This document shows positions 1 to 64,000 of a stretch of 64,000 nt of DNA, piece after piece; within the stretch, counting starts at the first letter, position 1, and every line of letters begins with the position of its first letter. A model generated the notes under the pieces. That model ran no database searches and was not told where the DNA came from. It saw only the letters and a list, made by a program, of their open reading frames with translations. The stretch is taken from assembly GCA_025336685.1 (NCBI GenBank), contig GCA_025336685.1_4717.1; one strand, 5' to 3'. Source of the stretch: Escherichia coli. Lineage in GTDB: Bacteria > Pseudomonadota > Gammaproteobacteria > Enterobacterales > Enterobacteriaceae. The position numbers and the translations under genes were made by a program.

Positions 1-659
1 CGTTTTGCAACGGTTTGCGGATCCAAACGTCGTAACGTCCCTGATGCTGCGTTACGTGGATTTACGTACGGTTTTTCATTGTTTGCAACGAGTTCTGTGT
101 TCAAGAGTTCAAAGGCGTAGTGCGGCATCAACACTTCACCACGAACTTCGATTTTCTGTGGTGTTGATTCCCCCATTTTCAATTGTGGAAAGACGCCCAT
201 TACCGTACGGATATTCGATGTAACATCTTCGCCCTGAACACCGTCCCCACGAGTTACCGCACGTTGCAACAAACCATCCTCGTAATGAATCGCGATCGCT
301 AACCCATCGTATTTGGGTTCGATCAAGTATTCGAGCGTGTCTTCTGCTACCCCTAAGGTTTTTGCGATGGACTCCGTCCAATTCCGCAACTCTTCTTCAG
401 TGAACAGGTTATCCAAAGACATCATCGGAGACGGATGCTTCACGGTCTCAAAACCGTCAACCGGTGTGCCTACACGACGGGTTGGGCTGTTAGGTGAAAC
501 CTGATCGGGATGCTGCGCTTCATATTCCCGTATCGTTTTCACCAGGTTATCGTATTCTTCATCGGTGTATTTCGGTTCCGCTTTAACATGGTAATAATAA
601 TCAGCTTCGAGGATCGTATCGATAAGTTTCAGATAGTCTGCTACTGTTGTGATTTTCAT
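1..659 (-). CDS. ligA: NAD-dependent DNA ligase (LigA-like), N-terminal part; C-terminus lies beyond the window start
   Basis: Minus-strand ATG at 659..657; translation MKITTVADYLKLIDTILEADYYYHVKAEPKYTDEEYDNL...EPKYDGLAIAIHYEDG...RGDGVQGEDVT...NPRNAASGTLRRLDP matches the LigA adenylation domain including the KxDG lysine motif; not in the ORF track because the frame runs off the edge. Confidence 0.8.
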   Translation of the reverse strand, partial: MKITTVADYLKLIDTILEADYYYHVKAEPKYTDEEYDNLVKTIREYEAQHPDQVSPNSPTRRVGTPVDGFETVKHPSPMMSLDNLFTEEELRNWTESIAKTLGVAEDTLEYLIEPKYDGLAIAIHYEDGLLQRAVTRGDGVQGEDVTSNIRTVMGVFPQLKMGESTPQKIEVRGEVLMPHYAFELLNTELVANNEKPYVNPRNAASGTLRRLDPQTVAK

Positions 660-940
660 TTACGTTTACCTTTGTTTCTCTGACGTTCTTCTCGACGAGC
701 GAGTGCTTCACGACGACGTTTCTGTCGAACTTCTTCGGGTAACCGGCGTTCGAACCAAAAGAACGGCCAGAAAATCGACCCGAGGGCGATAAAAGGGAAT
801 GCTCCCATCATCGCAACGCAATGTGCTGGAAGCGTGTAGGTTGGGGATTTAATACCGTGCTTATGTAACCCGATGGTCACTGTAACTATTTCGATTAGCC
901 AGCCAGATAGATACAGGCAGCCGAGCATTTGTAGAATCAT
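656..940 (-). CDS. small membrane protein, basic C-terminal tail
   Basis: ORF 656..967 in track starts at TTG; ATG at 940 (MILQMLGCLYLSGW...) is preceded by GGAGG; hydrophobic segments then RRLPEEVRQKRRRE tail. Confidence 0.4.
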   Translation of the reverse strand: MILQMLGCLYLSGWLIEIVTVTIGLHKHGIKSPTYTLPAHCVAMMGAFPFIALGSIFWPFFWFERRLPEEVRQKRRREALARREERQRNKGKRK

Positions 941-1047
941 ATTGTCGTTTCCTCCATACGAAACCAAAAAATTGTCAAAATGTACATCGGCATAACACCC
1001 GTGTCCGCCCGCGATGGGAGGGACACGAGCAATACGCTTTTATTTCT

Positions 1048-1656
1048 TCAAGACTTCACAACACATTCGACTTCGTCGTTCATATAGGCTTCGTATAAAG
1101 ACAGCACTTCCTTCATTTTAATTTCAGGTAGCGCGACGGAACGAATCGCTTTCAGGATATTCCGTGTTTGATGGTGTTTAGCCTTCGCCTCACGCAGTTT
1201 ACAGAATTGACGGATACAGGTATTAACTTTACCGCCTTCCGCACGTTCGAGGGCGACATGCAGTTTCAGATCCAGTAATACTTCCGTGAGTTCCTGGGTG
1301 GCAGGATCGTTACGAATAAGTCGCACCGTCCGTTCATCCGGATTCAGCATCGTAAGGTACTGAAGCTTGATCTGCTCGGGTACGGGTTTCGTGTTCATCA
1401 TGATGGTGTCAAACTGTTCCTTAACATCCAACTCATTGAACACATAACGTTCGATGTGTACGACGTGCGCTTTTCCTGACTCACCGTAAACCGCCATCGC
1501 ACGATAGTCATCGAACAACACGACATACATCAGATCTTGTTCCGGTCCGGTGGTACCATCGATGAGCTTCGGTGCATACTCCTTAAAGAAGCCGCAACGA
1601 ACCGCTTCATCCGGCATGATCGTCCACGCTTTAACGGGTTGCTTTACGAGTTCCAT
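1048..1656 (-). CDS. hypothetical protein
   Basis: ORF 1048..1680; internal ATG at 1656 (MELVKQPVKAW...) has GAGGTG 5 nt upstream. Confidence 0.45.
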   Translation of the reverse strand: MELVKQPVKAWTIMPDEAVRCGFFKEYAPKLIDGTTGPEQDLMYVVLFDDYRAMAVYGESGKAHVVHIERYVFNELDVKEQFDTIMMNTKPVPEQIKLQYLTMLNPDERTVRLIRNDPATQELTEVLLDLKLHVALERAEGGKVNTCIRQFCKLREAKAKHHQTRNILKAIRSVALPEIKMKEVLSLYEAYMNDEVECVVKS

Positions 1657-1951
1657 GTAACACCTCATCAAGATTATCACTTACACCTGGCGGTACCACG
1701 ATACCGGTACGAATCACAGCAGCAACTTCCTGCATGCCTTTACCCTTCAACGCATATGTTTCATGTACCACATTACGTCGAGTCGTTAATCCAACAAATT
1801 TACATACCACCATGTTGTTTTCTGAAAGATAAGCGGTGTCGAGTTCACCGTGCAACAATTCTTTTTCTTTGGTATCAATGCCTAATAACGCAATTTGATA
1901 AGCAGAAAGTTTCCAATAACGCATGTTATCACCCAAACTGTTAAGAAGCAT
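1631..1951 (-). CDS. hypothetical protein (start may be ATG 1924)
   Basis: ORF in track; alternative start MRYWKL at 1924 with GGGTGA RBS. Confidence 0.35.
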   Translation of the reverse strand: MLLNSLGDNMRYWKLSAYQIALLGIDTKEKELLHGELDTAYLSENNMVVCKFVGLTTRRNVVHETYALKGKGMQEVAAVIRTGIVVPPGVSDNLDEVLHGTRKATR

Positions 1952-2357
1952 CCTGTTTAATGTTGATGACTATTTCCGTTCGAACCGGATTGGTCAGTAC
2001 GGCCTGCATGCGTTCAAGCATCATTGGGTTATCCGTAACTACCACATCGGCGTAACACATTGGATGACTTTCGAACGCTTCGGTGTCGCTTACTAACAGA
2101 ACACCCATCACATTTACGTATTGCGGTATGCGACCACGAATGCGTTGCCACATGTCTTGAGTAAGGTCTTCGCTTTCTAACGCAACCACGACAACAGGAC
2201 TGATATTTACCGGGAAACGCGGATGTACCGTGCGGCGAAACGTTATCCAGCTTTCGATGTGGGATAATGCAAGTTCGAGAGAACAACATTTTGGAGAAAT
2301 CTGTATGTTTATTTGCTGAATCAATGAAAGGGGGTTTTGTACAGTCTCTTCAGCCAT
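1941..2357 (-). CDS. hypothetical protein
   Basis: 138-aa ORF abutting the upstream gene stop. Confidence 0.45.
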   Translation of the reverse strand: MAEETVQNPLSLIQQINIQISPKCCSLELALSHIESWITFRRTVHPRFPVNISPVVVVALESEDLTQDMWQRIRGRIPQYVNVMGVLLVSDTEAFESHPMCYADVVVTDNPMMLERMQAVLTNPVRTEIVINIKQDAS

Positions 2358-3335
2358 TTACTTTTTCCTGAAAATCAATGTCGGTAAGCCGTTTCTTACA
2401 GCATAATACAACACTAAGAGGTTAATCTTGCCTGCGGATACCGTAAGCATTTTACGACGACGTGGTAAACTAACCGGTACGGTAGATGCCATCGTCGCAC
2501 TGTTCTTGAACGTTTGGGAATAACGTCGCAGCGACGCTTCACCTAACAACGGAAGGAAAAGATCCTCGGTAAGAATATCATCGCAGATATACGTAATCGC
2601 AAGTAACGACGGATTCCACTCGTTCAGGAACTCGAAAATCTCGTTTGCGATACCCAGTGCGTTATTGGGAAGCGGAACCTCACGAACGTATTTCTGATTG
2701 CCTTTATCCAGCAGGATTCTCGACATACAGTAGTCGTGGATTATACCCGCAACGTCATCCGCTGTCTCAGCATTCTGCATCAATGCTTGCGCTTCTTCCC
2801 AAGCCAGCTGACGTTTTGTTTCGTAATAGGTTGGTTTCAAAACCGCGTAAAAATCATGGATTAAACGACCAACGTCGCCACGGGTTTTCTCAGCCAGCGC
2901 GATTGCGTACGCTTTCTTCTCCGCATCCGTTAAGATCTGATTACGCCACAGTTCATATTCGTCTAACAGCTCGGTGTATTTGGCGGTCCAGTCAGAGGAA
3001 AGATAATAACCGATGCTATCAATCAACGCCTTCGTTAAAACACCCAGACGTTCGCGTCTCGGATCGACCGACGGCTCATAGACGAAAGGCAGCTTCGGTT
3101 TTTCAAAACCGCTGGCTACGACGGTATCTGAAAAAGCGTTCGCGAAAACACCCATCGGTTTCCATGACGTGAGGAGATCCTGATACAGCATCGGATGAAC
3201 GTTATTAATCGCTGTGAATTTATCGTCGAAAAGACTCACGCTTGGATGTTCGGCATTCGCAAGTTCAAAATAAATTATTTCGAGCAACGCCTTTACCGCA
3301 TCGCGTGTCTTATCGATAGGGCCAACAGAAGCCAT
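2358..3335 (-). CDS. hypothetical protein
   Basis: 325-aa ORF, no recognisable motif. Confidence 0.5.
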   Translation of the reverse strand: MASVGPIDKTRDAVKALLEIIYFELANAEHPSVSLFDDKFTAINNVHPMLYQDLLTSWKPMGVFANAFSDTVVASGFEKPKLPFVYEPSVDPRRERLGVLTKALIDSIGYYLSSDWTAKYTELLDEYELWRNQILTDAEKKAYAIALAEKTRGDVGRLIHDFYAVLKPTYYETKRQLAWEEAQALMQNAETADDVAGIIHDYCMSRILLDKGNQKYVREVPLPNNALGIANEIFEFLNEWNPSLLAITYICDDILTEDLFLPLLGEASLRRYSQTFKNSATMASTVPVSLPRRRKMLTVSAGKINLLVLYYAVRNGLPTLIFRKK

Positions 3336-3349
3336 GTAAAATATCCTCG

Positions 3350-3616
3350 TTAAAAAGTACCCATGATCGATAGGGCAATATGGTCTTTATTCGCACGCGC
3401 TTGTAACGACATATCGAGACCGCTTTTCTTAATATGCCAACGTGCCACCAGTTCCGGTTGGTCAACGGAATACAACCCTTCTCGATGTTGATTCAACCAT
3501 TTAGCAATCGGATGCAATTTATCGGGATTGACCACACCCAATTCCAAGCCGCCAGGTGTTAATGGTTTAGAATAAAAGTCAAGTGCGTTCCGTAAAAAGT
3601 CATCCTCGATGTTCAT
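3350..3616 (-). CDS. hypothetical protein
   Basis: 88-aa ORF; ATG at 3616 overlaps the stop of the upstream small ORF (ATGA). Confidence 0.45.
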   Translation of the reverse strand: MNIEDDFLRNALDFYSKPLTPGGLELGVVNPDKLHPIAKWLNQHREGLYSVDQPELVARWHIKKSGLDMSLQARANKDHIALSIMGTF

Positions 3617-3729
3617 CGTAGCATACCTACCATGCCAATTACAGCAAACAGTACGCCGACGGCGCTATACGCAAGCAGCGCTTTAGCAACCCAAGATTTT
3701 ATTTCCGTAAGCTCGTCATTATTTACCAT
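3613..3729 (-). CDS. 38-aa hydrophobic peptide (single predicted TM helix)
   Basis: Not in ORF track (too short); ATG 3729 preceded by GGGGTGAG; MVNNDELTEIKSWVAKALLAYSAVGVLFAVIGMVGMLR; stop overlaps next start. Confidence 0.3.
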   Translation of the reverse strand: MVNNDELTEIKSWVAKALLAYSAVGVLFAVIGMVGMLR

Positions 3730-3805
3730 ATCTCACCCCGTTATGTTATTGTCTGATCTCATACCTTTACCTAAGCGTATCCCCGCCATTAAGACGGGGT
3801 GCTTA

Positions 3806-4180
3806 TCACCAGAGACGATTACCTTCCTCGTCCCACCAAGCAAACGCTTGTGTCGACCCAAATGCGTTAGGGCGTAATGCCATGCCCTTACGGTCAACGA
3901 TTAACCGCAACTCAGTACCGAACCATTCAATCGAGATAAACAAACCCTTCCGAATGATTGCTTGATAACCTGATAGCCGTTCAAAGAGTCGTTGAAAATT
4001 CTCATCATGTTCACACGACACTAATGCTTCTGAATAGCGCCGCATCGATCTTGCGTCAGCGGGTAAACGTGTTTTACAGTCCCACCATAACACAGCGTAC
4101 ATCAATGCGGCATTACGCAATCGTAGTGATTGAACCGGTGTTAATTGTCGTCCTTCAACATCGTCGATGATAACGTACAT
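3806..4180 (-). CDS. hypothetical protein
   Basis: 124-aa ORF. Confidence 0.45.
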   Translation of the reverse strand: MYVIIDDVEGRQLTPVQSLRLRNAALMYAVLWWDCKTRLPADARSMRRYSEALVSCEHDENFQRLFERLSGYQAIIRKGLFISIEWFGTELRLIVDRKGMALRPNAFGSTQAFAWWDEEGNRLW

Positions 4181-4186
4181 TGCGTC

Positions 4187-4441
4187 TTATTCCGCGTTTG
4201 TTTCCTTAACATGGACACATTCCGCATCGATCGTCACACCGGTAGAACGATGGGTCTCGTTGGGAGAATCAAATCCGCTATTGAACAACATAGCGAACGT
4301 GTTATTATCCATACGAGCAAAGGTCTCCGCAATACGATCGGGATGAAAATCGGTGCGGTTGATGGTCGATTTCACAAAAACTCCTATAAACAATTTAATT
4401 ATTGGTATTAAGATTAAAGCAGGATCTGCGGACAGCAACAT
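4187..4441 (-). CDS. hypothetical protein
   Basis: 84-aa ORF, overlaps upstream gene by 28 nt; start uncertain. Confidence 0.3.
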   Translation of the reverse strand: MLLSADPALILIPIIKLFIGVFVKSTINRTDFHPDRIAETFARMDNNTFAMLFNSGFDSPNETHRSTGVTIDAECVHVKETNAE

Positions 4442-4899
4442 GATTCGTAACCACCTTCATGCGGTAACGTATTGCTGGTGTCAGGCCAGACAAGCTGAAT
4501 GCCCGCAACTTTTTTACCATATCGAGCGACAGCAGCTATCGCATACACTTCATTGAAGGATTCAATATCTTCAATTTCGCGTACGTCGAGACGCAACGTT
4601 TCGCCTGTACCCTTCAAAGTCAGATTGCCGTCGAACGCACCTAACGGGATGGTCTTTGCCTTCACCATGAAGTTACCCAGCTTGTTGATTGCTGAACCAA
4701 GGGCAGGGCAGTAACCGGACACGAAGATTTCCGGCATCCCATGTTCGGTTAGACCAACAGTATACATAAAGCCGGGCTCGTCGCTTCCCTCATCAGGAGC
4801 GACACCGACAATAGCCCACTGCTTTTTCTCGATATATTCTTCGACAAAATCGTCCAGTTTTGAAAAATTGTTTTCATTAAGTTTAACTGTGTTACTCAT
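4414..4899 (-). CDS. hypothetical protein
   Basis: 161-aa ORF MSNTVKLNENNFSKLDDF... Confidence 0.5.
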   Translation of the reverse strand: MSNTVKLNENNFSKLDDFVEEYIEKKQWAIVGVAPDEGSDEPGFMYTVGLTEHGMPEIFVSGYCPALGSAINKLGNFMVKAKTIPLGAFDGNLTLKGTGETLRLDVREIEDIESFNEVYAIAAVARYGKKVAGIQLVWPDTSNTLPHEGGYESCCCPQILL

Positions 4900-5173
4900 G
4901 TTCTTTATCCTTTAATGCGTTTTCTAACCAACGGACATAACTTTCACGATAAATATGAATATGTCTTTTACCGTCGCGAAAGTTAGGGTCAATAAGATGA
5001 ATCGCAGCATGGGTTGAGGTAGCCGCATGCTGCAAATGTTTTCGTGTTAATCGTCCACGTTTTACCCAGCGTTGAATATACCGTGCGTCTGCTGCAAGAC
5101 AGGTATGTTCATCGATGAAAGGCACCAATACCTGAACGATGCTACCGTAATACACCATCGAACTGTTGAACAT
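4892..5173 (-). CDS. hypothetical protein
   Basis: 93-aa ORF. Confidence 0.4.
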   Translation of the reverse strand: MFNSSMVYYGSIVQVLVPFIDEHTCLAADARYIQRWVKRGRLTRKHLQHAATSTHAAIHLIDPNFRDGKRHIHIYRESYVRWLENALKDKEHE

Positions 5174-5203
5174 CTGCGTCTCCGTGCAAATGGATGGGGC
5201 GGA

Positions 5204-5512
5204 TTAGTGAAGAATTACTGTTTGCGATCCGTTCTCGTATTCAGCAAGTAACTCGTCGTACCGACGATCAACTGTCTTGATCGCATTATCAATCTCCGAC
5301 ATGTCTGATGCCGTAGATCGTTTCGCTTCCAGTCGATATACTAACGCATCACGCATACCCTCGGCTGCAGCGAGTTCACAGGTTGCTTGATGTTTATTAT
5401 CCGAAAAGACGAAGAACGGTTTGTTTTCTTCATCAGCCAAGAAGTAGTCACGAATCGCAACCAACCTTTCTTCTGGAACCAGTTCACAATTGTTTTCGTT
5501 CATTTTCATCAT
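5204..5512 (-). CDS. hypothetical protein
   Basis: 102-aa ORF. Confidence 0.45.
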   Translation of the reverse strand: MMKMNENNCELVPEERLVAIRDYFLADEENKPFFVFSDNKHQATCELAAAEGMRDALVYRLEAKRSTASDMSEIDNAIKTVDRRYDELLAEYENGSQTVILH

Positions 5513-5517
5513 CTCTC

Positions 5518-5844
5518 TTAAAGTTTTAACGTATTGACGCCGCTTATAAAGGCGTTGATTTCATTGTCGATGTTACCGGTTTGTTCGATAATCTTCTCCA
5601 CCATCAATCTTGGTTTGTTGTATGCGATACATACAGCATCGGGACCATTTCCATACATGCTAGCGACGTAAATCCGAAGTTCTTTTAAACGATCGAGTAA
5701 CAACTGTGTGACATCCAGAACTTCTTCTGTGGCGGTCCGTGTGTTACAATCGCGTAACTTATGCTCTAACAGTGACGTCGCGGCATCGAGCATGGATGTG
5801 TATTTACGGTAGTTATAGATATCAATCATGGCTGTCTGATTCAT
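5518..5844 (-). CDS. hypothetical protein
   Basis: 108-aa ORF. Confidence 0.45.
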   Translation of the reverse strand: MNQTAMIDIYNYRKYTSMLDAATSLLEHKLRDCNTRTATEEVLDVTQLLLDRLKELRIYVASMYGNGPDAVCIAYNKPRLMVEKIIEQTGNIDNEINAFISGVNTLKL

Positions 5845-5855
5845 ACATACGTTAC

Positions 5856-6515
5856 TTATTTGTCAGGGTCTGGAAAATAGTAATATCGCCAATACAACAT
5901 AGCAATCGCATTTCTTATTCGACGCGCCTCGAAACGACGGCCGAGAAAGGACTTGTAACAAGAATCGCGAACCATAAACAACTCATGGCTCGATATCATC
6001 AGAACCACGATCTCTCTTATATACGAATTGCAGCACTCGATAAACGGATCTGTATCGTACGTATATTTCCTGGCACTACCTATCCCCAACTCTCTATTTA
6101 ACTCACGACAGTTTATCAAAGACTTCGCACAACTGATAAGCCGGACGAAGTCCCGTAAATTGCGGCGAAAGCAAAAATGTCGCCAGGTTCTTAGTGCGTT
6201 ATGTAGCGGACCTAGGATATCTATTCCGATTTTTACAATGTCCGCATCTTTCTTTAATACTTTTTTGTAATACTTCCTATCGTTCGATAATCCATTAAAC
6301 TCATAATTACAATTATATAGCTTATTCGTGCATTCAACCATCTCGTCGATGTATGATAAGAAGTAGTCCACTAATCTAACTGCTTTGTTATCGTCGTACT
6401 GTTCAGTCAGCAGGCGAAGCTGGAGTAGTCGTTTTCGGAAGCGGCGAATACGCCATTGCCACCAAAACCATCGAATATCCCGAATAGGTTTTACTGTCTC
6501 TGTATTAGAGTTCAT
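5856..6515 (-). CDS. hypothetical basic, W/R-rich protein
   Basis: 219-aa ORF in an AT-rich block. Confidence 0.45.
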   Translation of the reverse strand: MNSNTETVKPIRDIRWFWWQWRIRRFRKRLLQLRLLTEQYDDNKAVRLVDYFLSYIDEMVECTNKLYNCNYEFNGLSNDRKYYKKVLKKDADIVKIGIDILGPLHNALRTWRHFCFRRNLRDFVRLISCAKSLINCRELNRELGIGSARKYTYDTDPFIECCNSYIREIVVLMISSHELFMVRDSCYKSFLGRRFEARRIRNAIAMLYWRYYYFPDPDK

Positions 6516-7149
6516 CGTTATTGATACCCTCTATTAGTTGTACCGCAACCTCTCTTTCGGTGTTGTAAAAGAACTTGCGATGGAACCGAACAAGAAGCCT
6601 TTCAAATTTACGTTGCACGATCTTTTTGCGTTCGATATGGCCCAGGGAGAGCAAAGCACCCATGCAACGTACCGCCTGTTCAAGAACTTGTTTCGCGGTA
6701 TCATGATCATCCGGCAACGGTAAATCTTCTTCGTCGTCTTTAGCGATAAGACGTCTAATGATGTTATCGATGCGTATCTCATCGCCGTTAATAAAAGCAC
6801 CTTTCTCCCATTCATCAAACCGTTGATGGATTTGACGTTGTAGGTTGGCCCTATCTTCCGTTAACTCTTTCAACTGGTTTTCTAAGTTGAATACGGTACG
6901 GCGATCTGTTTCAGTGAATCTTTCCGACTCTTTATACCACCAATCATTACGTGCCAGTAAATCGTTGACACGCGATACCATCCGACGACATTCACCAACA
7001 AGTCCATCACCATTCGGTAACTCTGTGCCGAAATAACATTTGTATTTATAACGCGTAACACGGATTAAACGTTTCGCTAGAAAACCTTGTTTTTCCAGTT
7101 TCTTCTTCAGCTGTATGTATTTCTCTTCTTTTGTTTCCATTAATTCCAT
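6505..7149 (-). CDS. hypothetical protein
   Basis: 214-aa ORF, charged/coiled-coil-like composition. Confidence 0.45.
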   Translation of the reverse strand: MELMETKEEKYIQLKKKLEKQGFLAKRLIRVTRYKYKCYFGTELPNGDGLVGECRRMVSRVNDLLARNDWWYKESERFTETDRRTVFNLENQLKELTEDRANLQRQIHQRFDEWEKGAFINGDEIRIDNIIRRLIAKDDEEDLPLPDDHDTAKQVLEQAVRCMGALLSLGHIERKKIVQRKFERLLVRFHRKFFYNTEREVAVQLIEGINNDEL

Positions 7150-7538
7150 GATGTTGTACCTCGTTCAGCAATCAGGAGGGTCGTGGTTGTGCTTTTCACT
7201 AATCTATTAAAGTCTTGATATATCCGCCTGAGGGATGATTTCAAATTGCAATAACGGTTGAAATAAACCTTCAGGTCATCTTTTGTCACCGTCTCCGTAT
7301 TTATTTTCGTAGAAACACCGAGATCGATAAACTCTTTTCTTAATTGGGATAATTCGTCAAGAAGTCGATGATGGCTTAGATAAATAATAGATTTATCGGA
7401 TAACAACTCGCCGGTTATCCGGCTCTGGCGTTCATCGAGATATTGGAGCCGCCATTCAATTCGCTTACGTAATTTATCAAGTAAATCAACAAAAGCGGTA
7501 TAGCTGTTAACGGCTAGGTTAACTTGACTCGCTATCAT
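7140..7538 (-). CDS. hypothetical protein
   Basis: 132-aa ORF. Confidence 0.45.
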   Translation of the reverse strand: MIASQVNLAVNSYTAFVDLLDKLRKRIEWRLQYLDERQSRITGELLSDKSIIYLSHHRLLDELSQLRKEFIDLGVSTKINTETVTKDDLKVYFNRYCNLKSSLRRIYQDFNRLVKSTTTTLLIAERGTTSWN

Positions 7539-7885
7539 TCCACATTCTCCGTTATATGCTTTAAACTGTTACGTATACTTCTCAATCGATGGTTAAATCC
7601 GGAACGATAACATTTCCGTTCAAACCGTGCCGCTCGCGATTTATTCGCCTGATGAAGCTGTTCGTTCACCTGCGACGCTATACGTAAACGCCGCAATAAA
7701 GACCTCAGCCGAACGACAACCAACGGCTGTTCTTTTACCTTCTCTAGTTTGAGTAAATCGTCAATACGAAACTTTATTTCGATAATCTGATTCCTGTTTT
7801 TGCGGTACTGATGAATATACCAACATCGACGAAAATAGGCGATGCTAAACATAGGGTAGGTCCTTTTCAACGCCACCTCCAACAA
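7535..7885 (-). CDS. hypothetical basic protein
   Basis: 116-aa ORF. Confidence 0.4.
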   Translation of the reverse strand: MLEVALKRTYPMFSIAYFRRCWYIHQYRKNRNQIIEIKFRIDDLLKLEKVKEQPLVVVRLRSLLRRLRIASQVNEQLHQANKSRAARFERKCYRSGFNHRLRSIRNSLKHITENVE

Positions 7886-8070
7886 TAAAACGGATTAGGT
7901 GCTTTATGGTATTTATAAATACCCACTTTCTTCCGTCTGCCTTTACCCGGTCCTCGTTTAATACGTTTGTTATAAACACGACCCAAATATCGAGTGACGA
8001 TAGATCGGGATAAATACATCGGATCGATATAATCCAGAGTACCCGCTTCTGTTTCTTCGAGACATTGCAT
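7867..8070 (-). CDS. hypothetical small basic protein
   Basis: 67-aa ORF. Confidence 0.35.
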   Translation of the reverse strand: MQCLEETEAGTLDYIDPMYLSRSIVTRYLGRVYNKRIKRGPGKGRRKKVGIYKYHKAPNPFYCWRWR

Positions 8071-8096
8071 ACGTAACTCCTCTTTCCTCTAAGAAG

Positions 8097-8300
8097 TCAA
8101 TCCAGCATAAGCCATGGCATCGCTTTCGCGATAGAATCCACCGCAGCATTTGCTATCCTTCGTTCAGTCGTTGGTACCACATGCGCCACGAACCGTTTCC
8201 CTTTATTGCAACCTTTCTTGTGTTTTCCTTTGACCAAACGAACACCAATCATGTCGTTGATAACATGATTTAGTATGTGGCGCTGTAGAGAATTAATCAT
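8097..8300 (-). CDS. hypothetical small protein
   Basis: Track start 8303 is GTG; ATG at 8300. Confidence 0.35.
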   Translation of the reverse strand: MINSLQRHILNHVINDMIGVRLVKGKHKKGCNKGKRFVAHVVPTTERRIANAAVDSIAKAMPWLMLD

Positions 8301-8439
8301 CACTTTTACTCCAGGCAGAGAAGATTCTTGGTTTTAGTTCTATCTGTCCGCATATCCAGGTGTATCTCCATTTACCTTTACGAGGACCTTTCTTATTTTT
8401 AACACCTATCAGAATACGATAAGGGTATGACCAAGCCAT
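8293..8439 (-). CDS. 48-aa basic protein
   Basis: Not in track; ATG 8439 preceded by AGGAG at 6 nt; MAWSYPYRILIGVKNKKGPRKGKWRYTWICGQ... Confidence 0.35.
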   Translation of the reverse strand: MAWSYPYRILIGVKNKKGPRKGKWRYTWICGQIELKPRIFSAWSKSDD

Positions 8440-8469
8440 TCTAAACTCCTAAAATAAATCTCGATATTC

Positions 8470-8763
8470 TTAATGCAATTGCTTCTTAAAACCTAATTTA
8501 AGAAGCGTCATTCTCTTGTCGATGGTATCTAAGGCTTCCAGCAAGGATTTACGCTGCTCCTTTGTAAGCATATCGACGCGTAGACGTTCGTTAATTTCTG
8601 CTTTAAGTTGTATAGGAAGGGTTTGTGTAAGTATGCTATCAGCCTCCATCTCGTAACTATTTTTCGGTATGGGTAATGCTTCAGTAACGCCAGTGAGATA
8701 AAAACCGATAATGGTTACTCGTTTATCCATTGCTTCTAACAGTTCAGAACTTACTTCATCCAC
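8470..8763 (-). CDS. hypothetical protein
   Basis: Track start at 8796 is a GTG inside the terminator hairpin; GTG at 8763 has GGAG 8 nt upstream; ATG at 8730 is an alternative. Confidence 0.35.
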   Translation of the reverse strand: MDEVSSELLEAMDKRVTIIGFYLTGVTEALPIPKNSYEMEADSILTQTLPIQLKAEINERLRVDMLTKEQRKSLLEALDTIDKRMTLLKLGFKKQLH

Positions 8764-8780
8764 GATAGTTCTCCGTATTA

Positions 8781-8798
8781 GGGTGGGCGTACCCACCC
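8781..8798 (-). terminator. hairpin GGGTGGG-CGTA-CCCACCC immediately after the thyA stop
   Basis: Perfect 7-bp stem, 4-nt loop (UACG on the minus-strand RNA). Confidence 0.45.
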
Positions 8799-8810
8799 TC
8801 AGTTGTTAAT

Positions 8811-9107
8811 TTATACCGCCACCTTAGCCTTGATAGCAGGGTGTGATTGATAACCGACGAATACAAAGTCTTCGTAGCGGTAATCCGTAATACTTTCCGG
8901 TTTACGTACGATTGTTAGCTTCGGTAATGGATACGGCTCACGACTAAGTTGCTCTTTAACCTGTTCGAAATGGTTGTGATAGATGTGGCAATCCCCACCC
9001 GTCCACACGAACTCACCAACGTCCATATTCAACTGCTGGGCAAGCATATGCGTTAGCAACGAATATGATGCGATGTTGAATGGAACACCTAAAAATACGT
9101 CAGCACT
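8811..9107 (-). CDS. thyA: thymidylate synthase, exon 2
   Basis: [25 protein letters not shown]...[10 protein letters not shown] matches the ThyA C-terminal half; joins in frame to exon 1 ending ...LSCQLYQR. Confidence 0.85.
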
Positions 9108-10214
9108 CATTCTGTTCAGATAAGGTCGTTAATCTTATCCCGTTAAAATAACAGCTGTAGATTATCTCTACAGTTCGGACTATATCACGATCTCCTTCCC
9201 TGGAGACCCCTCCCGTTTCACACCCACTTGGGCGTTACGCTACTCATCACTATTTTTATTCATCCGTTTAGTGCTTTCGCTAGTCTCTGGGCATTCTTCT
9301 ACAAGTCTGTACGATTCAAATTTGGGATTTTTACTACCTAATCGATAAAGTATCGTTGCCGGAACAACACCTAACTGCCGAGCCGCCTCAGTTAAAGAGA
9401 CATACTGAATTCCGTCGATTTCCACTTTACGTGCTGTAGTGGGAATCTTCCCCTTATTCACTTCGGCAAGACGACGTCGCGTCTCTTCTGTATGGTGTCG
9501 CCCATAGAACGAATTCTTTTCCCCGGTTCGGGTTTTTGCAAACTCTGATATCTTTCGACGAGTTTCTTCGCCAACCTTTACACCTAGGCGTCTAGCCCTA
9601 GACGCCGCGATGTTTTCGGGAGTGCATACTTTTCGCCGAATGAGTTCACGTGTTTCCGGTGTATGTGTTCGACCATACATCCCGTTACGTTCGCCCGGAT
9701 TGCCATGAACAGCGCGCCTTTGTTCAGGCGACATCGAAGCGAATCGATCGTTAACGACTTTAGTTATTTTCTCGATTATGTCATCGCGACGTGGGTTTCT
9801 CGATAAATTATCACCGCCTAAAGCACCTTTCCCGATATTGAGAGATGCTTCTTCCGGGATGCTATCGATATACACCTGCTCTAAAGCGTATGCCTCTTCT
9901 CGGGTACTACATTCATCGATATCCACGGTGATAAATCCACCACGGTTATGGATATCTTGTAATTTAGCGTTGTGGTGAGAACCATTACGCAAAGCCGATC
10001 TGTGCGTAGCTAACCGCTGATTAATGTTCCCGGTGCTACCAACATAGACATCGCCGTCTTGAGTACATAACCGATATACTACTGGTTTTTTCATACTGCC
10101 TCCTTTAAAAGAGAGACAGACTTGTAGAAGGTTAGCAACGGATTAGCCCGTAGGCTTTCCCGTTTTAAGGAGGTTATTCGACGTAGCTCACGCTACGAAG
10201 GCGCAGTTGCGTTT
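9108..10214 (-). other. group I intron (1107 nt) in thyA
   Basis: Exon 1 ends in U, intron ends in G (..CUGAACAGAAUG); P-like UUAAAACGGGAAAGCC, Q-like AAUCCGUUGC, R-like CCCAGAGACUAGCGAAAG, S-like GUGAUAUAGUCCG; last ~35 nt closely resemble the T4 td intron 3' end as I recall it. Confidence 0.8.
9240..10094 (-). CDS. GIY-YIG homing endonuclease encoded inside the thyA intron
   Basis: N-terminus VVYRLCTQDGDVYVGSTGNINQRLATH (GIY-YIG), repeated NUMOD-like GxxNxxYGRxHTxETR segments, C-terminal HTH-like region; ATG 10094 preceded by AGGAGG. Confidence 0.85.
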   Translation of the reverse strand: MKKPVVYRLCTQDGDVYVGSTGNINQRLATHRSALRNGSHHNAKLQDIHNRGGFITVDIDECSTREEAYALEQVYIDSIPEEASLNIGKGALGGDNLSRNPRRDDIIEKITKVVNDRFASMSPEQRRAVHGNPGERNGMYGRTHTPETRELIRRKVCTPENIAASRARRLGVKVGEETRRKISEFAKTRTGEKNSFYGRHHTEETRRRLAEVNKGKIPTTARKVEIDGIQYVSLTEAARQLGVVPATILYRLGSKNPKFESYRLVEECPETSESTKRMNKNSDE

Positions 10215-10937
10215 ACGCTGGTAAAGCTGACAGGATAAAGCACGTGTTGGTACGTTATGCGCATTCAACCAAAGTTCTGTTTCACTGCGTCGTACATCAT
10301 CCGTAACCCACTGGGTTCTTAATACGTCGTTGCGCTGGACATAATCAACGCGTTCATCGAGTGTGAGTTCGTGGGTATAGAACTGATAGAATGAATGGCA
10401 CGGAGCGAGATGCATATCGTCTAAATCACCTACGTTCCATGCGCTAACGATGATCCGTCGAGAATCAGGATCTTCTTTAAGCTGACGCATCACGTTTGCA
10501 ATCTGATCGTGATGTCTAACATACACGAGGTGTTTTAGCATACCGTCATTAAGAATGCCGAAATATTCATAGCCGCGTTGCATCAACTCACGAGTACGTT
10601 CTGTATCGTGCGGAACAACCACTTTATAGTCGATCCATTCCCGCCATTGTTTGCCGTAAATCGGTCCTAGATTCCCTTCTTCGTCAGCCCATTCATTCCA
10701 GATACGAACACCGTTATCTTGAAGATAAGCAACGTTTGTGTCGCCGTTAAGAAACCAGAGCAGTTCGTGGATAACGCTCTTAAGGTGAATCTTCTTGGTG
10801 GTTACCAGCGGAAATCCTTTCTTCAAGTCAAAACGCATCTGACGTCCGAATACGGAACGGGTCCCGGTCCCCGTGCGGTCGGCTTTATCGCGACCGTTAT
10901 CCATGATGTCTTGCAAAAGGTCCAAATACTGTTTCAT
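10215..10937 (-). CDS. thyA: thymidylate synthase, exon 1
   Basis: [31 protein letters not shown]...[32 protein letters not shown]...LSCQLYQR; in-frame read-through into the intron gives KRNCAFVA-stop. Confidence 0.85.
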
Positions 10938-11137
10938 TTTAATCCTCTAAGTGTTTCAAGTAGTTCCTGAAATTTATAACGATATTTAGAATCACTTAAC
11001 GTGTAGCAGCAACCACGTAACACGTTATACGCGTAATCAGCTTGTAAACCACGAACCTTCGGATCCAATGATAGATTCAATGACGCGTCATCAAAAATCC
11101 ACGCTTCAATGTTCTTCTTAGATTCCTTCGTTAACAT
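10934..11137 (-). CDS. hypothetical protein
   Basis: Track start 11146 is GTG; ATG 11137 has GAGGTGA upstream; stop overlaps thyA start. Confidence 0.4.
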
Positions 11138-11268
11138 CGTTTTCACCTCGTCGTAAAAGTAAATAGAGTTTTGTCGAGACGCCCTAATTACTTACAACGT
11201 AGGTTCTCCTGGCTTCAGAGAATTCTTAAAATCCGTTAGTTTTGATAGATAGGATAAGACGGCATAAA

Positions 11269-11289
11269 AGCCTCCCATTACGGGAGGCT
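11269..11289 (-). terminator. hairpin AGCCTCCC/GGGAGGCT followed on the minus strand by UUUUAUGCCG
   Basis: 8-bp stem, then U-rich tract. Confidence 0.5.
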
Positions 11290-11301
11290 CCATCAATCAA
11301 C

Positions 11302-11850
11302 TTACTTCACGAGAACAGTGAATTCGAGAACGTAAATAGTCTCGTCATCCATCGGATTTGTCGTGGTATAACCAACAAAGCAATAACCCATATCCGCGAT
11401 AAAATCGCTAAGTTTATCAACATCGCCTACATTGATACGATCATCAACAGACAGACGACATTTACGGGTTATACCACATCCGCGAGGAACACCGGATAAC
11501 ACGGATAGGAAATGCGCGATCCGGTTATTGGTTGCGAACTGTGCATAATCGCCGTAGCGTTTAAGGTCCTTCATCGCAACCTCGACAGCCATACGACGAC
11601 CAGGCGCTACGTATTCAGTGTACGCATACGCTGCGATCGTACGACGATCTTCAGTCAGGTAAGTATTCCCATCAGGATGGTAGCTCTCGATTGTTCCGTC
11701 TTCATAGGTGACGTTTACAACAGGTGCACCGTACTCGTCGCGACCGAATTCAATCTTGCATTTATCCGAAAGCGGTAGAATCGTACACGGTTTTGCGTTG
11801 TTCTCATCGGGGAGATTATAACCGCTCATCATTTTCAAAAAGATAGACAT
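11302..11850 (-). CDS. hypothetical protein, tandem paralog A
   Basis: MSIFLKMMSGYNLPDENNAKP...TIAAYAYTEY aligns with the adjacent 11937..12470 product; RBS GAGGT. Confidence 0.5.
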   Translation of the reverse strand: MSIFLKMMSGYNLPDENNAKPCTILPLSDKCKIEFGRDEYGAPVVNVTYEDGTIESYHPDGNTYLTEDRRTIAAYAYTEYVAPGRRMAVEVAMKDLKRYGDYAQFATNNRIAHFLSVLSGVPRGCGITRKCRLSVDDRINVGDVDKLSDFIADMGYCFVGYTTTNPMDDETIYVLEFTVLVK

Positions 11851-11936
11851 AATAGAACCTCATGATAATAGATAATAGAAATGATAGATAGTACAACAAA
11901 TTGAGGAGGTATTATCCCACCCCCTCGTAGGGATTA

Positions 11937-12470
11937 CTACTTAACGATCGCGATGATTTTGCCGCTCGCACCGGCGTAATATGCTGTTAATTTACCAGTA
12001 AACAACTCTTGTAAAAGACGATTTACATGACTAACAAAGTTAGGGTTGTCTGATTTTACAAACTCGATATTGCGCGTTTGTTTTATATCACGATCGATTA
12101 AGCGTATTTCCAACAACGCACAAATAAGGCGATCGTCAAGTTTACCACTTGTATCCAACACTTCCCCATACGTCGTAGCACGGACGTCCGCATACATACG
12201 GTCAACATCATCCTTCCCAAAACCACAGGAATAGGCATACGTTGCGATGGTATTACCATTGTCCATCACATAAACGTTACCGCCTGGGTAATCGATAAAT
12301 CGTTGATCCTTATCGCCATGAGCGACGAACTCCAGTGTCGGTCTACCTAGTGAATCACGATTGAATTCGATTGTGGTCAAACGGTCAGGTACCACATGCA
12401 ACGTAAACGGTTTCGCATTGTTACGATCGCTAGTATCACAGTTAGCCATTACTTTTACAATAACACTCAT
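11937..12470 (-). CDS. hypothetical protein, tandem paralog B
   Basis: MSVIVKVMANCDTSDRNNAKP...TIATYAYSCGF; RBS AAGGAA. Confidence 0.5.
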   Translation of the reverse strand: MSVIVKVMANCDTSDRNNAKPFTLHVVPDRLTTIEFNRDSLGRPTLEFVAHGDKDQRFIDYPGGNVYVMDNGNTIATYAYSCGFGKDDVDRMYADVRATTYGEVLDTSGKLDDRLICALLEIRLIDRDIKQTRNIEFVKSDNPNFVSHVNRLLQELFTGKLTAYYAGASGKIIAIVK

Positions 12471-12544
12471 GTTTTATTCCTTAGTAGTCCTAGTAGTAGT
12501 ATTGAGGAATTTCACCTCATTAGATAGTCTATTTTGGTAATGTT

Positions 12545-12844
12545 TTACTGAAACAGGACATTAAATTCGACAAGATACCCATCGGATCTATCACCACGAT
12601 AACGGTTGCAGAAAACGCCGAATTTCATCAAGAACTCACATAACTCTTCGGCTTTGTATAACGGAATACGATTTTCGTCGAACAGAGGGCACTTATGGCT
12701 AACCCGCTCCGACGAATCAACGCAACACAAATAAAGAAGGAACCGAACGATAGCTCGGTTCTTAGTGAAGCTCTCGAATTCACCTGCGGTTCTGAACTCA
12801 TCGAGGAGCTTTGTCGTTTTCTTCAATCGTTCACGATCAAGCAT
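12545..12844 (-). CDS. hypothetical protein
   Basis: 99-aa ORF, RBS GAGG. Confidence 0.45.
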   Translation of the reverse strand: MLDRERLKKTTKLLDEFRTAGEFESFTKNRAIVRFLLYLCCVDSSERVSHKCPLFDENRIPLYKAEELCEFLMKFGVFCNRYRGDRSDGYLVEFNVLFQ

Positions 12845-12866
12845 GTTAACCTCAATACGAACATAA

Positions 12867-12898
12867 CCCTCCTCCTTCCCTGATGGGTTGGAGGAGGG
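12867..12898 (-). terminator. hairpin CCCTCCTCC ... GGAGGAGGG
   Basis: 9-bp stem downstream of the 12908 stop. Confidence 0.45.
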
Positions 12899-12907
12899 AA
12901 TATGCTA

Positions 12908-13222
12908 TTATTCTGCTTTAGGCGATGAACCGTTCTTTTTGAAGTCGGATTCGTATTTCACGTTAGAATCGAGAACCTCACGAACGGTTTTATCCGTACA
13001 ACCACGGGCGATGTATGCATTAAGATCGTCGCGTAATTTACGCATTGTTGTTTTATCCGCATCAGAAACATCTGACTTGGTAAGACGGAACGCAATCGCA
13101 TCACGAATTTTATTCAACATTGCTGGGTTATTACGCTGTTCTGCAAATACCGCTTTGATGAACTTATCGCTATCTTTCGAAGCGATGGCTGCATCAAGAA
13201 TCTCAATATGCTTTTCAGACAT
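12908..13222 (-). CDS. hypothetical protein
   Basis: 104-aa ORF, RBS AAAGGAA. Confidence 0.5.
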   Translation of the reverse strand: MSEKHIEILDAAIASKDSDKFIKAVFAEQRNNPAMLNKIRDAIAFRLTKSDVSDADKTTMRKLRDDLNAYIARGCTDKTVREVLDSNVKYESDFKKNGSSPKAE

Positions 13223-13273
13223 CTTCTTTCCTTTATTAAACGATCATCGTCATATTCATTGCGCAGGGTGCTA

Positions 13274-14599
13274 TCACTTCAGAAGCTTAGACATCGCCAT
13301 GCTTCGCGCTAACGCAACATCATACGCATCCATGATCGCGTCACCGATAGCGGTATGACGGATCAGCGGAATACCCATGTCTGGATACTCTTTGGTGCCT
13401 AAGATGGATACCGGTTTGTCTTGATACGCAGCAATCATCGAACGGATATCCTGAACCTGGTTATAACGACAAACTGGCTTAAAGCCCGCTTTACGGAACC
13501 AATGCTCTAATTGAGGCCAATCTGTTTCACCGCGAGCAAGATAATAGAAGGTATCCTTACCGTAGTATTCAGTCATTTTGTCACGAATACTGTTGACGAA
13601 CGCATTTACTTCGGTGATGGCTTCTTTATAACCCATTGCCTTACAATGTTGAAAACAATAGTCGCGCGCTTCCTTTGGTGCTTTGGTTTGCCACCATTCT
13701 ACTGTTGATTCACTGATACGACCACCGTCAGCGATTTGACCATGAACGTCAGGGAAGATATCTATACGCGGACCGTTAACAATGGATTCTGGATTAGCCA
13801 GATCGAAGAACACGATACCGATTTCCAGCAATACTCCATTCTTTTCCAGACTAAGGTTTTCAACATCTAAACAAAATGCAGGCTTCTCTACCGCTAACGG
13901 CTCGAACGAATGGTTGCTGGTATCCGATTCGGTTTTAAGTTCGACGACAACCGGATCGGTATCCGTAGGTTTCAGTTCTACTACAGCATCATCGAGTCCC
14001 GATAACGAAAAATAGTCTTCGAAGAAATCGGGTATCGTCATGCCATGCAAATTGATATCGCAATCTTCCAACCATTGCTTCAACTGGTGCTCACCGGCAT
14101 GAATCGCTAAACGACATGGTCCGGAACGATCATCTAGCGCTGCATCGATCCAGAAGAAAGCGCGTATAAGTAAGTAAGGATTGTACTCCGCGATGATTTC
14201 TTGGCTAGCCGAGAAATCGTACACCATTAGTTGTGTTATTCCCTTACGAGTGTTATACGGATCAACTTTCAATCGACGCACTATTTCTTCTACGAATTCC
14301 AACGCACGCGTGTACGATGTGGACCCACCTTGTTCATACGAACATATACCCGTCAAAAGTTCCTTATAGGACGCATATGGAACCATAGGCGATAATTTGT
14401 ACGACAGTTCAGTATTGTAATTATCGCATAATTTCTTCGGGGCGATAGCATCCTGTATCGCTGTAATAAACGCCGGTCCATCAATATCAAACAACCATCC
14501 TTGACGCCGGTATGCAGTGTATCGTAATAACGCACCGATAACTGCCTGGGGCGGTGTATATTCTTTTCCGTTAATTTCAAACAGTAGTTTGCTCATCAT
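13274..14599 (-). CDS. protein with C-terminal DnaQ-like (DEDDh) 3'-5' exonuclease domain
   Basis: FCLDVENLS (Exo I D-x-E), later HTAIGDAIMDAYDVAL (Exo III H-x-A-x-x-D-A); N-terminal ~230 aa unassigned. Confidence 0.6.
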   Translation of the reverse strand: MMSKLLFEINGKEYTPPQAVIGALLRYTAYRRQGWLFDIDGPAFITAIQDAIAPKKLCDNYNTELSYKLSPMVPYASYKELLTGICSYEQGGSTSYTRALEFVEEIVRRLKVDPYNTRKGITQLMVYDFSASQEIIAEYNPYLLIRAFFWIDAALDDRSGPCRLAIHAGEHQLKQWLEDCDINLHGMTIPDFFEDYFSLSGLDDAVVELKPTDTDPVVVELKTESDTSNHSFEPLAVEKPAFCLDVENLSLEKNGVLLEIGIVFFDLANPESIVNGPRIDIFPDVHGQIADGGRISESTVEWWQTKAPKEARDYCFQHCKAMGYKEAITEVNAFVNSIRDKMTEYYGKDTFYYLARGETDWPQLEHWFRKAGFKPVCRYNQVQDIRSMIAAYQDKPVSILGTKEYPDMGIPLIRHTAIGDAIMDAYDVALARSMAMSKLLK

Positions 14600-14611
14600 A
14601 ACACCTTTTCA

Positions 14612-14947
14612 TTATTCTGGTTTATCTGTTGTCAGGCCGAGTCCGGTCAATATCACGTAGTCGTACCAAGCTTTTACTTTCGCTTTCGCTTCATCTAAAC
14701 TATCGGTGTTGATGTGCGGAAACTCATCGTTGATTGGGAAAGGTAAATCACAGTCGTAGCTTGTATAATCCTTCCAACCTTTCCACTCGATAGTTAGAGA
14801 ACCAAAAACGGTCTCAGCAACAACGTGGTTATAGCGACATTCTTCACATGGCGAGCGCTCTTCCGACCAAACAAGCTCATGCTGCGCTAAAAGTTGTTGT
14901 ACGACCGATAATGGTTGCTCTTCATTAAGTTCGATAATGTCTATCAC
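14612..14947 (-). CDS. hypothetical protein
   Basis: 111-aa ORF. Confidence 0.45.
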   Translation of the reverse strand: MIDIIELNEEQPLSVVQQLLAQHELVWSEERSPCEECRYNHVVAETVFGSLTIEWKGWKDYTSYDCDLPFPINDEFPHINTDSLDEAKAKVKAWYDYVILTGLGLTTDKPE

Positions 14948-15540
14948 CGTATACCCTCCTTTTCCTTATCGTAATTACTACACATATTGACAAACGCAGT
15001 ATTATCAGACAGCATGCTAACCATCTGACGGATTGCGTCCAACGGTTCAAGTTTAGGATTGATTGATTCACCGGTCAACGCGCTTATTGCTCGTGTGATC
15101 TCAGCCAAATCAACGTTCGGGTCTTTATCATCAATGATGAGCAGACTCTTCGCTGGTTTCTGACGACGTTTGATGATTAACAAATACGTGACAAGGTTCT
15201 CACGCCAAGCGTCAGAATCCAGATTGCGTATTACGGTTAACGCGCGACGCTCTTCCGCCCATGATGGTTTCTCACGGATAACGGGCATGTAAGATAATTG
15301 CTCAGCAAGCCCTTTCAAACTGACACGGTTGGTGCCACCAGGATGCTCACTAATCCGCAACATCTCGGTTAACAGACGGACATATGCGGTTGTTGTAGAA
15401 ACACCCCGCAGCGGCAGGAACAAATTATGTCCCGGAACCCCATCATGACTCAGCGGTGCGATATACGCCATGAATTGACGGATATCGTCATCGGTCTGTT
15501 CTCCAGCAACGAACTTAAACGCTTCACGTAGAACGCTCAC
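14944..15540 (-). CDS. hypothetical protein
   Basis: 198-aa ORF. Confidence 0.45.
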   Translation of the reverse strand: MSVLREAFKFVAGEQTDDDIRQFMAYIAPLSHDGVPGHNLFLPLRGVSTTTAYVRLLTEMLRISEHPGGTNRVSLKGLAEQLSYMPVIREKPSWAEERRALTVIRNLDSDAWRENLVTYLLIIKRRQKPAKSLLIIDDKDPNVDLAEITRAISALTGESINPKLEPLDAIRQMVSMLSDNTAFVNMCSNYDKEKEGIR

Positions 15541-15826
15541 TACGAAGTCTCCTTAATGTTTCTTTTATATGCAATCTCTTCGGCAAGTACAGACGTTTGT
15601 ATAGATCAATTAACAGATAACGCATAACAGAAGCGACCACCAGGTATTCACCTTCAGCTTCCGAATAACGTATCATGTTAATTGGGTAATTCAAATAAGA
15701 ATAAGAAAAGAGATCATCGTTGGTAAGGTGATGATCTTCAAGATACTGACGAAACAATTTTGCTAAGGCATCGTACTCCATTCCGTAGTAACACAACGAC
15801 ACCTGTCTTGCAGATAGTCGTTTCAT
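15524..15826 (-). CDS. hypothetical protein
   Basis: 100-aa ORF. Confidence 0.4.
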   Translation of the reverse strand: MKRLSARQVSLCYYGMEYDALAKLFRQYLEDHHLTNDDLFSYSYLNYPINMIRYSEAEGEYLVVASVMRYLLIDLYKRLYLPKRLHIKETLRRLRSERST

Positions 15827-16665
15827 GCTGGGTTACCTTTTAGTTTTCCACGTATCATGTCGACAACGCGTGAGGGATCAGAAATAACATTGGCGATAAG
15901 ATGATCGATAGGTAGGTCGAGAACGATTTTCTTCAGCTGGAAAGCCGTATCTTTACGACGCACGCCGTAGAACACGCCATCTTTAAACACAACCTCGTAC
16001 GAAATGGGGAGCTGGCTAATAACCGTGTTAGCGTAATCACCCAACCACATCGACCCCGCCATCAGATGCGCACAAACCGCATGACTAATACGCACATCTT
16101 TGTTCTTCCGGCTAACGTCTTTGGTTTTCGACATGGTAACCAGAAGTTCACCGATCTTACTCAGCATATCGTCGTATACCCCAAAGAACTTAATCAGTTG
16201 TCGGGCACCTAACGATATATACGTTTCTCGCGGTAAGACACAACACACCTGCGGTAACGTTCCAACCCCATAGACACAACTGTAGGGTGATAATGGGAGC
16301 AAATCAGCAACCGCGTTCTTGATGTTGTTATACTCAACGATATCGTTGAACGGCGAAAGCCCTTTCGTAATCGGTTTATCAATCGCCACATCAAACTCCG
16401 CGAACGTCCATGCTGCTTTACGGGGTTCCCCTTTCTTGTACGGTGGGGCCAGTACCGCAACAACACGAAGTCGATATTCGTGTGTATCGCGTAGCTTAAG
16501 TTGGATACCCTCATCGTCGCCTTCACGCACAAGTGAGTAGCGGCTCGCGCAACCATCACAGGCCACCGTTGGTTCGTGTTGACCGTATGCTGCAAGCATT
16601 GGTTTACTAAGATCTTTATCACAGTGTTTACAATGATGATCCTGTTCCTGATAACTGATTTTCAC
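15823..16665 (-). CDS. hypothetical protein with N-terminal zinc-ribbon-like CxxC..CxxC
   Basis: CKHCDKD...CDGCASR near the N-terminus. Confidence 0.5.
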   Translation of the reverse strand: MKISYQEQDHHCKHCDKDLSKPMLAAYGQHEPTVACDGCASRYSLVREGDDEGIQLKLRDTHEYRLRVVAVLAPPYKKGEPRKAAWTFAEFDVAIDKPITKGLSPFNDIVEYNNIKNAVADLLPLSPYSCVYGVGTLPQVCCVLPRETYISLGARQLIKFFGVYDDMLSKIGELLVTMSKTKDVSRKNKDVRISHAVCAHLMAGSMWLGDYANTVISQLPISYEVVFKDGVFYGVRRKDTAFQLKKIVLDLPIDHLIANVISDPSRVVDMIRGKLKGNPA

Positions 16666-16680
16666 ATCAGGGCTCCTTTG

Positions 16681-17637
16681 TTAATGTAATACGCGATCTA
16701 CTGGAATTGTCGAAGCGTTGCTGGCGGACAGATTCGTTGCTTTACGATCGGGACTGAATCGACGAGCGTTCTCTTCATGGTAGTTAACAGGGTTGTCCTG
16801 TTTCAGCAATTCTATTGCTTCATCAAACGCTAATTCCCTATAACCCTTTGGATATAGGAACAGAGGTTCGTCAATATCCAACCCTTTAACAAACTCATGC
16901 GACAACCAAACGCTACCATCGGCACTGTAAAGAACAGGCTCAACATCATAATCCAAAACGTATTGATACCAGTAATTAAACAGTTGGGCGATCCATCGAT
17001 TACGTAATAAATAATCGATTACGACCGCACTACGCACGCTATGGCACCAGCCGATCTTACCGTCAACTCTCTGTAACAATGTACCGTCATTTGCTTGGTG
17101 GATGACAGCATTAAATAACCAGGCAAGATCGGTTGCGAAAAGTGCCGCTTCTTGAATATCGCTAATGTAGCGCACAGGTATCGTCAGATGAGTGCGGTAA
17201 TGCGCCATCGCTTCTTCGTAGTTGTCTCCTTCGATACAGAGAATACCATTTGACGACAGATGCCCCTGATTCAATGACTGGCTGATATAAAGATCAGCGA
17301 TCGCGTTAATATGTTCGACGGTACCCAAGGTTAATTCGGACATAAAACGATCAACGTCAACAGACATCGATGTACCGGAAATGAACGGATTGGCTGGGCG
17401 AGCCGTATTAGAGAAAATGATCGACCAGATCGCTTCGTGTTTTTCATCCGATGGGACAAACGAAATATGACGTTCTGCACTATTATCATCAACAGATACT
17501 TCTACTGTTTTCAAACAGCTAGTACAAACATAACACGTGTTCGGCAACGGCATATCCGAAAACATATCGTAACGAATTGTCGCAATTGAAATATCGTGTC
17601 CGCAGTGAGGGCATGTGGTATCAATAAGTGTTCTCAT
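16681..17637 (-). CDS. hypothetical protein with N-terminal zinc-ribbon-like CxxC..CxxC
   Basis: CPHCGHD...CYVCTSC near the N-terminus. Confidence 0.5.
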   Translation of the reverse strand: MRTLIDTTCPHCGHDISIATIRYDMFSDMPLPNTCYVCTSCLKTVEVSVDDNSAERHISFVPSDEKHEAIWSIIFSNTARPANPFISGTSMSVDVDRFMSELTLGTVEHINAIADLYISQSLNQGHLSSNGILCIEGDNYEEAMAHYRTHLTIPVRYISDIQEAALFATDLAWLFNAVIHQANDGTLLQRVDGKIGWCHSVRSAVVIDYLLRNRWIAQLFNYWYQYVLDYDVEPVLYSADGSVWLSHEFVKGLDIDEPLFLYPKGYRELAFDEAIELLKQDNPVNYHEENARRFSPDRKATNLSASNASTIPVDRVLH

Positions 17638-17903
17638 TGTTGAATTCCTTTTGATAAGAATAACTGTATATCGGTAAACTGTTCTTTAGGAACATCGTCG
17701 GCAGCCGTTAGAACCTCAGGGCCGTGTTCGTTGAGGTAAGCTTCTCGTTGAAGATGATAAAGTCGATTGGCTTCTTGGAACTCAGTGTCCGTCATGTAAA
17801 CCAACTTAAACTTCGAACGTTTATTCGGATTATATCTCTTATTACGTTTCTTTGGTTTCTTCGCCATAATAGCCTCGTGAAGGTGGATGGGTGTACCATC
17901 CAC
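17634..17903 (-). CDS. hypothetical basic protein
   Basis: 89-aa ORF. Confidence 0.4.
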   Translation of the reverse strand: MDGTPIHLHEAIMAKKPKKRNKRYNPNKRSKFKLVYMTDTEFQEANRLYHLQREAYLNEHGPEVLTAADDVPKEQFTDIQLFLSKGIQQ

Positions 17904-17914
17904 CTTCCTCCATG

Positions 17915-18436
17915 TTAAAGTGCGTTCATTTCTTCAGGTGTGCGTACAGTGCGCGTGTTGGGATCGACCATTGCTGGTACGCCCGCAGGACATTTACGGA
18001 CATCAATCCGCATCTCCGGCTCGATCGGACGAACGCGATACGTTTTACCATCGTCGGTTAACACCGAAATGGTCAACGCTTGGTTCAATTCATTAACGAA
18101 GTTCACCAAACGCTGCTGCCCGCCTGTCGACCAGAAGTTAAGATCGGTTTCTCCGCTGAAATAACTGATTCCTTCGGCGGTCCCAATCGTGATTTTAACG
18201 ATGCCTGGATAGTCACGAAGAAGGGGTGCCTGATAACCTTCATCTTCCGTATCCAATTTTACCCACGCGCCTCCCGTAGACAAGCAGTTAACTTCCAAGG
18301 CGGTTGGCGCACTGACTTCTGCCGATGACCAGGTATACATCGTACCTAGTTTAGCGTGTCCGGTTTCCAGCTCACTGTAATCCCAAGCGTGTGCTGATGC
18401 TGTAATAAAGAGGGCTGCAAGAAACAACTTTTTCAT
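17915..18436 (-). CDS. predicted secreted/periplasmic protein
   Basis: MKKLFLAALFITASAHA-WDY: n-region, hydrophobic core, AxA cleavage motif; RBS AGGAA. Confidence 0.5.
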   Translation of the reverse strand: MKKLFLAALFITASAHAWDYSELETGHAKLGTMYTWSSAEVSAPTALEVNCLSTGGAWVKLDTEDEGYQAPLLRDYPGIVKITIGTAEGISYFSGETDLNFWSTGGQQRLVNFVNELNQALTISVLTDDGKTYRVRPIEPEMRIDVRKCPAGVPAMVDPNTRTVRTPEEMNAL

Positions 18437-18491
18437 TCTTTTCGATTCCTATTAAAAGTGACCGATTTCTGTGGTCAGGATTGCTAATACA

Positions 18492-18926
18492 TTAAATCCG
18501 GTTTTGTTTCCGTATTGCACGGTTACGTTTACGTTCTTGGTCTTTGACAGTACCAAGAAACTTCCTTAATTCTGACGGTTGGAGCGTACCCTCACGTACC
18601 ACGCCGTTTTGTTCGATATGGTAAGACCAATAACCAACTTCAGCTGTTAAAGATAACGTTGTTGGTTGCACGTCGGGCAGCGATCGAGGTGAGAAAATAA
18701 AGAGTAATTCAAAAGGCGTTTCTCGGCTGATGGTGGGACGGATACTAACGTCAAGCCCCTCCCATCGCTGCGGCTTAAATATTCCTCCAGCGGCGACGAT
18801 TGTCTCCGAGCGTTGGTCTACAAGCTCAGCTAATTCACGATCGTCATTGAAATAAATATCGTGAAGGATATCTGTGTCGATAAAAAACCCGCGATCGGAA
18901 TCGTGACGAACAATTGAATTCTTCAT
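18492..18926 (-). CDS. hypothetical protein
   Basis: ORF 18492..18953; second ATG at 18926 has better RBS spacing. Confidence 0.4.
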   Translation of the reverse strand: MKNSIVRHDSDRGFFIDTDILHDIYFNDDRELAELVDQRSETIVAAGGIFKPQRWEGLDVSIRPTISRETPFELLFIFSPRSLPDVQPTTLSLTAEVGYWSYHIEQNGVVREGTLQPSELRKFLGTVKDQERKRNRAIRKQNRI

Positions 18927-19000
18927 TCTAACGCCTTTGTTGTTTGTTTTCATGTCCTATACGAACACGAAAAACCGTTAATTTTTACCTTGGTTGCGTG

Positions 19001-19288
19001 TTAAAATTCCACACCGCGACCGGTCATCGACGAAGGAACCGTGCGATAATAGAAGTAGATGTAATGGTCGCGATGGCTAAAATAGTTTTTGCAAGCATAG
19101 AACTCTCCAGATCCAATGAATGATTTAATACGTGTGACTTGAGGGTGTCGTTCGATTAGCGCTCGTAGGACGATTTCCATTTGGTGTGCGCTCAAGCCTG
19201 GTCGAGCTGCGACATGATAATGAAGCTCCTTAAGAAATCGTTTCCAGGGTTCGGGTTGTGTCGACGATCGAGACATCGTTATCTCCAT
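19001..19288 (-). CDS. hypothetical protein
   Basis: 95-aa ORF, RBS GGAG. Confidence 0.45.
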   Translation of the reverse strand: MEITMSRSSTQPEPWKRFLKELHYHVAARPGLSAHQMEIVLRALIERHPQVTRIKSFIGSGEFYACKNYFSHRDHYIYFYYRTVPSSMTGRGVEF

Positions 19289-19314
19289 AGCAGGTACCGG
19301 TAACGCGGCATAAA

Positions 19315-19332
19315 CCCTCCCCGAAGGGAGGG
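19315..19332 (-). terminator. hairpin CCCTCCC-CGAA-GGGAGGG (UUCG loop on RNA) followed by UUUAUGCCG
   Basis: Perfect 7-bp stem, tetraloop, U-rich tail. Confidence 0.55.
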
Positions 19333-19342
19333 CGGTTAATGA

Positions 19343-19900
19343 TTACTCCATCCATACTTCTTCGTCGTAATGATTTTCTATCGCATTACGCCAAAAACGT
19401 ACGGTGTCCAAACTAATCGGTGCGTAAAAGTGTTGGTCAACGCCTACATTAAGTCCGTTGGCCTTCGCTAACATACAGCGATGAATGTGCCCGAATAGAT
19501 TGAAGTAGCCTGGGTTTCTTTCGCTGGGCTTATGGCATAGCCAGTAGGATTCGTCATTGCTAATCGGCAATACCAGCGGATGTTCATAAACAGCAGCAAA
19601 CCCCATACCGAGCAGTTTATCACGCCACGCGTCGAAGCTTAATCCTGTCGCTTTGTATGCGTCTTCGTCCCAATTCCCCATTACCAATTGAACCTGGATA
19701 TCAGAACGAATGGCTTCCACGAACTCGAACTTACCCCAATCACCTAAATGCCACAACACACTGTTCTTTGGAAGATTGTTGATGGCTTTCAGCATATGCT
19801 GGTTCATATCGGCGACGCTTGCGAACGGACGGCGTGAATACGTCCATGTACGCTCGCTATCAAAATGGGTATCCGATATAAAGAAGATGGGTGAGGTCAT
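19343..19900 (-). CDS. calcineurin-like metallophosphoesterase
   Basis: Motifs ISDTHF, GDWG, GNWD, GHIH. Confidence 0.7.
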   Translation of the reverse strand: MTSPIFFISDTHFDSERTWTYSRRPFASVADMNQHMLKAINNLPKNSVLWHLGDWGKFEFVEAIRSDIQVQLVMGNWDEDAYKATGLSFDAWRDKLLGMGFAAVYEHPLVLPISNDESYWLCHKPSERNPGYFNLFGHIHRCMLAKANGLNVGVDQHFYAPISLDTVRFWRNAIENHYDEEVWME

Positions 19901-20379
19901 CGATTTAATTGCTCCAGAAATGCACGACCCGATTTACTTGCTTTTAAATGTTGTTCTGCGGAAGTAAGCAGAAGATCGGTTGGTGTGAATGCAGCGCTAC
20001 CTTTCCACGCCGTTTTCAGTTTACCCTTTTCGATACTGAACTGAATCAGTTGTTGGGTACCGAAGTTAAGCGTGTTCGTTGCGGCGCTAAATACACCACC
20101 CATCATGCTGTAACCAAAGACTTTCACATTTTCCGTGTAGAAGTCATTGTCGATCAATTTGTTCTGGAGCTCGAGTTGGTCGGACGGCAGTAATCCCCCA
20201 TCAAAGACACTTAAAATACCAGCCAGGCGATACATACTCACCTTCCCTGCAACGCCCACCACGTAATTGCCATACACGGTTTCTTCCAGTTTAGCAACAA
20301 CGGTGCGATCGTCGGAGGTTTTCATCGAAACCTCAATACCATCACCAACTTCTGTCAACGTTAAATCAACGATACTCAT
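19897..20379 (-). CDS. hypothetical protein
   Basis: 160-aa ORF, ATGA overlap with upstream gene. Confidence 0.45.
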   Translation of the reverse strand: MSIVDLTLTEVGDGIEVSMKTSDDRTVVAKLEETVYGNYVVGVAGKVSMYRLAGILSVFDGGLLPSDQLELQNKLIDNDFYTENVKVFGYSMMGGVFSAATNTLNFGTQQLIQFSIEKGKLKTAWKGSAAFTPTDLLLTSAEQHLKASKSGRAFLEQLNR

Positions 20380-20401
20380 TCATTATTCTCCGCTTTCATG
20401 T

Positions 20402-21088
20402 TTAACACATGATTTCACCATGTTTCTTTTCAACATACGTATAAACGTCATCCAAATAAGCAATGAGTTTATCCCGATTTGCACAAAGCGATTTAATCGC
20501 CGCAATCTCTTTCATATAAAGCTGCTGACCTAACGCCGGATAAGTAATCCAAGCATAGCCGTCAGGCGCAAATTTAGAAATAAGATAATCGGCGGTTTCC
20601 TGTAATGCGAACTCTTTACTCATCTGACCGTAACGATGTTCGATTGCACGGATACCAAAACGTTCACTATCCAGACGACCCATATCCGCCAAACGAAGCA
20701 CCTGAGAAGCAACCGAGCTACGTGGACCGGAGTATGAGGCACGGTGTTCAGCAATAAGTACACGTATCTCCTCGATGTCTTCTGGTGTGAAAATATGTTG
20801 CTCGTTACGAAGCAGGATAACCGCTGCACGAATACCCCCGATGAGGTGGTGGTATGTTCTGTTTTCATGGCATGCAATATCGTGCATAAAAGCGGCAGTT
20901 AATAGACGACGACGTTCCGTGGGTCTGATGATGCCAACCACATCGGCAAGCTCATTTGCCAGTTCAACAACAGCAAGCACATGTTCTTCTTGATGGGCAA
21001 GATCGTTCTTCTGAATATTTTCAATTACTTCAGCGCGAGTTTCCTGAGATAAGAAATTTAAACAATCCAACGAATATAAAGATTTCAT
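20402..21088 (-). CDS. HD-domain phosphohydrolase
   Basis: HEEHVLAVVELA ... FMHDIACHE (H..HD metal-binding pattern). Confidence 0.6.
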   Translation of the reverse strand: MKSLYSLDCLNFLSQETRAEVIENIQKNDLAHQEEHVLAVVELANELADVVGIIRPTERRRLLTAAFMHDIACHENRTYHHLIGGIRAAVILLRNEQHIFTPEDIEEIRVLIAEHRASYSGPRSSVASQVLRLADMGRLDSERFGIRAIEHRYGQMSKEFALQETADYLISKFAPDGYAWITYPALGQQLYMKEIAAIKSLCANRDKLIAYLDDVYTYVEKKHGEIMC

Positions 21089-21136
21089 CGCACGTACCTC
21101 TTTGAATCGGTAGATAGATTAATAGATATTGATTAC

Positions 21137-21161
21137 TCACGTAAGTAATATAGCCGTGAAA
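21137..21161 (-). promoter_or_regulatory. conserved promoter-like motif (TATATTAC core), copy 1
   Basis: Plus strand TCACGTAAGTAATATAGCCGTGAAA, 49-73 nt upstream of the HD gene start. Confidence 0.5.
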
Positions 21162-21304
21162 GGATTTGTGTTGGTCCGTTTCGATGCCCATCGTATTTTA
21201 TGGATTGTCGAATGACGTCATTTTAAGGGACATCCCCGACCTCCTCCCCACACCTTTCCAGGGGAGGAGTTTTATCATACTTTTCTATTAATTCGAGCGC
21301 GATT

Positions 21305-23386
21305 ATGTTGGATAGAATCAATCGTTTAATGAACCGAATGACGGTTAAAAATCAGAGTAACAATACCGTGCATATCGGGGGTATCGATGCGTGGCGTCTT
21401 TCAGATGACATTCAGCGAATATGGGGTACCTCCCGATTTATGAAGCACATGTTTCGTAATTTTTCTTCTAGTGGGCTCAGTCTCCACAACTTTTACCTCC
21501 CCGATTTCGTTTATATTCTCGAAACGATCATCGAGGCAAAGAATACCCGTAGCAACAAACGCATGCTGAAACACCTTATCGAGATACTACTACAGGAAAC
21601 ATGGTTGCAAAATACCACCATCGAGCAGCCCGCAATCCTCGATAAAGCACGCATGAACAAAATGCTAACGCTCTCTCTGTTCGATTATCAAGATGAGTTC
21701 ATCGACATCTATAACCGTAACGTACCTAAATACCGACTGAAAGGATACGTGTGTGCGATGGGTGCAGGTGCCGGTAAAACGATCACAGCGCTGGCATTAA
21801 GCGCCGCAATGAACGTCGATGTATTTGTGGTCTGCTGTCCTAAGAACACCATGCGTTCAGCATGGCAATCCGATGTAAACAAAGCCATCGTTGATCCTGC
21901 AACAGAAACCGCGTTCTGGTCAGACACAATGCCACCATCACAGCTGCAGAAAAGCGATAAGTACTATTTTCTACATTACGAATCGATGGGCTTATTAAAC
22001 GATGTGATGATCAAGCATAAACGCACAGCGAAGCGCGTTCTTATTGTTGTTGACGAAAGCCATAACTTCAACGACAAGAACAGCCAACGTTCCCAGCGAC
22101 TGGTTGATCTTGTACAGACAATGCGTCAGACCATGAATGCGGATGTGCACGTCTTGTTTATGTCAGGTACCCCTGTTAAACAGATGGGTTCTGAGATGAT
22201 CCCATGTTTAGGTTGTATCGATCCGATGTTCCAAGGACAGGTGGTCGATAGCTTCAAAGCAATTTACGGTTTAACCAGCAGCCGTGCTAACGATATCCTC
22301 AGACATCGTCTTGGGTTCATGATGCATGTCGTACCTAAAGAGGCTTACCGTAAAACCCGTCCGGAAGTTCAGGATGTTTACGTGAAGCTTCCTAATGGTA
22401 GCGATTATACCATCTCGAGCATTCGTGACGACATGGCGATATTTGTACGCGATCGGGCGAAGTATTACAAGGATAACTGGGGACATTACCGAAAGATTTT
22501 TGATGATGCCTTGGACTACTATCGTAAGACTATTCGTACCGACGGAGAACGTAAAGAGCTATCTCGATACGAATCGATTGTTGCGCGTTTCCAGAAAGGT
22601 TACGATCCCGTCAGAGACAAAGACGATGCGATGTTCTGCAGCGCGTTTGAAAAACGTTCCATCATGCCAGTTCTTCCTTCTGATTTAAGGGTTGCTTTCA
22701 AAGACGCCAAGAGCGTCATCAAGTACGTTGGGTTGAAAATTCAGGGTGAAGCATTGGCCCGTGTTCTGGGCGCAGCGCGCATTCGGTGTCATGTCGACAT
22801 GGTGGAATACATCGACTTCGAAGGGTACATCAATAACGCCGAAGCCAAAGTGTTGATCTTCACGTCGTACGTTCAGGTGGTTGAACGCGTCGATAACATG
22901 CTTCGTGATGCGGGCTTCTTACCGGAACCCATTTACGGGAAGACCAACAAAAACATCAACCAAATACTTGCCCGTCTACGCGACGATCCTGACAGCGGTC
23001 CCGCTATCGCAACCTTTGATAGCTTAGCTGAAGGGGTTCCGATGCTGATGTGTAATGTGGGTCTCTTCTTGAACAACCCGTGGCGTTCATCCGATGAAAT
23101 CCAAGCCATCAGCCGTCTCGACCGTGTAGGGCAAACGCAACCTGTTCGGATTTATCGTTTCATGTTAGATACGGGAAGCGAGGGTAACGTTTCTACCCGT
23201 AGTCACGAAATCATGGAGTTAAGTCGACAGCTTGTTGAAGAAATCACGGGCGTCAAATATGTAGTGAACAAGCAAGATGATGTTAACTTGCAAGAAACGT
23301 TGGCGATGGAAGGATACGATCAATACGTTACCGTAAACGCCACGGAATACGATATTAAACCACGACCTGCGTTCTTGGAATGGTAA
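21305..23386 (+). CDS. SF2 (SNF2/DEAH-like) helicase
   Basis: Walker A MGAGAGKT, DEAH-like VVDESHNF. Confidence 0.7.
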   Translation: MLDRINRLMNRMTVKNQSNNTVHIGGIDAWRLSDDIQRIWGTSRFMKHMFRNFSSSGLSLHNFYLPDFVYILETIIEAKNTRSNKRMLKHLIEILLQETWLQNTTIEQPAILDKARMNKMLTLSLFDYQDEFIDIYNRNVPKYRLKGYVCAMGAGAGKTITALALSAAMNVDVFVVCCPKNTMRSAWQSDVNKAIVDPATETAFWSDTMPPSQLQKSDKYYFLHYESMGLLNDVMIKHKRTAKRVLIVVDESHNFNDKNSQRSQRLVDLVQTMRQTMNADVHVLFMSGTPVKQMGSEMIPCLGCIDPMFQGQVVDSFKAIYGLTSSRANDILRHRLGFMMHVVPKEAYRKTRPEVQDVYVKLPNGSDYTISSIRDDMAIFVRDRAKYYKDNWGHYRKIFDDALDYYRKTIRTDGERKELSRYESIVARFQKGYDPVRDKDDAMFCSAFEKRSIMPVLPSDLRVAFKDAKSVIKYVGLKIQGEALARVLGAARIRCHVDMVEYIDFEGYINNAEAKVLIFTSYVQVVERVDNMLRDAGFLPEPIYGKTNKNINQILARLRDDPDSGPAIATFDSLAEGVPMLMCNVGLFLNNPWRSSDEIQAISRLDRVGQTQPVRIYRFMLDTGSEGNVSTRSHEIMELSRQLVEEITGVKYVVNKQDDVNLQETLAMEGYDQYVTVNATEYDIKPRPAFLEW

Positions 23387-23392
23387 TTAAGA

Positions 23393-23418
23393 AGCTCTGT
23401 CTGATGTCAGACAGAGCT
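23393..23418 (+). terminator. hairpin AGCTCTGTCT-GATGTC-AGACAGAGCT followed by TTTATGCCG
   Basis: 10-bp perfect stem 6 nt after the helicase stop. Confidence 0.6.
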
Positions 23419-23485
23419 TTATGCCGTGTTTGTTACAAAATCGTATGGCGTATATGCGTTGTACTTATTAAATAGGACAGAATAC

Positions 23486-24937
23486 ATGAAACTCAAACAA
23501 AGCTGGAAAGACGAACTTCTTGCGTTAGTAAATAGCAAAAACAGTTTACAGCTGACATTAGCCGACGTAAAATTTGAACTAACTGAACCGGTAAGCGAAG
23601 TGCCCGGAACGGTTACTGTTACGATCAAACCGAACGATGATAGCCGTTACTTTAACGAGCAGTCTCTGACCTACATCCGTCGAGACATCGCTAAAAACTT
23701 CACCGGGATCCCGTTACGGGTTATCGTTAAAAATGATACTGCCGTAAAGGATATCATCAACACGATCGCTGAACGTTACGGATTGGTATTTGACACAACC
23801 GTCGACTTCCTCGAATCCGAGCTGAATAAACAAATTACGTTCGCAGACACCGGTATTAAAGACATCACGGTTCCGGTTGCAAACACGTCTTATGTTTGGG
23901 CTGGTAATCTTCAGTTCAACATTGCTAACGATACGTTAAGCTTGATTACGATCATCAAGCAAACCGATCTTACGAATCTGGTTTATCTGGATGGTGTTGA
24001 AGCTGATACAACGGGATCGTTACTATTAGCAACGACCTCGGTTATCGACGAAAACGGAAATACCGAAACAACTGAAGGTGTCCTTGACGCAGCGCACTTC
24101 CAGAATGTCCTGAACGTCATGGTTCGTTATGGTGATATTACCAACGAACAAATGCAACAAGCAATGCAGACAATTAACCAAAGCGAAGACGTTCGTAGAG
24201 TAGAGGTGAGATCATACGGTGACGCCGAATTACTGGTAACCACCAAGAAAGATTGGGCTATCGGCAGCCTTAAGGGTGCTATGGTTGTTGGACGCGCTTC
24301 ACCTAAACCGATCCAATACGTTCTTAAAACAAAAGGCGGCAGCATTATATTATCATTAGATGGTTGGACAAATGTTTCCATCGATTGGGGTGATGGGAAT
24401 AAGACGACGGAGGACTCAGTCGATAATGAATATCGGCACACCTATGCGGACACTACAGAACGTACGATCGTCGCTACGGGTACCCCTACCAACGTTGAAG
24501 ATACAGAGGTACAGCAAAGCTTCACCGGTGGTAACATCACTGAAATCGTTGACTGGAACAACGGATTACCTAAGGCCCCATCATTACCTGCGGCGAACAG
24601 TTTAACTAAGGTTCCTAATTATATCCCGGCATACTGGACATCGTTAGAAGGTATGTTTACACGATGCAGCGTTATTAACGACGTGAACATCACCAAATGG
24701 AACACCCGCAACATTACTTCAATGAAGGACCTCTTCTACGGTTGCGCTGCGTTCAACCAACCGATCGGTTCGTGGGATGTTTCGTCTGTTAAGAATATCG
24801 ACAATATGTTGTCTGGATGCTTCGCGTTCAATCAGGATCTGAGTGGTTGGACATTCCCGGCAGGCACTTCACACATCAACTACGACGGCATGACCGCCGT
24901 GTGGAGTACTGAACACAAACCACACTTCGCTGAGTAA
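23486..24937 (+). CDS. protein with C-terminal DUF285/BspA-like repeats
   Basis: Track start is further upstream; ATG 23486 (MKLKQSW) has AGGA RBS; C-terminus has repeats FNQPIGSWDVSSVKNIDNML / FNQDLSGW. Confidence 0.55.
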   Translation: MKLKQSWKDELLALVNSKNSLQLTLADVKFELTEPVSEVPGTVTVTIKPNDDSRYFNEQSLTYIRRDIAKNFTGIPLRVIVKNDTAVKDIINTIAERYGLVFDTTVDFLESELNKQITFADTGIKDITVPVANTSYVWAGNLQFNIANDTLSLITIIKQTDLTNLVYLDGVEADTTGSLLLATTSVIDENGNTETTEGVLDAAHFQNVLNVMVRYGDITNEQMQQAMQTINQSEDVRRVEVRSYGDAELLVTTKKDWAIGSLKGAMVVGRASPKPIQYVLKTKGGSIILSLDGWTNVSIDWGDGNKTTEDSVDNEYRHTYADTTERTIVATGTPTNVEDTEVQQSFTGGNITEIVDWNNGLPKAPSLPAANSLTKVPNYIPAYWTSLEGMFTRCSVINDVNITKWNTRNITSMKDLFYGCAAFNQPIGSWDVSSVKNIDNMLSGCFAFNQDLSGWTFPAGTSHINYDGMTAVWSTEHKPHFAE

Positions 24938-24956
24938 AAAAAAATAGTTAGCATAT

Positions 24957-24989
24957 CTTCCTCCCTACCCATAACGGGCGGGGAGGAAG
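24957..24989. terminator. hairpin CTTCCTCCC ... GGGAGGAAG between convergent genes
   Basis: 9-bp stem, followed by GTTTATG on the plus strand. Confidence 0.5.
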
Positions 24990-25006
24990 GTTTATGTGGC
25001 TATGAC

Positions 25007-25345
25007 TTAGAACCAGAGTTCTTTCATGAGGTAGGCTTCCATATCGTAGATAAGCCACTCGTCAGGAATTTCTAAAGGATCGTCTTCGGTTAAGGTCAGC
25101 ATGTGCAGGGCGAACGCACGCTTAATATCGTTCAGCAGTTTCTCGTCGTCGTAACCTTCGGGTAGTTTACGGTCTACCAGTTGGGTTTGTTTATAGACAG
25201 CACAGAACGCTTCAGGGCTATGTTTGTCCATCGGAAATTGTTCGGCGGCCTGGACCATCGTCAACGTCCAGCTTACAACATTGTAACGCTCACCGTTAAT
25301 TTCACTGAACTGATCATCGATTAAACAGATTTGTTGTACGTTCAT
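25007..25345 (-). CDS. hypothetical protein
   Basis: 112-aa ORF. Confidence 0.45.
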   Translation of the reverse strand: MNVQQICLIDDQFSEINGERYNVVSWTLTMVQAAEQFPMDKHSPEAFCAVYKQTQLVDRKLPEGYDDEKLLNDIKRAFALHMLTLTEDDPLEIPDEWLIYDMEAYLMKELWF

Positions 25346-26235
25346 TCATTTTCTCCATTCTTATCTTGGTCGCAATCGCACTCTTCGACGTCTTTCTTAC
25401 TTAAACGTAAGACACCAAGTGCGGCATGCTTGAGTTCTTGCAACGCGCTTTTCAGCTGACCTTCTTCATCGAAATCAAAATACTTCTCGTTGTAGCTTAA
25501 TGCTGGAATCATATTTACGAGAGGCTCGATGGCAGGCATCAACATTTCAATAACAACCTTAGGATCAACAAAGCGTTCAAACCCTTCAGGAAGTTTGCTT
25601 ACCACAACTTTATCGTTCTTGATGAAGAATTTGTTCTTGAACAAATCGTCAAGAATAGCGTTCTCTTCATCCGTACGTTTTGCGTGAGGACGATCGATCA
25701 TCTGCACAAACACATCACTCAACGCTTCAGGCAAGGTCGGATTTTCACGAAGAGAAGTTCCAGCCGGAATTTCAATATCGATCTTTGCCCACTCAACAAC
25801 CTGGTGATCTCGTGTGTAGATAACATCGACTTCCCATGCCAGGCCGTCCGGACTTTCTACGGTGTAGCGTGTTTTCGCCTGACCTTCCGGAGCCATACGC
25901 TCGATAGCATCAAACATCTCGACTGGAATTTCGACTTCGCTTTCCGTTGCATCGCCTGGACCACGATACACCTTCGTGGTCATGATGTATTTCGGTTCTT
26001 CGTTATCGATCTGTATAGCTCGTGCTCGTACTTGACCTTTCACACCACCAACGGCCGTGTTATCAAACAACCATTGATGTTGCACCATATGTTCGATTTT
26101 TGATGCTACTTGACGAAGACGCTCAACACCATCCTCAGCCAGTTTACCAAAGAAGACCAGCTCACGTTCCTGCTGTGTCTCACCACTTAACATCATTAAA
26201 TTGGCGATTTGTTTCACGCCTCTTACTTTTGACAT
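25342..26235 (-). CDS. hypothetical protein
   Basis: 297-aa ORF. Confidence 0.5.
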   Translation of the reverse strand: MSKVRGVKQIANLMMLSGETQQERELVFFGKLAEDGVERLRQVASKIEHMVQHQWLFDNTAVGGVKGQVRARAIQIDNEEPKYIMTTKVYRGPGDATESEVEIPVEMFDAIERMAPEGQAKTRYTVESPDGLAWEVDVIYTRDHQVVEWAKIDIEIPAGTSLRENPTLPEALSDVFVQMIDRPHAKRTDEENAILDDLFKNKFFIKNDKVVVSKLPEGFERFVDPKVVIEMLMPAIEPLVNMIPALSYNEKYFDFDEEGQLKSALQELKHAALGVLRLSKKDVEECDCDQDKNGENE

Positions 26236-26303
26236 ATATGCTCCGGTTGTAAGGGCCTGCTTCGAGGCCCTTCATTGATTTTTGATTCCACCAAACGCTA
26301 TCG

Positions 26304-27878
26304 TTACAATTCAAAATCTTCATCGATAACGCGCTGGGTAAGCACTTTGTCGCTGAAGAACTCCACCTTGCGCTGATGGTATTTACGATGCGCTTCGATA
26401 GAAGTACATACCAGATACCAGAAGGTTGGCGTCATTCCTTCAAACTTCCCTTTCAGCTGACGCAGTCGCCCCAACACCTGAATGTTACCGGTTCGTGACC
26501 CCATCGCTAACGTCATGAACGCCATCACCAAGTCAGGAAGGTCGATGCCCGTACCTGCCGATTTCACCGTCGTAACGCTAATATCGTTATCCAACAAGAC
26601 CATGAAATCTTCTTCAGCCGTATAAGGACCGATCTCTAACTCAGGAATACGTTCACTGAGATAATGCGACAACGACTTACACATATCAACGGTTGCACAA
26701 TACACCAGCATCTTCATACCTTCCTGATACTGGTTCATGAAACCTTTGATGATAACCGTATAGATAAAGTTGAAATACGCGAGTTTGAGCTGCTTGTTCT
26801 TCATGATAGACTGTTCGAATATCGTGTGAGAATAAGAACCCCCAAACCCTTTGTATCTGACTTTATCTGTACTACGTAGTCGATACGTCACGGCATTTAC
26901 CGCAATGTATTTCTTGTATTCGCCTTTCGCATAACGGGCTTCTTTCGGATACATCAAATACAACATCCGCTCGATGAACGGATCATCGGACACCGCCGTT
27001 GCTGACAGATAGATGATTTCCGGAATACTAGCGTAACACTTGACCTTAAACAAGAAATGCAATGCTTCATGGCACTCGTCATGAATCAGAAGGCCTATGC
27101 CGGTCTTTTCCCAAAACTCAGCGGGATGAAAGGCATACGGCGCAACGCAGTTATTCTTCTCGTAGTCCGCAATATAACGTTGGAACATGTTCAAGGAGAA
27201 CAATGCGATTTTGAAGTCGAGTTCACCTTGTTCAACCAAGGTTTGAAACTCCAACATACTGTAACGAGGAATGTCGGGATGCGGTGGATCCTCCTTAGCG
27301 TTCCCGCGTATCTCGATAACGTCCCCTGGTTCCATCCCGAAGAAGTTCAGCAGTGAGCTTCGCCAACCTGGCATGTATCTCGGCGACAGAATGATACCCG
27401 TCCGTACACCGCGTCGGAAGGTAATCTCCTGCGACATGGCCGTTTTTCCCGACCCTGTTTGAGCGGTGTTTAGACTCATTCTGAAGGGGGTATCCTTACC
27501 CCCATTCATGTACTCCAACCATTCTTGCTGATCTTCACGCCATGGGAACTTCCATTTCTTTACGAACTCCACTTCTTTACCTGGTGCCGGATCGTGATAA
27601 ACGATTTCCAACCACTCTTTTCGTATCCCTCGGGAAAAGATAAAATCCAAAAACGATTTCAACTGTTCGCGGAGTAAGTATACCTCGCTATAATCGCTTC
27701 TCGCTGCGGCATACGTGTTTATGGTATCGGTAACCATTCTCCGTGTACGAGGGTCGCGCCGTTTCCTCAGATGCAAACAACGGTCTCGAAGGTAATGGCC
27801 GATAAGATGGGCAAATCGAAGTCCGTATCCGCTCAGCTTCATGCCATGCGAGAAGACGTCGATACGAGCTAACTTCAT
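26304..27878 (-). CDS. SF2 DExH-box helicase
   Basis: Walker A TGSGKT, motif II LIHDECHE; ATGA overlap with upstream stop. Confidence 0.7.
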   Translation of the reverse strand: MKLARIDVFSHGMKLSGYGLRFAHLIGHYLRDRCLHLRKRRDPRTRRMVTDTINTYAAARSDYSEVYLLREQLKSFLDFIFSRGIRKEWLEIVYHDPAPGKEVEFVKKWKFPWREDQQEWLEYMNGGKDTPFRMSLNTAQTGSGKTAMSQEITFRRGVRTGIILSPRYMPGWRSSLLNFFGMEPGDVIEIRGNAKEDPPHPDIPRYSMLEFQTLVEQGELDFKIALFSLNMFQRYIADYEKNNCVAPYAFHPAEFWEKTGIGLLIHDECHEALHFLFKVKCYASIPEIIYLSATAVSDDPFIERMLYLMYPKEARYAKGEYKKYIAVNAVTYRLRSTDKVRYKGFGGSYSHTIFEQSIMKNKQLKLAYFNFIYTVIIKGFMNQYQEGMKMLVYCATVDMCKSLSHYLSERIPELEIGPYTAEEDFMVLLDNDISVTTVKSAGTGIDLPDLVMAFMTLAMGSRTGNIQVLGRLRQLKGKFEGMTPTFWYLVCTSIEAHRKYHQRKVEFFSDKVLTQRVIDEDFEL

Positions 27879-29881
27879 AACGTGAATACATCCTCCGGTT
27901 TAGGTTCTTTGCGCGGTAAAAGCATGTAGTCGATCGGATGATCCGGCTTCATGGTTGGGATATAACTGTTCGGGTTTTGGAACGCATCCAGCTGCTCTTG
28001 GTGAGCGAACTTCATACTCAAGGAGCGCATGTTCATGTTCTTCTTGAAGGTACTGAAGTATCGTGTTGTTCCCTGTTTCGGCATGCGATAATCTTTCGTG
28101 TGTGGTGAACGAATCATGCTAGCGTAGAGAATAACATCGAGATGCGAAAGGTTCATTCGCAGACGCTGGGCACACAGGCGATGCCAATAGTACAGCACGT
28201 TTGCAACTTCTTCCGGTGTAGCTTCGTCTTCCGAGAGGAATCCGGCACTGAAAGAACCTTTCCCGAATTTGAACTCACGTTCGATTTCTTTTGCGTACTC
28301 CATCATGTTTTTGTGGATTAACGGCATCTGGAATAACGTACGTGAATTGTCCCAGTGTTTCAAGTCGAAAATCACAATCCCGTCAGACGTCACTTCCCAG
28401 CTATGGCGTTTAAGATAACGGATAAACGCTTTACTCGGTACAACAGGACGTCCGCAGAAATCGAAATTGACTTTGAGCTTACGATAGCTTTCATCTTTCC
28501 TGTCGTAAATCTCCATATCGCAAAGCGTCATGTTAAACAGACGCTGTGGTATCAGCGAACTGATTTCTTCCGCTTCAGCTACATCGTACAACATGTTCGC
28601 AAGACCTAACTTCATCTTAATCAACACGTGTTTACCTTTCAGCTCACGTGCGAGTTTGATGTCGTTCATGTTCTGGCTGTAGCGAAGGATATGTTGATAT
28701 TCCGGTGGGATTGGTGCTGTGGATACCGTTGACGAACCATCGTGGTGTTTGGTAGAAAGAATGTTCTGCGTTACCTGTTGCGAGCAGGTACGTGCTGCAC
28801 CATCACCGACATTATCAGTCAATGCGAAGTTATGGCTCAATTCACCATAACACGTCGTGCATACCCCAGCAGGATCGGGATGATGACAATAGTTAACGGA
28901 GCGCATGCGTACCGTCGTGCCGATCAATTCTTTCATGTGTGGTTGTATCGCTACCAACGAACCGTCATCACGAATAATGAATCGACCGTGGAAGCCGCGT
29001 AGGTCGGTCTCATCACGGATTGGCATCGGGATGGCCTCTCTACTACCACAATCACCAGGATGTAGTCGTTGCACAACCGCTGTCGCTATCTGAAGTTCGC
29101 GACCGAAATATTCGGACTTTTTAATCTGCTCTTTGTTGAACAGCAGCGATTTCGCCGCAGAACGACTTTCTTTCAAGCTGTCAGGAAGAGAGATCAAACC
29201 GGCTGCATACGACCGCATTACCGGATCGCGGAATATCTCGGAGTTAATATCGGTCAAGAATCCACGCATCCCAATACACTGTAGCACCTGCCCAATCGAA
29301 ACGTGTTCGGTTCTTACCGCACGTGCGATAGGGTTTGCATGTAACGTTTTATCGGTGCTCAGTACCTTTGTCAATTTCTTGTATGCGCTTTCGATACCTT
29401 CGCGGGTGGGTTCCGCTTCAGCGATGATTTTCTTAACTTCAGGGTGTACAGTAATCTGATAAAAATCGTCCGCACAAATAGTTGTTACGTATTCCTCCAA
29501 CGCATACGTAAAGAAGTTATACACATTGTTAAACATATCGAACAATGCTTTCCAGAGAACCTCACGATTCTCTTGTGGGTAAGCATACATGCATTGACGA
29601 TACGCTGCGCTTTGCAACGCAACCGACGAACCAGCAGTAAACTTGCGTTTATCCACCAGGTTCTCTTTTGTCAATGGTGTCTCAGGATACATGCGATGCA
29701 CAGACCAGTGCATGTAACTAAAGAAAATGCGTCGTGCGCGCAATTCATGAACGCCATCGTCCATCTCGATATATACACGGTCGTTAGGCTGTGCCCACTC
29801 GAATACCTCATCAACCGGCCAGTGCATAAGCTCGCGTGCCCTCACACGACGTTTCGTGGTGGTCGTCTGTGTTGTAGTCAT
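27875..29881 (-). CDS. multisubunit RNA polymerase beta-prime-like subunit, C-terminal module
   Basis: CTTCYGELSHNFALTDNVGDGAARTCSQQVTQNILSTKHHDGSS parallels bacterial beta-prime CxxCYG...GxAIGxIAAQSIGEPGTQLTMRTFHxGG. Confidence 0.65.
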   Translation of the reverse strand: MTTTQTTTTKRRVRARELMHWPVDEVFEWAQPNDRVYIEMDDGVHELRARRIFFSYMHWSVHRMYPETPLTKENLVDKRKFTAGSSVALQSAAYRQCMYAYPQENREVLWKALFDMFNNVYNFFTYALEEYVTTICADDFYQITVHPEVKKIIAEAEPTREGIESAYKKLTKVLSTDKTLHANPIARAVRTEHVSIGQVLQCIGMRGFLTDINSEIFRDPVMRSYAAGLISLPDSLKESRSAAKSLLFNKEQIKKSEYFGRELQIATAVVQRLHPGDCGSREAIPMPIRDETDLRGFHGRFIIRDDGSLVAIQPHMKELIGTTVRMRSVNYCHHPDPAGVCTTCYGELSHNFALTDNVGDGAARTCSQQVTQNILSTKHHDGSSTVSTAPIPPEYQHILRYSQNMNDIKLARELKGKHVLIKMKLGLANMLYDVAEAEEISSLIPQRLFNMTLCDMEIYDRKDESYRKLKVNFDFCGRPVVPSKAFIRYLKRHSWEVTSDGIVIFDLKHWDNSRTLFQMPLIHKNMMEYAKEIEREFKFGKGSFSAGFLSEDEATPEEVANVLYYWHRLCAQRLRMNLSHLDVILYASMIRSPHTKDYRMPKQGTTRYFSTFKKNMNMRSLSMKFAHQEQLDAFQNPNSYIPTMKPDHPIDYMLLPRKEPKPEDVFTL

Positions 29882-30026
29882 TATTGCTTTCCGATTTAAA
29901 TGGTTTTATCATACGGTTTACCAAATCCGTTGGACTTTACTATCGTTGTGATAGCATCGGGAATCCCTTCCCTTAGGTTATGTAGGTGTTAATATATCTC
30001 CACTGCTGTCGTAAAGGTCAGCAGCA

Positions 30027-30512
30027 TTATCCAGCTTCCTGTTGTAAAGCGTATGGATCCATAGCGTCTGACATATTCGCAAAAACGGTGAGAATAAACC
30101 CCTTTATCTGTCTCACCTCGGTTACACGAAGCCCTTTATCATTACGGTATACGTTTTCTTCACCGACCAACTTCGGCCTGACAGCATAAACCCCATCAAC
30201 AAACGGGAATGTCGGATACGGATAAACGCCGATACGAATGATGTTTGGGTAATCACCTCGAAGGTCACGCCCAAATGTATCTACTCTACCGTAAACCGTT
30301 CCATCCACACCCTCCACTTCAATGAGATCATTTCGAATATCCTGAAATAGCTGCTCTAACGTGTCGGCGGGGTACGTATATGCGACACCTAACGCTGGAT
30401 CCTCAATGGTTTTGACACTGAATCCGTTAAGCCAAACAATCTGTTCATCCGCCCATGTTTCTTCATATACCGTTAATCCATCGCCGTATATGTTGGCGTG
30501 TGCTATCTCCAT
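30027..30512 (-). CDS. hypothetical protein
   Basis: 161-aa ORF. Confidence 0.45.
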   Translation of the reverse strand: MEIAHANIYGDGLTVYEETWADEQIVWLNGFSVKTIEDPALGVAYTYPADTLEQLFQDIRNDLIEVEGVDGTVYGRVDTFGRDLRGDYPNIIRIGVYPYPTFPFVDGVYAVRPKLVGEENVYRNDKGLRVTEVRQIKGFILTVFANMSDAMDPYALQQEAG

Positions 30513-30626
30513 AATCTCATTTCCTCTTATACGTTAGGATAGATGACATGTTGGATATACGTTGCCTTTGCATATATTGCTTTATTTCCGTCAGAAATAA
30601 CGGAAAATAAAAACAACGACATAGTT

Positions 30627-30656
30627 CCCTCCCACCTCCACACGGGAGAGGGAGGG
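30627..30656 (-). terminator. hairpin CCCTCCC ... GGGAGGG
   Basis: 7-bp outer stem downstream of the 30670 stop. Confidence 0.4.
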
Positions 30657-30669
30657 TTAGTCATGTTTA

Positions 30670-31035
30670 TTACTCTATGCTGTCTTCTTCAGCACAATCC
30701 TCTTCGGAACCGTCGAACGTTTTCTGCACCGCGGTGGTATCCCAGTTGGCGGCGTAATCAGCCATCGCTTCGCGCAACGCTTCTTCACCAGCATCACCGG
30801 CCAGGTCAAGCACAACCAAACCTTGCGCGACGTTTTGAGCGACTGTATCAATAACGGTTGCATCTTCTTCAAAACTACGTACCGGTTCAATGGTGCCTAC
30901 ATCAACAGCATAGTTCGTGGTCGCTGTAAGCACGGCGACTTGTAGCGCATCGCTATTATCATCATCATGCAATGCTGCTTCAATACCGATTGGACGGGCC
31001 AGTTCTTGCAGTGTTAATTTGCGAATTAAGTTCAT
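30670..31035 (-). CDS. small acidic protein
   Basis: 121-aa ORF with acidic C-terminus. Confidence 0.45.
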   Translation of the reverse strand: MNLIRKLTLQELARPIGIEAALHDDDNSDALQVAVLTATTNYAVDVGTIEPVRSFEEDATVIDTVAQNVAQGLVVLDLAGDAGEEALREAMADYAANWDTTAVQKTFDGSEEDCAEEDSIE

Positions 31036-31068
31036 TATGTTTTTCCTCAGGTGAATGTTAGCGATCGT

Positions 31069-31416
31069 TTAAAACTTTAAAACTTTTTCGATACGATGGT
31101 TGACAAGTTCATTGAACGATTCTTCAACTTGTTCAATAATTTCATCAACGTCGATATCTAATTGTTGGGGTTGGATAACATGCTCTTTCATGGTTTCTAG
31201 CCAGTATTCGGCTTTAACCATAACGTTAGCTACTTGTTCAACCTGACTACGTATGTCGACGATCTGACAGTCAGGATTTTTAATGTCGATGATGTGTCCA
31301 TGATGATTGATAAAACCTAGCTTATTCGTTGCTTTTACTGCATCGCGGGCAAGTTCTTGCAGGATTAAATTATTTACGTAGTTCACTGCTATGGAACGAT
31401 TTTCTTTATCACTCAT
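31069..31416 (-). CDS. small acidic protein
   Basis: 115-aa ORF; shares an LxLQELAR segment with the 30670..31035 product. Confidence 0.45.
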   Translation of the reverse strand: MSDKENRSIAVNYVNNLILQELARDAVKATNKLGFINHHGHIIDIKNPDCQIVDIRSQVEQVANVMVKAEYWLETMKEHVIQPQQLDIDVDEIIEQVEESFNELVNHRIEKVLKF

Positions 31417-31495
31417 ACCAGGGATCCTCTTTTTAAGTCTTCACATTCTAGTGTTAAGCAGTTAAAATAAACCGTCCCTTTAATCAGCATAAACA

Positions 31496-31525
31496 TCCTC
31501 CTCCCACCACATGGGTAGGAGGAGG
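31496..31525 (-). terminator. hairpin CCTCCTCC ... GGAGGAGG followed by AUGUUUAUGCUG
   Basis: 8-bp stem; a GTAATATA word sits between the upstream stop and the hairpin. Confidence 0.4.
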
Positions 31526-31536
31526 CGTAATATACA

Positions 31537-31947
31537 TCAGAAAGGAGGACGATCTTTAAATTCTAGCAACGTGTCTTCGAAGCAAGCGATGAGTTCAGAC
31601 TGCAATTCTGTTCGGCCTTGTTCACCGAAAAGTTCCAGCAACATTAACCCCCGAGCGGTCTTCGTAGCAACCTCTTCGCAGATACAGAGATTGTGGACTT
31701 CATCATCGTCAACATCTTTACGTAACTGTGCCGCAATGGGCTTAAGATTGCCGTTTTCATCGTATTCGTCACGAAATGCATCATAAGCCGCATCGATGTT
31801 CGCTATCCGTGTCAATCCTTCAGAATCCCGCCAGTCTCGATATAATCCAAGCAGACGGTTATGATTCTTCGTTTTGATGTTCGGTGCCGGAAGGTTGCGT
31901 AACAGATGTGGTGTAATCCTTGCTATAACGCTATCCGAATGGTCCAT
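31537..31947 (-). CDS. hypothetical acidic protein
   Basis: 136-aa ORF. Confidence 0.45.
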   Translation of the reverse strand: MDHSDSVIARITPHLLRNLPAPNIKTKNHNRLLGLYRDWRDSEGLTRIANIDAAYDAFRDEYDENGNLKPIAAQLRKDVDDDEVHNLCICEEVATKTARGLMLLELFGEQGRTELQSELIACFEDTLLEFKDRPPF

Positions 31948-31958
31948 CGTTTACCTCG

Positions 31959-34127
31959 CTAGCTTTCGCAGTCATCTGCGTCGATGATTTGTCCACCGGC
32001 AACGTTCAGTTGATGATACAGAATCCTCAACGCACGGTTACCACCAATGGGATACTTCTCGAAGTTGGTCGCAATAGGAATCGCTGACGGCTTATCGGTC
32101 GCATAGATGCTTTCAGTGATGCTATCCACCTGTTTTGGATTGTTTGCATAGTCCATAAAGACGCTCGCAAACCACCCACCAGCAAAGGCGGTAACTTCGC
32201 GATGTTCAGATTCACCACAGTAACGAGTTGGTTGCTCTTTACCAGGAGAACTGTACTTATCGCTATTACTGAGTTTCGACGGTAATCCGTGCGCTTGCAG
32301 TTTAGGAATACCCACCGCTGACCAATCGTTCGCCGTCTTCTCCAACATCATGATGTACGTGTCACCGATCGCAATATCGTTCTTGGTTGTCCGCCACTGC
32401 CCAGAACGTCCGCGGTACCGTACAGGACCTTTCTTCAACGGGAACTCACGAATCAGATTCTCCATACGTTCTGAACCCGCTGCGATACTGTCTGTCGGGA
32501 TATAAACTTCCGTACCGTGGCGTTGTACGTACCGTAAATGATCCCATTTATCCTCATCCGTGATACAGTATTTTTCAACAACCTGTTCCACGAACTCAGG
32601 ACTGACGATATAGTAGTAGCGCATCAGTGTGTTCCAAGCGGTCTCCAGATCGCCTGCATCCATCACTGGTTTCAGCTCACGCATGATCTGGTCACCAACA
32701 CCGTTGATGTATGGCGCATTAACACGACTTAAACTCATCCTTTTGATTACCGTGCTATCGTCAAACATAAAGTCCGCAACGTTACCCCATTGGTCAACCG
32801 GCATTTCATCGTCTTCCATGATGTCGGTTACGACGAATTTATCACCCGCCATACCCGTGAATTTAAACCCGATACCTGGAACAACGTCATACGTGTACGT
32901 GATGGTCACACGCCAATCATCGAGATTCTCTTTACGGTAATCGCGGGTTGGTAATACATGACGTAGCTGTCCGTTAGGATTGCGGATATCAATACCGTGT
33001 TCAGCATCAGCCAGGTTCAACCACCACATCACCGTTTGATGATGACGTATCGGCGTACCAACGCGTTCACGTTCGTACTTACGAACAGCATCCTGAATTC
33101 GGGTGTAAAGCAAACCGATTGCGTTTTCATATTTCAGGAATTGACGATACGGAGGACGCATCTTCTCTTCCATCATAATCGCACGCTCGCGGGCTTGACG
33201 TCCAGAACGACGATGTCGATCGCTGACAACATCGATATCCGTTACACGCGCATTCGGTTCAGCGTAAGTGAGATCATCGTAAACATAATCCACGCGCTGA
33301 AGGTTACACGTCATCATGTCAACAACGCTGAGGATAGGATCTATTTCGCGTGTTGCTGCAAGCAACCCATCCTTACGAATGCGCTCACCGTTCTCGGGTA
33401 TTGCTTGGTATACTTCGTCATCACCGTAGAGATTGATTGGGTATCGCGATTTACCTGATGTAATTGTTCGCTTCTCAATACCAGTACTGGTGAAATGCTT
33501 CAATACACCGCGACGGGCAACGCCACCATCTTCAATACACTGGTAGAAGCTACCGAAACACACCTTGCAATCGCGACCGTAACCCCACTCACGTGTTTCT
33601 TGATTGATCGCTGGGCTTTCCATCAAACGAGAATATCGTGGTACGATCTGGCCTCGACGAAGGGAATGGAACAAGTTGGTTGGTCGAAAACGGAAACCGT
33701 ACTGCTGATGCATGATGTGATGCTCGGGCACTTCAAGCAAGCGTAGCTCGTGACGGTTACCATCCTCTTGGTTTTCATACAGCACGTAATGCATCGTGTT
33801 TGTTTTGATGCTGTTTGCTGTATGCCCTGGTTGAAACCGCGGAATGATATCTATGATGCGAGATTCAACTGGAAACTCTACTGACCAAGTGTTTTGTCCG
33901 TACTGGTATTCAATCCCCGTCGTTAGTCGGGACGGCTTCGCATCTTTGATAACCAACGCTTGGCTAAGATGTCCACCAAACATCGCAGCGCGCTGTGCTG
34001 AGTTATAATGCAATAGCCCGTTAAGTCCAGTCCCTACGCCAGTATACTCCTGTTTAATGGGAATGATTTTACCTTCAGCGATTGCCTGCTTCACAGATTC
34101 ATAAAGAGGTTTTTCTTTATAATGCAT
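31959..34127 (-). CDS. multisubunit RNA polymerase beta-like subunit, C-terminal module
   Basis: GDKFVVTDIMEDDEMPVDQWGNVADFMFDDSTVIKRMSLSR parallels beta GDKxAGRHGNKGV..EDMP..G.P.D..LNPLGVPSRMN; GESEHREVTAFAGGW parallels GEMEVWALEAYGA; ATG 34127 (MHYKEKPLY) with AGGAAG RBS instead of track start 34292. Confidence 0.65.
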   Translation of the reverse strand: MHYKEKPLYESVKQAIAEGKIIPIKQEYTGVGTGLNGLLHYNSAQRAAMFGGHLSQALVIKDAKPSRLTTGIEYQYGQNTWSVEFPVESRIIDIIPRFQPGHTANSIKTNTMHYVLYENQEDGNRHELRLLEVPEHHIMHQQYGFRFRPTNLFHSLRRGQIVPRYSRLMESPAINQETREWGYGRDCKVCFGSFYQCIEDGGVARRGVLKHFTSTGIEKRTITSGKSRYPINLYGDDEVYQAIPENGERIRKDGLLAATREIDPILSVVDMMTCNLQRVDYVYDDLTYAEPNARVTDIDVVSDRHRRSGRQARERAIMMEEKMRPPYRQFLKYENAIGLLYTRIQDAVRKYERERVGTPIRHHQTVMWWLNLADAEHGIDIRNPNGQLRHVLPTRDYRKENLDDWRVTITYTYDVVPGIGFKFTGMAGDKFVVTDIMEDDEMPVDQWGNVADFMFDDSTVIKRMSLSRVNAPYINGVGDQIMRELKPVMDAGDLETAWNTLMRYYYIVSPEFVEQVVEKYCITDEDKWDHLRYVQRHGTEVYIPTDSIAAGSERMENLIREFPLKKGPVRYRGRSGQWRTTKNDIAIGDTYIMMLEKTANDWSAVGIPKLQAHGLPSKLSNSDKYSSPGKEQPTRYCGESEHREVTAFAGGWFASVFMDYANNPKQVDSITESIYATDKPSAIPIATNFEKYPIGGNRALRILYHQLNVAGGQIIDADDCES

Positions 34128-34158
34128 AGGACTTCCTATTATCGAATTGAGGTACGTC

Positions 34159-34512
34159 ATGTCTAACACGCCCCTGAACGACTTTCTTAAGACAAACCCC
34201 GATGACCTCATCCACGATCTTGATTTCAGGAACGTTGTTGAGATGCATCTGGAATATTTCAAAAATGCCGGACTGGTCTCTACGATAGACATACCACCCG
34301 AACGCGCCTACGAATTCGATGGTAACTTTTATGGATTGTGTCGTGTTCTGCTCGGCGAGGGCAGTGAATCAATGCACTGGATCACCATGAGACTCAATGG
34401 TTATCGCGACCCTACGGAATACACCGCCGATGTTCTAACCATGAAGATTGTCGATACAAGCGCAATCAACACATTAAAACAACAGTACCGCACAATCCAC
34501 TACAGCGCTTAA
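34159..34512 (+). CDS. hypothetical protein
   Basis: Track start is TTG at 34147; ATG 34159 (MSNTPLNDF) has GAGG RBS; divergent from the beta-like gene. Confidence 0.45.
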   Translation: MSNTPLNDFLKTNPDDLIHDLDFRNVVEMHLEYFKNAGLVSTIDIPPERAYEFDGNFYGLCRVLLGEGSESMHWITMRLNGYRDPTEYTADVLTMKIVDTSAINTLKQQYRTIHYSA

Positions 34513-34517
34513 GATAA

Positions 34518-34546
34518 CCCTCCCACAGCGTAAAGCGTAGGGAGGG
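34518..34546 (+). terminator. hairpin CCCTCCC ... GGGAGGG followed by CATTTATGCCG
   Basis: 7-bp stem with 15-nt loop, 6 nt after the stop. Confidence 0.5.
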
Positions 34547-34577
34547 CATTTATGCCGTCGTTCGTTGGCTTAGCACA

Positions 34578-35858
34578 TCAGAAACGATTTACAGTACGTC
34601 CTGTCCATGCACTCAGGATGTTGTTACGTTCCATCTCAGCCCGACGACGTAAGCCGTTTGGTGACTGCGGTGCTTGCGGCATCCCCCACCCAGCAGGCTG
34701 CATACCCATACCAGGCCAAGCGGAATTATTGAACATCGTACCGTTACGTTCCGCAACACGATTCATTAATGTATCAAACGTGCTATTACCTGCCGGTTGA
34801 TTACCGCCGCTTTCCCATTGATTAGGTTGAACAGGTGTAGTTTTACCCAACAGGTTATCAATCACGTTACTCGTTGCAGCAGGACGCGGTTGCATGCCTT
34901 CATGTGCAGCTGCTGATGGATTTGGCTTAACCGTCGGCTGCGGACGACTGTTCAGCGTTACACCCATGTTGTATTTCGCTGGTGGAATCTGACCACGATG
35001 TTGGGTAATCGGCTCAAAATCCTCGACCCAGGTAACATCGCAATAACCGTTCTCTTTACCGTCGTACTTATCACCAAACAGTTTGATAAGATTGTTCAGC
35101 GGTTCCATCAGCTTCGCGAAGCTGTGGATAAGACAATCGAAATACGGAGCATGAGGATCGCTTGACCCAGCATTATACGTTTCACTTACCTCACCGGAGT
35201 GAGGGATAACGTACTCAACCAGGTTTCTCAGCATGTTAAGATCTTTCTTGGAAATCTCAACACCACACCAGTACGTTTTCTTATCTTTCGTGCTGATGTG
35301 TTCCTCTTCCATGAACGGGAAAGTAACTACCGCAACGCGGGTCATCTTCTTACCCATGTAGGTTGCGCCAGTACGACGAAGATAAATTTTAGACAACGTA
35401 TACGGTGTGTCACGTTTCAACCAAACGGTGACCAGTTTACCTAACGTCGTTAGCGTTTTATCGCTGGCATCCGCAAGGATATTGAAGAACTCTTTTTGCT
35501 TCGGTCCGAAACGTTTTGCTTCTTTAGGATTGATTGCGGTTTCAACCATCCAAATCAGCATGGAACACAGTGTGGCGTTAAAACGAACAACCATTGCACG
35601 ACGCAGGAACTGAAGTACTTCCGATTCACCATTCATCACGTCTTCACTTAGCGGATGGAACAGTACACGTTCGGCGAGTTGATTTCCGGTACGAACTTCG
35701 GGAACCGGCATCAGCAACGGCATGCTTTCCACGGTAGCGGCAACTGCAACAACTTTACCATCCCCATCTGTAAAACGATATTCTAATTCGTGGGCGTCAT
35801 TTTCAAAATAGTTAACGCTTTGCAGCGCTTTGCGATAAGCTTCAATAAGCTTCGACAT
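34578..35858 (-). CDS. hypothetical protein with Q/P/G/M/N-rich low-complexity C-terminal region
   Basis: 426-aa ORF, RBS AAGGAAA; C-terminal ~120 aa low complexity. Confidence 0.5.
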   Translation of the reverse strand: MSKLIEAYRKALQSVNYFENDAHELEYRFTDGDGKVVAVAATVESMPLLMPVPEVRTGNQLAERVLFHPLSEDVMNGESEVLQFLRRAMVVRFNATLCSMLIWMVETAINPKEAKRFGPKQKEFFNILADASDKTLTTLGKLVTVWLKRDTPYTLSKIYLRRTGATYMGKKMTRVAVVTFPFMEEEHISTKDKKTYWCGVEISKKDLNMLRNLVEYVIPHSGEVSETYNAGSSDPHAPYFDCLIHSFAKLMEPLNNLIKLFGDKYDGKENGYCDVTWVEDFEPITQHRGQIPPAKYNMGVTLNSRPQPTVKPNPSAAAHEGMQPRPAATSNVIDNLLGKTTPVQPNQWESGGNQPAGNSTFDTLMNRVAERNGTMFNNSAWPGMGMQPAGWGMPQAPQSPNGLRRRAEMERNNILSAWTGRTVNRF

Positions 35859-35887
35859 ATTGCGTTTCCTTTTCTTTTACGTCAACG

Positions 35888-35906
35888 GTCCCCTACAACA
35901 GGGGAC
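35888..35906 (-). terminator. hairpin GTCCCCT-ACAAC-AGGGGAC
   Basis: 7-bp perfect stem just downstream of the 35914 stop; no U-tract. Confidence 0.35.
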
Positions 35907-35913
35907 CTATGGA

Positions 35914-37500
35914 TTAGAAGTTGCCTTTGGTAGTTACCGCATCCACCAGGTTAAACAAATCAACACTCAGCTTGTAAACCTCCTGCTGACTACGGTTGAG
36001 CAGCGGGCTGTACGCGGATGGGTTGATGTTCGGCATGGTGTACGGAATCGGTGAAGAGCCGTCAACGCTGATCTTGAACTGGCTGTCCAGGAACAGGTTA
36101 ATCGCACCACTCACCATAACCGCGTTCGGGTTGTTACCCAACATGGAGGGCAGGATATTGGTAATCATGTCGGAACGCATCTGTTCAGCAGCGCGGTTAC
36201 AATCATACCCTTTAATGAACGGTACAGCGTCAGTAACCGCAACCGCCCATTGCCCAGGCATGATGCCTAGTTCTGGATGGCCGTGGTTATCAGCAATGAA
36301 ACGGAACGACTCCAACATGCGATACGTCATCGCAGCAGGCATCATCGCAGCAAGTGATGAACAATACAGCGTTGGATAATCGATAACGTCCCAGCTCTGG
36401 CTATCGGTCGGCATCCAACCAAACTCGGTGGTTGCCGATGTACCGCGACGAGCTTCCACGTACGGGAACAGTCTTAAGACATCACGGACATGCTCGCCGA
36501 ACATCCGTTTCATATCAGCCCAACTCAGGCTACCGCTGAAGGCGAATCCCTCATCACGCATAATCGCACCGAATACCGGATGCGCAACCAACGGTTCTTC
36601 ACGAACAGCTTGAGCTGCTTCTACGTAAATATCCTCATTCTCTGCGCTACCTGGATGAGACCCGCTTTCGTACGTCTGACGAATAGCCCCGACGTTATCG
36701 AAGGCTTTTCTTAGATAGATGGTTGGGATGTTCGTATCAGCACTCGCTGGTTTGATTTTCTCCGTTGCGAAACACATTGCTGCTTCCACACCACGAAAAA
36801 CCGGTTCCGGTTGCGATTGATAGGAAGAGCGATGAACCACATCAGCGTAGGCTGGATCGAACTGCTGCATCACGTTCTGCATGGCTGGGTCCATGAACTG
36901 GTTATCAAAACCACCATTGCCTACCCAACGTGCAGTCGACGCATAAGTCAGCGTATCCTGAACACGAGTACTGAACTGAACATCACGATTAACAGGGTCG
37001 TATGCGCCAGTCAAAAGGTTCGTTGCGTCCATCGGGGTCGCGCGAACGATTTGCTTACCGAACATATCCGTTGTGGTTGTTTCGGTTACCTGGATTACAT
37101 TCGTGAAGAAGAACACCAGTTCGTTCGGCAGATCGATGGCACGTGTTGTAAACGCATCGAGGCTTACCGAATGGTCGGTGTATCCAGAAATGTAATGGAC
37201 GCGCTTGGTTCCTGGTGCAAGGGCCAAGGATTCTTCCACAGCCATCATGAAATGGAAACGACGTGTGCCCCAACCATTCGCAATCTCCGAAACCCCCTCA
37301 GGTTCTGCAGACTGCTGTAACAAACCGGTTGCAAGCTTATTGATTGCTGATGGGGTTGTTGCCGTACCGAACTTCGTCGTGTTAATAAAGTCTTCGATGC
37401 TACGCATGCTATCTGCATGGAATCGTAGTGGACGACGTTGTACGTTGTTGTACGGTGCGGTTTCAACCATCAGTATTTCACGAACATTCATCGGGATCAT
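35914..37500 (-). CDS. hypothetical 528-aa protein
   Basis: Long ORF, no recognised motif. Confidence 0.5.
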   Translation of the reverse strand: MIPMNVREILMVETAPYNNVQRRPLRFHADSMRSIEDFINTTKFGTATTPSAINKLATGLLQQSAEPEGVSEIANGWGTRRFHFMMAVEESLALAPGTKRVHYISGYTDHSVSLDAFTTRAIDLPNELVFFFTNVIQVTETTTTDMFGKQIVRATPMDATNLLTGAYDPVNRDVQFSTRVQDTLTYASTARWVGNGGFDNQFMDPAMQNVMQQFDPAYADVVHRSSYQSQPEPVFRGVEAAMCFATEKIKPASADTNIPTIYLRKAFDNVGAIRQTYESGSHPGSAENEDIYVEAAQAVREEPLVAHPVFGAIMRDEGFAFSGSLSWADMKRMFGEHVRDVLRLFPYVEARRGTSATTEFGWMPTDSQSWDVIDYPTLYCSSLAAMMPAAMTYRMLESFRFIADNHGHPELGIMPGQWAVAVTDAVPFIKGYDCNRAAEQMRSDMITNILPSMLGNNPNAVMVSGAINLFLDSQFKISVDGSSPIPYTMPNINPSAYSPLLNRSQQEVYKLSVDLFNLVDAVTTKGNF

Positions 37501-37501
37501 T

Positions 37502-39088
37502 TTATTTTTTTCCTCTTAAATTTACTACATGTTCATTTAATCGAACAACTAATTGCACAAGCTGCTGACGGATATCTGCTGGGCAAAGCATCAATCCTTT
37601 ACGATCAGCTGGGACTTTCTCAAGGATTTCCGGACCTGCTGCGGAAACATCCCAATCCCATTCACAAAACGCATCAGCCACCATGTTAATACCGACAACC
37701 GGTAAAGTTGTACGTTCATCTTCATACATGGCATGCGGATACAATTTATTGACGGTAATGACCTCCTGTGGTTTTAACTGATGGATAATCTGGTAAACGT
37801 CGTCGCGTTTAACCTGGATACCTACGGTCAGCGCAGCCAGTTGAGGAAAACCCCAATGGTCTAATAAGCACGCTGCGATTGCTAACGCTTTTGCCTGATG
37901 TACGGCTTCAATCGGTGATAGACTTCTCGCTGGAAGATGACTATCAAGCAACCATTGTGCCAATGCTCGGCATCCACGGTTGATTGGTTTTAACTCAATG
38001 CTGTCATCATGTTTAGCGTAGGTGTATCCGTCGTAACGTTTTGCGATACGCGCATACATGTCTTCAACTTTACCGTAAGGTGCTGTTTCGTCGACGTCAT
38101 GCAACACCCGTTCCATCTGGGTAAGATACGCGATATCAAGGATGAGTACGCGTGGTGAACGTTTATCTTTCACCATCAACGCATCAATCACGCCTTGACT
38201 GTCTTCATCTTGCGCATTCCCTCGCGGCGTTTTCTCGCGAATCGGTCCGCTGAAACGTCGTTCCGTACAAAGGTTATTCACATAGCTAAAGATCAACGTT
38301 ACCAGGTGCGTACAACTCACCAACACTCCATCTTTAACGACAGGCTGTACGGCTTGGTCCAAATCGCGTACTGCGAGACGGCGAACGATGGCTTGTGAAC
38401 GCAACCAACCAGGTACTTTCTCTGTCGACATGTAATCCACCGTCATCGACAGCGTGATCTTTTTATCGCCTGTCTGTGCACGGATATAATCTTCCAGTCG
38501 GTCGTAAGCAGCGATATCATGAATGCGTGTTTTATACATCAACGACATAGCCACTTCTTCTTTACGTACCGTCCCGTACGTTTTCCCTGCGTCAATCAGA
38601 AACTCCGCCCAAATCGGCACCATCAGCCGGACGTAGATCGCTAACGCCGTTAACTCAACGTAATCGTTTCGTAAATAGGTTTTCTCAGGTATGTCATCCT
38701 CACCTAATGTTGTTTTCATGTCTGGCGGTAATTTTACCCAACCTGGGGTATTACACAACGCCAGAATCTCTTCATAGACGATCGGTTTGTAAATTTCACC
38801 GACGGCGCGGCTCAACTCCTCCATTTGTTGCTGTGGAGCAATGTAGTTATCCATCGCTTCACGTGCTTTAACGAACCCTTCGAAGATGTCGTCGATTCGA
38901 CGTGGGTTCTTTTGTTCTATCCAAGCGAGATACTTATTAATCTCTCGCATCTGATTGCTAGCCATATCCCCATCAATCTTGATGTAGCCTTGGCCTGAAA
39001 ATTCCACGGCACGTCCGTCACGATGTTTGATGAGATAGTGATCCAGCTTTTCTTTGCCTTGCGTCGTAATGACGGGCACAATGTGCAT
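37502..39088 (-). CDS. hypothetical 528-aa protein
   Basis: Long ORF preceded by a 240-nt structured leader with promoter-like motif. Confidence 0.5.
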   Translation of the reverse strand: MHIVPVITTQGKEKLDHYLIKHRDGRAVEFSGQGYIKIDGDMASNQMREINKYLAWIEQKNPRRIDDIFEGFVKAREAMDNYIAPQQQMEELSRAVGEIYKPIVYEEILALCNTPGWVKLPPDMKTTLGEDDIPEKTYLRNDYVELTALAIYVRLMVPIWAEFLIDAGKTYGTVRKEEVAMSLMYKTRIHDIAAYDRLEDYIRAQTGDKKITLSMTVDYMSTEKVPGWLRSQAIVRRLAVRDLDQAVQPVVKDGVLVSCTHLVTLIFSYVNNLCTERRFSGPIREKTPRGNAQDEDSQGVIDALMVKDKRSPRVLILDIAYLTQMERVLHDVDETAPYGKVEDMYARIAKRYDGYTYAKHDDSIELKPINRGCRALAQWLLDSHLPARSLSPIEAVHQAKALAIAACLLDHWGFPQLAALTVGIQVKRDDVYQIIHQLKPQEVITVNKLYPHAMYEDERTTLPVVGINMVADAFCEWDWDVSAAGPEILEKVPADRKGLMLCPADIRQQLVQLVVRLNEHVVNLRGKK

Positions 39089-39180
39089 AACAACCTCTTT
39101 TCGCGGTTCCCTGTTGAAACGTCTTCTGTGACGTCTACCACAAAGGTAACATTTATGTCGCCTCTATGACTTTGTTCATA

Positions 39181-39202
39181 GAGGTAATATAAGCGTGAAT
39201 AA
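39181..39202 (-). promoter_or_regulatory. conserved promoter-like motif (TATATTAC core), copy 2
   Basis: Plus strand GAGGTAATATAAGCGTGAATAA, ~95 nt upstream of start 39088; overlaps hairpin CCTCTATGA/TCATAGAGG. Confidence 0.45.
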
Positions 39203-39330
39203 TTTTGGATTCCAGCTGAGTTATCGCTCAGCATGCAAGGCATCCCGCCGAAGCGAGACACCTTGCACTAACGGAAAGTATTCGCGTTACCTTCTGAGTC
39301 TTCGATTCAGAATGCGAAGCTAAAGCATTA

Positions 39331-40119
39331 TTAGAACGCTAAGCCATCAAAGGCTACAGACGGATCATCGTCGTCATTTGCGCTTGGTGCATCCCAACGG
39401 GTATCAGGGGCAGCTGGGGCCGAACGTGATGCGTTAGAGTTACCGTTGTACTGGCCGTTACCAGCATTACGGTTACCGCCGCCGTTATTATTGTTGCGAT
39501 TATAGCTGTTGTTGCCATTACTTACGCTACGGCTCTCACCATCGAAATTGGTTGCGAGGATGCTTGGCAACACAGCACGATGGATGCGTACGAATTCCAA
39601 TGCACAAAGCGGAGAAACAACCCCGATCTGCAACGGTTGCCCAGACTCATCAACCAGAGAGTGGAAACGTGGTGGTTTGAATACGAACTGGATGTTTGGT
39701 TTCTGGTATGCTGTTACAGCGATGTATACCGAACCATCATCATTCTTACCAACCCATGTTGTACTTTCGGTAATCTGTTTCTTCTTACCTGGGTTATTGC
39801 GATCATCAATAACCTTTTCGTTCTTCATCGCAAAGCGTTGACCTGGTTTACCCTTAGCAACCTGCTCAAGGATCGCAAGCAGGTTGTAGAACGCGTATGA
39901 ACTCATGCGTGCCCAAATGCTTTCAGCGCGACCCTGCTGGTCTTTACGACCTGTATAAACCGTGATACGCGGTTGATTCTTAGCAACGCTAATTTTCAGT
40001 GAGGGGACCGAATTGCCACCCTCAACTTTTTCGTCCGCCCACAGTTTCCAGTTGTTGTCGTCGTAAGCCGTAGGAATAATGTTTCCTTGTGGTTTACTAC
40101 CCGAATTCCAATTGCTCAT
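39331..40119 (-). CDS. possible ssDNA-binding protein
   Basis: Globular N-terminal ~190 aa, N/G-rich linker (NGNNSYNRNNNNGGGNRNAGNGQYNGNSN), acidic C-terminal tip DDDDPSVAFDGLAF resembling an SSB tail. Confidence 0.4.
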   Translation of the reverse strand: MSNWNSGSKPQGNIIPTAYDDNNWKLWADEKVEGGNSVPSLKISVAKNQPRITVYTGRKDQQGRAESIWARMSSYAFYNLLAILEQVAKGKPGQRFAMKNEKVIDDRNNPGKKKQITESTTWVGKNDDGSVYIAVTAYQKPNIQFVFKPPRFHSLVDESGQPLQIGVVSPLCALEFVRIHRAVLPSILATNFDGESRSVSNGNNSYNRNNNNGGGNRNAGNGQYNGNSNASRSAPAAPDTRWDAPSANDDDDPSVAFDGLAF

Positions 40120-40192
40120 TTTCAGCCTCGTTACGTAGTGTGCATCAATTTCTGGTTCAGATGATTGTCAATATTAGTTAAAAATTACAGCC

Positions 40193-40990
40193 TCAGCGGA
40201 ACATGTCCAACAGAAAACGTTTTGCGAAGGGGTCGCGTAACTGGTTGACACCAAAGCGTGTACGGTCTTCCGTTGTTAACGGATTCCACTGACTCTGTTT
40301 CGCAAGATCTAACAGCATCCTTTTTATTTTCACCGGTCCGCTGTTAAACTGTACGGCTTGGTCACCGAACGTTCCCAATGTCATCTTTGTAAATGGGAGG
40401 TTCGCAACCTCTGGACGATCCCCACCAGTAAGTTTGGTTGACCACTGATGTTTTCGTTTCAAAGTTCCGGTATGACTCTCTACCAAAATAAGTTCACCAA
40501 AACCGGTTCTTGCCAACAAGTCAGAAACATAGTGCGTGGTGATATACGATGTTTTGGTTATCGTGGGTAATTTACAATCCATCGATTCGATATTAGGGAG
40601 TCGATCTACAGACGCCATCAACCCACGATAAAGTGTAGCGAGTCCTTTTTGTTTTTCGGTATGTGGCTCCTTGTGTATAGCGTGCGGATAAACACGCTTT
40701 ATTGATGCATAGGTTGGCGCATATATCCGCAAACGAATATGGGGAACGAGTTCATTCACCAACTGCCTTAGCTGCAGCAACTCGTTTTGAAAATCCCCCG
40801 TTATCATCGATAATGGTAATTTATGTTGCTCGACGTCTTCAAAGCTTTCAACAAAATTGCGCGCTAAAGTACGCAGGTTGAACAACCAATCCATCGGTGT
40901 TTCTGGCTGTTGCTGTACTGCTGATAATGTTGCTGACGTCCCCACCGATAAAGGATAATCACCTAGCGTGCGGGCGTACATATCGCTCAT
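40193..40990 (-). CDS. hypothetical protein
   Basis: Track start 41026 is TTG; ATG 40990 (MSDMYARTLGDY) preceded by AAGGAG. Confidence 0.45.
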   Translation of the reverse strand: MSDMYARTLGDYPLSVGTSATLSAVQQQPETPMDWLFNLRTLARNFVESFEDVEQHKLPLSMITGDFQNELLQLRQLVNELVPHIRLRIYAPTYASIKRVYPHAIHKEPHTEKQKGLATLYRGLMASVDRLPNIESMDCKLPTITKTSYITTHYVSDLLARTGFGELILVESHTGTLKRKHQWSTKLTGGDRPEVANLPFTKMTLGTFGDQAVQFNSGPVKIKRMLLDLAKQSQWNPLTTEDRTRFGVNQLRDPFAKRFLLDMFR

Positions 40991-41009
40991 ACCCCACAAC
41001 TCCTTCTTA

Positions 41010-42152
41010 TCATGGCAACGTATCAAGCCAAGCAGAAACCTTTAAGGCATCAACGTTCGGGTATTTATTACGGATGCGTTCGACCAACAAACGCTTAACG
41101 TTGTCCTTTGTCAAGTCCCCACCCTTCTCGATAACGTTATTGACAAAACTGTTCTTTAATAGCGACTGGTTGTTCTTGGCATCCGTTTTAATTGACCAGA
41201 CAAAACCTGGATACAAAGAAGGGATAGAACGAAACGTTTTCGCTGCGTCGTCTTCCTTATCGCAGCGTATTCGAATATGATCGCCCTTCTTCAATGGAGC
41301 CAATTCCCGTTCCAACACACGGACAATTTCATCTCCAACAAGACCATGCAGTTTTATCGTCTTGTAGACATCTGCTTTCTTGTTCTCAACAAATTCCCAT
41401 TGGTCGTTAAACGATTCTGTTAACGTATAACGGAGGTACCCCTTTGGACCTTCTTCGCCATGCGACAAGCGACCGAACGAACCGCCAACCATGATACGTC
41501 CTTTCTGGGATTGTAAGTGAATATGTCCGCTCACAATCCATCCCTGGGTCTTCTCCACCATTGCGTTATACGCATCACTGCTATGAACACATGTCGCTTT
41601 TAACGCTTCTGGTGGAAGCTGATATTCGAACGCACCGTGCATCAGAATGAAGTCCGGCGATCCCTTCTCATCAATAAGTCGGTTCACGGCTGACAACGTC
41701 ACATCCGGGTCGTGGCTGTAGTTATCTGGAAGATAAAGTACTTTTAAACCAAAGTCTTCATCAACCATGCAGAGGTCATCGTAATAACGAACTTTCGCTC
41801 CTATCTCCATGACCTCGTTCTGCTCAACGAACCACTGGCTTTGCTTCTGGTCGTGTAAATTGGTACCCTCAAGAAAGATCAATGTAATATCGTGTTTTCT
41901 CGCATACCGTAACAACCAGGTACCCCAAGCACGAACAGCAACCACGTCACTCGTTACAAACGTCGTAATACGATCGAAGACATCACCACTGAACGTAATC
42001 ACGTCAAGCAGCGCAGGATCTTCTTTGGTGATGTAATAACGTAGCTGGTTAATCAGGTTTACTGTTGGTGTTTGACGATGGATAAAGTGAATATCCGACA
42101 AATTGATTCCACGTAATACCCCAGGCGTTTTATTTCGACTGAAGTCTCGCAT
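41010..42152 (-). CDS. calcineurin-like metallophosphoesterase, Mre11/SbcD-like nuclease candidate
   Basis: Motifs LSDIHF, GDVFD, GTNLHD, MHG, SGHIH. Confidence 0.6.
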   Translation of the reverse strand: MRDFSRNKTPGVLRGINLSDIHFIHRQTPTVNLINQLRYYITKEDPALLDVITFSGDVFDRITTFVTSDVVAVRAWGTWLLRYARKHDITLIFLEGTNLHDQKQSQWFVEQNEVMEIGAKVRYYDDLCMVDEDFGLKVLYLPDNYSHDPDVTLSAVNRLIDEKGSPDFILMHGAFEYQLPPEALKATCVHSSDAYNAMVEKTQGWIVSGHIHLQSQKGRIMVGGSFGRLSHGEEGPKGYLRYTLTESFNDQWEFVENKKADVYKTIKLHGLVGDEIVRVLERELAPLKKGDHIRIRCDKEDDAAKTFRSIPSLYPGFVWSIKTDAKNNQSLLKNSFVNNVIEKGGDLTKDNVKRLLVERIRNKYPNVDALKVSAWLDTLP

Positions 42153-42934
42153 CAGAATTCCTCTAAATCGCTGCTGCTAATAGTCCCCGTCGTAGACGAC
42201 ATGTTTCTACTGCTCGCCGACGCTGTTGTTGCGGATGTTCTGGCTAGATTCAATCCATTTAATAACCCGCGCTCTTTTACCGTACGACGCGAACCATCAC
42301 GAACATCGTAAAGAGGTACGTTGTAATGGTCAAAAATCCGAAGCCATTGCACGTAATCAGCAACAACATGGTCTTTGCTTTCATTCGGAGCAAAGCGATC
42401 GAGCTGATGGTCAACATACGCTTTTGCGCTTTCAGGATTGAAGTTATACTGTCGACGTGCTTTATCCACCATCGCGAGGAAACATGTGTTGGGGTCACGA
42501 TTGATGTATGAACGCGTCCGGATAAAGATAGCCGGTACCGTAAACAGAACCTTGTTGTTATTCCCGTCAGTGACAATATTAACGGCACGATGTGGCTGAC
42601 CTGCTATCTTACACCAATCATGGACAATGGTGCTATTACTCAACATCTCCGCGTATTCAGGATCCTGAGAAAACATTCCTGCGAACGGATACAAGAAATG
42701 TTTAACAAACAGCGATTCGGGCAGGATGTTGGGACGCGTCATCTCCTGTAAACCTTTTCGTAGAAGCTCGCTGTTGTCTACCAGCTCCTGCCACATGTCC
42801 GGTCGTGTTTTCGGGATGGACGGATCCTGAGCGCGACGAATGCGTTCTTCTTCATTTACAACCACTACCCCGGCCGGATACCCCAATAAATCCGTTCCTT
42901 CGCTAACGTTGCTGTTAGTTTGGTGCGCCTTCAT
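42152..42934 (-). CDS. hypothetical protein, S/T-rich C-terminus
   Basis: 260-aa ORF. Confidence 0.45.
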   Translation of the reverse strand: MKAHQTNSNVSEGTDLLGYPAGVVVVNEEERIRRAQDPSIPKTRPDMWQELVDNSELLRKGLQEMTRPNILPESLFVKHFLYPFAGMFSQDPEYAEMLSNSTIVHDWCKIAGQPHRAVNIVTDGNNNKVLFTVPAIFIRTRSYINRDPNTCFLAMVDKARRQYNFNPESAKAYVDHQLDRFAPNESKDHVVADYVQWLRIFDHYNVPLYDVRDGSRRTVKERGLLNGLNLARTSATTASASSRNMSSTTGTISSSDLEEF

Positions 42935-43322
42935 TTACTTCCTCCTGCCACTTGACAAAATTACCACGCTCGGATCGCAGAACACCGCCCAAATCGTACG
43001 ATATACCTTTCTCTGTGACAATCCCGCCAATCTGGAGATCGACACGTTCCGTCGTCGGATCGATATACTTGACACGGACTTTCAATTCCACACGATCGTA
43101 ATAACGCATTAAATAATCATACAACATCCGGTATGTCGCATCTTCCAATTTGGGTGCGCTATACTGCGATGTTGCAATGAGGTACGGTAGTGAAACGATG
43201 GAACCTTGATAGCAATACGACTGGGAATGATTCGATATTGCGAAATTGGTCATTAACCCATCCAGCTTTTTTCCCGACGCGGTTAAAAAGCTCGACAGTC
43301 CAGGTAACGGATTCGATGCCAT
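42915..43322 (-). CDS. hypothetical protein
   Basis: 135-aa ORF. Confidence 0.4.
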   Translation of the reverse strand: MASNPLPGLSSFLTASGKKLDGLMTNFAISNHSQSYCYQGSIVSLPYLIATSQYSAPKLEDATYRMLYDYLMRYYDRVELKVRVKYIDPTTERVDLQIGGIVTEKGISYDLGGVLRSERGNFVKWQEEVNEGAPN

Positions 43323-43335
43323 GAGGAACTCCTCT

Positions 43336-43785
43336 TTAAGCGTAATTCATTCCAACCAATCTATCGTAGTTAGGCATATGCCCTAACTTCAGTTCGATAG
43401 GCATGGATACGTTGGTGCGCGGTGCGTAAAATGTTCGCGTATGCATATCGATATACCCACAGTCCAAATAAACAATATCGGACAACTCTGCCGGATGTTT
43501 AGGTGTGGGAATCTTTAGTCGATTATAACACTCGAGCTGCCACCAGGCATGAAAAAAGTTATTGTAAGCGTACGATTTACTGTTGGCAACTTTAAGTCCG
43601 TAGACCACCCATAACGCCGCCATGAAGTTGGTTGCGTTAATTCGCATCGGTTGTTCATTATTGAGCATGTACGTGTAGGTAAACAAGGGCGTGTTACCAT
43701 CACCGAAACGTCCGACCAAGGTATTGTTTGTGCGTTCGACCTCAAAGGAAAAATGCTGGCTGCTATTACCATCAAAATGAATCAT
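43336..43785 (-). CDS. hypothetical protein
   Basis: 149-aa ORF. Confidence 0.45.
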   Translation of the reverse strand: MIHFDGNSSQHFSFEVERTNNTLVGRFGDGNTPLFTYTYMLNNEQPMRINATNFMAALWVVYGLKVANSKSYAYNNFFHAWWQLECYNRLKIPTPKHPAELSDIVYLDCGYIDMHTRTFYAPRTNVSMPIELKLGHMPNYDRLVGMNYA

Positions 43786-43866
43786 TCTGTTCTCCCCAAG
43801 CTTTTCATTTCATAGAGTGGTGGAAATTCGTAGAAAGTTACAAAAATAAAAAGAATGGGTAGTCCC

Positions 43867-43887
43867 TCCCCACCCGAAGGTAGGGAG
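43867..43887 (-). terminator. hairpin CTCCCCACC-CGAA-GGTAGGGAG followed on the minus strand by a U-rich run
   Basis: 9-bp stem with one mismatch; UUCUUUUUAUUUUUG follows. Confidence 0.5.
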
Positions 43888-43902
43888 AGACCACAGATGT
43901 AT

Positions 43903-44367
43903 TTAAACCAATGCTGCGATAACGTCGTTAACATTACGACCACGCAACTCTGCCGCCAAACGAATAACTTCATCCAGGGAACGGTTTGTACGAATCTTAG
44001 CTACTTTCCAATTTTCAGGATACTGTTCGAAGTTAAGTAACCAAGTCATTACCTTTGCTTGTTCCACACCGTTGAGTTTGATTGTCGTGCGTGGATTGGC
44101 TTTGAACCACTTCTTGCTCAGCTGTGCCATACGGCGAACAGGGTAAGCGTAAGCGCGAGTCCAATCTTTGGACAGATTGTCGAGTAACTCACGGTAGCTG
44201 CTATCGTAGTCTTTGTTGATACGACGTAATAACCAGTTGGCGGTCATCTGATAGAGTTTATCATCTTCGCGTAACCGCATCCCTGCTACTGCTAAATAAA
44301 CGATAAGACCTGCACCCATGATGAGAGACAGGATAAACAGAACTTGGGTTTCTTGTGCTAAAGTCAT
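43903..44367 (-). CDS. membrane-anchored protein (N-terminal TM helix)
   Basis: VLFILSLIMGAGLIVYLAVAG hydrophobic segment; promoter-like motif upstream. Confidence 0.45.
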   Translation of the reverse strand: MTLAQETQVLFILSLIMGAGLIVYLAVAGMRLREDDKLYQMTANWLLRRINKDYDSSYRELLDNLSKDWTRAYAYPVRRMAQLSKKWFKANPRTTIKLNGVEQAKVMTWLLNFEQYPENWKVAKIRTNRSLDEVIRLAAELRGRNVNDVIAALV

Positions 44368-44452
44368 TTTACTATCCTCGGATTTCGTTAGGATTTGATT
44401 TCCAATATAAGGACAATGTGATATGCCTTATACAGTCGATTGATGTTGTACA

Positions 44453-44479
44453 TCACTTAAGTAATATAGCCGTGAAAAA
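44453..44479 (-). promoter_or_regulatory. conserved promoter-like motif (TATATTAC core), copy 3
   Basis: Plus strand TCACTTAAGTAATATAGCCGTGAAAAA, ~90 nt upstream of start 44367. Confidence 0.5.
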
Positions 44480-44486
44480 TGTTGGA

Positions 44487-45284
44487 TTAACGTGTTCTCC
44501 TATCACGATGCGTATACGACTGAAGACCGATGTCCATATGCGGTAACGTCAGCGTCTGCCAGATCTGTCGTGCATAGCGATCGAGCGTATGATCGTCAGT
44601 AACACAATCGACCGGTTCGATGAGGTGCGTCGTATACTGGCTTTTCTCGGAGAAAGGTTCTATGTTAGCGGTGTCCCCTAATCCGCTTTTCACCGTGAAG
44701 ACGAGACGAGTAATTATCATCGCCTTATGCTGCTGTTCATTATAGCGAAGGCTACGATATACGGCATAGCTCCCCCCTTTTAAGCTTCGGGTATAACGAA
44801 GGTCGGAGGTCGTCTCGGAAATCTGATACAGCATCCAATCCAACGTATCTCGCCAGTACGCATCATCCACATCAGGAACCGTGATACCATAACGCGTAGG
44901 CAGCAGTTCTAAAAGCAATTTATAAAGTCCTCGACGCAGACCATGCTCTTCTGTTTCAGACAAACCGTGTCCAACGTAACGTGAGATACGCGTACGTAAA
45001 TACGTACGGATGAACATATTTGTCATCAGTGATTTCGCGCTACTACTGGTATCCTCAAAGCGATCAACACTGAAACTCGTTTCAATCGGCTGCCCATTAA
45101 AGTACAATGCGGCAACATACATCGCATTACTGCTATCTCGTTCAATGTTTAAACGCCCGCAGATATTGGCTGCGTCGTTCATGGTAAATTCTAACTTATC
45201 GTGTTCGATACGATAGATAATATCCTCTTGGGTTGCTAAGCTCGCAATGCGACGATAACCCGGAGAAGTGCGTTTTACACCCAT
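44487..45284 (-). CDS. hypothetical protein
   Basis: Track start 45302 is TTG; ATG 45284 (MGVKRTSPGY) with GAGGA RBS. Confidence 0.45.
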   Translation of the reverse strand: MGVKRTSPGYRRIASLATQEDIIYRIEHDKLEFTMNDAANICGRLNIERDSSNAMYVAALYFNGQPIETSFSVDRFEDTSSSAKSLMTNMFIRTYLRTRISRYVGHGLSETEEHGLRRGLYKLLLELLPTRYGITVPDVDDAYWRDTLDWMLYQISETTSDLRYTRSLKGGSYAVYRSLRYNEQQHKAMIITRLVFTVKSGLGDTANIEPFSEKSQYTTHLIEPVDCVTDDHTLDRYARQIWQTLTLPHMDIGLQSYTHRDRRTR

Positions 45285-45325
45285 GATTGTCCTCGTTTTC
45301 AATTTAAGATTACATGCAGCATAAA

Positions 45326-45350
45326 CCCTCCCCGCATAAGGCAGGGAGGG
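45326..45350 (-). terminator. hairpin CCCTCCC ... GGGAGGG followed by UUUAUGCUG
   Basis: 7-bp stem. Confidence 0.45.
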
Positions 45351-45365
45351 TAGCCATTGAATAGA

Positions 45366-46004
45366 TTAACCTAATTTACCACCGGCGATATTGGTGAAAT
45401 CTTCGCCATCAGGAACTTGCAGTAGAATACGTGCCATGTCCCAGTTGGTTAATGTGATTGCTTTATCATCGATACTCAGTTCTGGTAGGTCGAGTTCATG
45501 ATCATCAAACTCGTAGGAAATACTCCACGTTTCATCTGTTTTAGGATCCGTCATCAATACACCGTCTGTCACACGCATGTAGTCCGGATGCAGTTCATTA
45601 CTGAACGTACTGAACGGATCGGTGTAACATTCAGCATACCCCTCGATCTGCTGACGCTGTGCCTTCGTACGTAATTCAGGGCACGCCATGATCAGTTGTC
45701 GAGATATGCCGTTTGCAGCACGGAAGTCTTCCACAGTGTTACATGGCATAACCACATCGTCATGGAAGATGTTCTCCGATTGTCTCAACAGCGTCTTACG
45801 GAGTTCAGCATAGTTTATCTGATTGAATGCATCGAACGTTGCTAACGATTCAGCGTAAAAATGCTTTACGTGTTCGCTTGCGCCACCGAGACTATTCATC
45901 AACTTATGGCCGTACTCCATAAAGCTTTTATCGAGACCGGAGGACATTTCTCCGAACCTCAGTGCACGATAACTGTCTCGTCCACCTGTAAATATTTGCG
46001 CCAT
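45366..46004 (-). CDS. hypothetical protein
   Basis: 212-aa ORF; AGGAGG RBS directly after the upstream stop. Confidence 0.5.
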   Translation of the reverse strand: MAQIFTGGRDSYRALRFGEMSSGLDKSFMEYGHKLMNSLGGASEHVKHFYAESLATFDAFNQINYAELRKTLLRQSENIFHDDVVMPCNTVEDFRAANGISRQLIMACPELRTKAQRQQIEGYAECYTDPFSTFSNELHPDYMRVTDGVLMTDPKTDETWSISYEFDDHELDLPELSIDDKAITLTNWDMARILLQVPDGEDFTNIAGGKLG

Positions 46005-46019
46005 TACAGGCGTCCTCCT

Positions 46020-46257
46020 TTAGCAATGGTTGTTAGTTGCTTCTATTTCATCAAGATACGGTTCTACGTCATCGCCCTCCACGAATTCGTTGAACCAACA
46101 GTCAATGGTAGAAATAACCGGTGACTGGTGTTCACATTTCTTAGATACCTTAAAAGGCACGTTATTATCCATCATACCGAGTTCGGGTCGAAAACGCCCG
46201 AAATGTTTCGCAGTCCAAATGTCTGGGACGATATGGTTGTTCATCGCGTCCCCATCG
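46020..46257 (-). CDS. RNA polymerase beta-prime-like N-terminal subunit, exon 2
   Basis: Starts with codons for DGDAMNNHIVPDIW, the continuation of NADF|DGD; ends at stop 46020. Confidence 0.75.
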
Positions 46258-47669
46258 CTTCAGTTTAATTTGGTCGAACGTATTCCAATTTCAATCCATG
46301 CCAATCACCGCCTTTACTAATAGCGGTACTTATCGTAGTCGGATGCACTTTATGTTCTTCAGCAAGGGCGAATCTATCAGGATAGACTTTATGTGTACCA
46401 TCCTCAAACACCACCTTTACTGGGAACCTTTGTAATCCACCAGTTTTTGGTCTAGGCTCTTTAGGAATATATTTACATTCGTTCACATCGCCAGGATAAT
46501 TCCTTGTCCACCATGCTTTCCAACCGTTTCTGGAAAACATCTTATCTCCATGACATAAGCTATGACTTAATGTCGCATAGCTCACTCCCACCATTGTTGC
46601 CGCCATTACGGTACTTTCCATGTGATACTTGTCTCCATCGGGCGATATTAAAACCAACCCGCCGTAAATAACATACGACTTACCGGCATCTTCGGATGTG
46701 AAACCGACAAATTCCATTCCGTGGGTAGCCGCATCGTAATATTTCATCAACGGCCATTGTCGTGTAGTACGGAACCATTTTGAAATCTGGGTGTGTGGGA
46801 TACCGTAACACTTAGCCGCATCGCGCATACTGTAATGTTCGGTTATCTCGCCAGTTCTCAAATCCTTTATCCATACTGTTTTAGCTTTCCAGTTCAAGCC
46901 CGTACGATAGGCATGGTACGTATTTTGGGATTGACTCGTCCATTCAAGATTATCCAAGCGGTTGTTATCTTTAACTCCGTCAAGATGGTTACCTACTAAC
47001 ATTGATCCCTCAGGCAGCATAGGTTTTTCACGAAAGGTGGATAAAACAACATGATGAGCTGCTATATCTCTACCTTCATGTCTGACCCTTACATATCCTA
47101 ATACGTTAGTTTTTCCTACTTCCTCTCCAGTATAGGCATCTATAATGACACCCTCCACAGAAGCGGCAAGTCCGGGATAATCTTTACAATGGTAAAATCC
47201 TGGGAATTTTGTCTCTCTAAGTTTCATCTTCTCTCCGCTATCGGCCAACAGAGAGAAAACGTTCCTCGGAGGCCGACGTTTTCAAATTAAACTACGTTAT
47301 CGACTATATCTTCATCCTCATTGCGAGGAGTCTCCCGTTTGGGTCTGTGTTTAACAGAGCCTACTCTACTCGACATCGCGTCTTTCGATAGTCTGTGAGC
47401 ACACATCTTAACGAACATTCGTGGACTCCTAAACAGGTGAACATTCTTGTTAAGATGCTTCGCTGCGGGTTATTCCCGTCCTACCTCTTTTACCATACCC
47501 AGTTCATTACGCTGGCCCTCATCTATGTCGCCACGATGAGTTGGTGTGTAGTCCGATTACAGAAACTTCCCGTCAATTAGAGAGTTTTAACTATGTTCCT
47601 GTTACCAGAAACCCGACTCCGATGATATCAATAAATCAACGTAAGTTATTGATTTAATTGAAGAAACTG
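46258..47669 (-). other. group I intron (1412 nt) in the RNAP beta-prime-like gene
   Basis: 5' splice after U (GCCGACUU|CAG); candidate IGS GAGUCGG pairs with exon CCGACUU including a U.G wobble; P AAUUGACGGGAAG, Q AAUAACCCGCAGC, R GCUCACAGACUAUCGAAAG, S GAAGAUAUAGUCGA all in the first ~400 nt; 3' end ...CUGAAG with terminal G. Confidence 0.8.
46265..47227 (-). CDS. HNH homing endonuclease encoded in the 3' part of the intron
   Basis: HHVVLSTFREKPMLPEGSMLVGNHLDGVKDNNRLDNLEW (HNH core); track start 47248 is TTG, ATG 47227 has GGAGAG RBS. Confidence 0.8.
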   Translation of the reverse strand: MKLRETKFPGFYHCKDYPGLAASVEGVIIDAYTGEEVGKTNVLGYVRVRHEGRDIAAHHVVLSTFREKPMLPEGSMLVGNHLDGVKDNNRLDNLEWTSQSQNTYHAYRTGLNWKAKTVWIKDLRTGEITEHYSMRDAAKCYGIPHTQISKWFRTTRQWPLMKYYDAATHGMEFVGFTSEDAGKSYVIYGGLVLISPDGDKYHMESTVMAATMVGVSYATLSHSLCHGDKMFSRNGWKAWWTRNYPGDVNECKYIPKEPRPKTGGLQRFPVKVVFEDGTHKVYPDRFALAEEHKVHPTTISTAISKGGDWHGLKLEYVRPN

Positions 47670-48925
47670 AAGTCGGCATTGTATCCCTTAAGGATCATCA
47701 CGCTTAACCCGATGGTGTTATCCTGCGGATCGCGTTTAACCTTGGTGATTTCAAGACATTGGTTACTGCTTCGGTCAAGTGATGGGTTTCGAACAAAACC
47801 ACACACAATCCCATCGAACGGTGTATCGGCAATAAGCTCATCGTGTAGCTCGCTCATCATCGGGTGGTAATTACGGACATGTTCCGCAACGAACGCACGT
47901 GCTGCTCTTGGTGAATAACCACGATGGAATAACTTGGATTGGATGTGTTCTTTATTGGTTAATGTAAATGGCGCGTATGGGAAATGCAGATGATAATAAC
48001 GATGGTTCGCTGTTATCGAACTGATTACGGTACGCGTGGTGAATGGGTGTAATGTACCTAATATGTTTTTACGCGTGATACCTTTCTTCTTACCGATGAA
48101 CTCATCGAAAATCGCCGAGTGGTACTGCAGCAGCTTCAGTTGTACTTTCGCCATCCAGTTTTCTTTCTTTCTGGCGCTCAAAGGTGTTGTTGGGTGATAG
48201 ATACTATTCAATGTGCCGATAGCATCGATCGCACCTTCCATTTTGCTATCTGCATAACGGCCGGTCGGTGTATTTTCGATAACGAACATCATGGCCGCAG
48301 GAAAGCTGATATACTGGCTGAAGAACTTATCACGATGGATACGGATGAATTCTCGTAGCGTGTCAACTTTCTCTGTGTTCTTCGGTCCACGTAACGTAGG
48401 TCCTTTATACAAGATCTCCATGATGCGATCGAAGTTCTGTATAAAGCTATTTACGCCACGTCGTATCCCGAATACATCGAATTGCTGCTCCAGATAGTTC
48501 TTGAGTTCGATGGGTCGTTTTACATTTGGACGGTAACTGGCATCAATGAGCCACGTCATCGTTTCGAAGCTTTTGATATTCAACTCGCTTGCCAGCACGA
48601 GATGGACCAACGGGTTAATGAACGCATCGATTCCTTCAGGGACACGCGCCCAGACCGTCGAACGAATCTCCTGTTCTGCTGGGTAGGTCACAACCGTTTT
48701 ACAGTTTGGACACACCGTGCCGAGCAGCTCACCACGATTGTAAAAACCGCATCCACATTGCGGTGTGATATCCAACGTATCGCTGGAGTAAACACGGGTG
48801 ATAAAACTGTTTAATTTCTTCTTCTCTTCGACGACTTTTGTATCGTAATCGTTCAACAAAATCGGCGTAAAGGGAAGTTCTGCGAGCTGTCTATCGAAAC
48901 TCACGATATCGAGCATGATGGCCAT
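47670..48925 (-). CDS. RNA polymerase beta-prime-like N-terminal subunit, exon 1
   Basis: Zinc-ribbon CGCGFYNRGELLGTVCPNCK; C-terminal ...IGLSVMILKGYNADF parallels bacterial ...LHPLVCAAYNADF; the ORF reads through into the intron as SFFN-stop. Confidence 0.8.
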
Positions 48926-48967
48926 GGGACATCTCCTACAAATGAAAAAGAACGTTAGGACGTATAA

Positions 48968-48991
48968 GGGAGGGAGGTTGCCCTCCCTCCC
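48968..48991 (-). terminator. hairpin GGGAGGGAGG-TTGC-CCTCCCTCCC upstream of the beta-prime-like gene
   Basis: 10-bp perfect stem. Confidence 0.5.
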
Positions 48992-49017
48992 GTCAGATTA
49001 CATCGAACGTTCTTCCA

Positions 49018-50913
49018 TTAGAACAGGTTGAATGCCCCACCCATGTTGTTACCGCCAACATTCGGACGATCGCTACGTGCATAGATGTTGCCGGAGATGT
49101 TACCCAGACCACGAGCACGTGCTGCTGTGTTACCACGAACAGCGGTACCTGCCAGATGCTGGATGTTCTCAGGACGGATGGTGAAGCCAGCTTCGGCAGC
49201 CGCTTCAATCAATGCCGCAAGCGCATTCGGTTCGAAATCGTAACGCATTGCCCAACCGGTTTGTTCCCAGCTACCAGACAGAACGCGATCGATGATTTCG
49301 TGACGAGCAACAACACGCTGAGACATCGACATATCGGTACGGTCGAAGCTGTCTTCCCAAGCTTCTACGGTATCCGGGTTAGTGATGTTCATCATGTACA
49401 GATCGTCCATATCACGAATATCGTGACGGTGGCCATCCTGGTGGTTGTAGTGACCCAGCGGGATACGGTTACCGGTAGCGTACACTAACGGCTGGCCGTA
49501 TTGATATTTCTTGCTGAAGCAACCCAGGGTGGTATCATCGAATGCACGATAGAGTGCTTTATAGCCTTCGGAGATTTCTTGAACTTTACCGTCAACGTTG
49601 CCCGTAAAGATCTTCTCAGCTGCAGGGATCATACGCAGCAACCAGCTATATTCACCTTCTTCCGGTACATCGATAGAAATCAGCAGAGACGGATACAGTA
49701 CCTGTTGCAGGAACTTGTAAATCTGCTCGTTGGTTTGAGTAGACAGATCCAGCGGTGCGGTAACTTCCGGATCCAGTACCATTGCCAGAGCACCCGGGTT
49801 ATGAGGACCGATGCCACGAGCAGCGTTGCTGATTAAAGACTGTGCCCACGCCATACCGCTGTTCAGCGTAGCGATGGTACCAATCAGACCTAACACGAAA
49901 GTGTTCGGAGTGAACGCATCCAGCTCCAGCGGGTAAGCGCTGGTCATCACGTAACGCGGCTGGTATTGTACAGTCGGCGGTACCGGATAACCGTTAACCA
50001 GAACAGGACCTTGGTTGAAGGTCGGGTTCTGCGGGCTGTAGGTCAGGTCAATGTAACCAGTGGTTGCGACCAGGCGCTGTTGACTATCGTAATCGCTCAT
50101 CGCTTGACGGATACGGTTAGAGATAGTTACAGTGATGTCAGAACGTACTGGGTTACCGACGATATCGCTGTCCTGCATACCGCTGGTGTTGTACTGAACG
50201 CTGCTGATCGGCTGATCGCTTGCCATCATGCCCAGGTTGAACTGCGGCAGGCCCAGTTTATCGCCGAGACGGATTTCGATCGCGGTTTGGATTGCGTTAT
50301 CTGCAGCAGACAACAGGGTGGTTGCCAGATGTGCAGATTCAGCGGTGATTTCATTGGTCACCACAGCCAGACCGGCGATACGAACAGTACCATTAGCCTT
50401 ACCACCAATAGCCGCATACATTGCCGCCATGACTTCGTTGATGAACGTGCCGTTCAGGTTATCAACCCAGGTACGTGGTACCAGAATGTTACCATGCGGA
50501 CCTTGTTCTTCACGACGCGGCAGCGGAGCCAAACCGGCAACCAGCGGAAGCACATAACCGAAGAAGTGGTTATGGTCACCAACTTTTGCACCGCTCATAA
50601 CAACCAGGGTCGGATACGGTACACTGTACTGGTTAGGATCGACGGTCACCATGATGAAGTCGTCTTTGAATCCTTTATCTTCCAGTTCTTTTTCCATCAG
50701 ACGGCGGAGATTCAGTACCTGCTCGGAGCCAGTATTACGGCTAATACGACGGCTCAGTGTACGGTTGATCGTACGCATCGTATGAGTTACTTTAGGCTGG
50801 CCAGCAAAATCTGCAGCGGTTTCCAGCGCCTCATCAGCACGTTGTGCGGTGCGGGTTTCAGCTGCACGAATTTCTACATTATCGTTACCGTTATTACGTA
50901 CGTCTAAGCCCAT
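49018..50913 (-). CDS. 631-aa protein, candidate nuclear-shell protein (chimallin-like); function inferred only from size, promoter and position
   Basis: Long ORF with AGAGGAA RBS, promoter-like motif upstream, immediately upstream of the beta-prime-like gene; I recall a similar arrangement in phiKZ. Confidence 0.45.
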   Translation of the reverse strand: MGLDVRNNGNDNVEIRAAETRTAQRADEALETAADFAGQPKVTHTMRTINRTLSRRISRNTGSEQVLNLRRLMEKELEDKGFKDDFIMVTVDPNQYSVPYPTLVVMSGAKVGDHNHFFGYVLPLVAGLAPLPRREEQGPHGNILVPRTWVDNLNGTFINEVMAAMYAAIGGKANGTVRIAGLAVVTNEITAESAHLATTLLSAADNAIQTAIEIRLGDKLGLPQFNLGMMASDQPISSVQYNTSGMQDSDIVGNPVRSDITVTISNRIRQAMSDYDSQQRLVATTGYIDLTYSPQNPTFNQGPVLVNGYPVPPTVQYQPRYVMTSAYPLELDAFTPNTFVLGLIGTIATLNSGMAWAQSLISNAARGIGPHNPGALAMVLDPEVTAPLDLSTQTNEQIYKFLQQVLYPSLLISIDVPEEGEYSWLLRMIPAAEKIFTGNVDGKVQEISEGYKALYRAFDDTTLGCFSKKYQYGQPLVYATGNRIPLGHYNHQDGHRHDIRDMDDLYMMNITNPDTVEAWEDSFDRTDMSMSQRVVARHEIIDRVLSGSWEQTGWAMRYDFEPNALAALIEAAAEAGFTIRPENIQHLAGTAVRGNTAARARGLGNISGNIYARSDRPNVGGNNMGGAFNLF

Positions 50914-50976
50914 TTGGGATTCCTCTTTTCTTAACCTTTATTAAATGACGTCATTGAATCAGCTTCTACTCGCTCA

Positions 50977-51010
50977 TTCACCTAGGTAATATAACCCTGA
51001 AATTTTTTTC
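50977..51010 (-). promoter_or_regulatory. conserved promoter-like motif (TATATTAC core), copy 4
   Basis: Plus strand TTCACCTAGGTAATATAACCCTGAAATTTTTTTC, ~65-95 nt upstream of start 50913. Confidence 0.5.
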
Positions 51011-51167
51011 AATATTGGTGTAACCGCATTGAACGATATAAACCCCTAGGCGAACGCTGCCGAGAAGCAACATTCTTTCTACATATAATCAGGATATGTC
51101 TGTAAACTTTTACTTCTCTTATTGAGAGTAATGTCATATCCGTTTACCATCTTCTTACGGAGTTCGT

Positions 51168-52262
51168 ATGTTTCGTGTTTTAAATAACCTCCCGCGAACA
51201 TCATCGGGTGTGCAACCCGTCCCTCAGAAAGACTATCTAATACGCGAAGTTCAAAGAAACCTACAGACAATCCAGAACCACTATCAGGGTTTTACCTTCG
51301 CGGTTCAGAGCGATCACATCCTTGCGTTGCTGCTCGCACAGCTCCCTATGAGATACGACATCTCAGTACAAACTTACTACGACATGATTCTCGATCTTAC
51401 TCCAGAATTGGGTAATCGTGTTAAGTTGACAACATCAAGATACGCGGGTAAGTTATTCGACGGAGCCTTCTATCCGGGATTGCATGAAGCTATTATCGCA
51501 ACCGGTGAAAGTCGTCTTATTTCACGTGACGTTCTTGACAACTGGCGTAATTGGTCACCAGTTAGAATCGTGACGCACCCATACGCAAATCTTCGTTACA
51601 TTCCTCTTCACCAAAAGCAGGTTGAGGAAGGACGGGGGTTTGCGGTCATTATGGTTGATGTACCTTTATTAGCGCTACAGTATCGAATGTGGTCTTTGGT
51701 CATGGGGCATAACGTCGATGGTAAATGGGTGGTTAAAGAACCGGTTACAAGCTTCCTTGCGAGTTTTCCGTTGGTTAACGCATTATACTCACACAACGAT
51801 GTTGTCGTACGCAACCGCTGTTTGTGGGTATCTCCGGCTAAGAATCCACTCAAATCACCAATTTACGTTAACGACCTTGATAACGTATTCGACCAAGTCG
51901 CTCTGTCCGTACAGCATCATTTATTACGAAGAAGACGAAGCTACACCGACATGCTTAAACAGATACCGAGTTTATACGGGGATCAGTACCAAGCAACCCG
52001 AATGGGCTACACCGTTGATCTTCGACAAACCCGATGGGCAAGGGATCTGGGTTGTCTGTCATTATGGCAGCAACTCGTCACGTTGCAAAACGTATCTGAA
52101 AGCGTCGGATTTAGCAGTCAAATCGATAACGACCTGTACCGTGCTGCCGACCGGAGTCTAAAAGAAGGTAACTGGGAATCCTCTCCGTTACCTGGCGATT
52201 TAAGACGTGAAGTTATTGCACAGGTTGCCGACCTCTTAAAAATTCTTCCTGCTGGTGCATAA
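51168..52262 (+). CDS. hypothetical protein
   Basis: 364-aa plus-strand ORF with GGAG RBS. Confidence 0.5.
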   Translation: MFRVLNNLPRTSSGVQPVPQKDYLIREVQRNLQTIQNHYQGFTFAVQSDHILALLLAQLPMRYDISVQTYYDMILDLTPELGNRVKLTTSRYAGKLFDGAFYPGLHEAIIATGESRLISRDVLDNWRNWSPVRIVTHPYANLRYIPLHQKQVEEGRGFAVIMVDVPLLALQYRMWSLVMGHNVDGKWVVKEPVTSFLASFPLVNALYSHNDVVVRNRCLWVSPAKNPLKSPIYVNDLDNVFDQVALSVQHHLLRRRRSYTDMLKQIPSLYGDQYQATRMGYTVDLRQTRWARDLGCLSLWQQLVTLQNVSESVGFSSQIDNDLYRAADRSLKEGNWESSPLPGDLRREVIAQVADLLKILPAGA

Positions 52263-52281
52263 CCACCTCCTTCTTTCCACG

Positions 52282-52313
52282 CATCCTCCCAACCCGTAAG
52301 GGAAGGGAGGATG
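52282..52313. terminator. hairpin CATCCTCCC ... GGGAGGATG between convergent genes
   Basis: 9-bp outer stem plus inner CCC-GTAA-GGG. Confidence 0.45.
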
Positions 52314-52328
52314 GGGTGGTGGGTTATG

Positions 52329-54482
52329 TTATTCTGCGGTTTCTTGCTTCGGTAAATAACTTGCTGCGATGTCTTGGGCCAACAATGTATTGTTTTTATT
52401 CGAGATGAAAATACCGTAACTTTCCATTAACGCATAATACGAACGAACGAGCGTAGAGATCAGTCGACGAATATCCATACCTTGAATAAAGATATCAGGA
52501 AGCCCGGAGGCTTCGATCACCGGTAATGGTATCGTTAAGTTGCTTATCGTTTTCTTATCGTTACGTACAATCCAATCACGGAAACGTTGTTGTAACCCTT
52601 TATCCTCCCATGAATCAATCCAATCATTAAGAAGCGTTTTGTTCTTCGTCGCCAGCGGTACACGAACCCCAACATAAGGCGGTTCAGAGCAATGGCCGTA
52701 CGATTGAGCAAACACCTCTTCCCACATATCGTAAGACTGTTTCGTTACTGCAACATGTGGTTTCACTTTAACACGTGTTAAGAAATCGGGGTCACCTCGT
52801 TTCATTGACTCAACGATTTCGTTTTCTAACGAGATGATATCATCAAGAACCAATCGAATACTGATCTTCTCGTTACGTAACAGCTTATCCATGATACCAC
52901 ACATCATCCGCTCAACACGTTGGACGATCATCTTCGGCGCTGATGCGTCGCGCATAACAGGGCCTTTCAATTCCAGCTTCGGTGGATTGATAGGAACCCC
53001 TTCACGCATGGTCATGTATCCGTAATAGTTTTTACCCATCGAGGTTAACGACAGGATTAAGAACATATATTCGTTCTTCATCTCCATTACGTACATATGC
53101 TCTTTCGCTACACCGATATTACCAGAACACATCGCCATCAGATGAACCGTAATCTGCGTAACCAGATAGATAAGCGTGTTTGCTAAGCGCGTCGAAATTG
53201 GATTGATCTCCATATTTCCAAATCGCCACTGAACCCACTCCTGGCAGGTAAACACCGTCGAGTCGGTATCAGACAACACACCCACTTCACGGATTGCCGA
53301 CGGAAAAGCATAAACGCCTGCCGGTTGGTTCTCGGTACGCCATAACGCCTTAATTAAATCAGCGTAGCTTTGGATGCGTTGCAGCATTAATTTTGTCGTT
53401 GCTGCAGTAAGACGATAACCGAGTTCATTTCCTTTTTCTAGCGCTACGTAAATCGCTTCCCCGTTCAAGAACTCCGTGCATTGTGCTGTAATCCAAGCTA
53501 CCGTGTTGTTATCCATGGAAGCAATAATGGCTTTAGCCTCTTCCATCGTTTCAACAGGTTCGGATGCCAGTTCACATAACGAGTCAAGAAAATCTCGAAC
53601 AAATTCAGGATTAAGCTCACGTAACGAGTACAGGTTATTGCTGTACATGTAGCAGGCACGTTCCAACGGCGTTAAACCGGTAATTAGCTCCCGGATGGTC
53701 AGCTCTTTCTCTGGGTCGAAAGTATACCGATGTAAGCATTTCGATACGTTAGCCCAAACCTCTTCCGGCGTAGGGTAATGCAGTTTGTATTTTACCATTA
53801 CCTGCTCAATGGCTTTACGATCGCTGTTACGGACAATACTCACGATGTTTTCAATTGCGATATCACAATCGTAATAATGGAAATTACCCGCAAGGAAGCG
53901 TTCGTTGTTCGCATTGGCTGAACCTGAAGCACAGCGACATGTTGTCGTTAGACTCGGATGCGCGATCGGATTGTAAAATGGGTTAAACTTGGACGCTTGG
54001 GTTCCTGACAAGCTGTTGTTATCTAACTTGGTGTTGGTTTGTCGTTTATCGTGTAACTCAGCTTCGTCTTTACGTCCGTGAGCTTGCGCTATCGACATTT
54101 GTTTCTTCTGTTTCTTACGCAACTTACCGTTTTCAACCGCAAAGTCGCTTAGCACACTGGAACGTGTTTCACGTGGATAACAGTTAGCCCATACCGGCGT
54201 GATAATTAAATTATTTTCTTTAATATCGTTGAAGTATTGGCTGAACTTGATGACTTCTTTTTCTCGGTTTCCTTCAGTACGCTGTGTTAGTACAAGGCAG
54301 TCGGGATCAACCATCCCGTATTTTCCACCAGGACTAACCGTATCAAGAACAAACTGCAACGCTTCCTGCTGAGAAATCCCACGCATGCGCATTAAGAACA
54401 GGGTATAATCCTGTACCGCTTCTTTGGTCATATCCAACGTACGGCCATATCCGTTTTCATCGTAAAAGAACGGATTTTCCAT
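52329..54482 (-). CDS. hypothetical 717-aa protein
   Basis: Long ORF, GGAGG RBS; no confident motif. Confidence 0.55.
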   Translation of the reverse strand: MENPFFYDENGYGRTLDMTKEAVQDYTLFLMRMRGISQQEALQFVLDTVSPGGKYGMVDPDCLVLTQRTEGNREKEVIKFSQYFNDIKENNLIITPVWANCYPRETRSSVLSDFAVENGKLRKKQKKQMSIAQAHGRKDEAELHDKRQTNTKLDNNSLSGTQASKFNPFYNPIAHPSLTTTCRCASGSANANNERFLAGNFHYYDCDIAIENIVSIVRNSDRKAIEQVMVKYKLHYPTPEEVWANVSKCLHRYTFDPEKELTIRELITGLTPLERACYMYSNNLYSLRELNPEFVRDFLDSLCELASEPVETMEEAKAIIASMDNNTVAWITAQCTEFLNGEAIYVALEKGNELGYRLTAATTKLMLQRIQSYADLIKALWRTENQPAGVYAFPSAIREVGVLSDTDSTVFTCQEWVQWRFGNMEINPISTRLANTLIYLVTQITVHLMAMCSGNIGVAKEHMYVMEMKNEYMFLILSLTSMGKNYYGYMTMREGVPINPPKLELKGPVMRDASAPKMIVQRVERMMCGIMDKLLRNEKISIRLVLDDIISLENEIVESMKRGDPDFLTRVKVKPHVAVTKQSYDMWEEVFAQSYGHCSEPPYVGVRVPLATKNKTLLNDWIDSWEDKGLQQRFRDWIVRNDKKTISNLTIPLPVIEASGLPDIFIQGMDIRRLISTLVRSYYALMESYGIFISNKNNTLLAQDIAASYLPKQETAE

Positions 54483-54556
54483 AAATCCTCCAAAAGTTAT
54501 TTAGTCTGTCTACATCATCTCGTATATCTGTTAAAAAAGAAGGACGGCATAAAAAG

Positions 54557-54584
54557 AACCGATCCAGCCGAAGCCAGATCGGTT
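54557..54584 (-). terminator. hairpin AACCGATC ... GATCGGTT followed on the minus strand by CUUUUUAUGCCG
   Basis: 8-bp stem, U-rich tail. Confidence 0.55.
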
Positions 54585-54638
54585 TAAAGGATAATAACTG
54601 ACTGAAAGATATCGATGATGTTCGTGAAACAAGATCTT

Positions 54639-54687
54639 CTCTCGTGTTACAATGATGCCAGATCAGAGGGAGGTTGTAACACGAGAG
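54639..54687. repeat. perfect 14-bp inverted repeat CTCTCGTGTTACAA / TTGTAACACGAGAG with 21-nt spacer
   Basis: Lies in the 300-nt intergenic region between the 54781 stop and the 54482 start. Confidence 0.6.
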
Positions 54688-54780
54688 ATGGTTCGCCAAA
54701 GAAGGAATAAAAAACACGAACCTATCTTATTTCACTGATGGCACTAACCACTCAAAATATATAGTACCGTATGTAAAAGT

Positions 54781-55194
54781 TTACTGATTAATCAAGTCGT
54801 TAGCAACAATCTTGGTGTAACCCGCCTGATTAAGAATTTGATTAATTTTTGTCATGTCGGTCGCATCCTCGATAACGATGCTAGGTTTATAGATCAGCGT
54901 CTTGGTAACGACGATCGTGCTCTCCTTAATCCAAGGAATCCCTAAAATCACATACTCACCATCAGCTGTGATGACCTCGACGTAATTGTACTTCGTCGGA
55001 TCGTTCGGTACACTCGACGGGAGCCGGGAATAAATCTGTTGGTGAATGGCGTCCACATCGCGGCCGTTACGTACGGCGGTACGATAATTGTACACCGCGC
55101 TAATTTCTACTCCGTTGAAGTTAACCCCAAGTTCTGGGGCGTACACATCAAAACTCACAACAGAGCCAATCTTTTCTAAATCAGAAGCTGGCAT
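54781..55194 (-). CDS. hypothetical protein
   Basis: 137-aa ORF, RBS AAGGA. Confidence 0.45.
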   Translation of the reverse strand: MPASDLEKIGSVVSFDVYAPELGVNFNGVEISAVYNYRTAVRNGRDVDAIHQQIYSRLPSSVPNDPTKYNYVEVITADGEYVILGIPWIKESTIVVTKTLIYKPSIVIEDATDMTKINQILNQAGYTKIVANDLINQ

Positions 55195-55205
55195 AATAGC
55201 ATCCT

Positions 55206-55727
55206 TTATTTAAAAATGTATTCATATCCGAAAGTCGTCGCCGACCAGACCCGGATAGATGATAGTGTTCCACCACGATAAAACGTTTTTGTGAACTCCA
55301 TATCCTGGACAACACGATAATAAACACGTCCGATAATACGTACGATAAGATATCGTGATAACGATCTCTCCTCGCAGTACTCATCGATAAAGTCATCGTC
55401 GATATCCGATAAGACAACATCTGCGATTTCTTGCAGTAGATTCCTCATCAGCATCTGCCTTCCTTCGGTACCCCACCCAGACAAACAGTAATCGTCTTCC
55501 GCCTGACTATAGATGTCGTTAACCGCCTGTTCGAGCAGTTGCTCAAGATAGTAGTCATCGCGCTTTATAACGTGGCGACGGCGCTCAGTGGCGTATTTTT
55601 CCATCCTGTGTTTCTCTTGTTCGGCGTATGTATTAACGACGCCACAGTCTTTTCTGGATCGTCCCACAATGCGCGACGAAAACTGGATACTACCATAACG
55701 GTAGGATAGATTTGTACGACCTCCCAC
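55206..55727 (-). CDS. hypothetical protein (start uncertain)
   Basis: ORF from track; overlaps upstream ORF by >100 nt if the first start is used. Confidence 0.3.
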   Translation of the reverse strand: MGGRTNLSYRYGSIQFSSRIVGRSRKDCGVVNTYAEQEKHRMEKYATERRRHVIKRDDYYLEQLLEQAVNDIYSQAEDDYCLSGWGTEGRQMLMRNLLQEIADVVLSDIDDDFIDEYCEERSLSRYLIVRIIGRVYYRVVQDMEFTKTFYRGGTLSSIRVWSATTFGYEYIFK

Positions 55728-56053
55728 CCGTAACGATGCGTGTTAGTCGTACGACCGACATTGAACAGACATAACTGATTTAAGAAACAGAGCTGCATCT
55801 TCGTAAACAACACCATGTCTTCACGTTTAACGTATCCGAGGATATATGCATTCTCGAACGCCTCGCGTGACAAGACAGGACGATTAAGATACCGCAACGC
55901 TAATACCAGCAACGTTGTTATACGCAACGGATCTTCCGGGTCATTCATGGTGTTCAGCTCTGCTTGTAACCAGTCGGGGATAGTAACCGTCAGACGATAG
56001 GTATCTGTTCCACGATCAACCACATTCAACGTTGAAAAAGGCAACATATCCAT
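55565..56053 (-). CDS. hypothetical protein (start uncertain)
   Basis: ORF from track. Confidence 0.3.
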   Translation of the reverse strand: MDMLPFSTLNVVDRGTDTYRLTVTIPDWLQAELNTMNDPEDPLRITTLLVLALRYLNRPVLSREAFENAYILGYVKREDMVLFTKMQLCFLNQLCLFNVGRTTNTHRYGWEVVQIYPTVMVVSSFRRALWDDPEKTVASLIHTPNKRNTGWKNTPLSAVATL

Positions 56054-56591
56054 GAATTCCTTCTAGCTCGAGGTTGTTCTCGACGGTCTTCGGTAATAAC
56101 CCACTGGCCGTTAACATCTGTGTCATCGAGTAATCAAAGCACGGAAATATAAGGTTAACGGTTTCCTGGATCGCGTCAACATAACTATAAATGGCTTCAT
56201 AATACTCACCGTCATGATCTACGCTAACCAGTTCCTGACACAGTTCTTCGCTTATCATTTCATATACCGGTGGATACCACGATTGAAATGGTCGCTGCAT
56301 ACGTAACGACCAGTACTCGTACGTCGTATACTGAAGCACGTCATAAGCCGATACGTTAATGCGGTCGAAGAAAGCATACTTGTCCATATGCTGATACAAC
56401 ATCGCCAGTACGGTTTCCAAGCACACCGATATCCGCACGCCATCATCTTTCCCGTTAAGAAAATTAGGTTTCTGCCGATAACGCACAAATGCCGACGGCT
56501 TTGATTGTATTATTCCACCACCAACCATAACGTCATACTCGTATCTAACGTAAAATTGAAATGCCACCAATCTTCTACACGTGGAATCCAT
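56016..56591 (-). CDS. hypothetical protein (start uncertain)
   Basis: ORF from track; no good RBS at any candidate start. Confidence 0.3.
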   Translation of the reverse strand: MDSTCRRLVAFQFYVRYEYDVMVGGGIIQSKPSAFVRYRQKPNFLNGKDDGVRISVCLETVLAMLYQHMDKYAFFDRINVSAYDVLQYTTYEYWSLRMQRPFQSWYPPVYEMISEELCQELVSVDHDGEYYEAIYSYVDAIQETVNLIFPCFDYSMTQMLTASGLLPKTVENNLELEGIHGYVAFFNVECG

Positions 56592-56995
56592 GTACGAAGG
56601 ATTTGGTTAACTTCGCTTCGCATCACCGATAAACGACAACGAAAGTCGAACTTCTCATCGTGGCCGTAGTCTTCATGCATGAAAACTTCATCCAAAACGA
56701 ACTCAAGTTGCGTGTCTACATCACGACCGGAGATATTTCGTTTGTACAGATACAGTTCAATCGTGTCGTAAAGCAACGTATGAATATCATAATTTCCGTT
56801 CGGCGAGAAATAAGGTAATCGCTCATCGAGCATCGAAAACAGATACTCACTGTAGTTTAATAACGGGATGATGTACCGACGTCCGGTCTGTGGTGTGCGA
56901 ATATGTATCGAAACCTGACTTGGACGCGGAATAGCCGACGGCTTAGAATCGTCTCTCTGAAATTGCTCTAAAGATCGCAACAAAGGTGGCCGCAT
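56510..56995 (-). CDS. hypothetical protein
   Basis: ATG 56995 (MRPPLLRS) with GGAGAG RBS. Confidence 0.35.
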   Translation of the reverse strand: MRPPLLRSLEQFQRDDSKPSAIPRPSQVSIHIRTPQTGRRYIIPLLNYSEYLFSMLDERLPYFSPNGNYDIHTLLYDTIELYLYKRNISGRDVDTQLEFVLDEVFMHEDYGHDEKFDFRCRLSVMRSEVNQILRTWIPRVEDWWHFNFTLDTSMTLWLVVE

Positions 56996-57239
56996 TGTAA
57001 CTCTCCAACGCCCAATTGTAAGGCCCTTCCAACATGTGTTCCCATACGTGAATAAACTCACTACCGAAGACAGGCTCGAGCGCCATGGTGAGATTCGTAA
57101 GTTCTGACGCTGCCGCATGGTAAGCATCAACATGTCTTTCCATCGACGGATCGTCTTCATTGAAAATACGTTCTGTGTCGCCAGCCCTCTCAATAAGTTC
57201 GGTAATGAGATCTGTCCATGTTTCGTGGCACGTCATCAT
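56943..57239 (-). CDS. hypothetical protein
   Basis: ATG-ATG at 57239/57236 (MMTCHETW) with AGGAA upstream. Confidence 0.3.
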   Translation of the reverse strand: MMTCHETWTDLITELIERAGDTERIFNEDDPSMERHVDAYHAAASELTNLTMALEPVFGSEFIHVWEHMLEGPYNWALESYNAATFVAIFRAISERRF

Positions 57240-58167
57240 TTCCTGTTCTCGACTTAGTATTCCGATGTCTGCGTGGACGCTGGACTCGAACCGGTCTAAA
57301 AGGACCCGAAGAACATGCACCTTGTCGATGTATTTCACCGTTATCCAAGAAAGCGGTCGCCATCGACTCAGCGTCCATCCGGTACTCGGGAACCCCAAAC
57401 TCATATAGTACGGGTTGCACGGGACCGAAGACGGAGCGACGTTGTTTAAATCGTTCCTTAATGGCAATGCCCTGTTTAATGTAAATGGGTTCATTGGCGA
57501 GTTGTTTCGCTTTTCGTTTCGCGTGAGCCAATCGAAGTTCTTCCAATTGCCCAAGCCATTCAAATTGTTCATCTGTTAGCTCCTGGGGACGTTCAACAAT
57601 CGCGCCAGATGGGCAGACATTGATCGTGATGTTAATTGATGGCATCGCCATCACTTGAGGGTTACTATTACGTACGCGGACAACATGTTCGGTTGCTGAC
57701 TTACGATCAACGCAATACTCTGTTTCTTGGAACTCAAATGCTTTTAACGGTGTTGGTTTTGTTTGATGTTTCTTAACACGACCAAGATCAACGATATAGA
57801 CATAGTCGCACACACGCTCTATTCCGTAAATACGGTTATCCGACCAGTTCTTACCAAACAGCTTGTTGTGATGATAAGACAAATATTCGGTTACCATACC
57901 CTGAACAACATCGAAGTCTTCTCGAAAGTCAGGTTGATACCAAATCGGGCCGAGAATATCTGCGAACGATTCGTGACGATATCGAGGATCATGTCGAGTC
58001 CAGGGCATTCTCTGATTAAGATCGAAATCCACCAACAATTCCGTTAATTGCAGTTTTTCCTTCGGAGAAAGCTGGCGTTGATGATGCAAACTCAAGCAAT
58101 CGATAAGTGGTAATGAAACCCACGATGCTAATGTGTACAAATCGATCCTGGCTAGTCTCTTGGTCAT
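57190..58167 (-). CDS. hypothetical protein
   Basis: ATG 58167 with AGGAAA RBS; C-terminal ~45 aa Arg-rich. Confidence 0.4.
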   Translation of the reverse strand: MTKRLARIDLYTLASWVSLPLIDCLSLHHQRQLSPKEKLQLTELLVDFDLNQRMPWTRHDPRYRHESFADILGPIWYQPDFREDFDVVQGMVTEYLSYHHNKLFGKNWSDNRIYGIERVCDYVYIVDLGRVKKHQTKPTPLKAFEFQETEYCVDRKSATEHVVRVRNSNPQVMAMPSINITINVCPSGAIVERPQELTDEQFEWLGQLEELRLAHAKRKAKQLANEPIYIKQGIAIKERFKQRRSVFGPVQPVLYEFGVPEYRMDAESMATAFLDNGEIHRQGACSSGPFRPVRVQRPRRHRNTKSRTGNDDVPRNMDRSHYRTY

Positions 58168-58258
58168 ACTCTTTTCCTAAGTCCCCATTGTTTATACACA
58201 CGATATCTGGGAATAGTTAAAATATACGGCGTAAAACGAAATAGGAGAGTTTCTGGCA

Positions 58259-58390
58259 TCATTTTCTCCCTCTTCGAATACCACCGATACCTCTTCGATC
58301 CAAGACGTCCCAAGCACGCTTTATTTCTTCCTCCCGTTCCTGATTCCAATCGTTAAATCGTTTTCTTATTTTATCCCACCACTCTCCCAT
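58259..58390 (-). CDS. small basic protein (43 aa)
   Basis: ATG 58390 (MGEWWDKIRKRF) with AGGAG RBS just downstream of a terminator. Confidence 0.3.
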   Translation of the reverse strand: MGEWWDKIRKRFNDWNQEREEEIKRAWDVLDRRGIGGIRRGRK

Positions 58391-58412
58391 GCTTTCTCCT
58401 ACACGGCATAAA

Positions 58413-58434
58413 AGCCTGCCCCGAAGGACAGGCT
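58413..58434 (-). terminator. hairpin AGCCUGUCC-UUCG-GGGCAGGCU followed by UUUUAUGCCG
   Basis: 9-bp stem (one G.U), UUCG loop, U-tract. Confidence 0.55.
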
Positions 58435-58443
58435 CGATAGAAC

Positions 58444-58644
58444 TTAATAACCATCCAATTTCAATGAAGGATGGTTGACGATATGTGCGTGTTTTGCTGG
58501 GTCGTATGGTTGATATGGAAAATAACCATGCCACTGACGACCTTGGCATTTCGTACATACGAACTGACCATCGCTTCGCTGATTCTCGTAAGCGAGTTCA
58601 GTACTATCAACATGACCGCAACGTTCGCAGATAAACAGCGACAT
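58444..58644 (-). CDS. small zinc-ribbon protein
   Basis: CERCGH ... CTKCQG, 66 aa. Confidence 0.4.
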   Translation of the reverse strand: MSLFICERCGHVDSTELAYENQRSDGQFVCTKCQGRQWHGYFPYQPYDPAKHAHIVNHPSLKLDGY

Positions 58645-58826
58645 AGCGCATCTCCATTCACTTGAACTTTTTGGTTCGGTGTTAGAAAAGCAAGAAACCG
58701 CTGTTCTTCGCTTCCGCTACAGTTTCGTCACCAACTTTCGGTGCCTGTTGACGCGCGTTACGATGTTCGATGTAACGTTTCGCTTCGTCAGCGATTTGTT
58801 TGATAATACCCTAAACGATCCAGTAC

Positions 58827-59660
58827 TTAAAACAAACGACGTCGCTTCTGAATCAGGCTGCTTTCAGGTACAAAACCGTCACAGCTGTAAATAGCGTTAA
58901 CACCCATGACTTTAGTCGCGTCTTTCGGATAAAGCGTACAGAAAGCAATAGGACTATCGTTCTCTTTCGTCCAATCGTATCCCACGAACGTATTCAGTTC
59001 GGTGATCGTTGGTTCCAAACCGGTAACACGTGGATGGTTTAAGAAGTTTTCCAGGTCGGCGCTGTCAAGACGACGGTTCTCACCAGAAAACAGAACACAA
59101 AGCTGGCTAATAACAACCTGCACGTCCAGGTTGACATCCTGCTCCGATTTCCCATTTTCGCCATTCATGTGATAGCTAACAATCACCGGACGTTTCAATC
59201 CTTCTGCAGCTGCCATCAGTCCTTTAAAGGTACGATCGGCGTTGATCGTTTGACGCTCATCATCGAACGAGGCAACGATGCAACACACCACACGTTCACC
59301 GCGTTCCAGCAGGTTAGCAACCAACGCAGGACCTGCAACAGAACCTGAACCACCGCTCAGACTAAAGACCACGATATTAAATTTACCAGGCGTATGCTTA
59401 TTGAGAATGCCTGGGATTTGTGAACAGATCAGTTCAGCGTTCTCATCACGCTTCTTACCAGAACCGTCTAACTCACGACCCGCCGCATCTTTAAAGATGT
59501 AGATATGATCGTCGTCCAGTGCGCTATCGCGTAGGTTAGCCCGGCTGGTATCAACATACGTCATGCTGTGTAATCCTTTCGCGACTTCGCCTTCAAACGC
59601 TGAGCCGATTTCGCCACCACAACCACCAACAGCCCAAATATGTACTTGGTTCTCTTGCAT
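58827..59660 (-). CDS. phuZ: PhuZ-like phage tubulin
   Basis: IWAVGGCGGEIG (tubulin/FtsZ N-terminal G-box) and FSLSGGSGSVAGP (GGGTGSG-type loop); block order matches PhuZ as I recall it; 277 aa, apparently lacking a C-terminal tail. Confidence 0.75.
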   Translation of the reverse strand: MQENQVHIWAVGGCGGEIGSAFEGEVAKGLHSMTYVDTSRANLRDSALDDDHIYIFKDAAGRELDGSGKKRDENAELICSQIPGILNKHTPGKFNIVVFSLSGGSGSVAGPALVANLLERGERVVCCIVASFDDERQTINADRTFKGLMAAAEGLKRPVIVSYHMNGENGKSEQDVNLDVQVVISQLCVLFSGENRRLDSADLENFLNHPRVTGLEPTITELNTFVGYDWTKENDSPIAFCTLYPKDATKVMGVNAIYSCDGFVPESSLIQKRRRLF

Positions 59661-59724
59661 GTGAACTCCTAATTTAATATGTATTTAACGTACAATGAAT
59701 CTTTCTTTGCTAAAGGGGTGACCC

Positions 59725-60567
59725 ATGGGTGCTATTGACCACAGTGTAGATCGTATCTGTCGTACAATACCGGCAGATATCCTACAGTATTGCTATATCG
59801 ATCGTTACGACTGGCGTAATCGCTATCCTCGTTCCGTAGAAGACATCATTACCGATTGGGTAATCCGTAAACGGGTTATCGGTGACATCGATATCTACGG
59901 GGGACTACAAACCGTTATTCCCCTCGATGATGCTGGCGTCACAGTCGAAGAAGTCACCATTAATTGTTATGTTTTCCACATCCCGTTGGAAGCCACGCAG
60001 GGACGTTATATCACGTCCGCATTATCCATTATCTCAGGGAGCGTGAACAACTACGGAATAAACTATAACGGGCAATGGGGTGCTTTCAACCAAACCCAGT
60101 TTCAACGTCAGCTTTGTGGGTGGAACCCCGCAAGCAACACGTTACAGCAAGGGATGAATGCTTTCGGTCCCATGAACGTTCTTAGTACGGCCAACGTTGA
60201 TATCATCGCCCCTAACACCATCATGGTGAACAACGTCACGCCGGTACAATTTCCCCTGAGTCTACGTTGTTTTCTTGCCCACGATCCGGAACTCACCAAC
60301 CTCAGCATGGAAGTTTGGAACGACTTCTACAAACTCTGTTTATACGCCACGCAAAGTGACATCTACAACAGAACCGTTATCCGTCTCGATAGAGGTGTTA
60401 CAGCACAAGGACAAGAAGTCGGTGCATTCAAGGAATACATCGATCGCTTTGCTGATGCTGAAAACACATATCAGGAATTCCTGAACGAAACGTGGGCTGG
60501 CGTTGCTGCCTGGAACGATCCACAAACTAAACGTCGCGCCATTCGACTACAAACCGGCTACTTCTGA
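59725..60567 (+). CDS. hypothetical protein
   Basis: 280-aa ORF, RBS AAGGGG, divergent from phuZ. Confidence 0.5.
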   Translation: MGAIDHSVDRICRTIPADILQYCYIDRYDWRNRYPRSVEDIITDWVIRKRVIGDIDIYGGLQTVIPLDDAGVTVEEVTINCYVFHIPLEATQGRYITSALSIISGSVNNYGINYNGQWGAFNQTQFQRQLCGWNPASNTLQQGMNAFGPMNVLSTANVDIIAPNTIMVNNVTPVQFPLSLRCFLAHDPELTNLSMEVWNDFYKLCLYATQSDIYNRTVIRLDRGVTAQGQEVGAFKEYIDRFADAENTYQEFLNETWAGVAAWNDPQTKRRAIRLQTGYF

Positions 60568-61094
60568 TTAACGACAGCTTCCTCCCTCGGTGTTTTCGAG
60601 GGAGGTATTTGCCGTTTGAACACTTTCAGCACGTTCGCAAAATCAGCAGCAATAATACAGGCCGAGGCTGATAGCTTATTGCTGAAAATGAGATCGTCCG
60701 GTAAACAATCGAACTGAATACCATATTGCGTCTTTGTCTCGTCAACGATCAGTGACGGTGTCGATCCTGTCTTCGCAATATCGGTGATGTACAAACGTAA
60801 AAATAATTCACCGTCTTCGCTATCAATAAAACGATAAGCGTTACCGGAAAACGCAGCATACGGCGTAACGATAAATTGAACACGATCGTCGGTCGGGTGG
60901 ATTTGTAACCAACGTTCGACATCGTTATTGCTCACATTCTGCATACGTAACACCGTGAATGCGAACAGTGTATCGTGATGCTTGGAATAATGCAGCACAT
61001 ACGCCGCATCTTTCTTTCTGTGAATCCCTTCAATATATTCTATTGTCGTGTAGCCTGATTTATATAGCTTTACTTGCGGTTTATCACTCATCAT
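60558..61094 (-). CDS. hypothetical protein
   Basis: ATG 61094 (MMSDKPQVKLYK) overlapping the upstream stop. Confidence 0.45.
   Translation of the reverse strand: MMSDKPQVKLYKSGYTTIEYIEGIHRKKDAAYVLHYSKHHDTLFAFTVLRMQNVSNNDVERWLQIHPTDDRVQFIVTPYAAFSGNAYRFIDSEDGELFLRLYITDIAKTGSTPSLIVDETKTQYGIQFDCLPDDLIFSNKLSASACIIAADFANVLKVFKRQIPPSKTPREEAVVNQK
60581..60605 (+). terminator. hairpin CCTCCCTCG-GTGTTTT-CGAGGGAGG followed by TATTTGCCG
   Basis: 9-bp perfect stem 14 nt after the stop; overlaps the 3' coding end of the convergent gene. Confidence 0.5.
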
Positions 61095-61390
61095 AACAGC
61101 CCTTCCCGTTTCATCGCAGCGCGCATACTTGCGTAAAGCGCATTCTTCATCGCACCTGGACGCAACGGATAACAAATCTCATATCGACGTCCTTGTTTTA
61201 CAGCAATTTTCCTTCCGTTCAAAAACAGCGTACCATTATCCAGCAACAACTCACCTTGTAGTACCATGAGTCCTGCTTTAACATGCCGTCCTTCTTCTTT
61301 AGTTAAGACCTTATAGCCGTGTTTATCCAATAACCACAATTCGTAGATACCATGCGCAGCCTTCGGCATTACTTTCTTCTTCGTCGTCAT
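61091..61390 (-). CDS. hypothetical protein
   Basis: 99-aa ORF. Confidence 0.45.
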   Translation of the reverse strand: MTTKKKVMPKAAHGIYELWLLDKHGYKVLTKEEGRHVKAGLMVLQGELLLDNGTLFLNGRKIAVKQGRRYEICYPLRPGAMKNALYASMRAAMKREGLL

Positions 61391-61402
61391 GGAAGATCCT
61401 CC

Positions 61403-61777
61403 TTAAACTCCTTGTCGGACCATCACCAACCGGAGCATGTTGTATTCCAATGTAGCGCTTTCTAATTCGAATTCATATCGATACCAGAAATTCGGCTCTA
61501 GTTGACCTACAACACATTTACGAACGTCTGTCTGCACCTTCCTCGACAATCCCTGTAATAGTTGCGTTATCTCTGGCCTGAAGTAATACGCCAAACCTAA
61601 CTGGTCAGAGTAAAACAGGCCACAATCAAAGATGGCCTGTAAAATAACATATTCAACCATCAGGTGCCGTGCATGGGGCTCAGGGAATGGCGAACGTAAA
61701 GCAAGATCTAACACATCGACGATTGGGCCGACATAAATGGCGGCACGGTACTCACGAATAACACTGATGTTATCCAT
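61403..61777 (-). CDS. hypothetical protein
   Basis: 124-aa ORF. Confidence 0.45.
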   Translation of the reverse strand: MDNISVIREYRAAIYVGPIVDVLDLALRSPFPEPHARHLMVEYVILQAIFDCGLFYSDQLGLAYYFRPEITQLLQGLSRKVQTDVRKCVVGQLEPNFWYRYEFELESATLEYNMLRLVMVRQGV

Positions 61778-61790
61778 GGTAGCCTATTCA

Positions 61791-62615
61791 TTAACTATCG
61801 CTTTCTGATGTATCAACGTAGTTGAAAATACGATCCCGTAAACACTCATAACGAGGCAACGCACTAAGAATGATCATCTTCAACTGCATCGCGATCGATA
61901 CGCGTTCTTCATCCGATGCATCGTCTCCCCATTTACCCGGCTTAACCTGAATAGGTTCACGCGGATCCTGCGGAAATATGAAACTTAACAACAGATAATC
62001 CGTACGGAACTCCCACACTTCTCGGCCGTCGTTATCGGTTTCTTTACGCAACGTGAAGAGTTGACGTTCGGTGGTTGGATCCAGCATCAGCGGTCGACCA
62101 CGAACGATCTCCAGTTTACGTGGACTGACGAACGTCGTACGTTCAGGAAGGTATTTTTCAACATCATCCGTATCCAACAAGAACAAAATGATGTCGTCGA
62201 AATACTTCGGTGCGTACGTGTGTATCGGTTCGCCATCGCTATACGAAGAGATCTCTTGGAGTATTGGCGTCTTAGACGAAAAGTTCTGGCATGAACCACG
62301 AGTGATCGGTAAGGTGTTCCATTGATGTTCCGTAGACAATTCGACAGGCACCAACGGATAATCATCGATGAAGACCGCGCACGTTGTGCTAATGGGTATT
62401 CTTCCATCATTGTTCGGTTCAAAAACCAGACGTATCTTACCGGTAATTAACGCCATCTCATCTGGCATTAAGTGGCTCGCTGACCGGGCAAGTCTGAAAC
62501 CGCTCGCCTGTTTATAAGGTTCGGGTTTATAGCCACGGACAATAAGAGAGACATCCGCAAGTTCAACGCTCACGAACGCATCTTTGATGTCTTCATTGTT
62601 CGTCGTTAACGTCAT
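61791..62615 (-). CDS. hypothetical protein
   Basis: 274-aa ORF; ATG overlaps the upstream gene end by 23 nt, GGAG RBS. Confidence 0.5.
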   Translation of the reverse strand: MTLTTNNEDIKDAFVSVELADVSLIVRGYKPEPYKQASGFRLARSASHLMPDEMALITGKIRLVFEPNNDGRIPISTTCAVFIDDYPLVPVELSTEHQWNTLPITRGSCQNFSSKTPILQEISSYSDGEPIHTYAPKYFDDIILFLLDTDDVEKYLPERTTFVSPRKLEIVRGRPLMLDPTTERQLFTLRKETDNDGREVWEFRTDYLLLSFIFPQDPREPIQVKPGKWGDDASDEERVSIAMQLKMIILSALPRYECLRDRIFNYVDTSESDS

Positions 62616-63630
62616 TGTTCATTTTCTCCATTGCTACAAATCGTTCAAGTTCACGTAATAAACGCTCTTTTAAAGCAGGATCAACTTCCGGAGCATGTTT
62701 ATCACGATACCATTCGGTCCCGTTGTATTGCAGGCTAACATGCCATGTTCCTAACGGGCTTTCCTCTGCAGCGGCGATGAAATTCTTAACGCCGGTTTTG
62801 GTAGGATACTCCATGATAGGAACAGCCTGCTTCGGATCCATTACGGTAAGATCCTGGAAGTTATAATCCAGGAGTGTTAACGCGCGTTTGTCGCGTAACA
62901 GTAATCCGCAATCCAAGATAGTGAAATCAATACCCCAGAAACGTAACTTACCTCCAACCCCAACAGGGGTATGGCCACGATAAACCGCGAGATAAATCTC
63001 ACCTTTATCGGTTTCTTTGTTGTATCCTGCAATGAAAGCAGCCGTAATTAATGGCTGGTGTCCTTTCGCTAAGAAGACAGGGTGGTTATGATACAACCAG
63101 TCACTACGAATCAGATCGGTAACCTGACCTAAACGTGCTGTTGGTACCATCACCGATCCCAGAGTTTCATCAACAGGAACCTGGTAATATTCAAACAGAA
63201 CACCATCGATTTCTTCGGTAGCGTAAGGCGTACGTGTGGGATCGTTAAGAAGTTTACGGAGTTTTGTGTCGATTTCGTTAACACGGCTACCCTGTTCTTT
63301 CTCGCGGCTACCGATAACAAAAGCAACAAGATTACGTACGCTAACAAAAACATCATCTTTCTCGGTGTCGCTGAGATCAGCCTCATCCGGCATCGTTGTC
63401 CAATGTAACGGACCTTCAACGACCTTAAGCCATCTATCTTCACGTCCCGGATAAATAAAAGGCTTATGTACAGGAACACTGGTATGCTGAACCCGTAATA
63501 ACAGATTACATAACGATGGCAATGTTTTCTCCAGAGGAGGAACAATACCTGATGTAACGGAAATAACGTAACGATTAAGAACAAGAGAAGCTGAATAGGT
63601 GATGTTATCTAATCCTGGTAATTGATCCAT
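62593..63630 (-). CDS. hypothetical protein
   Basis: 345-aa ORF, RBS AAGGA. Confidence 0.5.
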   Translation of the reverse strand: MDQLPGLDNITYSASLVLNRYVISVTSGIVPPLEKTLPSLCNLLLRVQHTSVPVHKPFIYPGREDRWLKVVEGPLHWTTMPDEADLSDTEKDDVFVSVRNLVAFVIGSREKEQGSRVNEIDTKLRKLLNDPTRTPYATEEIDGVLFEYYQVPVDETLGSVMVPTARLGQVTDLIRSDWLYHNHPVFLAKGHQPLITAAFIAGYNKETDKGEIYLAVYRGHTPVGVGGKLRFWGIDFTILDCGLLLRDKRALTLLDYNFQDLTVMDPKQAVPIMEYPTKTGVKNFIAAAEESPLGTWHVSLQYNGTEWYRDKHAPEVDPALKERLLRELERFVAMEKMNNDVNDEQ

Positions 63631-64000
63631 GATAAGAATCCTTAGTATGTTTGATATGTTGTTTAATTGACATATTAAGTTTAAAAGAGGTTATGTTTTA
63701 CGTATTGTTAATAACGTATTCTTATTTCTATTAGGTTATGTTCTATCTAAAGATAGTAAACAGATATAATGCTCCCCACCTCCCCATTCTCCCAAGTAAT
63801 ACTGGCCTACCGGCCCTCTCCTTTTTAAGGGAGAGAGTAAGCATTCAGTATTGCTCAAATGAATAAGCAAAACAGTATAAACTTACCGTCTCGGGATAAC
63901 TCGAGACGGCGTAGTATCTGTTTATCTCTTTATGCTAACAACCTATTTCTGCATAAACCTTTAACGATTCGAATACATCTCCCTTCTTTATCATCGTCTT

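Follow-up and report, generated by a model that had tools for sequence, protein, structure and literature searches.

A tandem pair of two-domain paralogues and a stand-alone third member in an early region of a jumbo phage related to Goslar

Two neighbouring open reading frames in a 64,000-nucleotide stretch of DNA (here termed the window) encode proteins of similar size, and a sequence-only reading of this stretch had proposed that their products align along their length and represent a diverged local duplication. This raises the question of whether the pair descends from duplication of one whole gene or shares only a single domain, and of what role such proteins might play in the phage that carries them. 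Both open reading frames are present on the minus strand and encode proteins of 182 (gene A) and 177 (gene B) amino acids; their coordinates, and those of all other features, are collected in Table 1.

Organisation of the locus

Positions 10900-13300 of the window display 92.7% nucleotide identity to Escherichia phage vB_EcoM_Goslar, and the window belongs to a relative of Goslar, a nucleus-forming jumbo phage (Chimalliviridae). A and B are the orthologues of Goslar gp143 and gp144, respectively, with 83% amino acid identity between A and gp143, and proteins identical or near-identical to B occur on contigs of ~240 kb. The minus strand carries every gene in the 10900-13300 region, with a thymidylate synthase gene located downstream of the cluster and a 3'-5' exoribonuclease-like gene located upstream. 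As had been proposed, each copy has its own ribosome-binding site, with a GAGG motif in A and AAGGA in B placed 5-7 nt ahead of the ATG. Each gene is also followed by a terminator-like hairpin at a site equivalent to an annotated Goslar terminator, and the hairpin 3' of A, which falls just under the T-run rule of our terminator scan, was read from the sequence.

The locus had been described as a two-member duplication, and while A and B are indeed paralogues, a third member, ORF C, had been missed. As the C-terminal half of A is homologous to ORF C, the cluster is ordered as ORF C (C-domain only), B (N-domain and B-type C-domain) and A (N-domain and A-type C-domain). No further paralogues were detected when all 64 kb of the window were searched, and the whole Goslar genome contains two N-domain copies only. 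An Rfam scan of positions 8500-13500 detected no RNA family and a sigma-70 promoter scan detected no sites, the latter being expected since the phage uses its own RNA polymerases; a CTATCTATCA motif may represent a candidate promoter mark.

Table 1. Features of the A/B/ORF C locus, with positions given in the window and the evidence for each.
Feature	Position	Strand	Evidence
Gene A, 182 aa, Goslar gp143 orthologue	11302..11850	-	ORF; N-domain and A-type C-domain
A N-terminal domain, predicted all-β (aa 1-81)	11608..11850	-	aligns to B 1-81; N-domain profile E 9.6e-29
A C-terminal domain, predicted α/β (aa 82-182)	11305..11607	-	predicted order H-H-H-E-H-E-E; A5 profile E 2.8e-52
Gene B, 177 aa, Goslar gp144 orthologue	11937..12470	-	ORF; N-domain and B-type C-domain
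B N-terminal domain, predicted all-β (aa 1-84)	12219..12470	-	N-domain profile E 7.8e-26
B C-terminal domain (aa 85-177)	11940..12218	-	predicted element order as in A C-domain
ORF C, 99 aa, stand-alone paralogue of A C-domain	12545..12844	-	homology to A C-domain
Terminator-like hairpin downstream of B	11903..11926	-	hairpin scan; Goslar terminator annotated at equivalent site
Terminator-like hairpin downstream of A, AGCCTCCC-GTAAT-GGGAGGCT then TTTAT	11262..11289	-	read from sequence; Goslar terminator at equivalent site
A Shine-Dalgarno-like GAGG	11858-11861	-	7 nt before ATG; read from sequence
B Shine-Dalgarno-like AAGGA	12478-12482	-	read from sequence
ORF C GAGG	12850-12853	-	

Sequence and predicted structure of the paralogues

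Alignment of A with B gave a Smith-Waterman score of 132, compared with 31 ± 5 for 2000 shuffled sequences (z = 20-22), and as none of these shuffles reached the observed score, the similarity, for which shuffled controls had been put forward as the decisive comparison, is real. Using BLASTP, residues 1-78 of A matched residues 1-81 of B with 36% identity (E 4e-14), and the two peptides originally quoted as evidence are correct and both lie within the N-terminal 81-84 residues. It is over these residues that the claimed alignment holds; at the sequence level, however, the C-halves do not align better than shuffles (score 24 compared with 24.8 ± 4.5, z = -0.2), and when profiles of the two C-half families were compared using hhalign, the probability was only 0.08%. 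A connection between the A-type and B-type C-domains was further sought using HMM searches and hhalign, including by way of P0128 and of a 200-aa third paralogue encoded in related contigs, and here the B-type domain joined nothing, while the A-type domain had a weak hhalign link to the C-region of the 200-aa paralogue (P 6e-4). At the DNA level just a 42-nt patch aligns between A and B, which indicates that the duplication is old. With no sequence signal between the C-halves, it falls to predicted structure alone to argue for duplication of the whole gene.

Structure prediction had been suggested as a check on the paralogy, and using AlphaFold2 with alignments of ~95 sequences we obtained models of A (pLDDT 93, pTM 0.82) and B (pLDDT 85, pTM 0.57) that share 14 secondary-structure elements in identical order, with starts offset by at most 5 residues. 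Both are composed of seven short strands within residues 3-78, which in A run from E3-8 to E70-75, followed by H-H-H-E-H-E-E, and the models therefore depict an all-β N-domain of ~80 residues and an α/β C-domain of ~95-100 residues in each predicted protein. Across ~95 residues of the C-halves the element boundaries are ≤5 residues apart, and comparison of the C-half secondary-structure strings yielded a score of 61, compared with 21 ± 11 when the order of elements was shuffled, with 0/500 shuffles reaching 61. Using Foldseek, model B matched Goslar gp143, as modelled in BFVD, over its full length (188 columns, E 3.9e-12), with a TM-score of only 0.48, while other homologues in this search were 4-6 orders worse (E 1e-6 to 1e-8). 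Model A compared with the same gp143 model likewise gave a TM-score of only 0.62.

We considered whether A and B could instead share only a mobile N-domain that has been joined to two unrelated C-domains, with the common topology of the C-halves reflecting convergence on a small α/β layout. The shuffle-level score and the hhalign probability of the C-halves are what this would predict, and the A C-domain is also found as a separate gene in ORF C. Furthermore, the C-regions found fused to the N-domain across phages make up at least 34 groups without BLAST similarity to one another, which demonstrates that domain shuffling does occur in this family. Convergence would, however, also need to account for an identical element order with closely matching boundaries, for a full-length match between B and gp143 that exceeds all others by several orders of magnitude, for the almost equal total lengths of A and B, and for the whole-gene, B-like duplicate found in two related contigs (L017 and L018, described below), and we consider this explanation unlikely. 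Our preferred reading, to which we assign a probability of roughly 0.7, is that A and B arose through duplication of a whole two-domain gene, with their predicted C-domains having diverged past the point of sequence recognition, and that ORF C was derived from an A-type C-domain. With homologous N-domains, near-equal lengths, the same predicted topology, and a ribosome-binding site and annotated Goslar terminator for each, the description of A and B as diverged tandem paralogues is upheld, although their N-domain is not a private product of local duplication but a widespread modular phage domain.

Variation and selection at the locus

Copy number in related phages had also been proposed as a check, and we examined the equivalent locus, bounded by the exoribonuclease/104-aa genes and thymidylate synthase, in the Goslar-like metagenomic contigs L012-L018. 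One, two or three N-domain paralogues are present at this site, with a single 185-aa A-like gene and no ORF C in L016, and two paralogues in the window, Goslar and L014. Three paralogues are found in L012, L013 and L015, where the extra gene encodes 200-201 aa, and in L017 and L018, where an extra 181-aa gene adjoins B, with a product that has the N-domain as well as a C-domain of the B type (E 7.6e-33). This 181-aa gene is a recent whole-gene duplicate of B, and shows directly that entire genes have been duplicated locally at this site. Synonymous divergence differs sharply between adjacent genes, with dS values between the window and Goslar of 0.5-0.7 for A, 0.14 for B and 0.12 for ORF C, while in the comparison of the window with L012 the value for B is saturated (dS > 1.5) and that for ORF C is 0.16. 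Together with the changes in copy number, these comparisons describe a recombining, birth-and-death gene family with mosaic divergence.

Using pairwise Nei-Gojobori averages over 7-8 genomes, we determined ω values of 0.07 and 0.23 for the N- and C-domains of A, 0.06 and 0.16 for those of B, and 0.14 for ORF C. A, B and ORF C are functional coding genes under purifying selection, with the C-domains being ~3-fold less constrained than the N-domains, and at the resolution of pairwise ω positive selection leaves no bulk signal, with all values being well below 1. This also bears on the possibility that the similarity between A and B is due to chance or that the open reading frames are non-coding, for which the absence of functional annotation is the sole argument. 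It is refuted by the shuffle controls, by the ω values, by 183 clusters of homologous proteins, by the confident AlphaFold2 models and by the peptides and transcripts observed for Goslar gp143 and gp144, and we regard its probability as negligible.

Residues 93-182 of A align with ORF C with 24% identity (E 7e-8, z = 12.4 against shuffles). Conservation of ORF C in Goslar reaches 98%, yet the Goslar annotation omits it and instead places an opposite-strand open reading frame, Goslar_00145, over it. Gene callers report ORF C, at 99 aa, in L012, L013, L015 and L017, and in L012-L015, L017 and L018 there is an intact open reading frame of 99-103 codons with a match to the A-type C-domain profile, leaving L016 as the one contig of L012-L018 from which it is absent. 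When the A-type C-domain profile was used to search IMG/VR it matched Goslar-like contigs only, and among the genomes found this domain thus appears to be confined to the Goslar-like group. These results correct the Goslar reference annotation, in which ORF C should be recorded as a conserved and selected minus-strand gene, and A, B and ORF C together form a small birth-and-death family within a block of early genes in this relative of Goslar.

N-domain family, expression and putative function

An exhaustive search of 1.84 billion representative proteins using an N-domain profile (E ≤ 1e-3) detected 183 representative clusters. Among 148 that were listed, 93 are stand-alone N-domain proteins of ~75-115 aa and 51, with lengths of 115-481 aa, are fusions that carry the domain at the N-terminus, and the C-regions of these fusions make up the unrelated groups noted above. 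The other 4 are giant repeat proteins (Flg_new_2, Big_3_5 and LRR surface proteins), which we judged to be non-homologous, their scores being summed weak matches to Ig-like repeats. The start of the domain falls among the first 15 residues in 140/144 non-repeat representatives, with the listed stretches mostly starting from residues 1-6, and in A and B it starts at residue 1-3. The family profile, built from 75 diverse members, carries a 'KMMS...GNxYVM..GKTIA' signature and is matched by A and B across all of its ~80 residues. Its near-invariant positions (K6, M8, D15, K20, G61, N62, Y64 and T71 in A numbering) are all retained in both proteins. Carriers among chimalliviruses include the Erwinia RAY group (gp198), 201phi2-1 (gp34), EL (ORF097) and Phabio, and the domain is also found in Viktualia, Proteus phage 10, phiCbK-like Caulobacter phages, 45-kb Acinetobacter Obolenskvirus phages and Vibrio phage R16F.

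Scans of A, B, ORF C and representative family members against Pfam, NCBIfam and PADLOC matched no family; in Pfam the best match for B was at chance level (E 0.33) and A had none, NCBIfam and PADLOC gave nothing at E ≤ 1 beyond chance level, and a Pfam scan of 64 fusion proteins also gave no match. When relatives were sought in the PDB by sequence, the only match to the N-domain profile was a 'GNTYVME' motif of phycobilisome linker proteins, which we rejected as due to chance. Likewise, a Foldseek search of the PDB with model A gave no match at E < 1e-3, and matches in BFVD were to uncharacterised phage proteins only. The top PDB match, the PhiKZ whisker/neck protein gp34 (PDB 9xps), was rejected on its scores (E 0.011, TM 0.17, rmsd 17.7) and on its published architecture of a 3-stranded sheet and helix followed by a β-barrel and helices (PMC13250141), which is unlike the A and B models. 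A GNAT acetyltransferase fold, for which we used cut-offs of structural E < 1e-3 and TM > 0.5, was also rejected, with the best Foldseek match having an E-value of 0.05 and a TM-score of 0.2-0.25, and with no Pfam acetyltransferase match. Our search of the literature found no functional study of Goslar gp143/gp144, RAY gp198, 201phi2-1 gp34 or the matching PHROG identifiers. The N-domain is thus delineated here as an unnamed phage domain with invariant residues, a confidently predicted fold lacking PDB relatives, and an N-terminal, modular architecture.

To place A and B in the infection cycle we drew on published Goslar data. RNA-seq has been reported for ChmA-knockdown cells, which are arrested at the early vesicle stage, compared with controls (10.1101/2023.09.20.558163, Supplementary Table 2), and in these the log2 fold changes of gp143 and gp144 are between -0.10 and +0.22, while those of the major capsid protein, the vRNAP subunits gp078, gp205 and gp207, and the injected protein gp058 are between -3.7 and -5.6 (10.1101/2023.09.20.558163). 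As gp143 and gp144 are unchanged by ChmA knockdown, A and B fall in the early class, which is independent of the phage nucleus. From the proteome of Goslar virions, ~6.7 copies of gp143 and ~1.7 copies of gp144 have been estimated (10.64898/2026.04.21.720040, Table S4), and detection of these peptides proves that the proteins are made.

The presence of both proteins in purified virions, at copy numbers in the range of some vRNAP subunits, could indicate that A and B are packaged or injected, with the N-domain acting as a capsid-targeting or ejection module and the C-regions as cargo delivered with the DNA. Genomic context lends this some support, since 201phi2-1 gp34 sits among tail genes, and at 4 of 7 loci from smaller phages a stand-alone homologue adjoins terminase, portal or MuF genes. 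In smaller phages such stand-alone homologues typically occur as isolated genes. At these seven loci the upstream intergenic gap is ~195-440 nt in five, ~70 nt in one and ~30 nt in one, and their placement is also compatible with moron-like insertion at module boundaries; an IMG/VR context scan with a narrower N-domain alignment recovered one locus. However, the known packaged and injected Goslar genes belong to the late class, while the change in gp143 and gp144 is ~0, and the same virion preparation contains ~20 copies of thymidylate synthase and ~59 copies of the exoribonuclease (10.64898/2026.04.21.720040, Table S4). As these non-structural enzymes are more abundant in that preparation, carry-over explains the gp143 and gp144 traces, and we read them as such. 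In addition, the neighbours of 201phi2-1 gp34 are annotated as 'identified by mass spectrometry' and gp34 is not, and as the N-domain by itself accounts for most family members, this domain is more than a tag. When packaged or injected proteins were defined by late, nucleus-dependent transcription, a consistent virion stoichiometry, and PF12699 or an RNAP fold, A and B instead displayed early-class expression, ~7 and ~2 copies, and no Pfam match. We regard packaging as very improbable.

Our favoured functional reading, which is tentative and which we consider somewhat less likely than not, is that A and B are putative early-expressed cytoplasmic accessory proteins with a role in host interaction or counter-defence. 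As the N-domain alone makes up most of the family, it would act by itself, and could carry an autonomous core activity, such as binding to a conserved bacterial target or ligand, while C-terminal additions would modify or extend this activity, with the C-domains of A and B tuning specificity or regulation. Changes in copy number and swapping of alleles at the locus might then represent adaptation to different hosts. A more far-reaching proposal, which we think quite doubtful, is that the N-domain defines a large superfamily of polymorphic early phage effectors, with a self-sufficient core that would interact with some conserved bacterial target or with a signalling molecule, and that phages would have repeatedly extended by interchangeable C-modules. 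The Goslar-like locus, with ORF C, B, A and in some cases extra copies, would here act as an arms-race 'accordion' for host range or counter-defence, with ORF C being a free regulatory or decoy copy of the A C-domain. While tandem paralogy is itself ordinary for jumbo phages, this is a copy-number-variable, mosaic early locus in a tractable chimallivirus model, and the function of the N-domain family is testable using Goslar in E. coli.

Comparison with known families and loci shows where A and B are alike and where they differ. The N-domains of A and B match phrog_10337 (E 1.4e-3 with A, 1.6e-7 with B), phrog_10807 (E 4.8e-6 for the B N-domain) and phrog_3909, all of them families of unknown function and the only PHROGs matched. 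phrog_10337 matches 61/64 fusion proteins of the N-domain family, phrog_10807 corresponds to the 379-aa fusion of the RAY gp198 type, and these PHROGs divide one domain family among several clusters according to architecture, with the A-type and B-type C-domains left uncovered. Based on both sequence and Foldseek, RAY gp198 (379 aa), 201phi2-1 gp34 (228 aa), EL ORF097 (98 aa) and Proteus phage 10 QMP24040 (239 aa) have the same N-domain, beginning at residue 1. These are uncharacterised proteins, mostly from nucleus-forming jumbo phages, and unlike the A/B cluster they are present as a single copy per genome, with C-regions unrelated to those of A and B. The Avs5 activator JADA, a 721-aa protein encoded downstream of nvRNAP, was also considered and is unrelated to A and B.

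The DUF7941 family of chimalliviruses, which includes Goslar gp22, gp23 and gp86 (10.64898/2026.04.21.720040), offers an analogy only, as it also forms multi-copy paralogues in Goslar with a conserved N-terminal module and variable C-terminal domains. A and B, however, have no Pfam DUF7941 match. Furthermore, the DUF7941 genes gp022, gp023, gp031, gp033 and gp034 are late-class (log2 fold change -3.5 to -5.7; 10.1101/2023.09.20.558163) while gp143 and gp144 are early-class, and gp22 and gp23 are estimated at 580 and 2140 copies per virion, compared with traces of gp143 and gp144 (10.64898/2026.04.21.720040).

A different resemblance is with accessory loci at the level of the whole gene cluster. 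Large DNA viruses contain 'accordion' or birth-and-death accessory loci, such as the host-range families of poxviruses and the accessory and anti-defence islands of phages. In contrast to these, pairwise ω values at the A/B locus gave no signature of positive selection; the locus does, however, resemble them in having one to three copies at a fixed site, in its mosaic alleles, with very different dS values in adjacent genes, and in its early expression.

Neighbouring reading frames and annotation

Purifying selection acts on ORF C, a conserved stand-alone paralog of the C-terminal domain of gene A (the Goslar gp143 orthologue), yet neither of the two Goslar records annotates it. Both instead carry an overlapping ORF on the opposite strand (Goslar_00145 / HOV27_gp145). 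Since this plus-strand ORF has 62 aa in the window but 75 aa in Goslar, we suggest that Goslar_00145 / HOV27_gp145 is a mis-call in the reference. Further upstream there is a gene for an Rv2179c-like 3'-5' exoribonuclease. Goslar and several relatives have a 409-aa version of it, other relatives have versions of 344-437 aa, and the Goslar orthologue was found at ~59 copies per virion in a published proteome (10.64898/2026.04.21.720040).

Coordinates of features around genes A and B
Feature	Position	Strand	Remark
Thymidylate synthase gene (thyA), whole span	8811..10937	(-)	interrupted
thyA segment	10231..10937	(-)	matches intact Goslar thyA
thyA segment	8811..9096	(-)	matches intact Goslar thyA
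Insertion	9097..10230		~1.13 kb, inside thyA
GIY-YIG-type endonuclease ORF	9240..10094		284 aa, within the insertion
CTATCTATCA, copy	11243-11252	(-)	exact match
CTATCTATCA, copy	11882-11891	(-)	exact match
ORF C	12545..12844	(-)	
Plus-strand ORF	12695..12883	(+)	overlaps ORF C
Rv2179c-like exoribonuclease gene	13274..14599	(-)	called at 441 aa

Transcription signals

No sigma-70-like promoters were detected at window positions 10900..13400, compared with 6.7 +/- 2.5 expected from shuffled sequences, and terminator-like hairpins were enriched over the same interval, with 6 present versus 1.9 expected. These counts are consistent with a region that the phage's own RNA polymerases transcribe as many short units. 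Two exact copies of the 10-mer CTATCTATCA were found in the 64-kb window, each on the coding strand and directly after a terminator hairpin, with gene A and a 70-aa gene as the downstream genes. Allowing up to one mismatch, there were 7 matches against 3.2 expected, and this 10-mer may be a phage promoter element.

Variation and distribution among relatives

The interval between gene A and thyA shows more indel variation within the same region as the A/B locus. It holds a single small gene in the window and in Goslar (70 and 67 aa, respectively), while in Goslar-like contigs there is a DUF7448 gene of either 294 aa (L012, L013, L015 and L017) or 287 aa (L014 and L016), with 79- and 109-aa genes sometimes also present in relatives. 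In Erwinia phage RAY (gp198) and Pseudomonas phage Phabio (456) we observed a tRNA-Asn two genes downstream of the gene encoding the N-terminal domain common to A and B, an arrangement that may represent conserved synteny across distant chimalliviruses.

Goslar-like contigs of ~235-250 kb, with the genes for the homologous proteins recovered by database search (P0001-P0125), are present in many genome assemblies, labelled as E. coli (including O157), Salmonella enterica serovars, Shigella flexneri and Enterobacter hormaechei. Clinical and food isolates therefore seem to be often co-sequenced with Goslar-like jumbo phages, perhaps reflecting a carrier state or pseudolysogeny.

The interrupted thymidylate synthase gene

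The insertion that splits thyA interrupts a conserved motif, with the junction directly after ...SCQLYQR, and the exon flanks diverge from Goslar in a pattern that looks like co-conversion. The insertion is reminiscent of a group I intron of the T4 td type that carries a homing endonuclease, but a scan of 8500-13500 returned no intron model from Rfam at E<=0.01.

Follow-up and report, generated by a model that had tools for sequence, protein, structure and literature searches.

The window, a stretch of 64,000 nucleotides, is about 92–96% identical to Escherichia phage Goslar. Its minus strand carries an HD-domain gene (Pfam PF01966), a gene for a 528-amino acid protein (phrog_3209) homologous to Goslar gp175, a gene for a 154-amino acid protein with a single N-terminal hydrophobic segment in its hydropathy profile, and the chimallin gene chmA (PF25677); these identities bear out those assigned in the first-pass annotation. 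The HD-domain gene is the first in a long series of small genes, and RNA polymerase beta-type genes are also found in the window. Each of the four genes is preceded by one copy of a common motif (P1 to P4, Table 1). The motif edge is separated from the respective ATG (21088, 39088, 44367, and 50913) by 49, 88, 86, and 65 nt. The coordinates and sequences originally given for these four sites were all verified in the window. P2 lies directly downstream of a gene for a homologue of ChmC (gp176; 39331..40119). Just past the chimallin stop codon, a terminator-type hairpin (GGGAGGGAGGG-CAAC-CTCCCTCCC, then TTATAC) closes the predicted P4 transcription unit. It is of the type published as the terminator motif of phiKZ, in which TTAT follows a hairpin (PMC10914365). 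A recurrent intergenic GC hairpin followed by TTATGC was considered as a second promoter class and rejected, since it corresponds to this terminator motif of phiKZ.

Table 1. Motif copies and associated features in the window (scores of P1 to P4 are short-matrix scores).
Feature	Position	Strand	Core	Predicted +1	Predicted 5'UTR (nt)	Score (bits)	Context
P1 early-promoter motif (predicted)	21137..21177	-	TATATTAC, 21152..21145	G 21138	50	38.1	Upstream of HD-domain gene 20402..21088
P2 early-promoter motif (predicted)	39176..39216	-	39191..39184	G 39177	89	26.7	Upstream of 528-aa gene 37502..39088 (Goslar gp175 homologue)
P3 early-promoter motif (predicted)	44453..44493	-	44468..44461	G 44454	87	37.9	Upstream of 154-aa gene 43903..44367
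P4 early-promoter motif (predicted)	50978..51018	-	50993..50986	G 50979	66	37.2	Upstream of chimallin gene chmA 49018..50913
Terminator-type hairpin	48962..48991	-					Just past chimallin stop codon
Weak candidate fifth promoter	29969..30009	-	TACATAAC, 29984..29977				G at 29970
Bare TATATTAC 8-mer	31527..31534	-					Outside motif family
38-nt insertion within P2	39150..39187	-					Placement ambiguous by 6 nt

The motif common to the four sites is compact, about 40 bp, and reads (A-rich)-TTTCAsGGy-TATATTAC-yTAnG-TGA on the minus strand, with its TATATTAC core invariant in all four. Read on the plus strand, the bare 8-mer GTAATATA matches at the four cores (21145, 39184, 44461, and 50986) and at 31527, and these five matches are not significant (2.37 expected; at least five in 8 of 100 shuffles). 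The 20-mer TARGTAATATARCCSTGAAA with up to three mismatches recovers exactly the four sites against 0.01 expected, a count reached in none of 100 shuffles. With the sites aligned in register, pairwise identity averages 0.23 from −100 to −41 relative to the predicted start, 0.43 from −40 to −24, 0.76 from −23 to −15, 1.00 from −14 to −7, 0.67 from −6 to +1, and 0.25 past +2. Similarity is thus limited to about −40 to +2, and since identity is at background outside this interval, the sites represent a compact motif and duplicated segments were ruled out as its source. The stretch before about −19 holds a T-rich element whose distance from the core is fixed (TTTCA-N4-core). All four window sites, like the 14 Goslar sites described below, have a G as the seventh nucleotide after the core, the 5' ends being predicted; a T precedes this G in 13 of the 14 Goslar sites.

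Degenerate copies were sought with a long matrix, a short matrix, and mismatch searches, and none was found beyond a weak site at 29969-30009. The sequence at 31527, initially described as a degenerate fifth copy, proved to be a match to the 8-mer alone. It has neither the TTTCA element nor a TG start, its flanks are unmatched, it falls below threshold in both matrix scans, and it is located between the stop codon of an ORF (31537..31947) and a terminator hairpin (31525..31497). We therefore rejected it as a chance 8-mer beside a terminator. The site at 29969-30009 is the better, albeit weak, fifth candidate. A gene for an RNA polymerase beta subunit (27875..29881, phrog_3015) begins 88 nt downstream of this site, which is identical in Goslar (151619-151644). 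It scores 20.5 bits with the long matrix and 15.7 bits with the short one; the best matrix score in 20 whole-genome permutations was 16.1. This candidate lacks TTTCA and has G in place of T at −1.

The AT-rich, hexamer-like block near −10 is a feature shared with sigma-70 promoters, and the four sites could in principle be host promoters with TATATT as the −10 hexamer, one position removed from TATAAT and preceded roughly 13–16 nt upstream by TTAATC or TTGAAA. The motif differs from sigma-70 promoters, however, in that it has no −35 hexamer at 16–18 nt and is conserved continuously from −23 to +2; neither the conserved spacer CAsGGy nor the yTAnGTGA that follows the core would be explained by sigma-70. 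A sigma-70 consensus scan called none of the four sites on the minus strand, and sigma-70-like matches were not above those in shuffled sequences (14 versus 21.2 and 25 versus 21.1). Moreover, phiKZ-type infection has been reported to be independent of host RNA polymerase, and injected Goslar DNA is described in the literature as residing in a vesicle together with the virion RNA polymerase (vRNAP). With −35/−10 hexamers at 16–18 nt called at no site, we rejected this reading, which appears extremely improbable.

The whole-genome scan suggested in the first-pass annotation was run with a matrix on Goslar and returned 14 copies, all on the minus strand and over-represented upstream of genes. 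Twelve are strong (>45 bits) and two weak, and a wide gap separates these from all lower scores. Every copy is co-oriented with a minus-strand gene that begins 24–204 nt downstream, and 13 are intergenic by RefSeq annotation (P ~ 8e-14 at 8% non-coding). The core is TATATTAC in eight, TACATTAC in five, and TACATAAC in one. An unbiased search for 7-mers enriched in Goslar upstream regions ranked ATATTAC first (11 versus 0.84) and TATATTA second (9 versus 0.55). Comparison of the site list with the annotation showed that the major head, tail sheath, and terminase genes of Goslar have no motif copy upstream. P1 is identical in Goslar (142785-142810), where the adjoining downstream 5'UTR has diverged and contains an 8-nt indel; P4 is also identical, and the orthologues of P2 and P3 are at 160776-160801 and 166054-166079. 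Conservation of the motif among close relatives does not discriminate because all are more than 90% identical, and between the window and Goslar whole intergenic regions are 91–99% identical. A scan of IMG/VR with a 25-nt degenerate motif retrieved only three Goslar-like contigs, Goslar among them, and so added no evolutionary depth. No description of a promoter set was found in the Goslar papers open to search.

P2 contains a 38-nt insertion located precisely within the core (TATA^TTACCT), its placement being ambiguous because of a TTACCT direct repeat. The insertion regenerates the core and provides a new TG as the predicted start. It holds a 9-bp hairpin (CCTCTATGA-N6-TCATAGAGG) and has a predicted DNA fold of −7.5 kcal/mol (z = −3.1). 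It is absent from the P2 orthologue of Goslar and present in IMG/VR contig 3300011560_000001. A homologous 38-nt element lies at the equivalent place in the promoter of Goslar gp200; every Goslar-like genome examined has the element at its gp200 promoter, and at the gp175 promoter it is polymorphic. A speculative and rather unlikely proposal is that about a dozen very high-information vRNAP promoters make up the whole Goslar-like early programme and that the hairpin cassette is a transferable promoter-proximal module. If it were such a module, the cassette could tune or gate initiation by vRNAP, serving for instance as an operator in early shut-off or as a DNA hairpin that the polymerase exploits.

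In more distant relatives, a TTTnA-N4-TATATTAC-N5-TG sequence is present upstream of the chimallin gene, in the position of P4, in six other genera (phiKZ, RAY, Eowyn, RSL2, PhiPA3, and Noxifer), the chimallins of which are only about 22–24% identical to that of the window. The first 50 kb of phiKZ contain eight exact TATATTAC-N5-TG sites, including that of chimallin, all co-oriented with genes and with the TTTnA-N4 spacing kept. The first-pass annotation had likened the core to that of the early promoters of phiKZ-like phages, and both the phiKZ sequence and a published table, which lists TATATTAC for phiKZ and TTTRARR_BTATATTACDWHDGTG for 201phi2-1, agree with this (PMC7058600). The phiKZ early promoters read by virion RNA polymerase, with this core, are attributed to Ceyssens et al., 2014, as cited in PMC7598289, PMC8244752, and PMC7058600. 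Such a motif has been noted upstream of early operons in every RNAP-encoding jumbo phage (PMC7598289). In the literature the early motif has its centre near −10 and is T-rich upstream of −19, and a primary transcription start site with the early motif is described for PHIKZ054. The wider conservation, from which the first-pass annotation suggested a phage-encoded polymerase, fits the extended consensi of 201phi2-1, OBP, and N1M2 (PMC7058600), and by homology recognition of the motif by vRNAP is expected.

Taken together, the four sites very probably serve a Goslar-like nucleus-forming jumbo phage (Chimalliviridae) as early promoters read by its virion RNA polymerase. The proposed element would extend from about −40 to +2 and comprise an A-rich tract (−40 to −24), TTTCA (−23 to −19), a 4-nt spacer, and TATATTAC (−14 to −7), followed by 5 nt and then T(−1)G(+1)A. 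Transcription would start at the G on the minus strand, giving leaders of 50–89 nt, and the promoters would drive expression of chimallin, the HD-domain protein, the gp175 homologue, and the small membrane protein. The predicted starts (Table 1) were transferred from phiKZ and AR9; in phiKZ and phiR1-37 the start site is 6 nt downstream of the consensus (PMC5312081).

The same sites could instead bind a phage regulator, such as a repressor that shuts off early genes or an activator, and overlap an unrecognised promoter. An information content of about 37–55 bits and a 40-bp extent exceed the needs of bacterial RNA polymerase promoters, and for promoter recognition by the sigma-less vRNAP of nucleus-forming jumbo phages neither a mechanism nor a sigma homologue is yet known (2026 review). 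The motif, however, lacks symmetry and always points towards the downstream gene (14/14), its most conserved block sits where, relative to mapped starts, the early-promoter element has been defined by experiment in phiKZ and AR9, and its architecture is kept across genera with proteins down to about 22–24% identity. A regulator site thus seems very unlikely.

With respect to timing, Goslar chmA is expressed at 5 min, from the vesicle that contains vRNAP, and Goslar virions package five vRNAP subunits (gp78, gp196, gp205, gp207, and gp210), encoded outside the stretch homologous to the window. Early-programme genes behind the motif include chimallin (P4) and, at the weak candidate, the RNA polymerase beta-subunit gene. 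Because both an early and a middle start have been reported for the phiKZ chimallin gene, and most Goslar genes seen at 5 min remain detectable throughout infection, we also considered that the sites serve the non-virion polymerase as middle or continuous promoters, or serve both polymerases. Yet the motif published for phiKZ middle promoters, weak and TACT/AT-rich, lies at about −22 to −24, and the late one consists of TATG at the start; both are unlike the window element, which agrees with the early consensus in its core, its spacing, and its predicted start. Moreover, the weak candidate precedes the RNA polymerase beta-subunit gene, and genes for non-virion polymerase subunits need transcription before that enzyme exists. 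A role outside strictly early vRNAP transcription is hence improbable. For early vRNAP promoters the low number of sites, given that 175 of 249 Goslar genes are detected at 5 min, would imply either very long early operons or other early promoters. According to the legend of Extended Data Fig. 4 in PMC10541120, the Goslar 'TSS sequences' as displayed start 91 nt before the ATG. If this were the true chmA start, it would fall 25 nt upstream of the predicted +1, inside the A-tract. The same 91 nt is stated for a neighbouring gene with a whole intergenic gap of 92 nt, and we therefore read the figure as a display window rather than a true start, although this reading is not certain.

The promoter type is almost certainly one already known from phiKZ and its relatives, making the finding sound but ordinary, and current understanding is unchanged by these results. 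Goslar-like phages do offer an easily handled E. coli host and a promoter set that appears small and sharply defined. The site list provides ready substrates for biochemical and structural work on vRNAP, predicted starts with which existing Goslar RNA-seq data can be re-read, and a means to delimit early operons.

Compared with other systems, the window sites share with the AR9 early promoters, AAATATATATTAT-(6N)-G(+1), an AT-rich core centred near −10 and a conserved G, the predicted start in the window, 6 nt further on. AR9 promoters need no new protein synthesis and are presumably read by virion RNAP, but AR9 is not a chimallivirus, has a uracil-containing genome, and uses a longer AT-rich core without a TTTCA element at 41 sites (PMC5312081). 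N1M2 (WWWWWTTTCARRYAKATATTATYWAAGTGWA) and 201phi2-1 share the A/T tract, TTTCA/TTTRA, 4-nt spacer, core, and GTG of the Goslar-like sites, whereas OBP and N1M2 have ATATTAT in place of TATATTAC; the sets of 201phi2-1, OBP, and N1M2, likewise bioinformatic predictions, comprise about 31 sites per genome (PMC7058600). Relative to phiKZ, Goslar has fewer copies (12–14 in 237 kb versus 28–32 reported), a G+C-containing spacer (CAsGGy rather than aacag or agat), a near-invariant yTAnGTGA after the core, and, outside the window, the TACATTAC subclass. The sites of the two agree in architecture, with the same 8-nt core, TTTnA-N4-core spacing (TTTAA or TTTGA in phiKZ), N5-TG at the predicted start, and co-orientation with genes. 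Between the promoter of phiKZ gp54 (chimallin) and P4, 31 of 43 positions agree, and both have a predicted leader of 66 nt. That the chimallin promoter is near-identical in Goslar-like phages and phiKZ despite about 24% protein identity suggests that promoter recognition by vRNAP is among the most conserved features of the family.

The 631-aa open reading frame (ORF) downstream of P4, flagged in the first-pass annotation as a chimallin candidate, is chimallin by Pfam PF25677, and its product and the Escherichia phage Goslar nuclear shell protein share 96.7% identity. At the nucleotide level, the window matches Goslar 123.5-186.2 kb with 88-96% identity (92-96% for the most part) apart from a few stretches, and is 96.6-98.7% identical to a 237,533-bp IMG/VR contig over the stretches compared. 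Judged by chimallin and these identities, the source of the window is a Goslar-like member of the Chimalliviridae. Four stretches in the early small-gene block lack a blastn match to Goslar (E<=1e-20), and therefore the two phages differ in gene content there. Next to chimallin, the RNA polymerase beta' ORF bears at its 3' end a group I intron (Rfam RF00028, 50.3 bits); behind it comes an ORF for a 327-aa HNH_3 endonuclease. Blastn gave no long match (E<=1e-20) between the segment with this ORF and the corresponding Goslar stretch, and one related contig in IMG/VR resembles that Goslar stretch only weakly (71% over 352 nt); given both observations, the endonuclease looks highly diverged or replaced. 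Upstream of P1, the intergenic region between divergent genes contains a hairpin whose stem is the same as in Goslar (CTCCTCCCC/GGGGAGGAG) and whose loop equals the reverse complement of its Goslar counterpart (TGGAAAGGTGT versus ACACCTTTCC), as if inverted.

The four minus-strand motifs P1-P4 are present in the sequence at the positions and with the letters first proposed. Their core, TATATTAC on the coding strand and GTAATATA on the plus strand, occurs five times in the window in a single orientation. As a bare 8-mer this count is not significant (2.37 expected), whereas a 20-mer consensus with at most three mismatches recovered exactly P1-P4, with 0.01 expected. The additional core at 31527, initially read as a degenerate fifth copy, failed every scan; a stop codon lies on one side of it and a terminator-hairpin stem on the other. 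Scans of the window recovered P1-P4 and one weaker candidate, 88 nt upstream of an RNA polymerase beta-subunit gene. The full motif consists of an A-rich part (AATCCAAnA or ATTGAAAAAAA) followed by TTTCA-sGGy-TATATTAC-yTAnG-TGA. Because phiKZ and phiR1-37 start transcription 6 nt past the consensus, and the AR9 early promoter reads ...TATTAT-(6N)-G+1 (PMC5312081), we placed the predicted +1 at the conserved G; for P1-P4 the Goslar equivalents are 142786, 160777, 166055 and 172964, respectively. When the four sites were aligned in register on this position, mean pairwise identity was 0.23 at -100..-41, 0.43 at -40..-24, 0.76 at -23..-15, 1.00 at -14..-7, 0.67 at -6..+1 and 0.25 beyond +2. The motif is thus a compact element of about 40 bp, conserved as first described but somewhat wider than the 25 bp then assigned to it. 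The same profile rules out a duplicated gene end as the source of the similarity.

Coordinates of the features (window unless Goslar is named)
Feature	Coordinates	Strand	Predicted +1	Remark
P1	core 21145	minus	21138	HD-domain gene
P2	core 39184	minus	39177	gp175 homologue, 528 aa
P3	core 44461	minus	44454	154-aa membrane protein
P4	core 50986	minus	50979	chimallin (chmA)
Weak candidate	29969-30009	minus	29970	
Additional core	31527	minus		
Early small-gene block	1-21088	minus		Goslar 113.8-142.8 kb
Stretches without Goslar match	6165-6519, 7139-7531, 9095-10230, 13894-14607			within early small-gene block
Hairpin upstream of P1	~21240-21268			
Group I intron	47281-47660	minus		
HNH_3 endonuclease ORF	46265-47248	minus		
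Segment holding HNH_3 ORF	46247-47296			
P2 insertion	39150-39187	minus		38 nt
Homologous element, Goslar	~226,643-226,680			gp200 promoter
Hairpin-TTATGC elements	11262-11290, 19308-19333, 31497-31525 (TTATGC ~31485-31492), 45319-45351, 48962-48991, 58406-58435	minus		
Hairpin-TTATGC elements	upstream of ORFs 656..940, 12545..12844, 52329..54482	minus		
Hairpin-TTATGC element	23393-23424	plus		
TACATTAC-core predicted promoters, Goslar	15053, 43252, 49718, 86691, 187625	minus		all outside region homologous to window

A whole-genome motif scan, suggested in the first-pass annotation as a check, was run on the complete Goslar genome and returned 12 strong and 2 weaker sites. With a position matrix, the 12 sites scored above 45 bits, the next two reached 31.7 and 20.5 bits, and none other exceeded 10 bits; the maximum in permuted genomes was 16.1 bits. 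A shorter matrix (-24..+2) gave an identical list. Every one of the 14 sites is on the minus strand, 24-204 nt upstream of a minus-strand gene, and 13 are intergenic in the RefSeq annotation (P ~ 8e-14 at 8% non-coding DNA). The remaining site, which has a TACATTAC core, is inside an annotated 62-aa ORF (gp047) that may be a mis-annotation. TACATTAC replaces TATATTAC in five Goslar sites, a subclass comparable with the consensus CCTACATTATY of phage EL (PMC7058600). An unbiased 7-mer count in 142 Goslar upstream regions ranked ATATTAC first (11 versus 0.84 expected) and TATATTA second. None of the 14 sites is upstream of the major head, tail sheath or terminase genes.

Relative to Goslar, P2 has 38 extra nucleotides, inserted exactly within the promoter core (TATA^TTACCT) and bordered by a TTACCT repeat. 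The insertion restores the core, adds a new TG start and contains a 9-bp hairpin. It is present in the nearest IMG/VR relative, contig 3300011560_000001, and absent from the Goslar gp175 promoter; at the same position, the Goslar gp200 promoter has a homologue of 38 nt whose stem shows compensatory changes. The insertion could be a cassette with a regulatory role, a small mobile element or a product of recombination.

The best-supported reading of P1-P4 is that they would be initiation sites at which the co-injected virion RNA polymerase (vRNAP) starts transcription within the early infection vesicle. Published work on Goslar agrees with this reading: it found all five vRNAP subunits in virions, vRNAP colocalised with injected DNA, and chmA transcripts at 5 min, their level being normal when nucleus formation was blocked. 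A sigma-70 scan gave no support to the alternative that these are host-type sigma-70 promoters. According to a published figure legend, the displayed chmA 'TSS sequence' begins 91 nt before the ATG (PMC10541120). We read this figure as a display window rather than a mapped start, since a neighbouring gene has the same number and its whole intergenic gap is 92 nt; were it a mapped chmA start, the predicted register would need a shift of 25 nt.

The Goslar count of 12-14 is low compared with the published 28-32 promoters in phiKZ and 175 Goslar genes detected at 5 min. P1 is the sole motif copy heading the 21-kb small-gene block, in which some 45 small genes on the minus strand are interspersed with at least four hairpin-TTATGC terminators, and the next copy in Goslar is 29 kb downstream. 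These observations suggest long early operons with terminator read-through, or further early promoters or another promoter class. The terminators are recurrent GC-rich hairpins directly followed by (T)TTATGC(C/T)G and match the conserved phiKZ intrinsic-terminator motif BCCYCCCCHWWDGGGRRGGBYTTATKYYGT (PMC10914365). One flanks the 8-mer at 31527 and another closes the chimallin unit; their tail includes TATG, the motif at the start of phiKZ late promoters. The elements might also serve as sites of restart. In Goslar upstream regions TTTATGC is over-represented (9 versus 1.24).

In the literature searched on Goslar, no account of its early-promoter set turned up. The word 'promoter' is absent from the Goslar RNA-seq paper and occurs in the other texts checked only in an unrelated method, a reference title and general review text; the GenBank record annotates terminators and no promoters. 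The promoter type is already known, and the Goslar-like set is an addition that would not surprise a specialist. Its value is practical, as it provides a brief and sharply delimited list of promoters for a chimallivirus of E. coli; promoter recognition by vRNAP is described as unsolved at present in a 2026 review.

The window motif fits position for position the early promoters predicted for related phages (PMC7058600): TATATTAC in phiKZ, TTAWTAVAA_HYWTTTRARR_BTATATTACDWHDGTG in 201phi2-1, TBYAWWWWWTTTCARRYAKATATTATYWAAGTGWA in N1M2 and, in OBP, a sequence resembling that of N1M2. The phiKZ core named in the first-pass annotation agrees with this table and with sites that we located directly in phiKZ, whose first 50 kb contain eight exact TATATTAC-N5-TG sites, all co-oriented with genes and with the same TTTnA-N4 spacing. 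Direct inspection upstream of chimallin in six distant genera revealed aatgaaaaaaatttgagattTATATTACtaaattGaatc in phiKZ, caaaaaaattacaagtcTATATTACgtatgtG in RAY, TATATTACttaggtGa in Eowyn, aaatttcattgaTATATTACaaagttGa in RSL2 and variants of TATATCAC in PhiPA3 and Noxifer. The chimallin promoters of the window and of phiKZ are identical at 31 of 43 positions and both predicted leaders are 66 nt, in contrast to the proteins, for which identity is about 24% where they align. Published descriptions put the phiKZ early motif near -10, its T-rich portion lying upstream of -19, tie the primary start of PHIKZ054 to it (PMC8244752) and attribute it to the virion polymerase (PMC7598289). The window motif does not look like the middle motif (TACT at about -22) or the late motif (TATG) published for phiKZ. 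By every sequence-level criterion tested, the window element belongs with the phiKZ-family early promoters as a predicted member.

Follow-up and report, generated by a model that had tools for sequence, protein, structure and literature searches.

Two genes that run against the prevailing strand of the window (the whole 64,000-nucleotide stretch of DNA analysed here) form a small virion-protein gene unit which, judging by sequence comparison, is conserved across the Goslar-like phage group. Escherichia phage Goslar, a jumbo E. coli phage of the nucleus-forming chimalliviruses, matches the window at about 94% identity, and we assign the window to a phage of this kind, a nucleus-forming jumbo phage like Goslar (Chimalliviridae). 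The reading that we consider quite probable is a chimallivirus virion unit, made of a packaged helicase, a modular fibre subunit and terminator-type hairpins. An earlier sequence-only reading had drawn attention to this locus; its observation is confirmed, and its interpretation is partly supported. The finding is real but ordinary, because both genes are already known in Goslar, as gp160 (the packaged helicase) and gp161 (a virion fibre protein), and the repeat tail is common in jumbo phages. The new detail added here is a gradient of divergence from the N- to the C-terminus of the fibre protein, with a local mosaic hotspot, and a family of hairpins followed by TTTATGCYG.

Orthology to Goslar, domain architecture, the structural match to a baseplate chain, synteny, the stability and covariation of the hairpins and the divergence gradient were computed in this work. 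Virion presence, copy numbers, the gp22 filaments and the head packaging of phiKZ gp203 are taken from the literature. The features of the unit are collected in Table 1.

Table 1. Genes, fibre-protein domains and hairpins of the helicase-fibre unit, with their positions in the window.
Feature	Position	Strand	Description
Hairpin 1	21241..21275 (fold 21241-21269)	+	9-bp stem CTCCTCCCC/GGGGAGGAG, 11-nt loop, then TTTTAT
SNF2-type SF2 helicase gene	21305..23386	+	693 aa
Hairpin 2	23391..23426 (fold 23391-23420)	+	13-bp stem, 4-nt loop, continuing into TTTATGCCG; lies after the helicase stop and before the fibre gene
Fibre gene	23486..24937	+	483 aa plus stop
DUF7941 module (aa 1-214)	23486..24127	+	globular N-terminal domain of ~150 aa, then low-confidence linker
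Beta-sandwich domain (aa about 238-360)	24197..24565	+	strands in both AF2 models; pLDDT >90 in the second
DUF285/PARCEL solenoid (aa about 351-483)	24536..24934	+	3 clean and 2 degenerate repeats, C-terminal cap
Hairpin 3	24957..24989	.	CTTCCTCCC...GGGAGGAAG, with an inner stem nested in it; separates the convergent stops of the fibre gene and 25007..25345
Gene convergent with the fibre gene	25007..25345	-	

Almost all long ORFs around 21305..24937 lie on the minus strand, and the two plus-strand genes stand within this block, as the sequence-only reading had seen. The helicase-fibre region has 93.8% nucleotide identity to Goslar 142848-146646, an interval that spans gp160, gp161 and two annotated terminators. 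The pair had also been called an "island". In the sense of an insertion this does not hold, because the unit, at a GC content of 0.42-0.50, does not differ from its flanks, synteny is kept in Goslar-like genomes whose sequences diverge by as much as about 20% here, and in phiKZ and Ea35-70 the same helicase stands first in a small group of virion genes on the opposite strand.

The earlier assignment of the first gene as a helicase is borne out by profile matches to Pfam ResIII, SNF2-rel_dom and Helicase_C, and to phrog_62 (E 2.9e-88). The SF2/SNF2 motifs are intact (I, GAGAGKT at 153; II, DESH at 250; III, SGTP at 287; VI, QAISRLDRVGQ at 600). Amino-acid identity is 98.4% to Goslar gp160 and 32.5% to PHIKZ203 across 94% of the length (E 1e-113); helicases of the phiKZ gp203 type occur in 205 phage records, with a single copy per genome. 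On these similarities we identify the protein as orthologous to Goslar gp160 and phiKZ gp203, the head-packaged virion helicase. A 2026 preprint that combines cryoEM and mass spectrometry of Goslar reports gp160 in purified virions, with 15 peptides and about 10 (10.6) copies per virion. RAY gp131 and phiKZ gp203 are likewise known as virion or head proteins. The phiKZ protein undergoes processing, is packaged into the head and pellets together with DNA; it is non-essential, as the phage can do without it in the laboratory. The window's helicase contains S/A/G-x-E sites, which are putative cleavage sites. It would be packaged into the head in few copies and probably enters the cell together with the DNA; the roles proposed for it are to organise the packaged DNA or to help the virion RNA polymerase in early transcription.

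The longest ORF of the fibre gene opens at GTG 23426, and the ATG at 23486 fits the Goslar annotation and the N-terminus of every homolog. The protein shares 91.7% amino-acid identity with Goslar gp161 over its full length, an agreement by which we class it as the gp161 ortholog. From the N- to the C-terminus it consists of a DUF7941 module, a helical linker, a beta-sandwich and a DUF285/PARCEL solenoid, and the AF2 model has a pLDDT of 81. Pfam DUF7941 (PF25613) matches aa 4-214 over profile positions 5-222 of 276 (85.7 bits against a gathering threshold of 27, E 4.7e-24); phrog_1037 and phrog_2935, which PHROGs labels 'virion structural protein', match the N-terminal part too. The sequence-only reading had described the second protein without this domain, which was found here by Pfam search. 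In Foldseek the modelled N-terminal domain, whose pLDDT is moderate (about 50-80), matches PDB 9xqd_0, an outer peripheral baseplate chain of phiKZ (E 2.2e-5; target-normalised TM 0.58, 149 of 150 columns, rmsd 4.4). According to the Goslar preprint, the 150-residue chain of PDB 9xqd is the N-terminal domain of gp127. DUF7941 proteins would oligomerise head to tail, the linker of one docking on the N-terminal domain of its neighbour. In keeping with this, aa 150-175 of our model form a linker of low confidence, and the preprint gives AlphaFold 3 pair predictions besides the gp22 filaments. It is the N-terminal DUF7941 domain that defines what the fibre protein is, and the module would be its conserved anchor and oligomerisation part. 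Neither a signal peptide nor a lipobox is apparent by eye at the N-terminus (MKLKQSWKDELL / MKLKQSWKDELLALVNSK), and Pfam gives no match to a sorting domain in the protein.

The beta-sandwich carries the signature W-G-D-G...H-x-Y, with G302, D303 and G304 invariant and W301, H318 and Y320 almost invariant. It appears to resemble a PKD domain, with no match to Pfam PKD and none in a PDB fold search, which found no solved structural relative for the C-terminal half of the protein. The tail had been called a DUF285/BspA-like repeat, and profile search agrees: Pfam DUF285 (PF03382) matches aa 385-456 with 78.4 bits (cut-off 25, E 4.8e-22) and the TIGR02167 PARCEL repeat reaches 32.4 bits (cut-off 30). 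'BspA' proper, from Tannerella, is a member of a different LRR family. The clean 25-residue repeats end at W405, W430 and W455 (INDVNITKW, FNQPIGSW and FNQDLSGW), and the degenerate units upstream end at W357 and W384. Structure prediction is in line with this, the fold of the solenoid matching phage '26-residue repeat' and 'BspA family' proteins in BFVD. The further claim that such a repeat would be out of the ordinary for this type of phage has to be dropped. By tblastn the DUF285 part is found in 110 phage records, mainly of jumbo phages; Aeromonas D3, Edwardsiella pEt-SU and Serratia Sureiya each combine a DUF285 match with a gp203-type helicase in one phage, and Goslar-like genomes even hold a second paralog.

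That the protein belongs to the particle is indicated by its ortholog. In the Goslar preprint gp161 is detected in purified virions (27 peptides, 53.8% coverage, about 111 copies), where mass spectrometry gives presence and not position on the particle; it is listed among ten DUF7941 virion proteins and named with an LRR domain. The same preprint describes filaments of purified gp22, and its authors propose that the DUF7941 proteins form baseplate-anchored filaments (a fibre cloud) for host recognition. The filament model is based on microscopy of gp22 and on AlphaFold predictions. By extension, the fibre protein of the window would sit in such flexible DUF7941 filaments, its conserved module docking onto other DUF7941 proteins or the peripheral baseplate. 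The variable C-terminal half, that is the beta-sandwich and the DUF285/PARCEL solenoid, would face outward and bind structures of the host envelope.

Variation among orthologs is distributed very unevenly along the protein. Identity is 88-97% in aa 1-185 and falls to 25-52% in the C-terminal half; the beta-sandwich, at 36-47%, is the most variable segment among strains, and for the beta-sandwich and repeat parts together the range is 36-52%. Nucleotide identity to the related genome L004 drops from about 90% in the flanks to 53-65% inside 24100-24990, and for L006 the drop (to 55%) is confined to the 24400-24700 bin. We regard the C-terminal half of the gene as a local mosaic hotspot, because L006 drops in this one bin only and L004 across the whole of 24100-24990.

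Strong hairpins had been noted after each gene and in the leader of the helicase, and each of the three is much more stable than its shuffled sequence. Hairpin 1 (-18.1 kcal/mol, z -4.0) lies in a divergent intergenic region, 29 nt upstream of the helicase start codon and with no plus-strand gene upstream. Its stem is invariant in five Goslar-like genomes, the loop of the window being reverse-complemented relative to the others. In form hairpin 1 resembles a terminator in plus orientation, and in the GenBank record of Goslar it is listed as a putative terminator. Hairpin 2 (-21.6 kcal/mol, z -6.1), also an annotated terminator in Goslar, remains paired among five related genomes because two double changes compensate each other, and is probably the intrinsic terminator of the helicase transcript. 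Hairpin 3 (-28 kcal/mol on the plus strand, z -4.7; -26.1 on the minus strand) is conserved in five genomes, the copy in L005 being its exact reverse complement (33/33 bases), and is probably a bidirectional terminator.

The motif TTTATGCYG occurs nine times where 0.9 are expected, and eight of the nine occurrences follow hairpins, including hairpin 2. All eight intergenic members lie just 3' of a same-strand gene, two of them in convergent contexts. By their shared pattern we place the hairpins of the unit in a genome-wide 'hairpin + TTTATGCYG' family that is terminator-like. A generic terminator scan called part of hairpin 1 and neither hairpin 2 nor hairpin 3. Termination by canonical rules is not assured, because the T-runs after the three hairpins are short, TTT(T)AT. 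We suggest that the hairpins after the helicase and fibre genes act as intrinsic-type terminators of the phage's own class. Hairpin 1, as a terminator-like element in the helicase leader, may serve to insulate the unit, or else to attenuate its expression and control the timing.

What purpose does the variable half of the fibre protein serve? We tentatively entertain the idea that the slot behind the virion helicase is a conserved "cargo slot" which chimalliviruses fill with differing virion proteins. The cargo of the Goslar lineage would then be a rapidly recombining host-recognition tip, the beta-sandwich and PARCEL module on a constant DUF7941 anchor, and this tip would be a main determinant of the Enterobacteriaceae strains that each Goslar-like phage is able to find and infect. 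If this is true, exchange of 24100-24937 would retarget a nucleus-forming jumbo phage. A rather unlikely alternative is that the C-terminal module is an environmental adhesin and not a receptor-binding protein, holding virions to mucus or other gut and environmental glycans. A role of this 'bacteriophage adherence to mucus' type would raise the encounter rate and leave the infected bacterium undefined by the module. It fits the likeness to the repeats of bacterial surface adhesins (PARCEL/DUF285), the nearest non-phage relatives being surface proteins, of which P0115 and P0116 carry T9SS sorting domains (PF18962). Goslar and its relatives were isolated from dung or enteric sources, and adhesion that is multivalent and of low affinity would go well with about 100 copies on the flexible filaments of each virion. 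However, strong mosaic diversification in the C-terminal half only, in phages that are otherwise 90% identical, is what host-receptor arms races usually leave behind, and the DUF7941+DUF285 paralog adjoins a tail-fibre gene. Very improbable, in our judgement, is a foreign cassette (moron), in which both genes, or at least the DUF285 gene, were recently captured from a bacterium, with a Mycoplasma- or Firmicutes-type surface protein as source and a non-virion role such as modification of the host surface. Hairpins do bound the strand switch and the first descriptions of the repeat class came from bacterial surface proteins, but such a capture is already contradicted by the GC content, the synteny, the presence of the Goslar ortholog in purified virions and the chimallivirus-specific virion module that makes up the N-terminal half. 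The helicase-led units of phiKZ and Ea35-70, the frequency of DUF285 among jumbo phages and the N-terminus without apparent signal peptide or lipobox speak against it as well.

For the hairpins, a possible but doubtful alternative is that hairpin and TTTATG form a terminator-promoter couple, TATG being the core of chimallivirus late promoters. Each hairpin would end one transcript and the non-virion RNA polymerase would restart at once, which would place a late promoter of the fibre gene at 23420-23423. Late promoters of phiKZ require 5'-TATG-3' with G as +1, the enriched TTTATGCYG elements mostly lie 18-72 nt before the next same-strand start codon, and gp161, as a virion protein, is expected late. 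Yet TATG alone is insufficient even in phiKZ, the element of hairpin 3 lies between convergent stops, and the one at 34519-34557 (+) follows a small plus-strand gene and faces a convergent gene, with no same-strand gene next. The virion unit is the preferred reading, in which the fibre protein would join filaments and bind the host, and the hairpins would terminate transcription.

The helicase has its closest known counterparts in Goslar gp160, phiKZ gp203 and Erwinia phage RAY gp131, which are also virion-packaged and each head a short opposite-strand unit with virion structural genes after them. The phiKZ annotation lists gp203, gp202 and gp201 alike as structural proteins. The genes that follow are unrelated, as phiKZ gp202 and gp201 and Ea357_129 are without DUF7941 or DUF285 matches. 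In some relatives the helicase gene is in two pieces, whereas it is intact in the window.

Closest to the fibre protein is Goslar gp161, with the same DUF7941 and DUF285 architecture, position behind the helicase and hairpins; the two differ by ~8% amino-acid divergence and the flipped loop of hairpin 1, with no functional difference evident. The second DUF7941+DUF285 paralog of Goslar-like genomes (584 aa, e.g. P0096) has a like architecture at 46-48% identity, with four PARCEL repeats more, and adjoins a 175-aa DUF7941 gene and the 967-aa tail-fibre gene, not the helicase; Goslar itself has no match to it closer than gp161. The N-terminal DUF7941 module (PF25613) is held in common with phiKZ gp126 and gp127 and Goslar gp22 and gp23. 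These four consist of DUF7941 alone, whereas the fibre protein adds a beta-sandwich and PARCEL module of 270 residues. As filament builders these proteins are abundant (580-2140 copies per Goslar virion), and the fibre protein, going by its Goslar ortholog, is about 5-20 times rarer.

Bacterial DUF285/PARCEL surface proteins, such as Mycoplasma lipoproteins, the Listeria '26-residue repeat' proteins and T9SS proteins of Bacteroidota, have the ~25-residue FNQxIxxW repeat in common with the fibre protein, and the aligned bacterial matches retain the WGDG...HxY signature of the beta-sandwich. Display by signal peptide, lipobox or sorting domain is typical of the bacterial members, but does not define the repeat. 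The fibre protein is without an apparent secretion signal, lipobox or sorting domain, and has 3-5 repeats where many bacterial proteins have tens. Unlike in those proteins, its repeats are joined to a virion anchor specific to phages, and would be displayed on the virion instead.

Both plus-strand ORFs that a sequence-only reading had proposed in this region were recovered (see table), and almost all other long ORFs of the 64-kb window lie on the minus strand. Positions 142848-146646 of Escherichia phage vB_EcoM_Goslar, a nucleus-forming jumbo phage of 237 kb, share 93.8% identity with the region. Judged by sequence, the pair is orthologous to genes already known from the Goslar records, which annotate gp160 ("putative helicase") and gp161 and mark hairpins 1 and 2 as putative terminators. 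The gene pair therefore carries little weight as a discovery, because the reference Goslar genome already annotates the two genes and gp161 was placed in the DUF7941 virion-fibre family by a 2026 study of structure and proteome. The additions made in this work are modest: a hypervariable C-terminal module and a family of hairpins. The interpretation given in the sequence-only reading holds for the repeat domain and the hairpins; it does not hold for rarity or for an evolutionary island, and it overlooked the N-terminal DUF7941 module.

Positions of the two genes, the hairpins and the hairpin-TTTATGCYG elements in the window, and of a paralog cluster in a related contig
Feature	Position	Strand	Details
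Helicase gene	21305..23386	+	693 aa
Fibre protein gene (gp161 ortholog)	23486..24937	+	483 aa
Hairpin 1, before the helicase gene	21241-21269, then TTTTAT	+	-18.1 kcal/mol, z -4.0
Hairpin 2, between the two genes	23391-23420	+	-21.6 kcal/mol, z -6.1
Hairpin 3, after the fibre gene	24957-24989	both	-28 kcal/mol (plus strand), -26.1 kcal/mol (minus strand)
Hairpin+TTTATGCYG	11260-11287
Hairpin+TTTATGCYG	19306-19331
Hairpin+TTTATGCYG	23391-23426
Hairpin+TTTATGCYG	31485-31530
Hairpin+TTTATGCYG	34519-34557
Hairpin+TTTATGCYG	45317-45349
Hairpin+TTTATGCYG	54545-54590
Hairpin+TTTATGCYG	58404-58450
Tail-fibre cluster in locus L003	8001-13348 (GCA_961210045.1, contig CAUIQD010000007.1)		584-aa DUF7941+DUF285 paralog, 175-aa DUF7941 gene, 967-aa tail-fibre gene

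A profile search of the fibre protein matched Pfam DUF285 with an E-value of 4.8e-22 (78.4 bits against a cut-off of 25), and the match to TIGR02167, the PARCEL repeat, also exceeds its cut-off. Three 25-residue repeats end at W405, W430 and W455, with two degenerate units upstream. Pfam DUF7941 is matched by the first 214 residues (E 4.7e-24), and the PHROGs matching this part are labelled "virion structural protein". In an AlphaFold2 model of the whole protein (pLDDT 81), an N-terminal globular domain is joined, through a low-confidence linker (aa 150-175) followed by a helical segment, to a beta-sandwich (aa ~238-360) with a repeat solenoid behind it. With the whole protein as query, Foldseek returned a single significant PDB match, 9xqd_0 (E 2.2e-5, TM 0.58), which runs through the N-terminal domain alone; this chain, 150 residues long and part of the outer peripheral baseplate of phiKZ, is the gp127 N-terminal domain (bioRxiv 10.64898/2026.04.21.720040). 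When the C-terminal half was predicted separately (pLDDT 88), a Foldseek search of the PDB gave a best E-value of 0.13 and no solved relative, and a profile search of PDB sequences gave no match. In BFVD, a collection of predicted viral structures, this half matches phage "26-residue repeat" and "BspA family" proteins and one PKD-domain protein. The beta-sandwich is therefore labelled PKD-like as a putative assignment, on the basis of this one BFVD match together with a sequence signature.

An April 2026 preprint describes the structure and proteome of the Goslar virion (bioRxiv 10.64898/2026.04.21.720040). Goslar has ten DUF7941 proteins, including gp161, and three of them (gp86, gp92 and gp161) carry carbohydrate-binding, glycoside hydrolase or LRR domains behind the module (bioRxiv 10.64898/2026.04.21.720040). 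Purified gp22, a gp161 paralog, forms filaments, and a head-to-tail DUF7941 "fibre cloud", anchored at the peripheral baseplate and aiding host recognition, has been proposed (bioRxiv 10.64898/2026.04.21.720040). Our predicted architecture agrees with this picture. In the mass-spectrometry table gp161 is represented by 27 peptides covering 53.8% of the protein, at ~111 copies per virion (bioRxiv 10.64898/2026.04.21.720040). The same table lists gp158 at ~926 copies per virion, among the most abundant unmodelled proteins; its ortholog in the window is a 160-aa protein without a Pfam match (19897-20379, minus strand).

The divergence of the fibre protein by region is a new result of this work. 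Among orthologs of 483-485 aa, the N-terminal 185 residues are 88-97% identical to the window protein, while identity falls to 25-31% in the linker, 36-47% in the beta-sandwich and 49-52% in the repeat part. At the DNA level the window and the related locus L004 are ~90% identical on both flanks and 53-65% identical inside 24100-24990. Against L006, another such locus, the drop is confined to the 24400-24700 bin (55%) and the repeat region stands at 87%, hence the pattern is mosaic and suggests that modules have recombined. In tailed phages, a constant anchor with a shuffled distal part is typical of receptor-binding proteins. This likeness supports, although it does not prove, a role for the fibre protein in host recognition. 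Together these comparisons point to the C-terminal half as a natural hotspot of modular variation on a conserved anchor, and therefore as a candidate starting point for work on host range, or for its engineering, in the Goslar-like group. This gives the finding a real if modest practical value: the shielding of their genomes from host defences makes nucleus-forming jumbo phages attractive for therapy. Directly after the fibre stop codon, an A-run (24938-24946) differs in length among five genomes, probably through homopolymer slippage.

The DUF285 repeat had been thought unusual in a phage of this type. However, 110 phage records, the majority from jumbo phages, give tblastn matches to the DUF285 part, with up to 34-40 matching places in some genomes, and both the repeat and a helicase of the phiKZ gp203 type are matched in Aeromonas D3, Edwardsiella pEt-SU and Serratia Sureiya. 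A tblastn search of the 64 kb for paralogs of the fibre protein found none; they sit elsewhere in the genome. Goslar-like genomes can carry a 584-aa paralog, 46-48% identical and with four more repeats than the gp161 type, and both forms occur together on one contig. The tail-fibre gene clustered with it in L003 encodes Phage_tail_fib, Phage_fiber_2 and Peptidase_S74 domains. A search of Goslar for the 584-aa protein returned nothing closer than gp161, therefore the tail-fibre cluster also differs between strains in its DUF7941 fusion proteins. The idea that the 584-aa form is Goslar gp92 was dropped, gp161 being the closest match. Near-complete Goslar-like contigs of 235-248 kb are present in public assemblies (proteins P0002, P0005, P0021, P0028, P0052 and P0056; loci L003-L006 and L010) of isolates named as Salmonella enterica, Shigella flexneri, Shigella sonnei, E. 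coli and Enterobacter hormaechei. By implication, lytic Goslar-like jumbo phages often travel with cultured isolates, as a carrier state or as contamination.

All three hairpins of the unit fold far better than shuffled sequence, and hairpin 2 belongs to a wider family. The window has nine copies of the motif TTTATGCYG, where 0.92 would be expected; eight of the nine directly follow a strong GC-rich hairpin, and each of these eight elements lies just 3' of a same-strand gene. The elements are probably the phage's own terminator signature, and conserved terminator motifs have been reported for phiKZ and 201phi2-1. It is also possible that they are terminators coupled to a site of transcription restart, since TTTATGCYG embeds TATG, the core of phiKZ late promoters. 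However, hairpin and TATG also occur in convergent contexts, and one element follows a small plus-strand gene (the counterpart of Goslar gp172) and faces a convergent gene. For this reason we rank the promoter reading below the terminator reading. A generic terminator scan of the window did not call hairpins 2 and 3. A sigma-70 promoter scan gave 11 sites against 11.9 expected and is uninformative, as expected for phages that use their own polymerases.

Across five genomes the pairing of hairpin 2 is kept through two double substitutions. Hairpins 1 and 3 share the stem CCTCCC/GGGAGG, found nine times in the window with none expected. Hairpin 1 points in the plus direction although no plus-strand gene precedes it; the intergenic region around it is conserved, and the helicase start follows 29 nt further on. 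In 201phi2-1, terminators directly downstream of major-capsid-gene promoters have been proposed to time expression, and by analogy our best guess is that hairpin 1 may attenuate or insulate. A 35-aa ORF across it (from 21184) was dropped, since relatives have the loop flipped and would not conserve the peptide. The loop (21250-21260) reads ACACCTTTCCA here and AGGAAAGGTGT in Goslar, L004, L005 and L006, the latter being the reverse complement of the former apart from one base. Likewise, hairpin 3 of L005 is the exact reverse complement of that of the window (33/33 bases). Such flips, at 21250-21260 and 24957-24989 in the window, 7470-7510 in L005 and 8050-8080 in L001, suggest small inversions by recombination between stem arms. 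Upstream of hairpin 1, the divergent intergenic stretch 21130-21240 is highly conserved in all five genomes; within it, the near-palindrome TTACTCACGTAAGTAA and a TTTATGG motif located ~40 nt before the hairpin are candidates for promoters or operators of the two divergent units. Rfam and tRNA scans over the two-gene region gave no match.

Elsewhere in the window, a group I intron (47281-47660, minus strand) scores 50.3 bits with Rfam RF00028, at the gathering score, and behind it lies an ORF whose product has an HNH_3 endonuclease domain (46265-47248, minus strand). Goslar has an annotated intron at the corresponding place, but the alignment to Goslar covers just 72% of 45300-49100 and is in two pieces, therefore the endonuclease cargo differs. 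RefSeq feature names under this match include RNA polymerase beta subunit and nuclear shell protein.

The helicase has SNF2-type motifs and matches ResIII, SNF2-rel_dom, Helicase_C and phrog_62. Its identity is 98.4% with Goslar gp160 and, across 94% of its length, 32.5% with phiKZ gp203, a type that is single-copy per genome in 205 phage records. By this homology, the partner of the fibre gene is a known head protein of the phiKZ family. phiKZ gp203 undergoes proteolytic processing, is found packaged in the head and pellets together with DNA, yet transposon insertions in it are tolerated. Its RAY counterpart, gp131, localises with capsids and has been proposed to organise packaged DNA or to help injected polymerase in early transcription. 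Purified Goslar virions contain gp160 (~10 copies) as well as gp161, thus the products of the two genes are both virion proteins. Another SF2 helicase, of a non-virion kind, is encoded 3 kb away (26304..27878, minus strand), adjoining an RNA polymerase subunit gene. It has 524 aa in the window, Goslar and L006, and 753 aa in L004 (8823-11084) and L005 (8806-11067); an intein, a domain gain or a fused ORF are candidates for the ~229-aa insertion. Around 27100, nucleotide identity to L001, L005 and L006 dips to 78-79%.

The plus-strand pair had also been read as an island. The idea of a foreign insertion was dropped in view of composition, synteny and the virion data: the GC content of the unit (0.42-0.50) equals that of its flanks, and four more Goslar-like genomes, taken from public assemblies, have the order HD-hydrolase, helicase, gp161, 112-aa and 297-aa gene as well. 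The orthologous helicase likewise heads a short unit opposite in strand to its neighbours in Erwinia phage Ea35-70 and in phiKZ, therefore the strand switch is an old feature of the family. In these genome comparisons, only the gene behind the helicase varies. In phiKZ the helicase is followed by gp202 and gp201, annotated structural proteins, and the genes behind the helicase in both phiKZ and Ea35-70 are unrelated to gp161.

Follow-up and report, generated by a model that had tools for sequence, protein, structure and literature searches.

The window examined here, a 64-kb stretch of DNA, carries between positions 26304 and 54482 a block of genes colinear with gp50-gp75 of phage phiKZ, with 17 colinear orthologue pairs. 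Read along the minus strand, the order is DNA polymerase, chimallin, beta-prime N of the non-virion RNA polymerase (nvRNAP), an SbcD-like nuclease, ChmC, a gp68-like nvRNAP subunit, two homologues of shell-associated proteins, nvRNAP beta C, nvRNAP beta-prime C and a helicase. A tubulin gene lies beyond the block. The features are as follows.

52329..54482, minus strand: divergent family B DNA polymerase (phiKZ gp50 homologue), upstream end of the block (PF20286, 678 bits; phmmer against gp50, 6.3e-128)
50986..51002, minus strand: promoter-like motif TTTCAGGGTTATATTAC upstream of chmA, putative early (virion-RNAP) promoter (motif searches)
49018..50913, minus strand: chmA, 631-aa ORF (PF25677, PDB 7SQT, Goslar gp246)
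47670..48925, minus strand: nvRNAP beta-prime N exon 1, ending ...NADF with U47670 as last base (phmmer against phiKZ gp55, 7OGP_A, 4.1e-62)
46258..47669, minus strand: group I intron, 1412 nt (Rfam RF00028, 47281-47660)
46265..47227, minus strand: intron-encoded HNH homing endonuclease, 320 aa (Pfam HNH_3, 25.7 bits; PHROG 59, 5.7e-29)
46020..46257, minus strand: nvRNAP beta-prime N exon 2, DGDAMNNH... to stop (97% identical to Goslar gp185)
39331..40119, minus strand: chmC, nucleus-associated RNA-binding protein, 262 aa (98.5% identical to Goslar gp176; phmmer against phiKZ gp67, 5.2e-25)
39184-39200: promoter-like motif ATTCACGCTTATATTAC of the gp68-like subunit gene (motif search)
37502..39088, minus strand: fifth, phage-specific nvRNAP subunit (phiKZ gp68 homologue), 528 aa (PDB 7OGP_B / 9RJS_B, PHIKZ068, 2.4e-28, residues 23-518)
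34578..37500, minus strand: two genes, homologues of phiKZ gp70 (34578-35858; phmmer 1.1e-24) and gp69 (35914-37500; phmmer 1.8e-19)
31959..34127, minus strand: nvRNAP beta C-terminal subunit, 722 aa, uninterrupted (PDB 7OGP_C, phiKZ gp71/73, 6.1e-86)
27875..29881, minus strand: nvRNAP beta-prime C-terminal subunit, 668 aa (PDB 7OGP_D, phiKZ gp74, 1.1e-86)
26304..27878, minus strand: SF2 helicase (phiKZ gp75 homologue), downstream end of the block (phmmer against gp75, 3.9e-52; 97.3% identical to Goslar gp164)
58682..59660, minus strand: phuZ tubulin gene; open frame 58827-59660 of 277 aa, last 42 codons (58685-58810) in another frame
58808..58855, minus strand: private lesion cluster in phuZ, three indels (-1, +1, -2) and two substitutions within 48 nt

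The whole window is 92-96% identical at the DNA level to Escherichia phage Goslar (vB_EcoM_Goslar, Goslarvirus goslar, NC_048170 / MK327938), with genes colinear and gene order and content matching throughout, and 98-99% identical to many contigs of ~236 kb in public assemblies. It differs from Goslar in that its thymidylate synthase gene contains an additional intron carrying an I-TevI-like endonuclease, in the N-terminal half of exonuclease gp147, and in a 188-nt deletion in gp236. The ~236-kb contigs with an identical ChmA protein come from bacterial isolate assemblies and metagenomes (BAPS), and 237 Goslarvirus genomes in 38 species are reported in PMC12768965; GCA_039902845.1 and ERZ27241609, for example, share 98-99% DNA identity with window positions 39182-60910. 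None of the fetched Goslarvirus loci was identical to the window. We are thus highly confident that the window is part of a Goslarvirus genome (Chimalliviridae, jumbo phages of enterobacteria) and that the interval flagged earlier is the replication and transcription block conserved among chimalliviruses; none of the analyses of the window contradicted this reading. The earlier sequence-only reading had proposed the gene set of a phiKZ-like, nucleus-forming jumbo phage, and its assignments hold; its five features were recovered at the same positions, all on the minus strand. The system is already known, and as a close relative of a well-studied E. coli jumbo phage this one is ordinary.

In phiKZ the counterparts are gp54 (chimallin), gp55, gp68, gp71/73 and gp74 (nvRNAP) and gp67 (ChmC). 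Protein identity between the two blocks is low; the chimallins of Goslar and 201phi2-1, at ~21% identity, exemplify such divergence across systems (PMC9891218). The 631-aa protein had been assigned to chimallin from size and synteny only, with failure to resemble the ChmA family named beforehand as the refuting outcome. It matches the Pfam chimallin model PF25677 at 97.6 bits (cutoff 27) and the Goslar chimallin structure 7SQT at E=0 (1384 bits), and is 96.7% identical to Goslar ChmA (gp246), with 21 substitutions and no gaps. On this sequence evidence it is ChmA, and the exact sequence is present in at least 57 blocks of public assemblies. The chmC gene corresponds to Goslar gp176, identified as ChmC (bioRxiv 10.1101/2023.09.22.559000). 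By cluster position, the genes at 34578-35858 and 35914-37500 would correspond to the shell-associated PhiPA3 proteins gp64 and gp63; their products fall in PHROGs 3520 and 3141, both without known function. The chmC gene and these two homologues had been overlooked earlier.

The beta and beta-prime C-terminal polypeptides recognised from sequence are confirmed as orthologues of phiKZ gp71/73 and gp74. The beta C subunit aligns to E. coli beta 1063-1241 and is 100% identical to Goslar gp171 (the 722-aa reading at 31959-34127 follows the Goslar annotation, the mechanical ORF extending to 34292); its gene is uninterrupted, unlike the intron-interrupted phiKZ gp71/73. The beta-prime C subunit is 99.4% identical to Goslar gp165, with weak NCBIfam rpoC matches to its C-terminal half. 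The gp68-like subunit (phmmer against gp68, 4.5e-32) is 98.7% identical to its Goslar counterpart; it too had escaped notice. Four of the five nvRNAP subunits are thus encoded in the window, where the RNAP set is incomplete: these 64 kb contain neither the phiKZ gp123-like beta N-terminal subunit nor any virion-RNAP subunit. Virion and non-virion RNAPs are both built of split beta and beta-prime homologues, and as the PDB matches included no virion-RNAP chain, a paralogue could match nvRNAP chains by default. That the pieces are instead the virion-packaged enzyme is nevertheless very improbable, given full-length matches to phiKZ nvRNAP chains (E 1e-62 to 1e-86), the presence of the nvRNAP-specific gp68 homologue, and a gene order exactly that of the phiKZ nvRNAP cluster gp54-gp75, outside which the phiKZ virion-RNAP gene gp80 lies. 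By homology, each of the RNAP pieces is part of the non-virion enzyme, a point absent from the earlier reading.

The beta-prime N-terminal polypeptide was likewise correctly identified, as a phiKZ gp55 orthologue, but at 46020..48925 the coding sequence is interrupted: the interval consists of two exons and an intron that takes up 1412 of the 2906 nt. Exon 1 is 99.8% identical to Goslar gp247. The unspliced ORF from 48925 stops at 47654 after 423 aa, reading NADFSFFN* without DFDGD. The ribozyme core spans ~47281-47669, with the internal guide sequence at 47613-47624 and the terminal G at 46258; the RF00028 match (50.3 bits, E 8e-10) is barely over the gathering threshold of 50. In P1, CCGACUU pairs with GAGUCGG, placing a U.G pair at the splice site, and in P10 CGAUG pairs with CAUCG and covaries in Goslar (CGACG/CGUCG) and in the close relative L003. 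An allele that lacks an intron at this position (L006) reads straight through the site as GATTTCGACGGGGACGCAATGAAC. The beta-prime N mRNA would thus have to self-splice a group I intron within the catalytic NADF|DGD codons, and only splicing is predicted to restore NADFDGD. The predicted spliced protein has 497 aa with DFDGD at 418-422, compared with 417-421 in phiKZ gp55 (PMC8287921).

Goslar has the same intron core at the same site. Its intron endonuclease, gp186, is only 29% identical to that of the window, and blastn finds no counterpart in Goslar for the 1050-nt cassette at 46247-47296; an HNH endonuclease identical to the window's occurs at the same place in eight metagenome contigs. 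Behind the DGDA codons Goslar also has a second insertion, devoid of ORFs (L001 ~21262-21620; weak group I match, 16.7 bits), that is missing from the window, and the closest relatives, L003 and L004, differ from the window in carrying this second intron too and in having no endonuclease in the first. Homing with co-conversion probably brought the cassette in and probably also removed the neighbouring intron carried by Goslar and the closest relatives. In phiKZ, beta-prime N is similarly interrupted by a group I intron and HNH endonuclease next to the NADFDGD codons, although there the intron lies ~8 nt upstream (N|ADFDGD) and the endonuclease ORF precedes the ribozyme core, whereas in the window it follows.

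A promoter-like motif upstream of the 631-aa gene, also proposed from sequence, was upheld. Five exact matches to TATATTAC occur in the window, all on the minus strand and all within the intergenic 7.8% of the sequence, and the 17-mer TTTCAsGGyTATATTAC has four matches against 0.39 expected, again in intergenic DNA only. The copy upstream of chmA, TTTCAGGGTTATATTAC, is oriented with the gene, and phiKZ shares the core: there TATATTAC precedes gp54 (chimallin) and gp68, and the sequence upstream of it is similarly A/T-rich and contains TTT. The motif is real and is a putative early promoter, in agreement with the early-promoter description in PMC7598289.

The tubulin ORF is of PhuZ type, as had been claimed, but the complete phuZ gene encodes 326 aa, of which this ORF covers the N-terminal portion. 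It matches PDB entries 9PM9 (1.7e-179), phiKZ gp39 (3ZBP, 1.3e-28) and PhuZ201 (2.5e-14), and no family besides PhuZ was matched among the structures; a fit to a different family had been put forward as a possible refutation. The GGSGS signature at 103 and D202 are present, and the Pfam Tubulin score (30.7) is below the cutoff of 33. As sequenced, PhuZ would lack the C-terminal tail needed by its filaments (the tail codons 58685-58810 being defined by the Goslar PhuZ reading), and the tubulin part of the hallmark set in this genome may have lost its function, or there may be a sequence error at this point.

We consider it somewhat probable that the frameshift arose as a local error of sequencing or assembly, the phage itself having a normal PhuZ of 326 aa. 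The changes lie close together, are private and fall partly in a homopolymer (GGGGG -> GGG), in otherwise clean surroundings; the lesion is absent from all aligned relatives, 16/16 of which encode the 326-aa protein, and a 277-aa product is not on record anywhere. Moreover, the 42 tail codons are, in their displaced frame, 100% identical in protein to Goslar, so that a loss, if real, must be very recent. Against an artefact, two of the three indels lie outside homopolymer runs, these are the sole private indels in 13.2 kb, and phuZ is the sole frameshifted gene in the 64-kb window among ~87 mapped from Goslar; the assembly is thus not generally indel-prone, and an error-prone one should show more. 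These points favour a naturally PhuZ-defective Goslarvirus, in which a complex mutation (the five changes, with a frame-0 stop at 58827) truncates the protein at residue 277, losing helix H11 and the tail. The tail is required for polymerisation (PMC7950403), and PhuZ is non-essential and missing in 24% of chimalliviruses (PMC11724907). We regard such a truncation as possible but doubtful.

The nucleus, chimallin and PhuZ vortex of Goslar have been demonstrated experimentally (PMC9891218, PMC9365700), and its ChmC is described in 10.1101/2023.09.22.559000. The steps below are established for Goslar and phiKZ, and we infer them here from near-identity. Injected virion RNAP would transcribe early operons, including chmA and the nvRNAP genes, from TATATTAC-type promoters. 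ChmA would self-assemble into a lattice shell enclosing the replicating phage DNA, the five-subunit nvRNAP would perform later transcription, ChmC would handle mRNA at the shell, and PhuZ filaments would rotate the nucleus. If the PhuZ truncation is true, there would be no cytoskeletal vortex, and the phage would still replicate, with a non-rotating nucleus. The intron endonuclease has a parallel in PhiPA3 gp210 (PMC11620839), likewise an HNH endonuclease in a group I intron at a conserved site of a jumbo-phage RNAP subunit gene, although that intron interrupts a Pseudomonas phage gene for virion RNAP, and the one here lies in non-virion beta-prime N and its endonuclease is predicted from sequence. 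PhiPA3 gp210 provides a precedent for intron endonucleases in competition between co-infecting chimalliviruses (PMC11620839).

The window is a member of the genus Goslarvirus: its identity to Escherichia phage vB_EcoM_Goslar (Goslar, whose proteins are meant by gp numbers unless another phage is named), the many near-identical public loci and a published survey together place it in a known, well-sampled genus. Goslar was the sole phage found when three large window segments were searched by megablast against 50,697 phage records, with DNA identity of 93-96% over 85-96% of each queried segment, also given as 92-96% over 87-96%. In a direct alignment, window positions 24951-64000 follow Goslar 146601-186180 colinearly apart from three breaks, and about 87 Goslar proteins map in order onto the window. 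An exact copy of the window chimallin (ChmA) protein was found in 57 or more public-assembly blocks, which include contigs of about 236 kb from NCBI bacterial isolate assemblies and from metagenomes; the DNA of these loci is 98-99% identical to the window. Exact-protein look-ups recorded ChmA, the HNH protein described below and gp233 in many contigs, none of them identical to the window. Bacterial isolate assemblies contain whole Goslarvirus genomes, ~236 kb in length, as contigs (L004-L008, L018, L021 and L023, all NCBI GCA_ records), a phenomenon named bacterial assembly-associated phage sequences in a survey that raised Goslarvirus from 1 to 237 genomes in bacterial assemblies (PMC12768965).

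The sequence-only reading was correct in recognising a jumbo phage that forms a nucleus, and its interpretation is supported here; all the ORFs it named exist, on the minus strand. The Goslar-type system is already known in detail and the novelty of this main reading is nil. No new biology is added because the Goslar chimallin, PhuZ, ChmC and RNA polymerase (RNAP) genes have already been characterised, both structurally and in cells, and public Goslarvirus genomes number in the hundreds.

Several smaller differences from Goslar were seen. A 219-aa ORF (5856-6515, minus strand) between the gp134 and gp135 homologues is without a Goslar counterpart and without a Pfam or PHROG match. The window encodes a 441-aa gp147-like 3'-5' exoribonuclease (13274-14599, minus strand) in which only the C-terminal half, with an Rv2179c-like domain, is common to Goslar gp147, the N-terminal ~230 residues being unrelated. 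At window ~58334, 188 nt of Goslar sequence (L001 33720-33907) are deleted, and with them most of the small gene gp236, a gene missing or variable in several relatives too. The thymidylate synthase gene (8814-10937, minus strand) is split by a 1107-nt insertion (9108-10214) that Goslar is without. The insertion carries an I-TevI-like endonuclease ORF (9240-10094) with GIY-YIG, NUMOD3 and I-TevI DNA-binding domains. At the exon junction (CQLYQR/SADVFLG, the slash marking the insertion) U precedes the insertion and G stands at its end; close to its 3' end is a GAUAUAGUC element. An Rfam search of the insertion gave no match even at E<=1; judged from its exon junctions, endonuclease family and GAUAUAGUC element only, it resembles a group I intron of the td type.

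The 631-aa protein had been proposed as chimallin, the nuclear-shell protein, from size and synteny only, and this assignment is now firm. The profile search detected the ChmA family (Pfam PF25677) at 97.6 bits (cutoff 27) over residues 20-595 of 631, and the Goslar chimallin structure 7SQT was matched at E=0 over residues 1-631; weaker matches were PhiPA3 PhuN (3.9e-21) and 201phi2-1 chimallin (9.6e-12). Window and Goslar ChmA are 96.7% identical, with 21 of 631 positions different and zero gaps, so that the N- and C-terminal segments of the window protein are at full length. Goslar ChmA builds a protein shell around phage DNA in infection, as seen by GFP fusion and cryo-ET (PMC9891218, PMC9365700), and from its near-identity the window ChmA would be expected to assemble in the same way.

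The promoter-like motif claimed upstream of the 631-aa gene is present, as TTTCAGGGTTATATTAC at 50986-51002. Within the window TATATTAC occurs five times, always on the minus strand and always in intergenic DNA, which makes up 7.8% of the sequence. The sites are at 50986, 44461, 39184, 31527 and 21145; the genes that they precede are chmA, the gp68-like gene, gp182, gp159 and gp169. Allowing up to 3 mismatches, the 17-mer promoter-like motif has 4 matches (0.39 expected). A direct sequence scan of phiKZ found TATATTAC ahead of gp54 (chimallin) and gp68, in a similar A/T-rich upstream context (aaaTTTGAGAT[C/T]TATATTAC); a full-text literature search for TATATTAC returned irrelevant papers only. 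Jumbo phages have conserved AT-rich early promoters read by the virion RNAP (PMC7598289), and the TATATTAC motif fits these, probably serving as a promoter. Expression is not explained by host-type promoters, because a sigma-70 scan of the window found sites not above chance, and in fact below the expected count (20 against 26.8 +/- 5).

The RNAP genes and their neighbours were assigned as follows.

Genes of the non-virion RNAP (nvRNAP) cluster in the window, with the matches on which they were named
27875-29881, minus strand: beta-prime C, phiKZ gp74 chain of 7OGP (1.1e-86)
31959-34127, minus strand: beta C part, phiKZ gp71/73 chain of 7OGP (6.1e-86), aligning to E. coli beta 1063-1241
34578-35858 and 35914-37500, minus strand: phiKZ gp70 and gp69 homologues, respectively (phmmer against phiKZ)
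37502-39088, minus strand: fifth, sigma-like nvRNAP subunit, PHIKZ068 (gp68), full length (2.4e-28)
39331-40119, minus strand: ChmC, a nucleus-associated RNA-binding protein, 98.5% identical to Goslar gp176 (= ChmC)
47654-48925, minus strand: beta-prime N (exon 1 ORF), phiKZ gp55 chain of 7OGP (4.1e-62)

The labels beta C, beta-prime C and beta-prime N given to three ORFs in the sequence-only reading thus hold against the 7OGP chains, and the part that fails is beta-prime N as one uninterrupted gene, which is intron-split. Absent from that account were the non-virion membership of all three ORFs, the gp68-like protein as a fourth nvRNAP subunit of the block, ChmC, and the phiKZ gp69 and gp70 homologues. 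Seventeen colinear orthologue pairs (phmmer) between window 26304-54482 and phiKZ gp50-gp75 settle the RNAP genes as non-virion, and a virion-RNAP identity was rejected on this synteny and on the gp68 homologue. In phiKZ, gp68 is the fifth, sigma-like nvRNAP subunit, required for assembly and promoter binding (PMC8287921). Three of the four split beta/beta-prime subunits (the gp55, gp74 and gp71/73 types) are present. A gp123-like beta N subunit was not found in the window, where every unassigned ORF is too small, and it is expected elsewhere in the genome. The ORFs at 35914-37500 and 34578-35858 (400-530 aa) were considered as further RNAP subunits and rejected, being homologues of phiKZ gp69 and gp70 with no PDB match. 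Neither the window nor Goslar has an interruption in beta C. The phiKZ orthologue gp71/73 (23276-26596 in L026, the phiKZ sequence) is divided by an intron that carries gp72 and scores strongly as group I (87.6 bits).

The beta-prime N gene has a textbook-like arrangement, and is a gene split by a putative self-splicing group I intron. The reading frame opened at 48925 ends in ...NADFSFFN, with its stop at 47654, and the catalytic DFDGD is missing when the transcript is unspliced. Rfam RF00028 matches 47281-47660 over the full model (1-253) with E 8e-10, at 50.3 bits a marginal pass of the gathering score of 50. The intron occupies 46258-47669 (1412 nt); the 5' exon ends at U47670 (...GCCGACUU) and the intron closes with G46258. 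At 47613-47624 is the guide sequence 5'-CAUCG-GAGUCGG-3'. Its GAGUCGG pairs with the 5' exon CCGACUU to form P1, in which the splice-site pair is U.G, and its CAUCG pairs with the 3' exon start CGAUG to form P10. Goslar and the relative L003 show a compensatory change in P10, the exon having CGACG(G) and the guide (C)CGUCG. The predicted ligated exon junction is ...AAUGCCGACUU/CGAUGGGGACGCG. In L006, a relative that lacks an intron here, the frame reads through as ...GCAGATTTCGACGGGGACGCAATGAAC (NADFDGDAMN; sequence AATGCAGATTTCGACGGGGACGCAATGAAC), and the L006-type allele lacking the intron is GATTTCGACGGGGAC. Splicing would give a beta-prime N of 497 aa with DFDGD at 418-422, the DxDGD loop being found in the spliced product only; phiKZ gp55 has DFDGD at 417-421 (PMC8287921). 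An intein and a true stop-split of the gene were both rejected, given the stop codon after exon 1 and an unspliced product without DFDGD. An ORF for a 320-aa HNH endonuclease (46265-47227) follows the ribozyme core and precedes the 3' splice site. RefSeq gives beta-prime N as two separate CDSs, and this annotation should become one spliced 497-aa product.

The intron and its endonuclease vary among close relatives at three Goslarvirus sites.

Goslarvirus intron sites in the beta-prime N gene (a slash marks the intron position)
Site A: GGGU/AUAAU
Site B: GACUU/CGAY
Site C: GCU/AUGAAC

The 1050-nt cassette at 46247-47296 has zero DNA similarity to Goslar, and the window intron endonuclease is only 29% identical to Goslar gp186. 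The window's own endonuclease stands at the same position in eight metagenome contigs, and the closest relatives (L003, L004 and L008) have a 377-nt endonuclease-free intron there. Intron B exists in three forms, with no endonuclease, with the Goslar-type HNH gene or with the window-type HNH gene. At site C, 15 nt past the first intron, a second, ORF-less insertion of ~355 nt is found in Goslar, L003, L004, L005, L007 and L008 and is missing from the window. In Goslar (L001 ~21262-21620) its match to the group I model is weak (16.7 bits, E 0.28), and RefSeq does not annotate it. The mini-exon between the first intron and this insertion (about 12-15 nt) encodes DGDA. L006 and L007 have another ORF-less insertion at site A, 13 nt upstream (~13230-13610), which yields a 449-aa read-through ORF call. 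The phiKZ intron falls between these sites (AAUG/CUGAU), which makes four intron positions, three in Goslarvirus and one in phiKZ, within ~30 nt around the NADFDGD codons.

The window is a mosaic at this locus. In its flanks it resembles L003 and L004 at 99%, two relatives with the endonuclease-free intron B together with intron C; its endonuclease cassette is 99% like L014 and L015, lineages that are otherwise 94-97% identical. This combination points to a lateral transfer in which the cassette moved by homing with co-conversion. The HNH cassette would have arrived by homing, the mini-exon would have been co-converted and the neighbouring downstream intron C would have been erased. On balance we lean towards the ~30 nt of the catalytic NADFDGD loop being a mobile-intron hot spot of Goslarvirus, with the window cassette derived from recent homing.

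The tubulin ORF is of the PhuZ type, as had been claimed, and matches 9PM9 (1.7e-179), phiKZ PhuZ gp39 (3ZBP, 1.3e-28) and PhuZ201 (2.5e-14). GGSGS at 103-107 and the catalytic aspartate D202 are kept. The Pfam Tubulin score of 30.7 bits is below the cutoff of 33, and is likewise weak in intact relatives. As sequenced, PhuZ is broken in this genome: the frame at 58827..59660 stops at residue 277, and Goslar PhuZ has 326 aa. Helix H11 and the C-terminal tail are not part of this product, the tail codons (GIIKQIADE...GFLLF) lying in another frame. Three indels (-1, +1, -2) and two substitutions fall within 58808-58855; the last 42 phuZ codons continue in another frame and encode protein 100% identical to Goslar. 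At the lesion the unbroken frame would read ...CCGATTCGTGAAGCG...TACCGATCGTTTAGGGGGTATT.

A local assembly error or similar artefact is the somewhat likelier source of this frameshift, and accounts for the same data at least as well as a real loss would. All 16 relatives examined have the 326-aa PhuZ, and an exact-protein look-up found no record of the 277-aa product. Compared with 10-14 relatives over 13.2 kb, the lesion holds the window's only private indels, and the density of private changes there is ~70 times background. A real, recent truncation is biologically plausible and is held more tentatively. The PhuZ C-terminal tail contacts the next subunit and is required for filament polymerisation (PMC7950403); PhuZ itself is dispensable, and a quarter of chimalliviruses lack it (PMC11724907). 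A possible natural truncation of the PhuZ tail is a second small lead.

The intron turnover is the only part worth follow-up, and is a variation on a known theme. Endonucleases in introns of chimallivirus RNAP genes, and their role in phage competition, have already been described (PMC11620839, PMC12908238). By analogy with PhiPA3 gp210, competing intron endonucleases could serve co-infecting Goslarviruses as weapons against each other. The variation in introns and endonucleases at the RNAP active site among near-identical phages is a ready system for intron competition.
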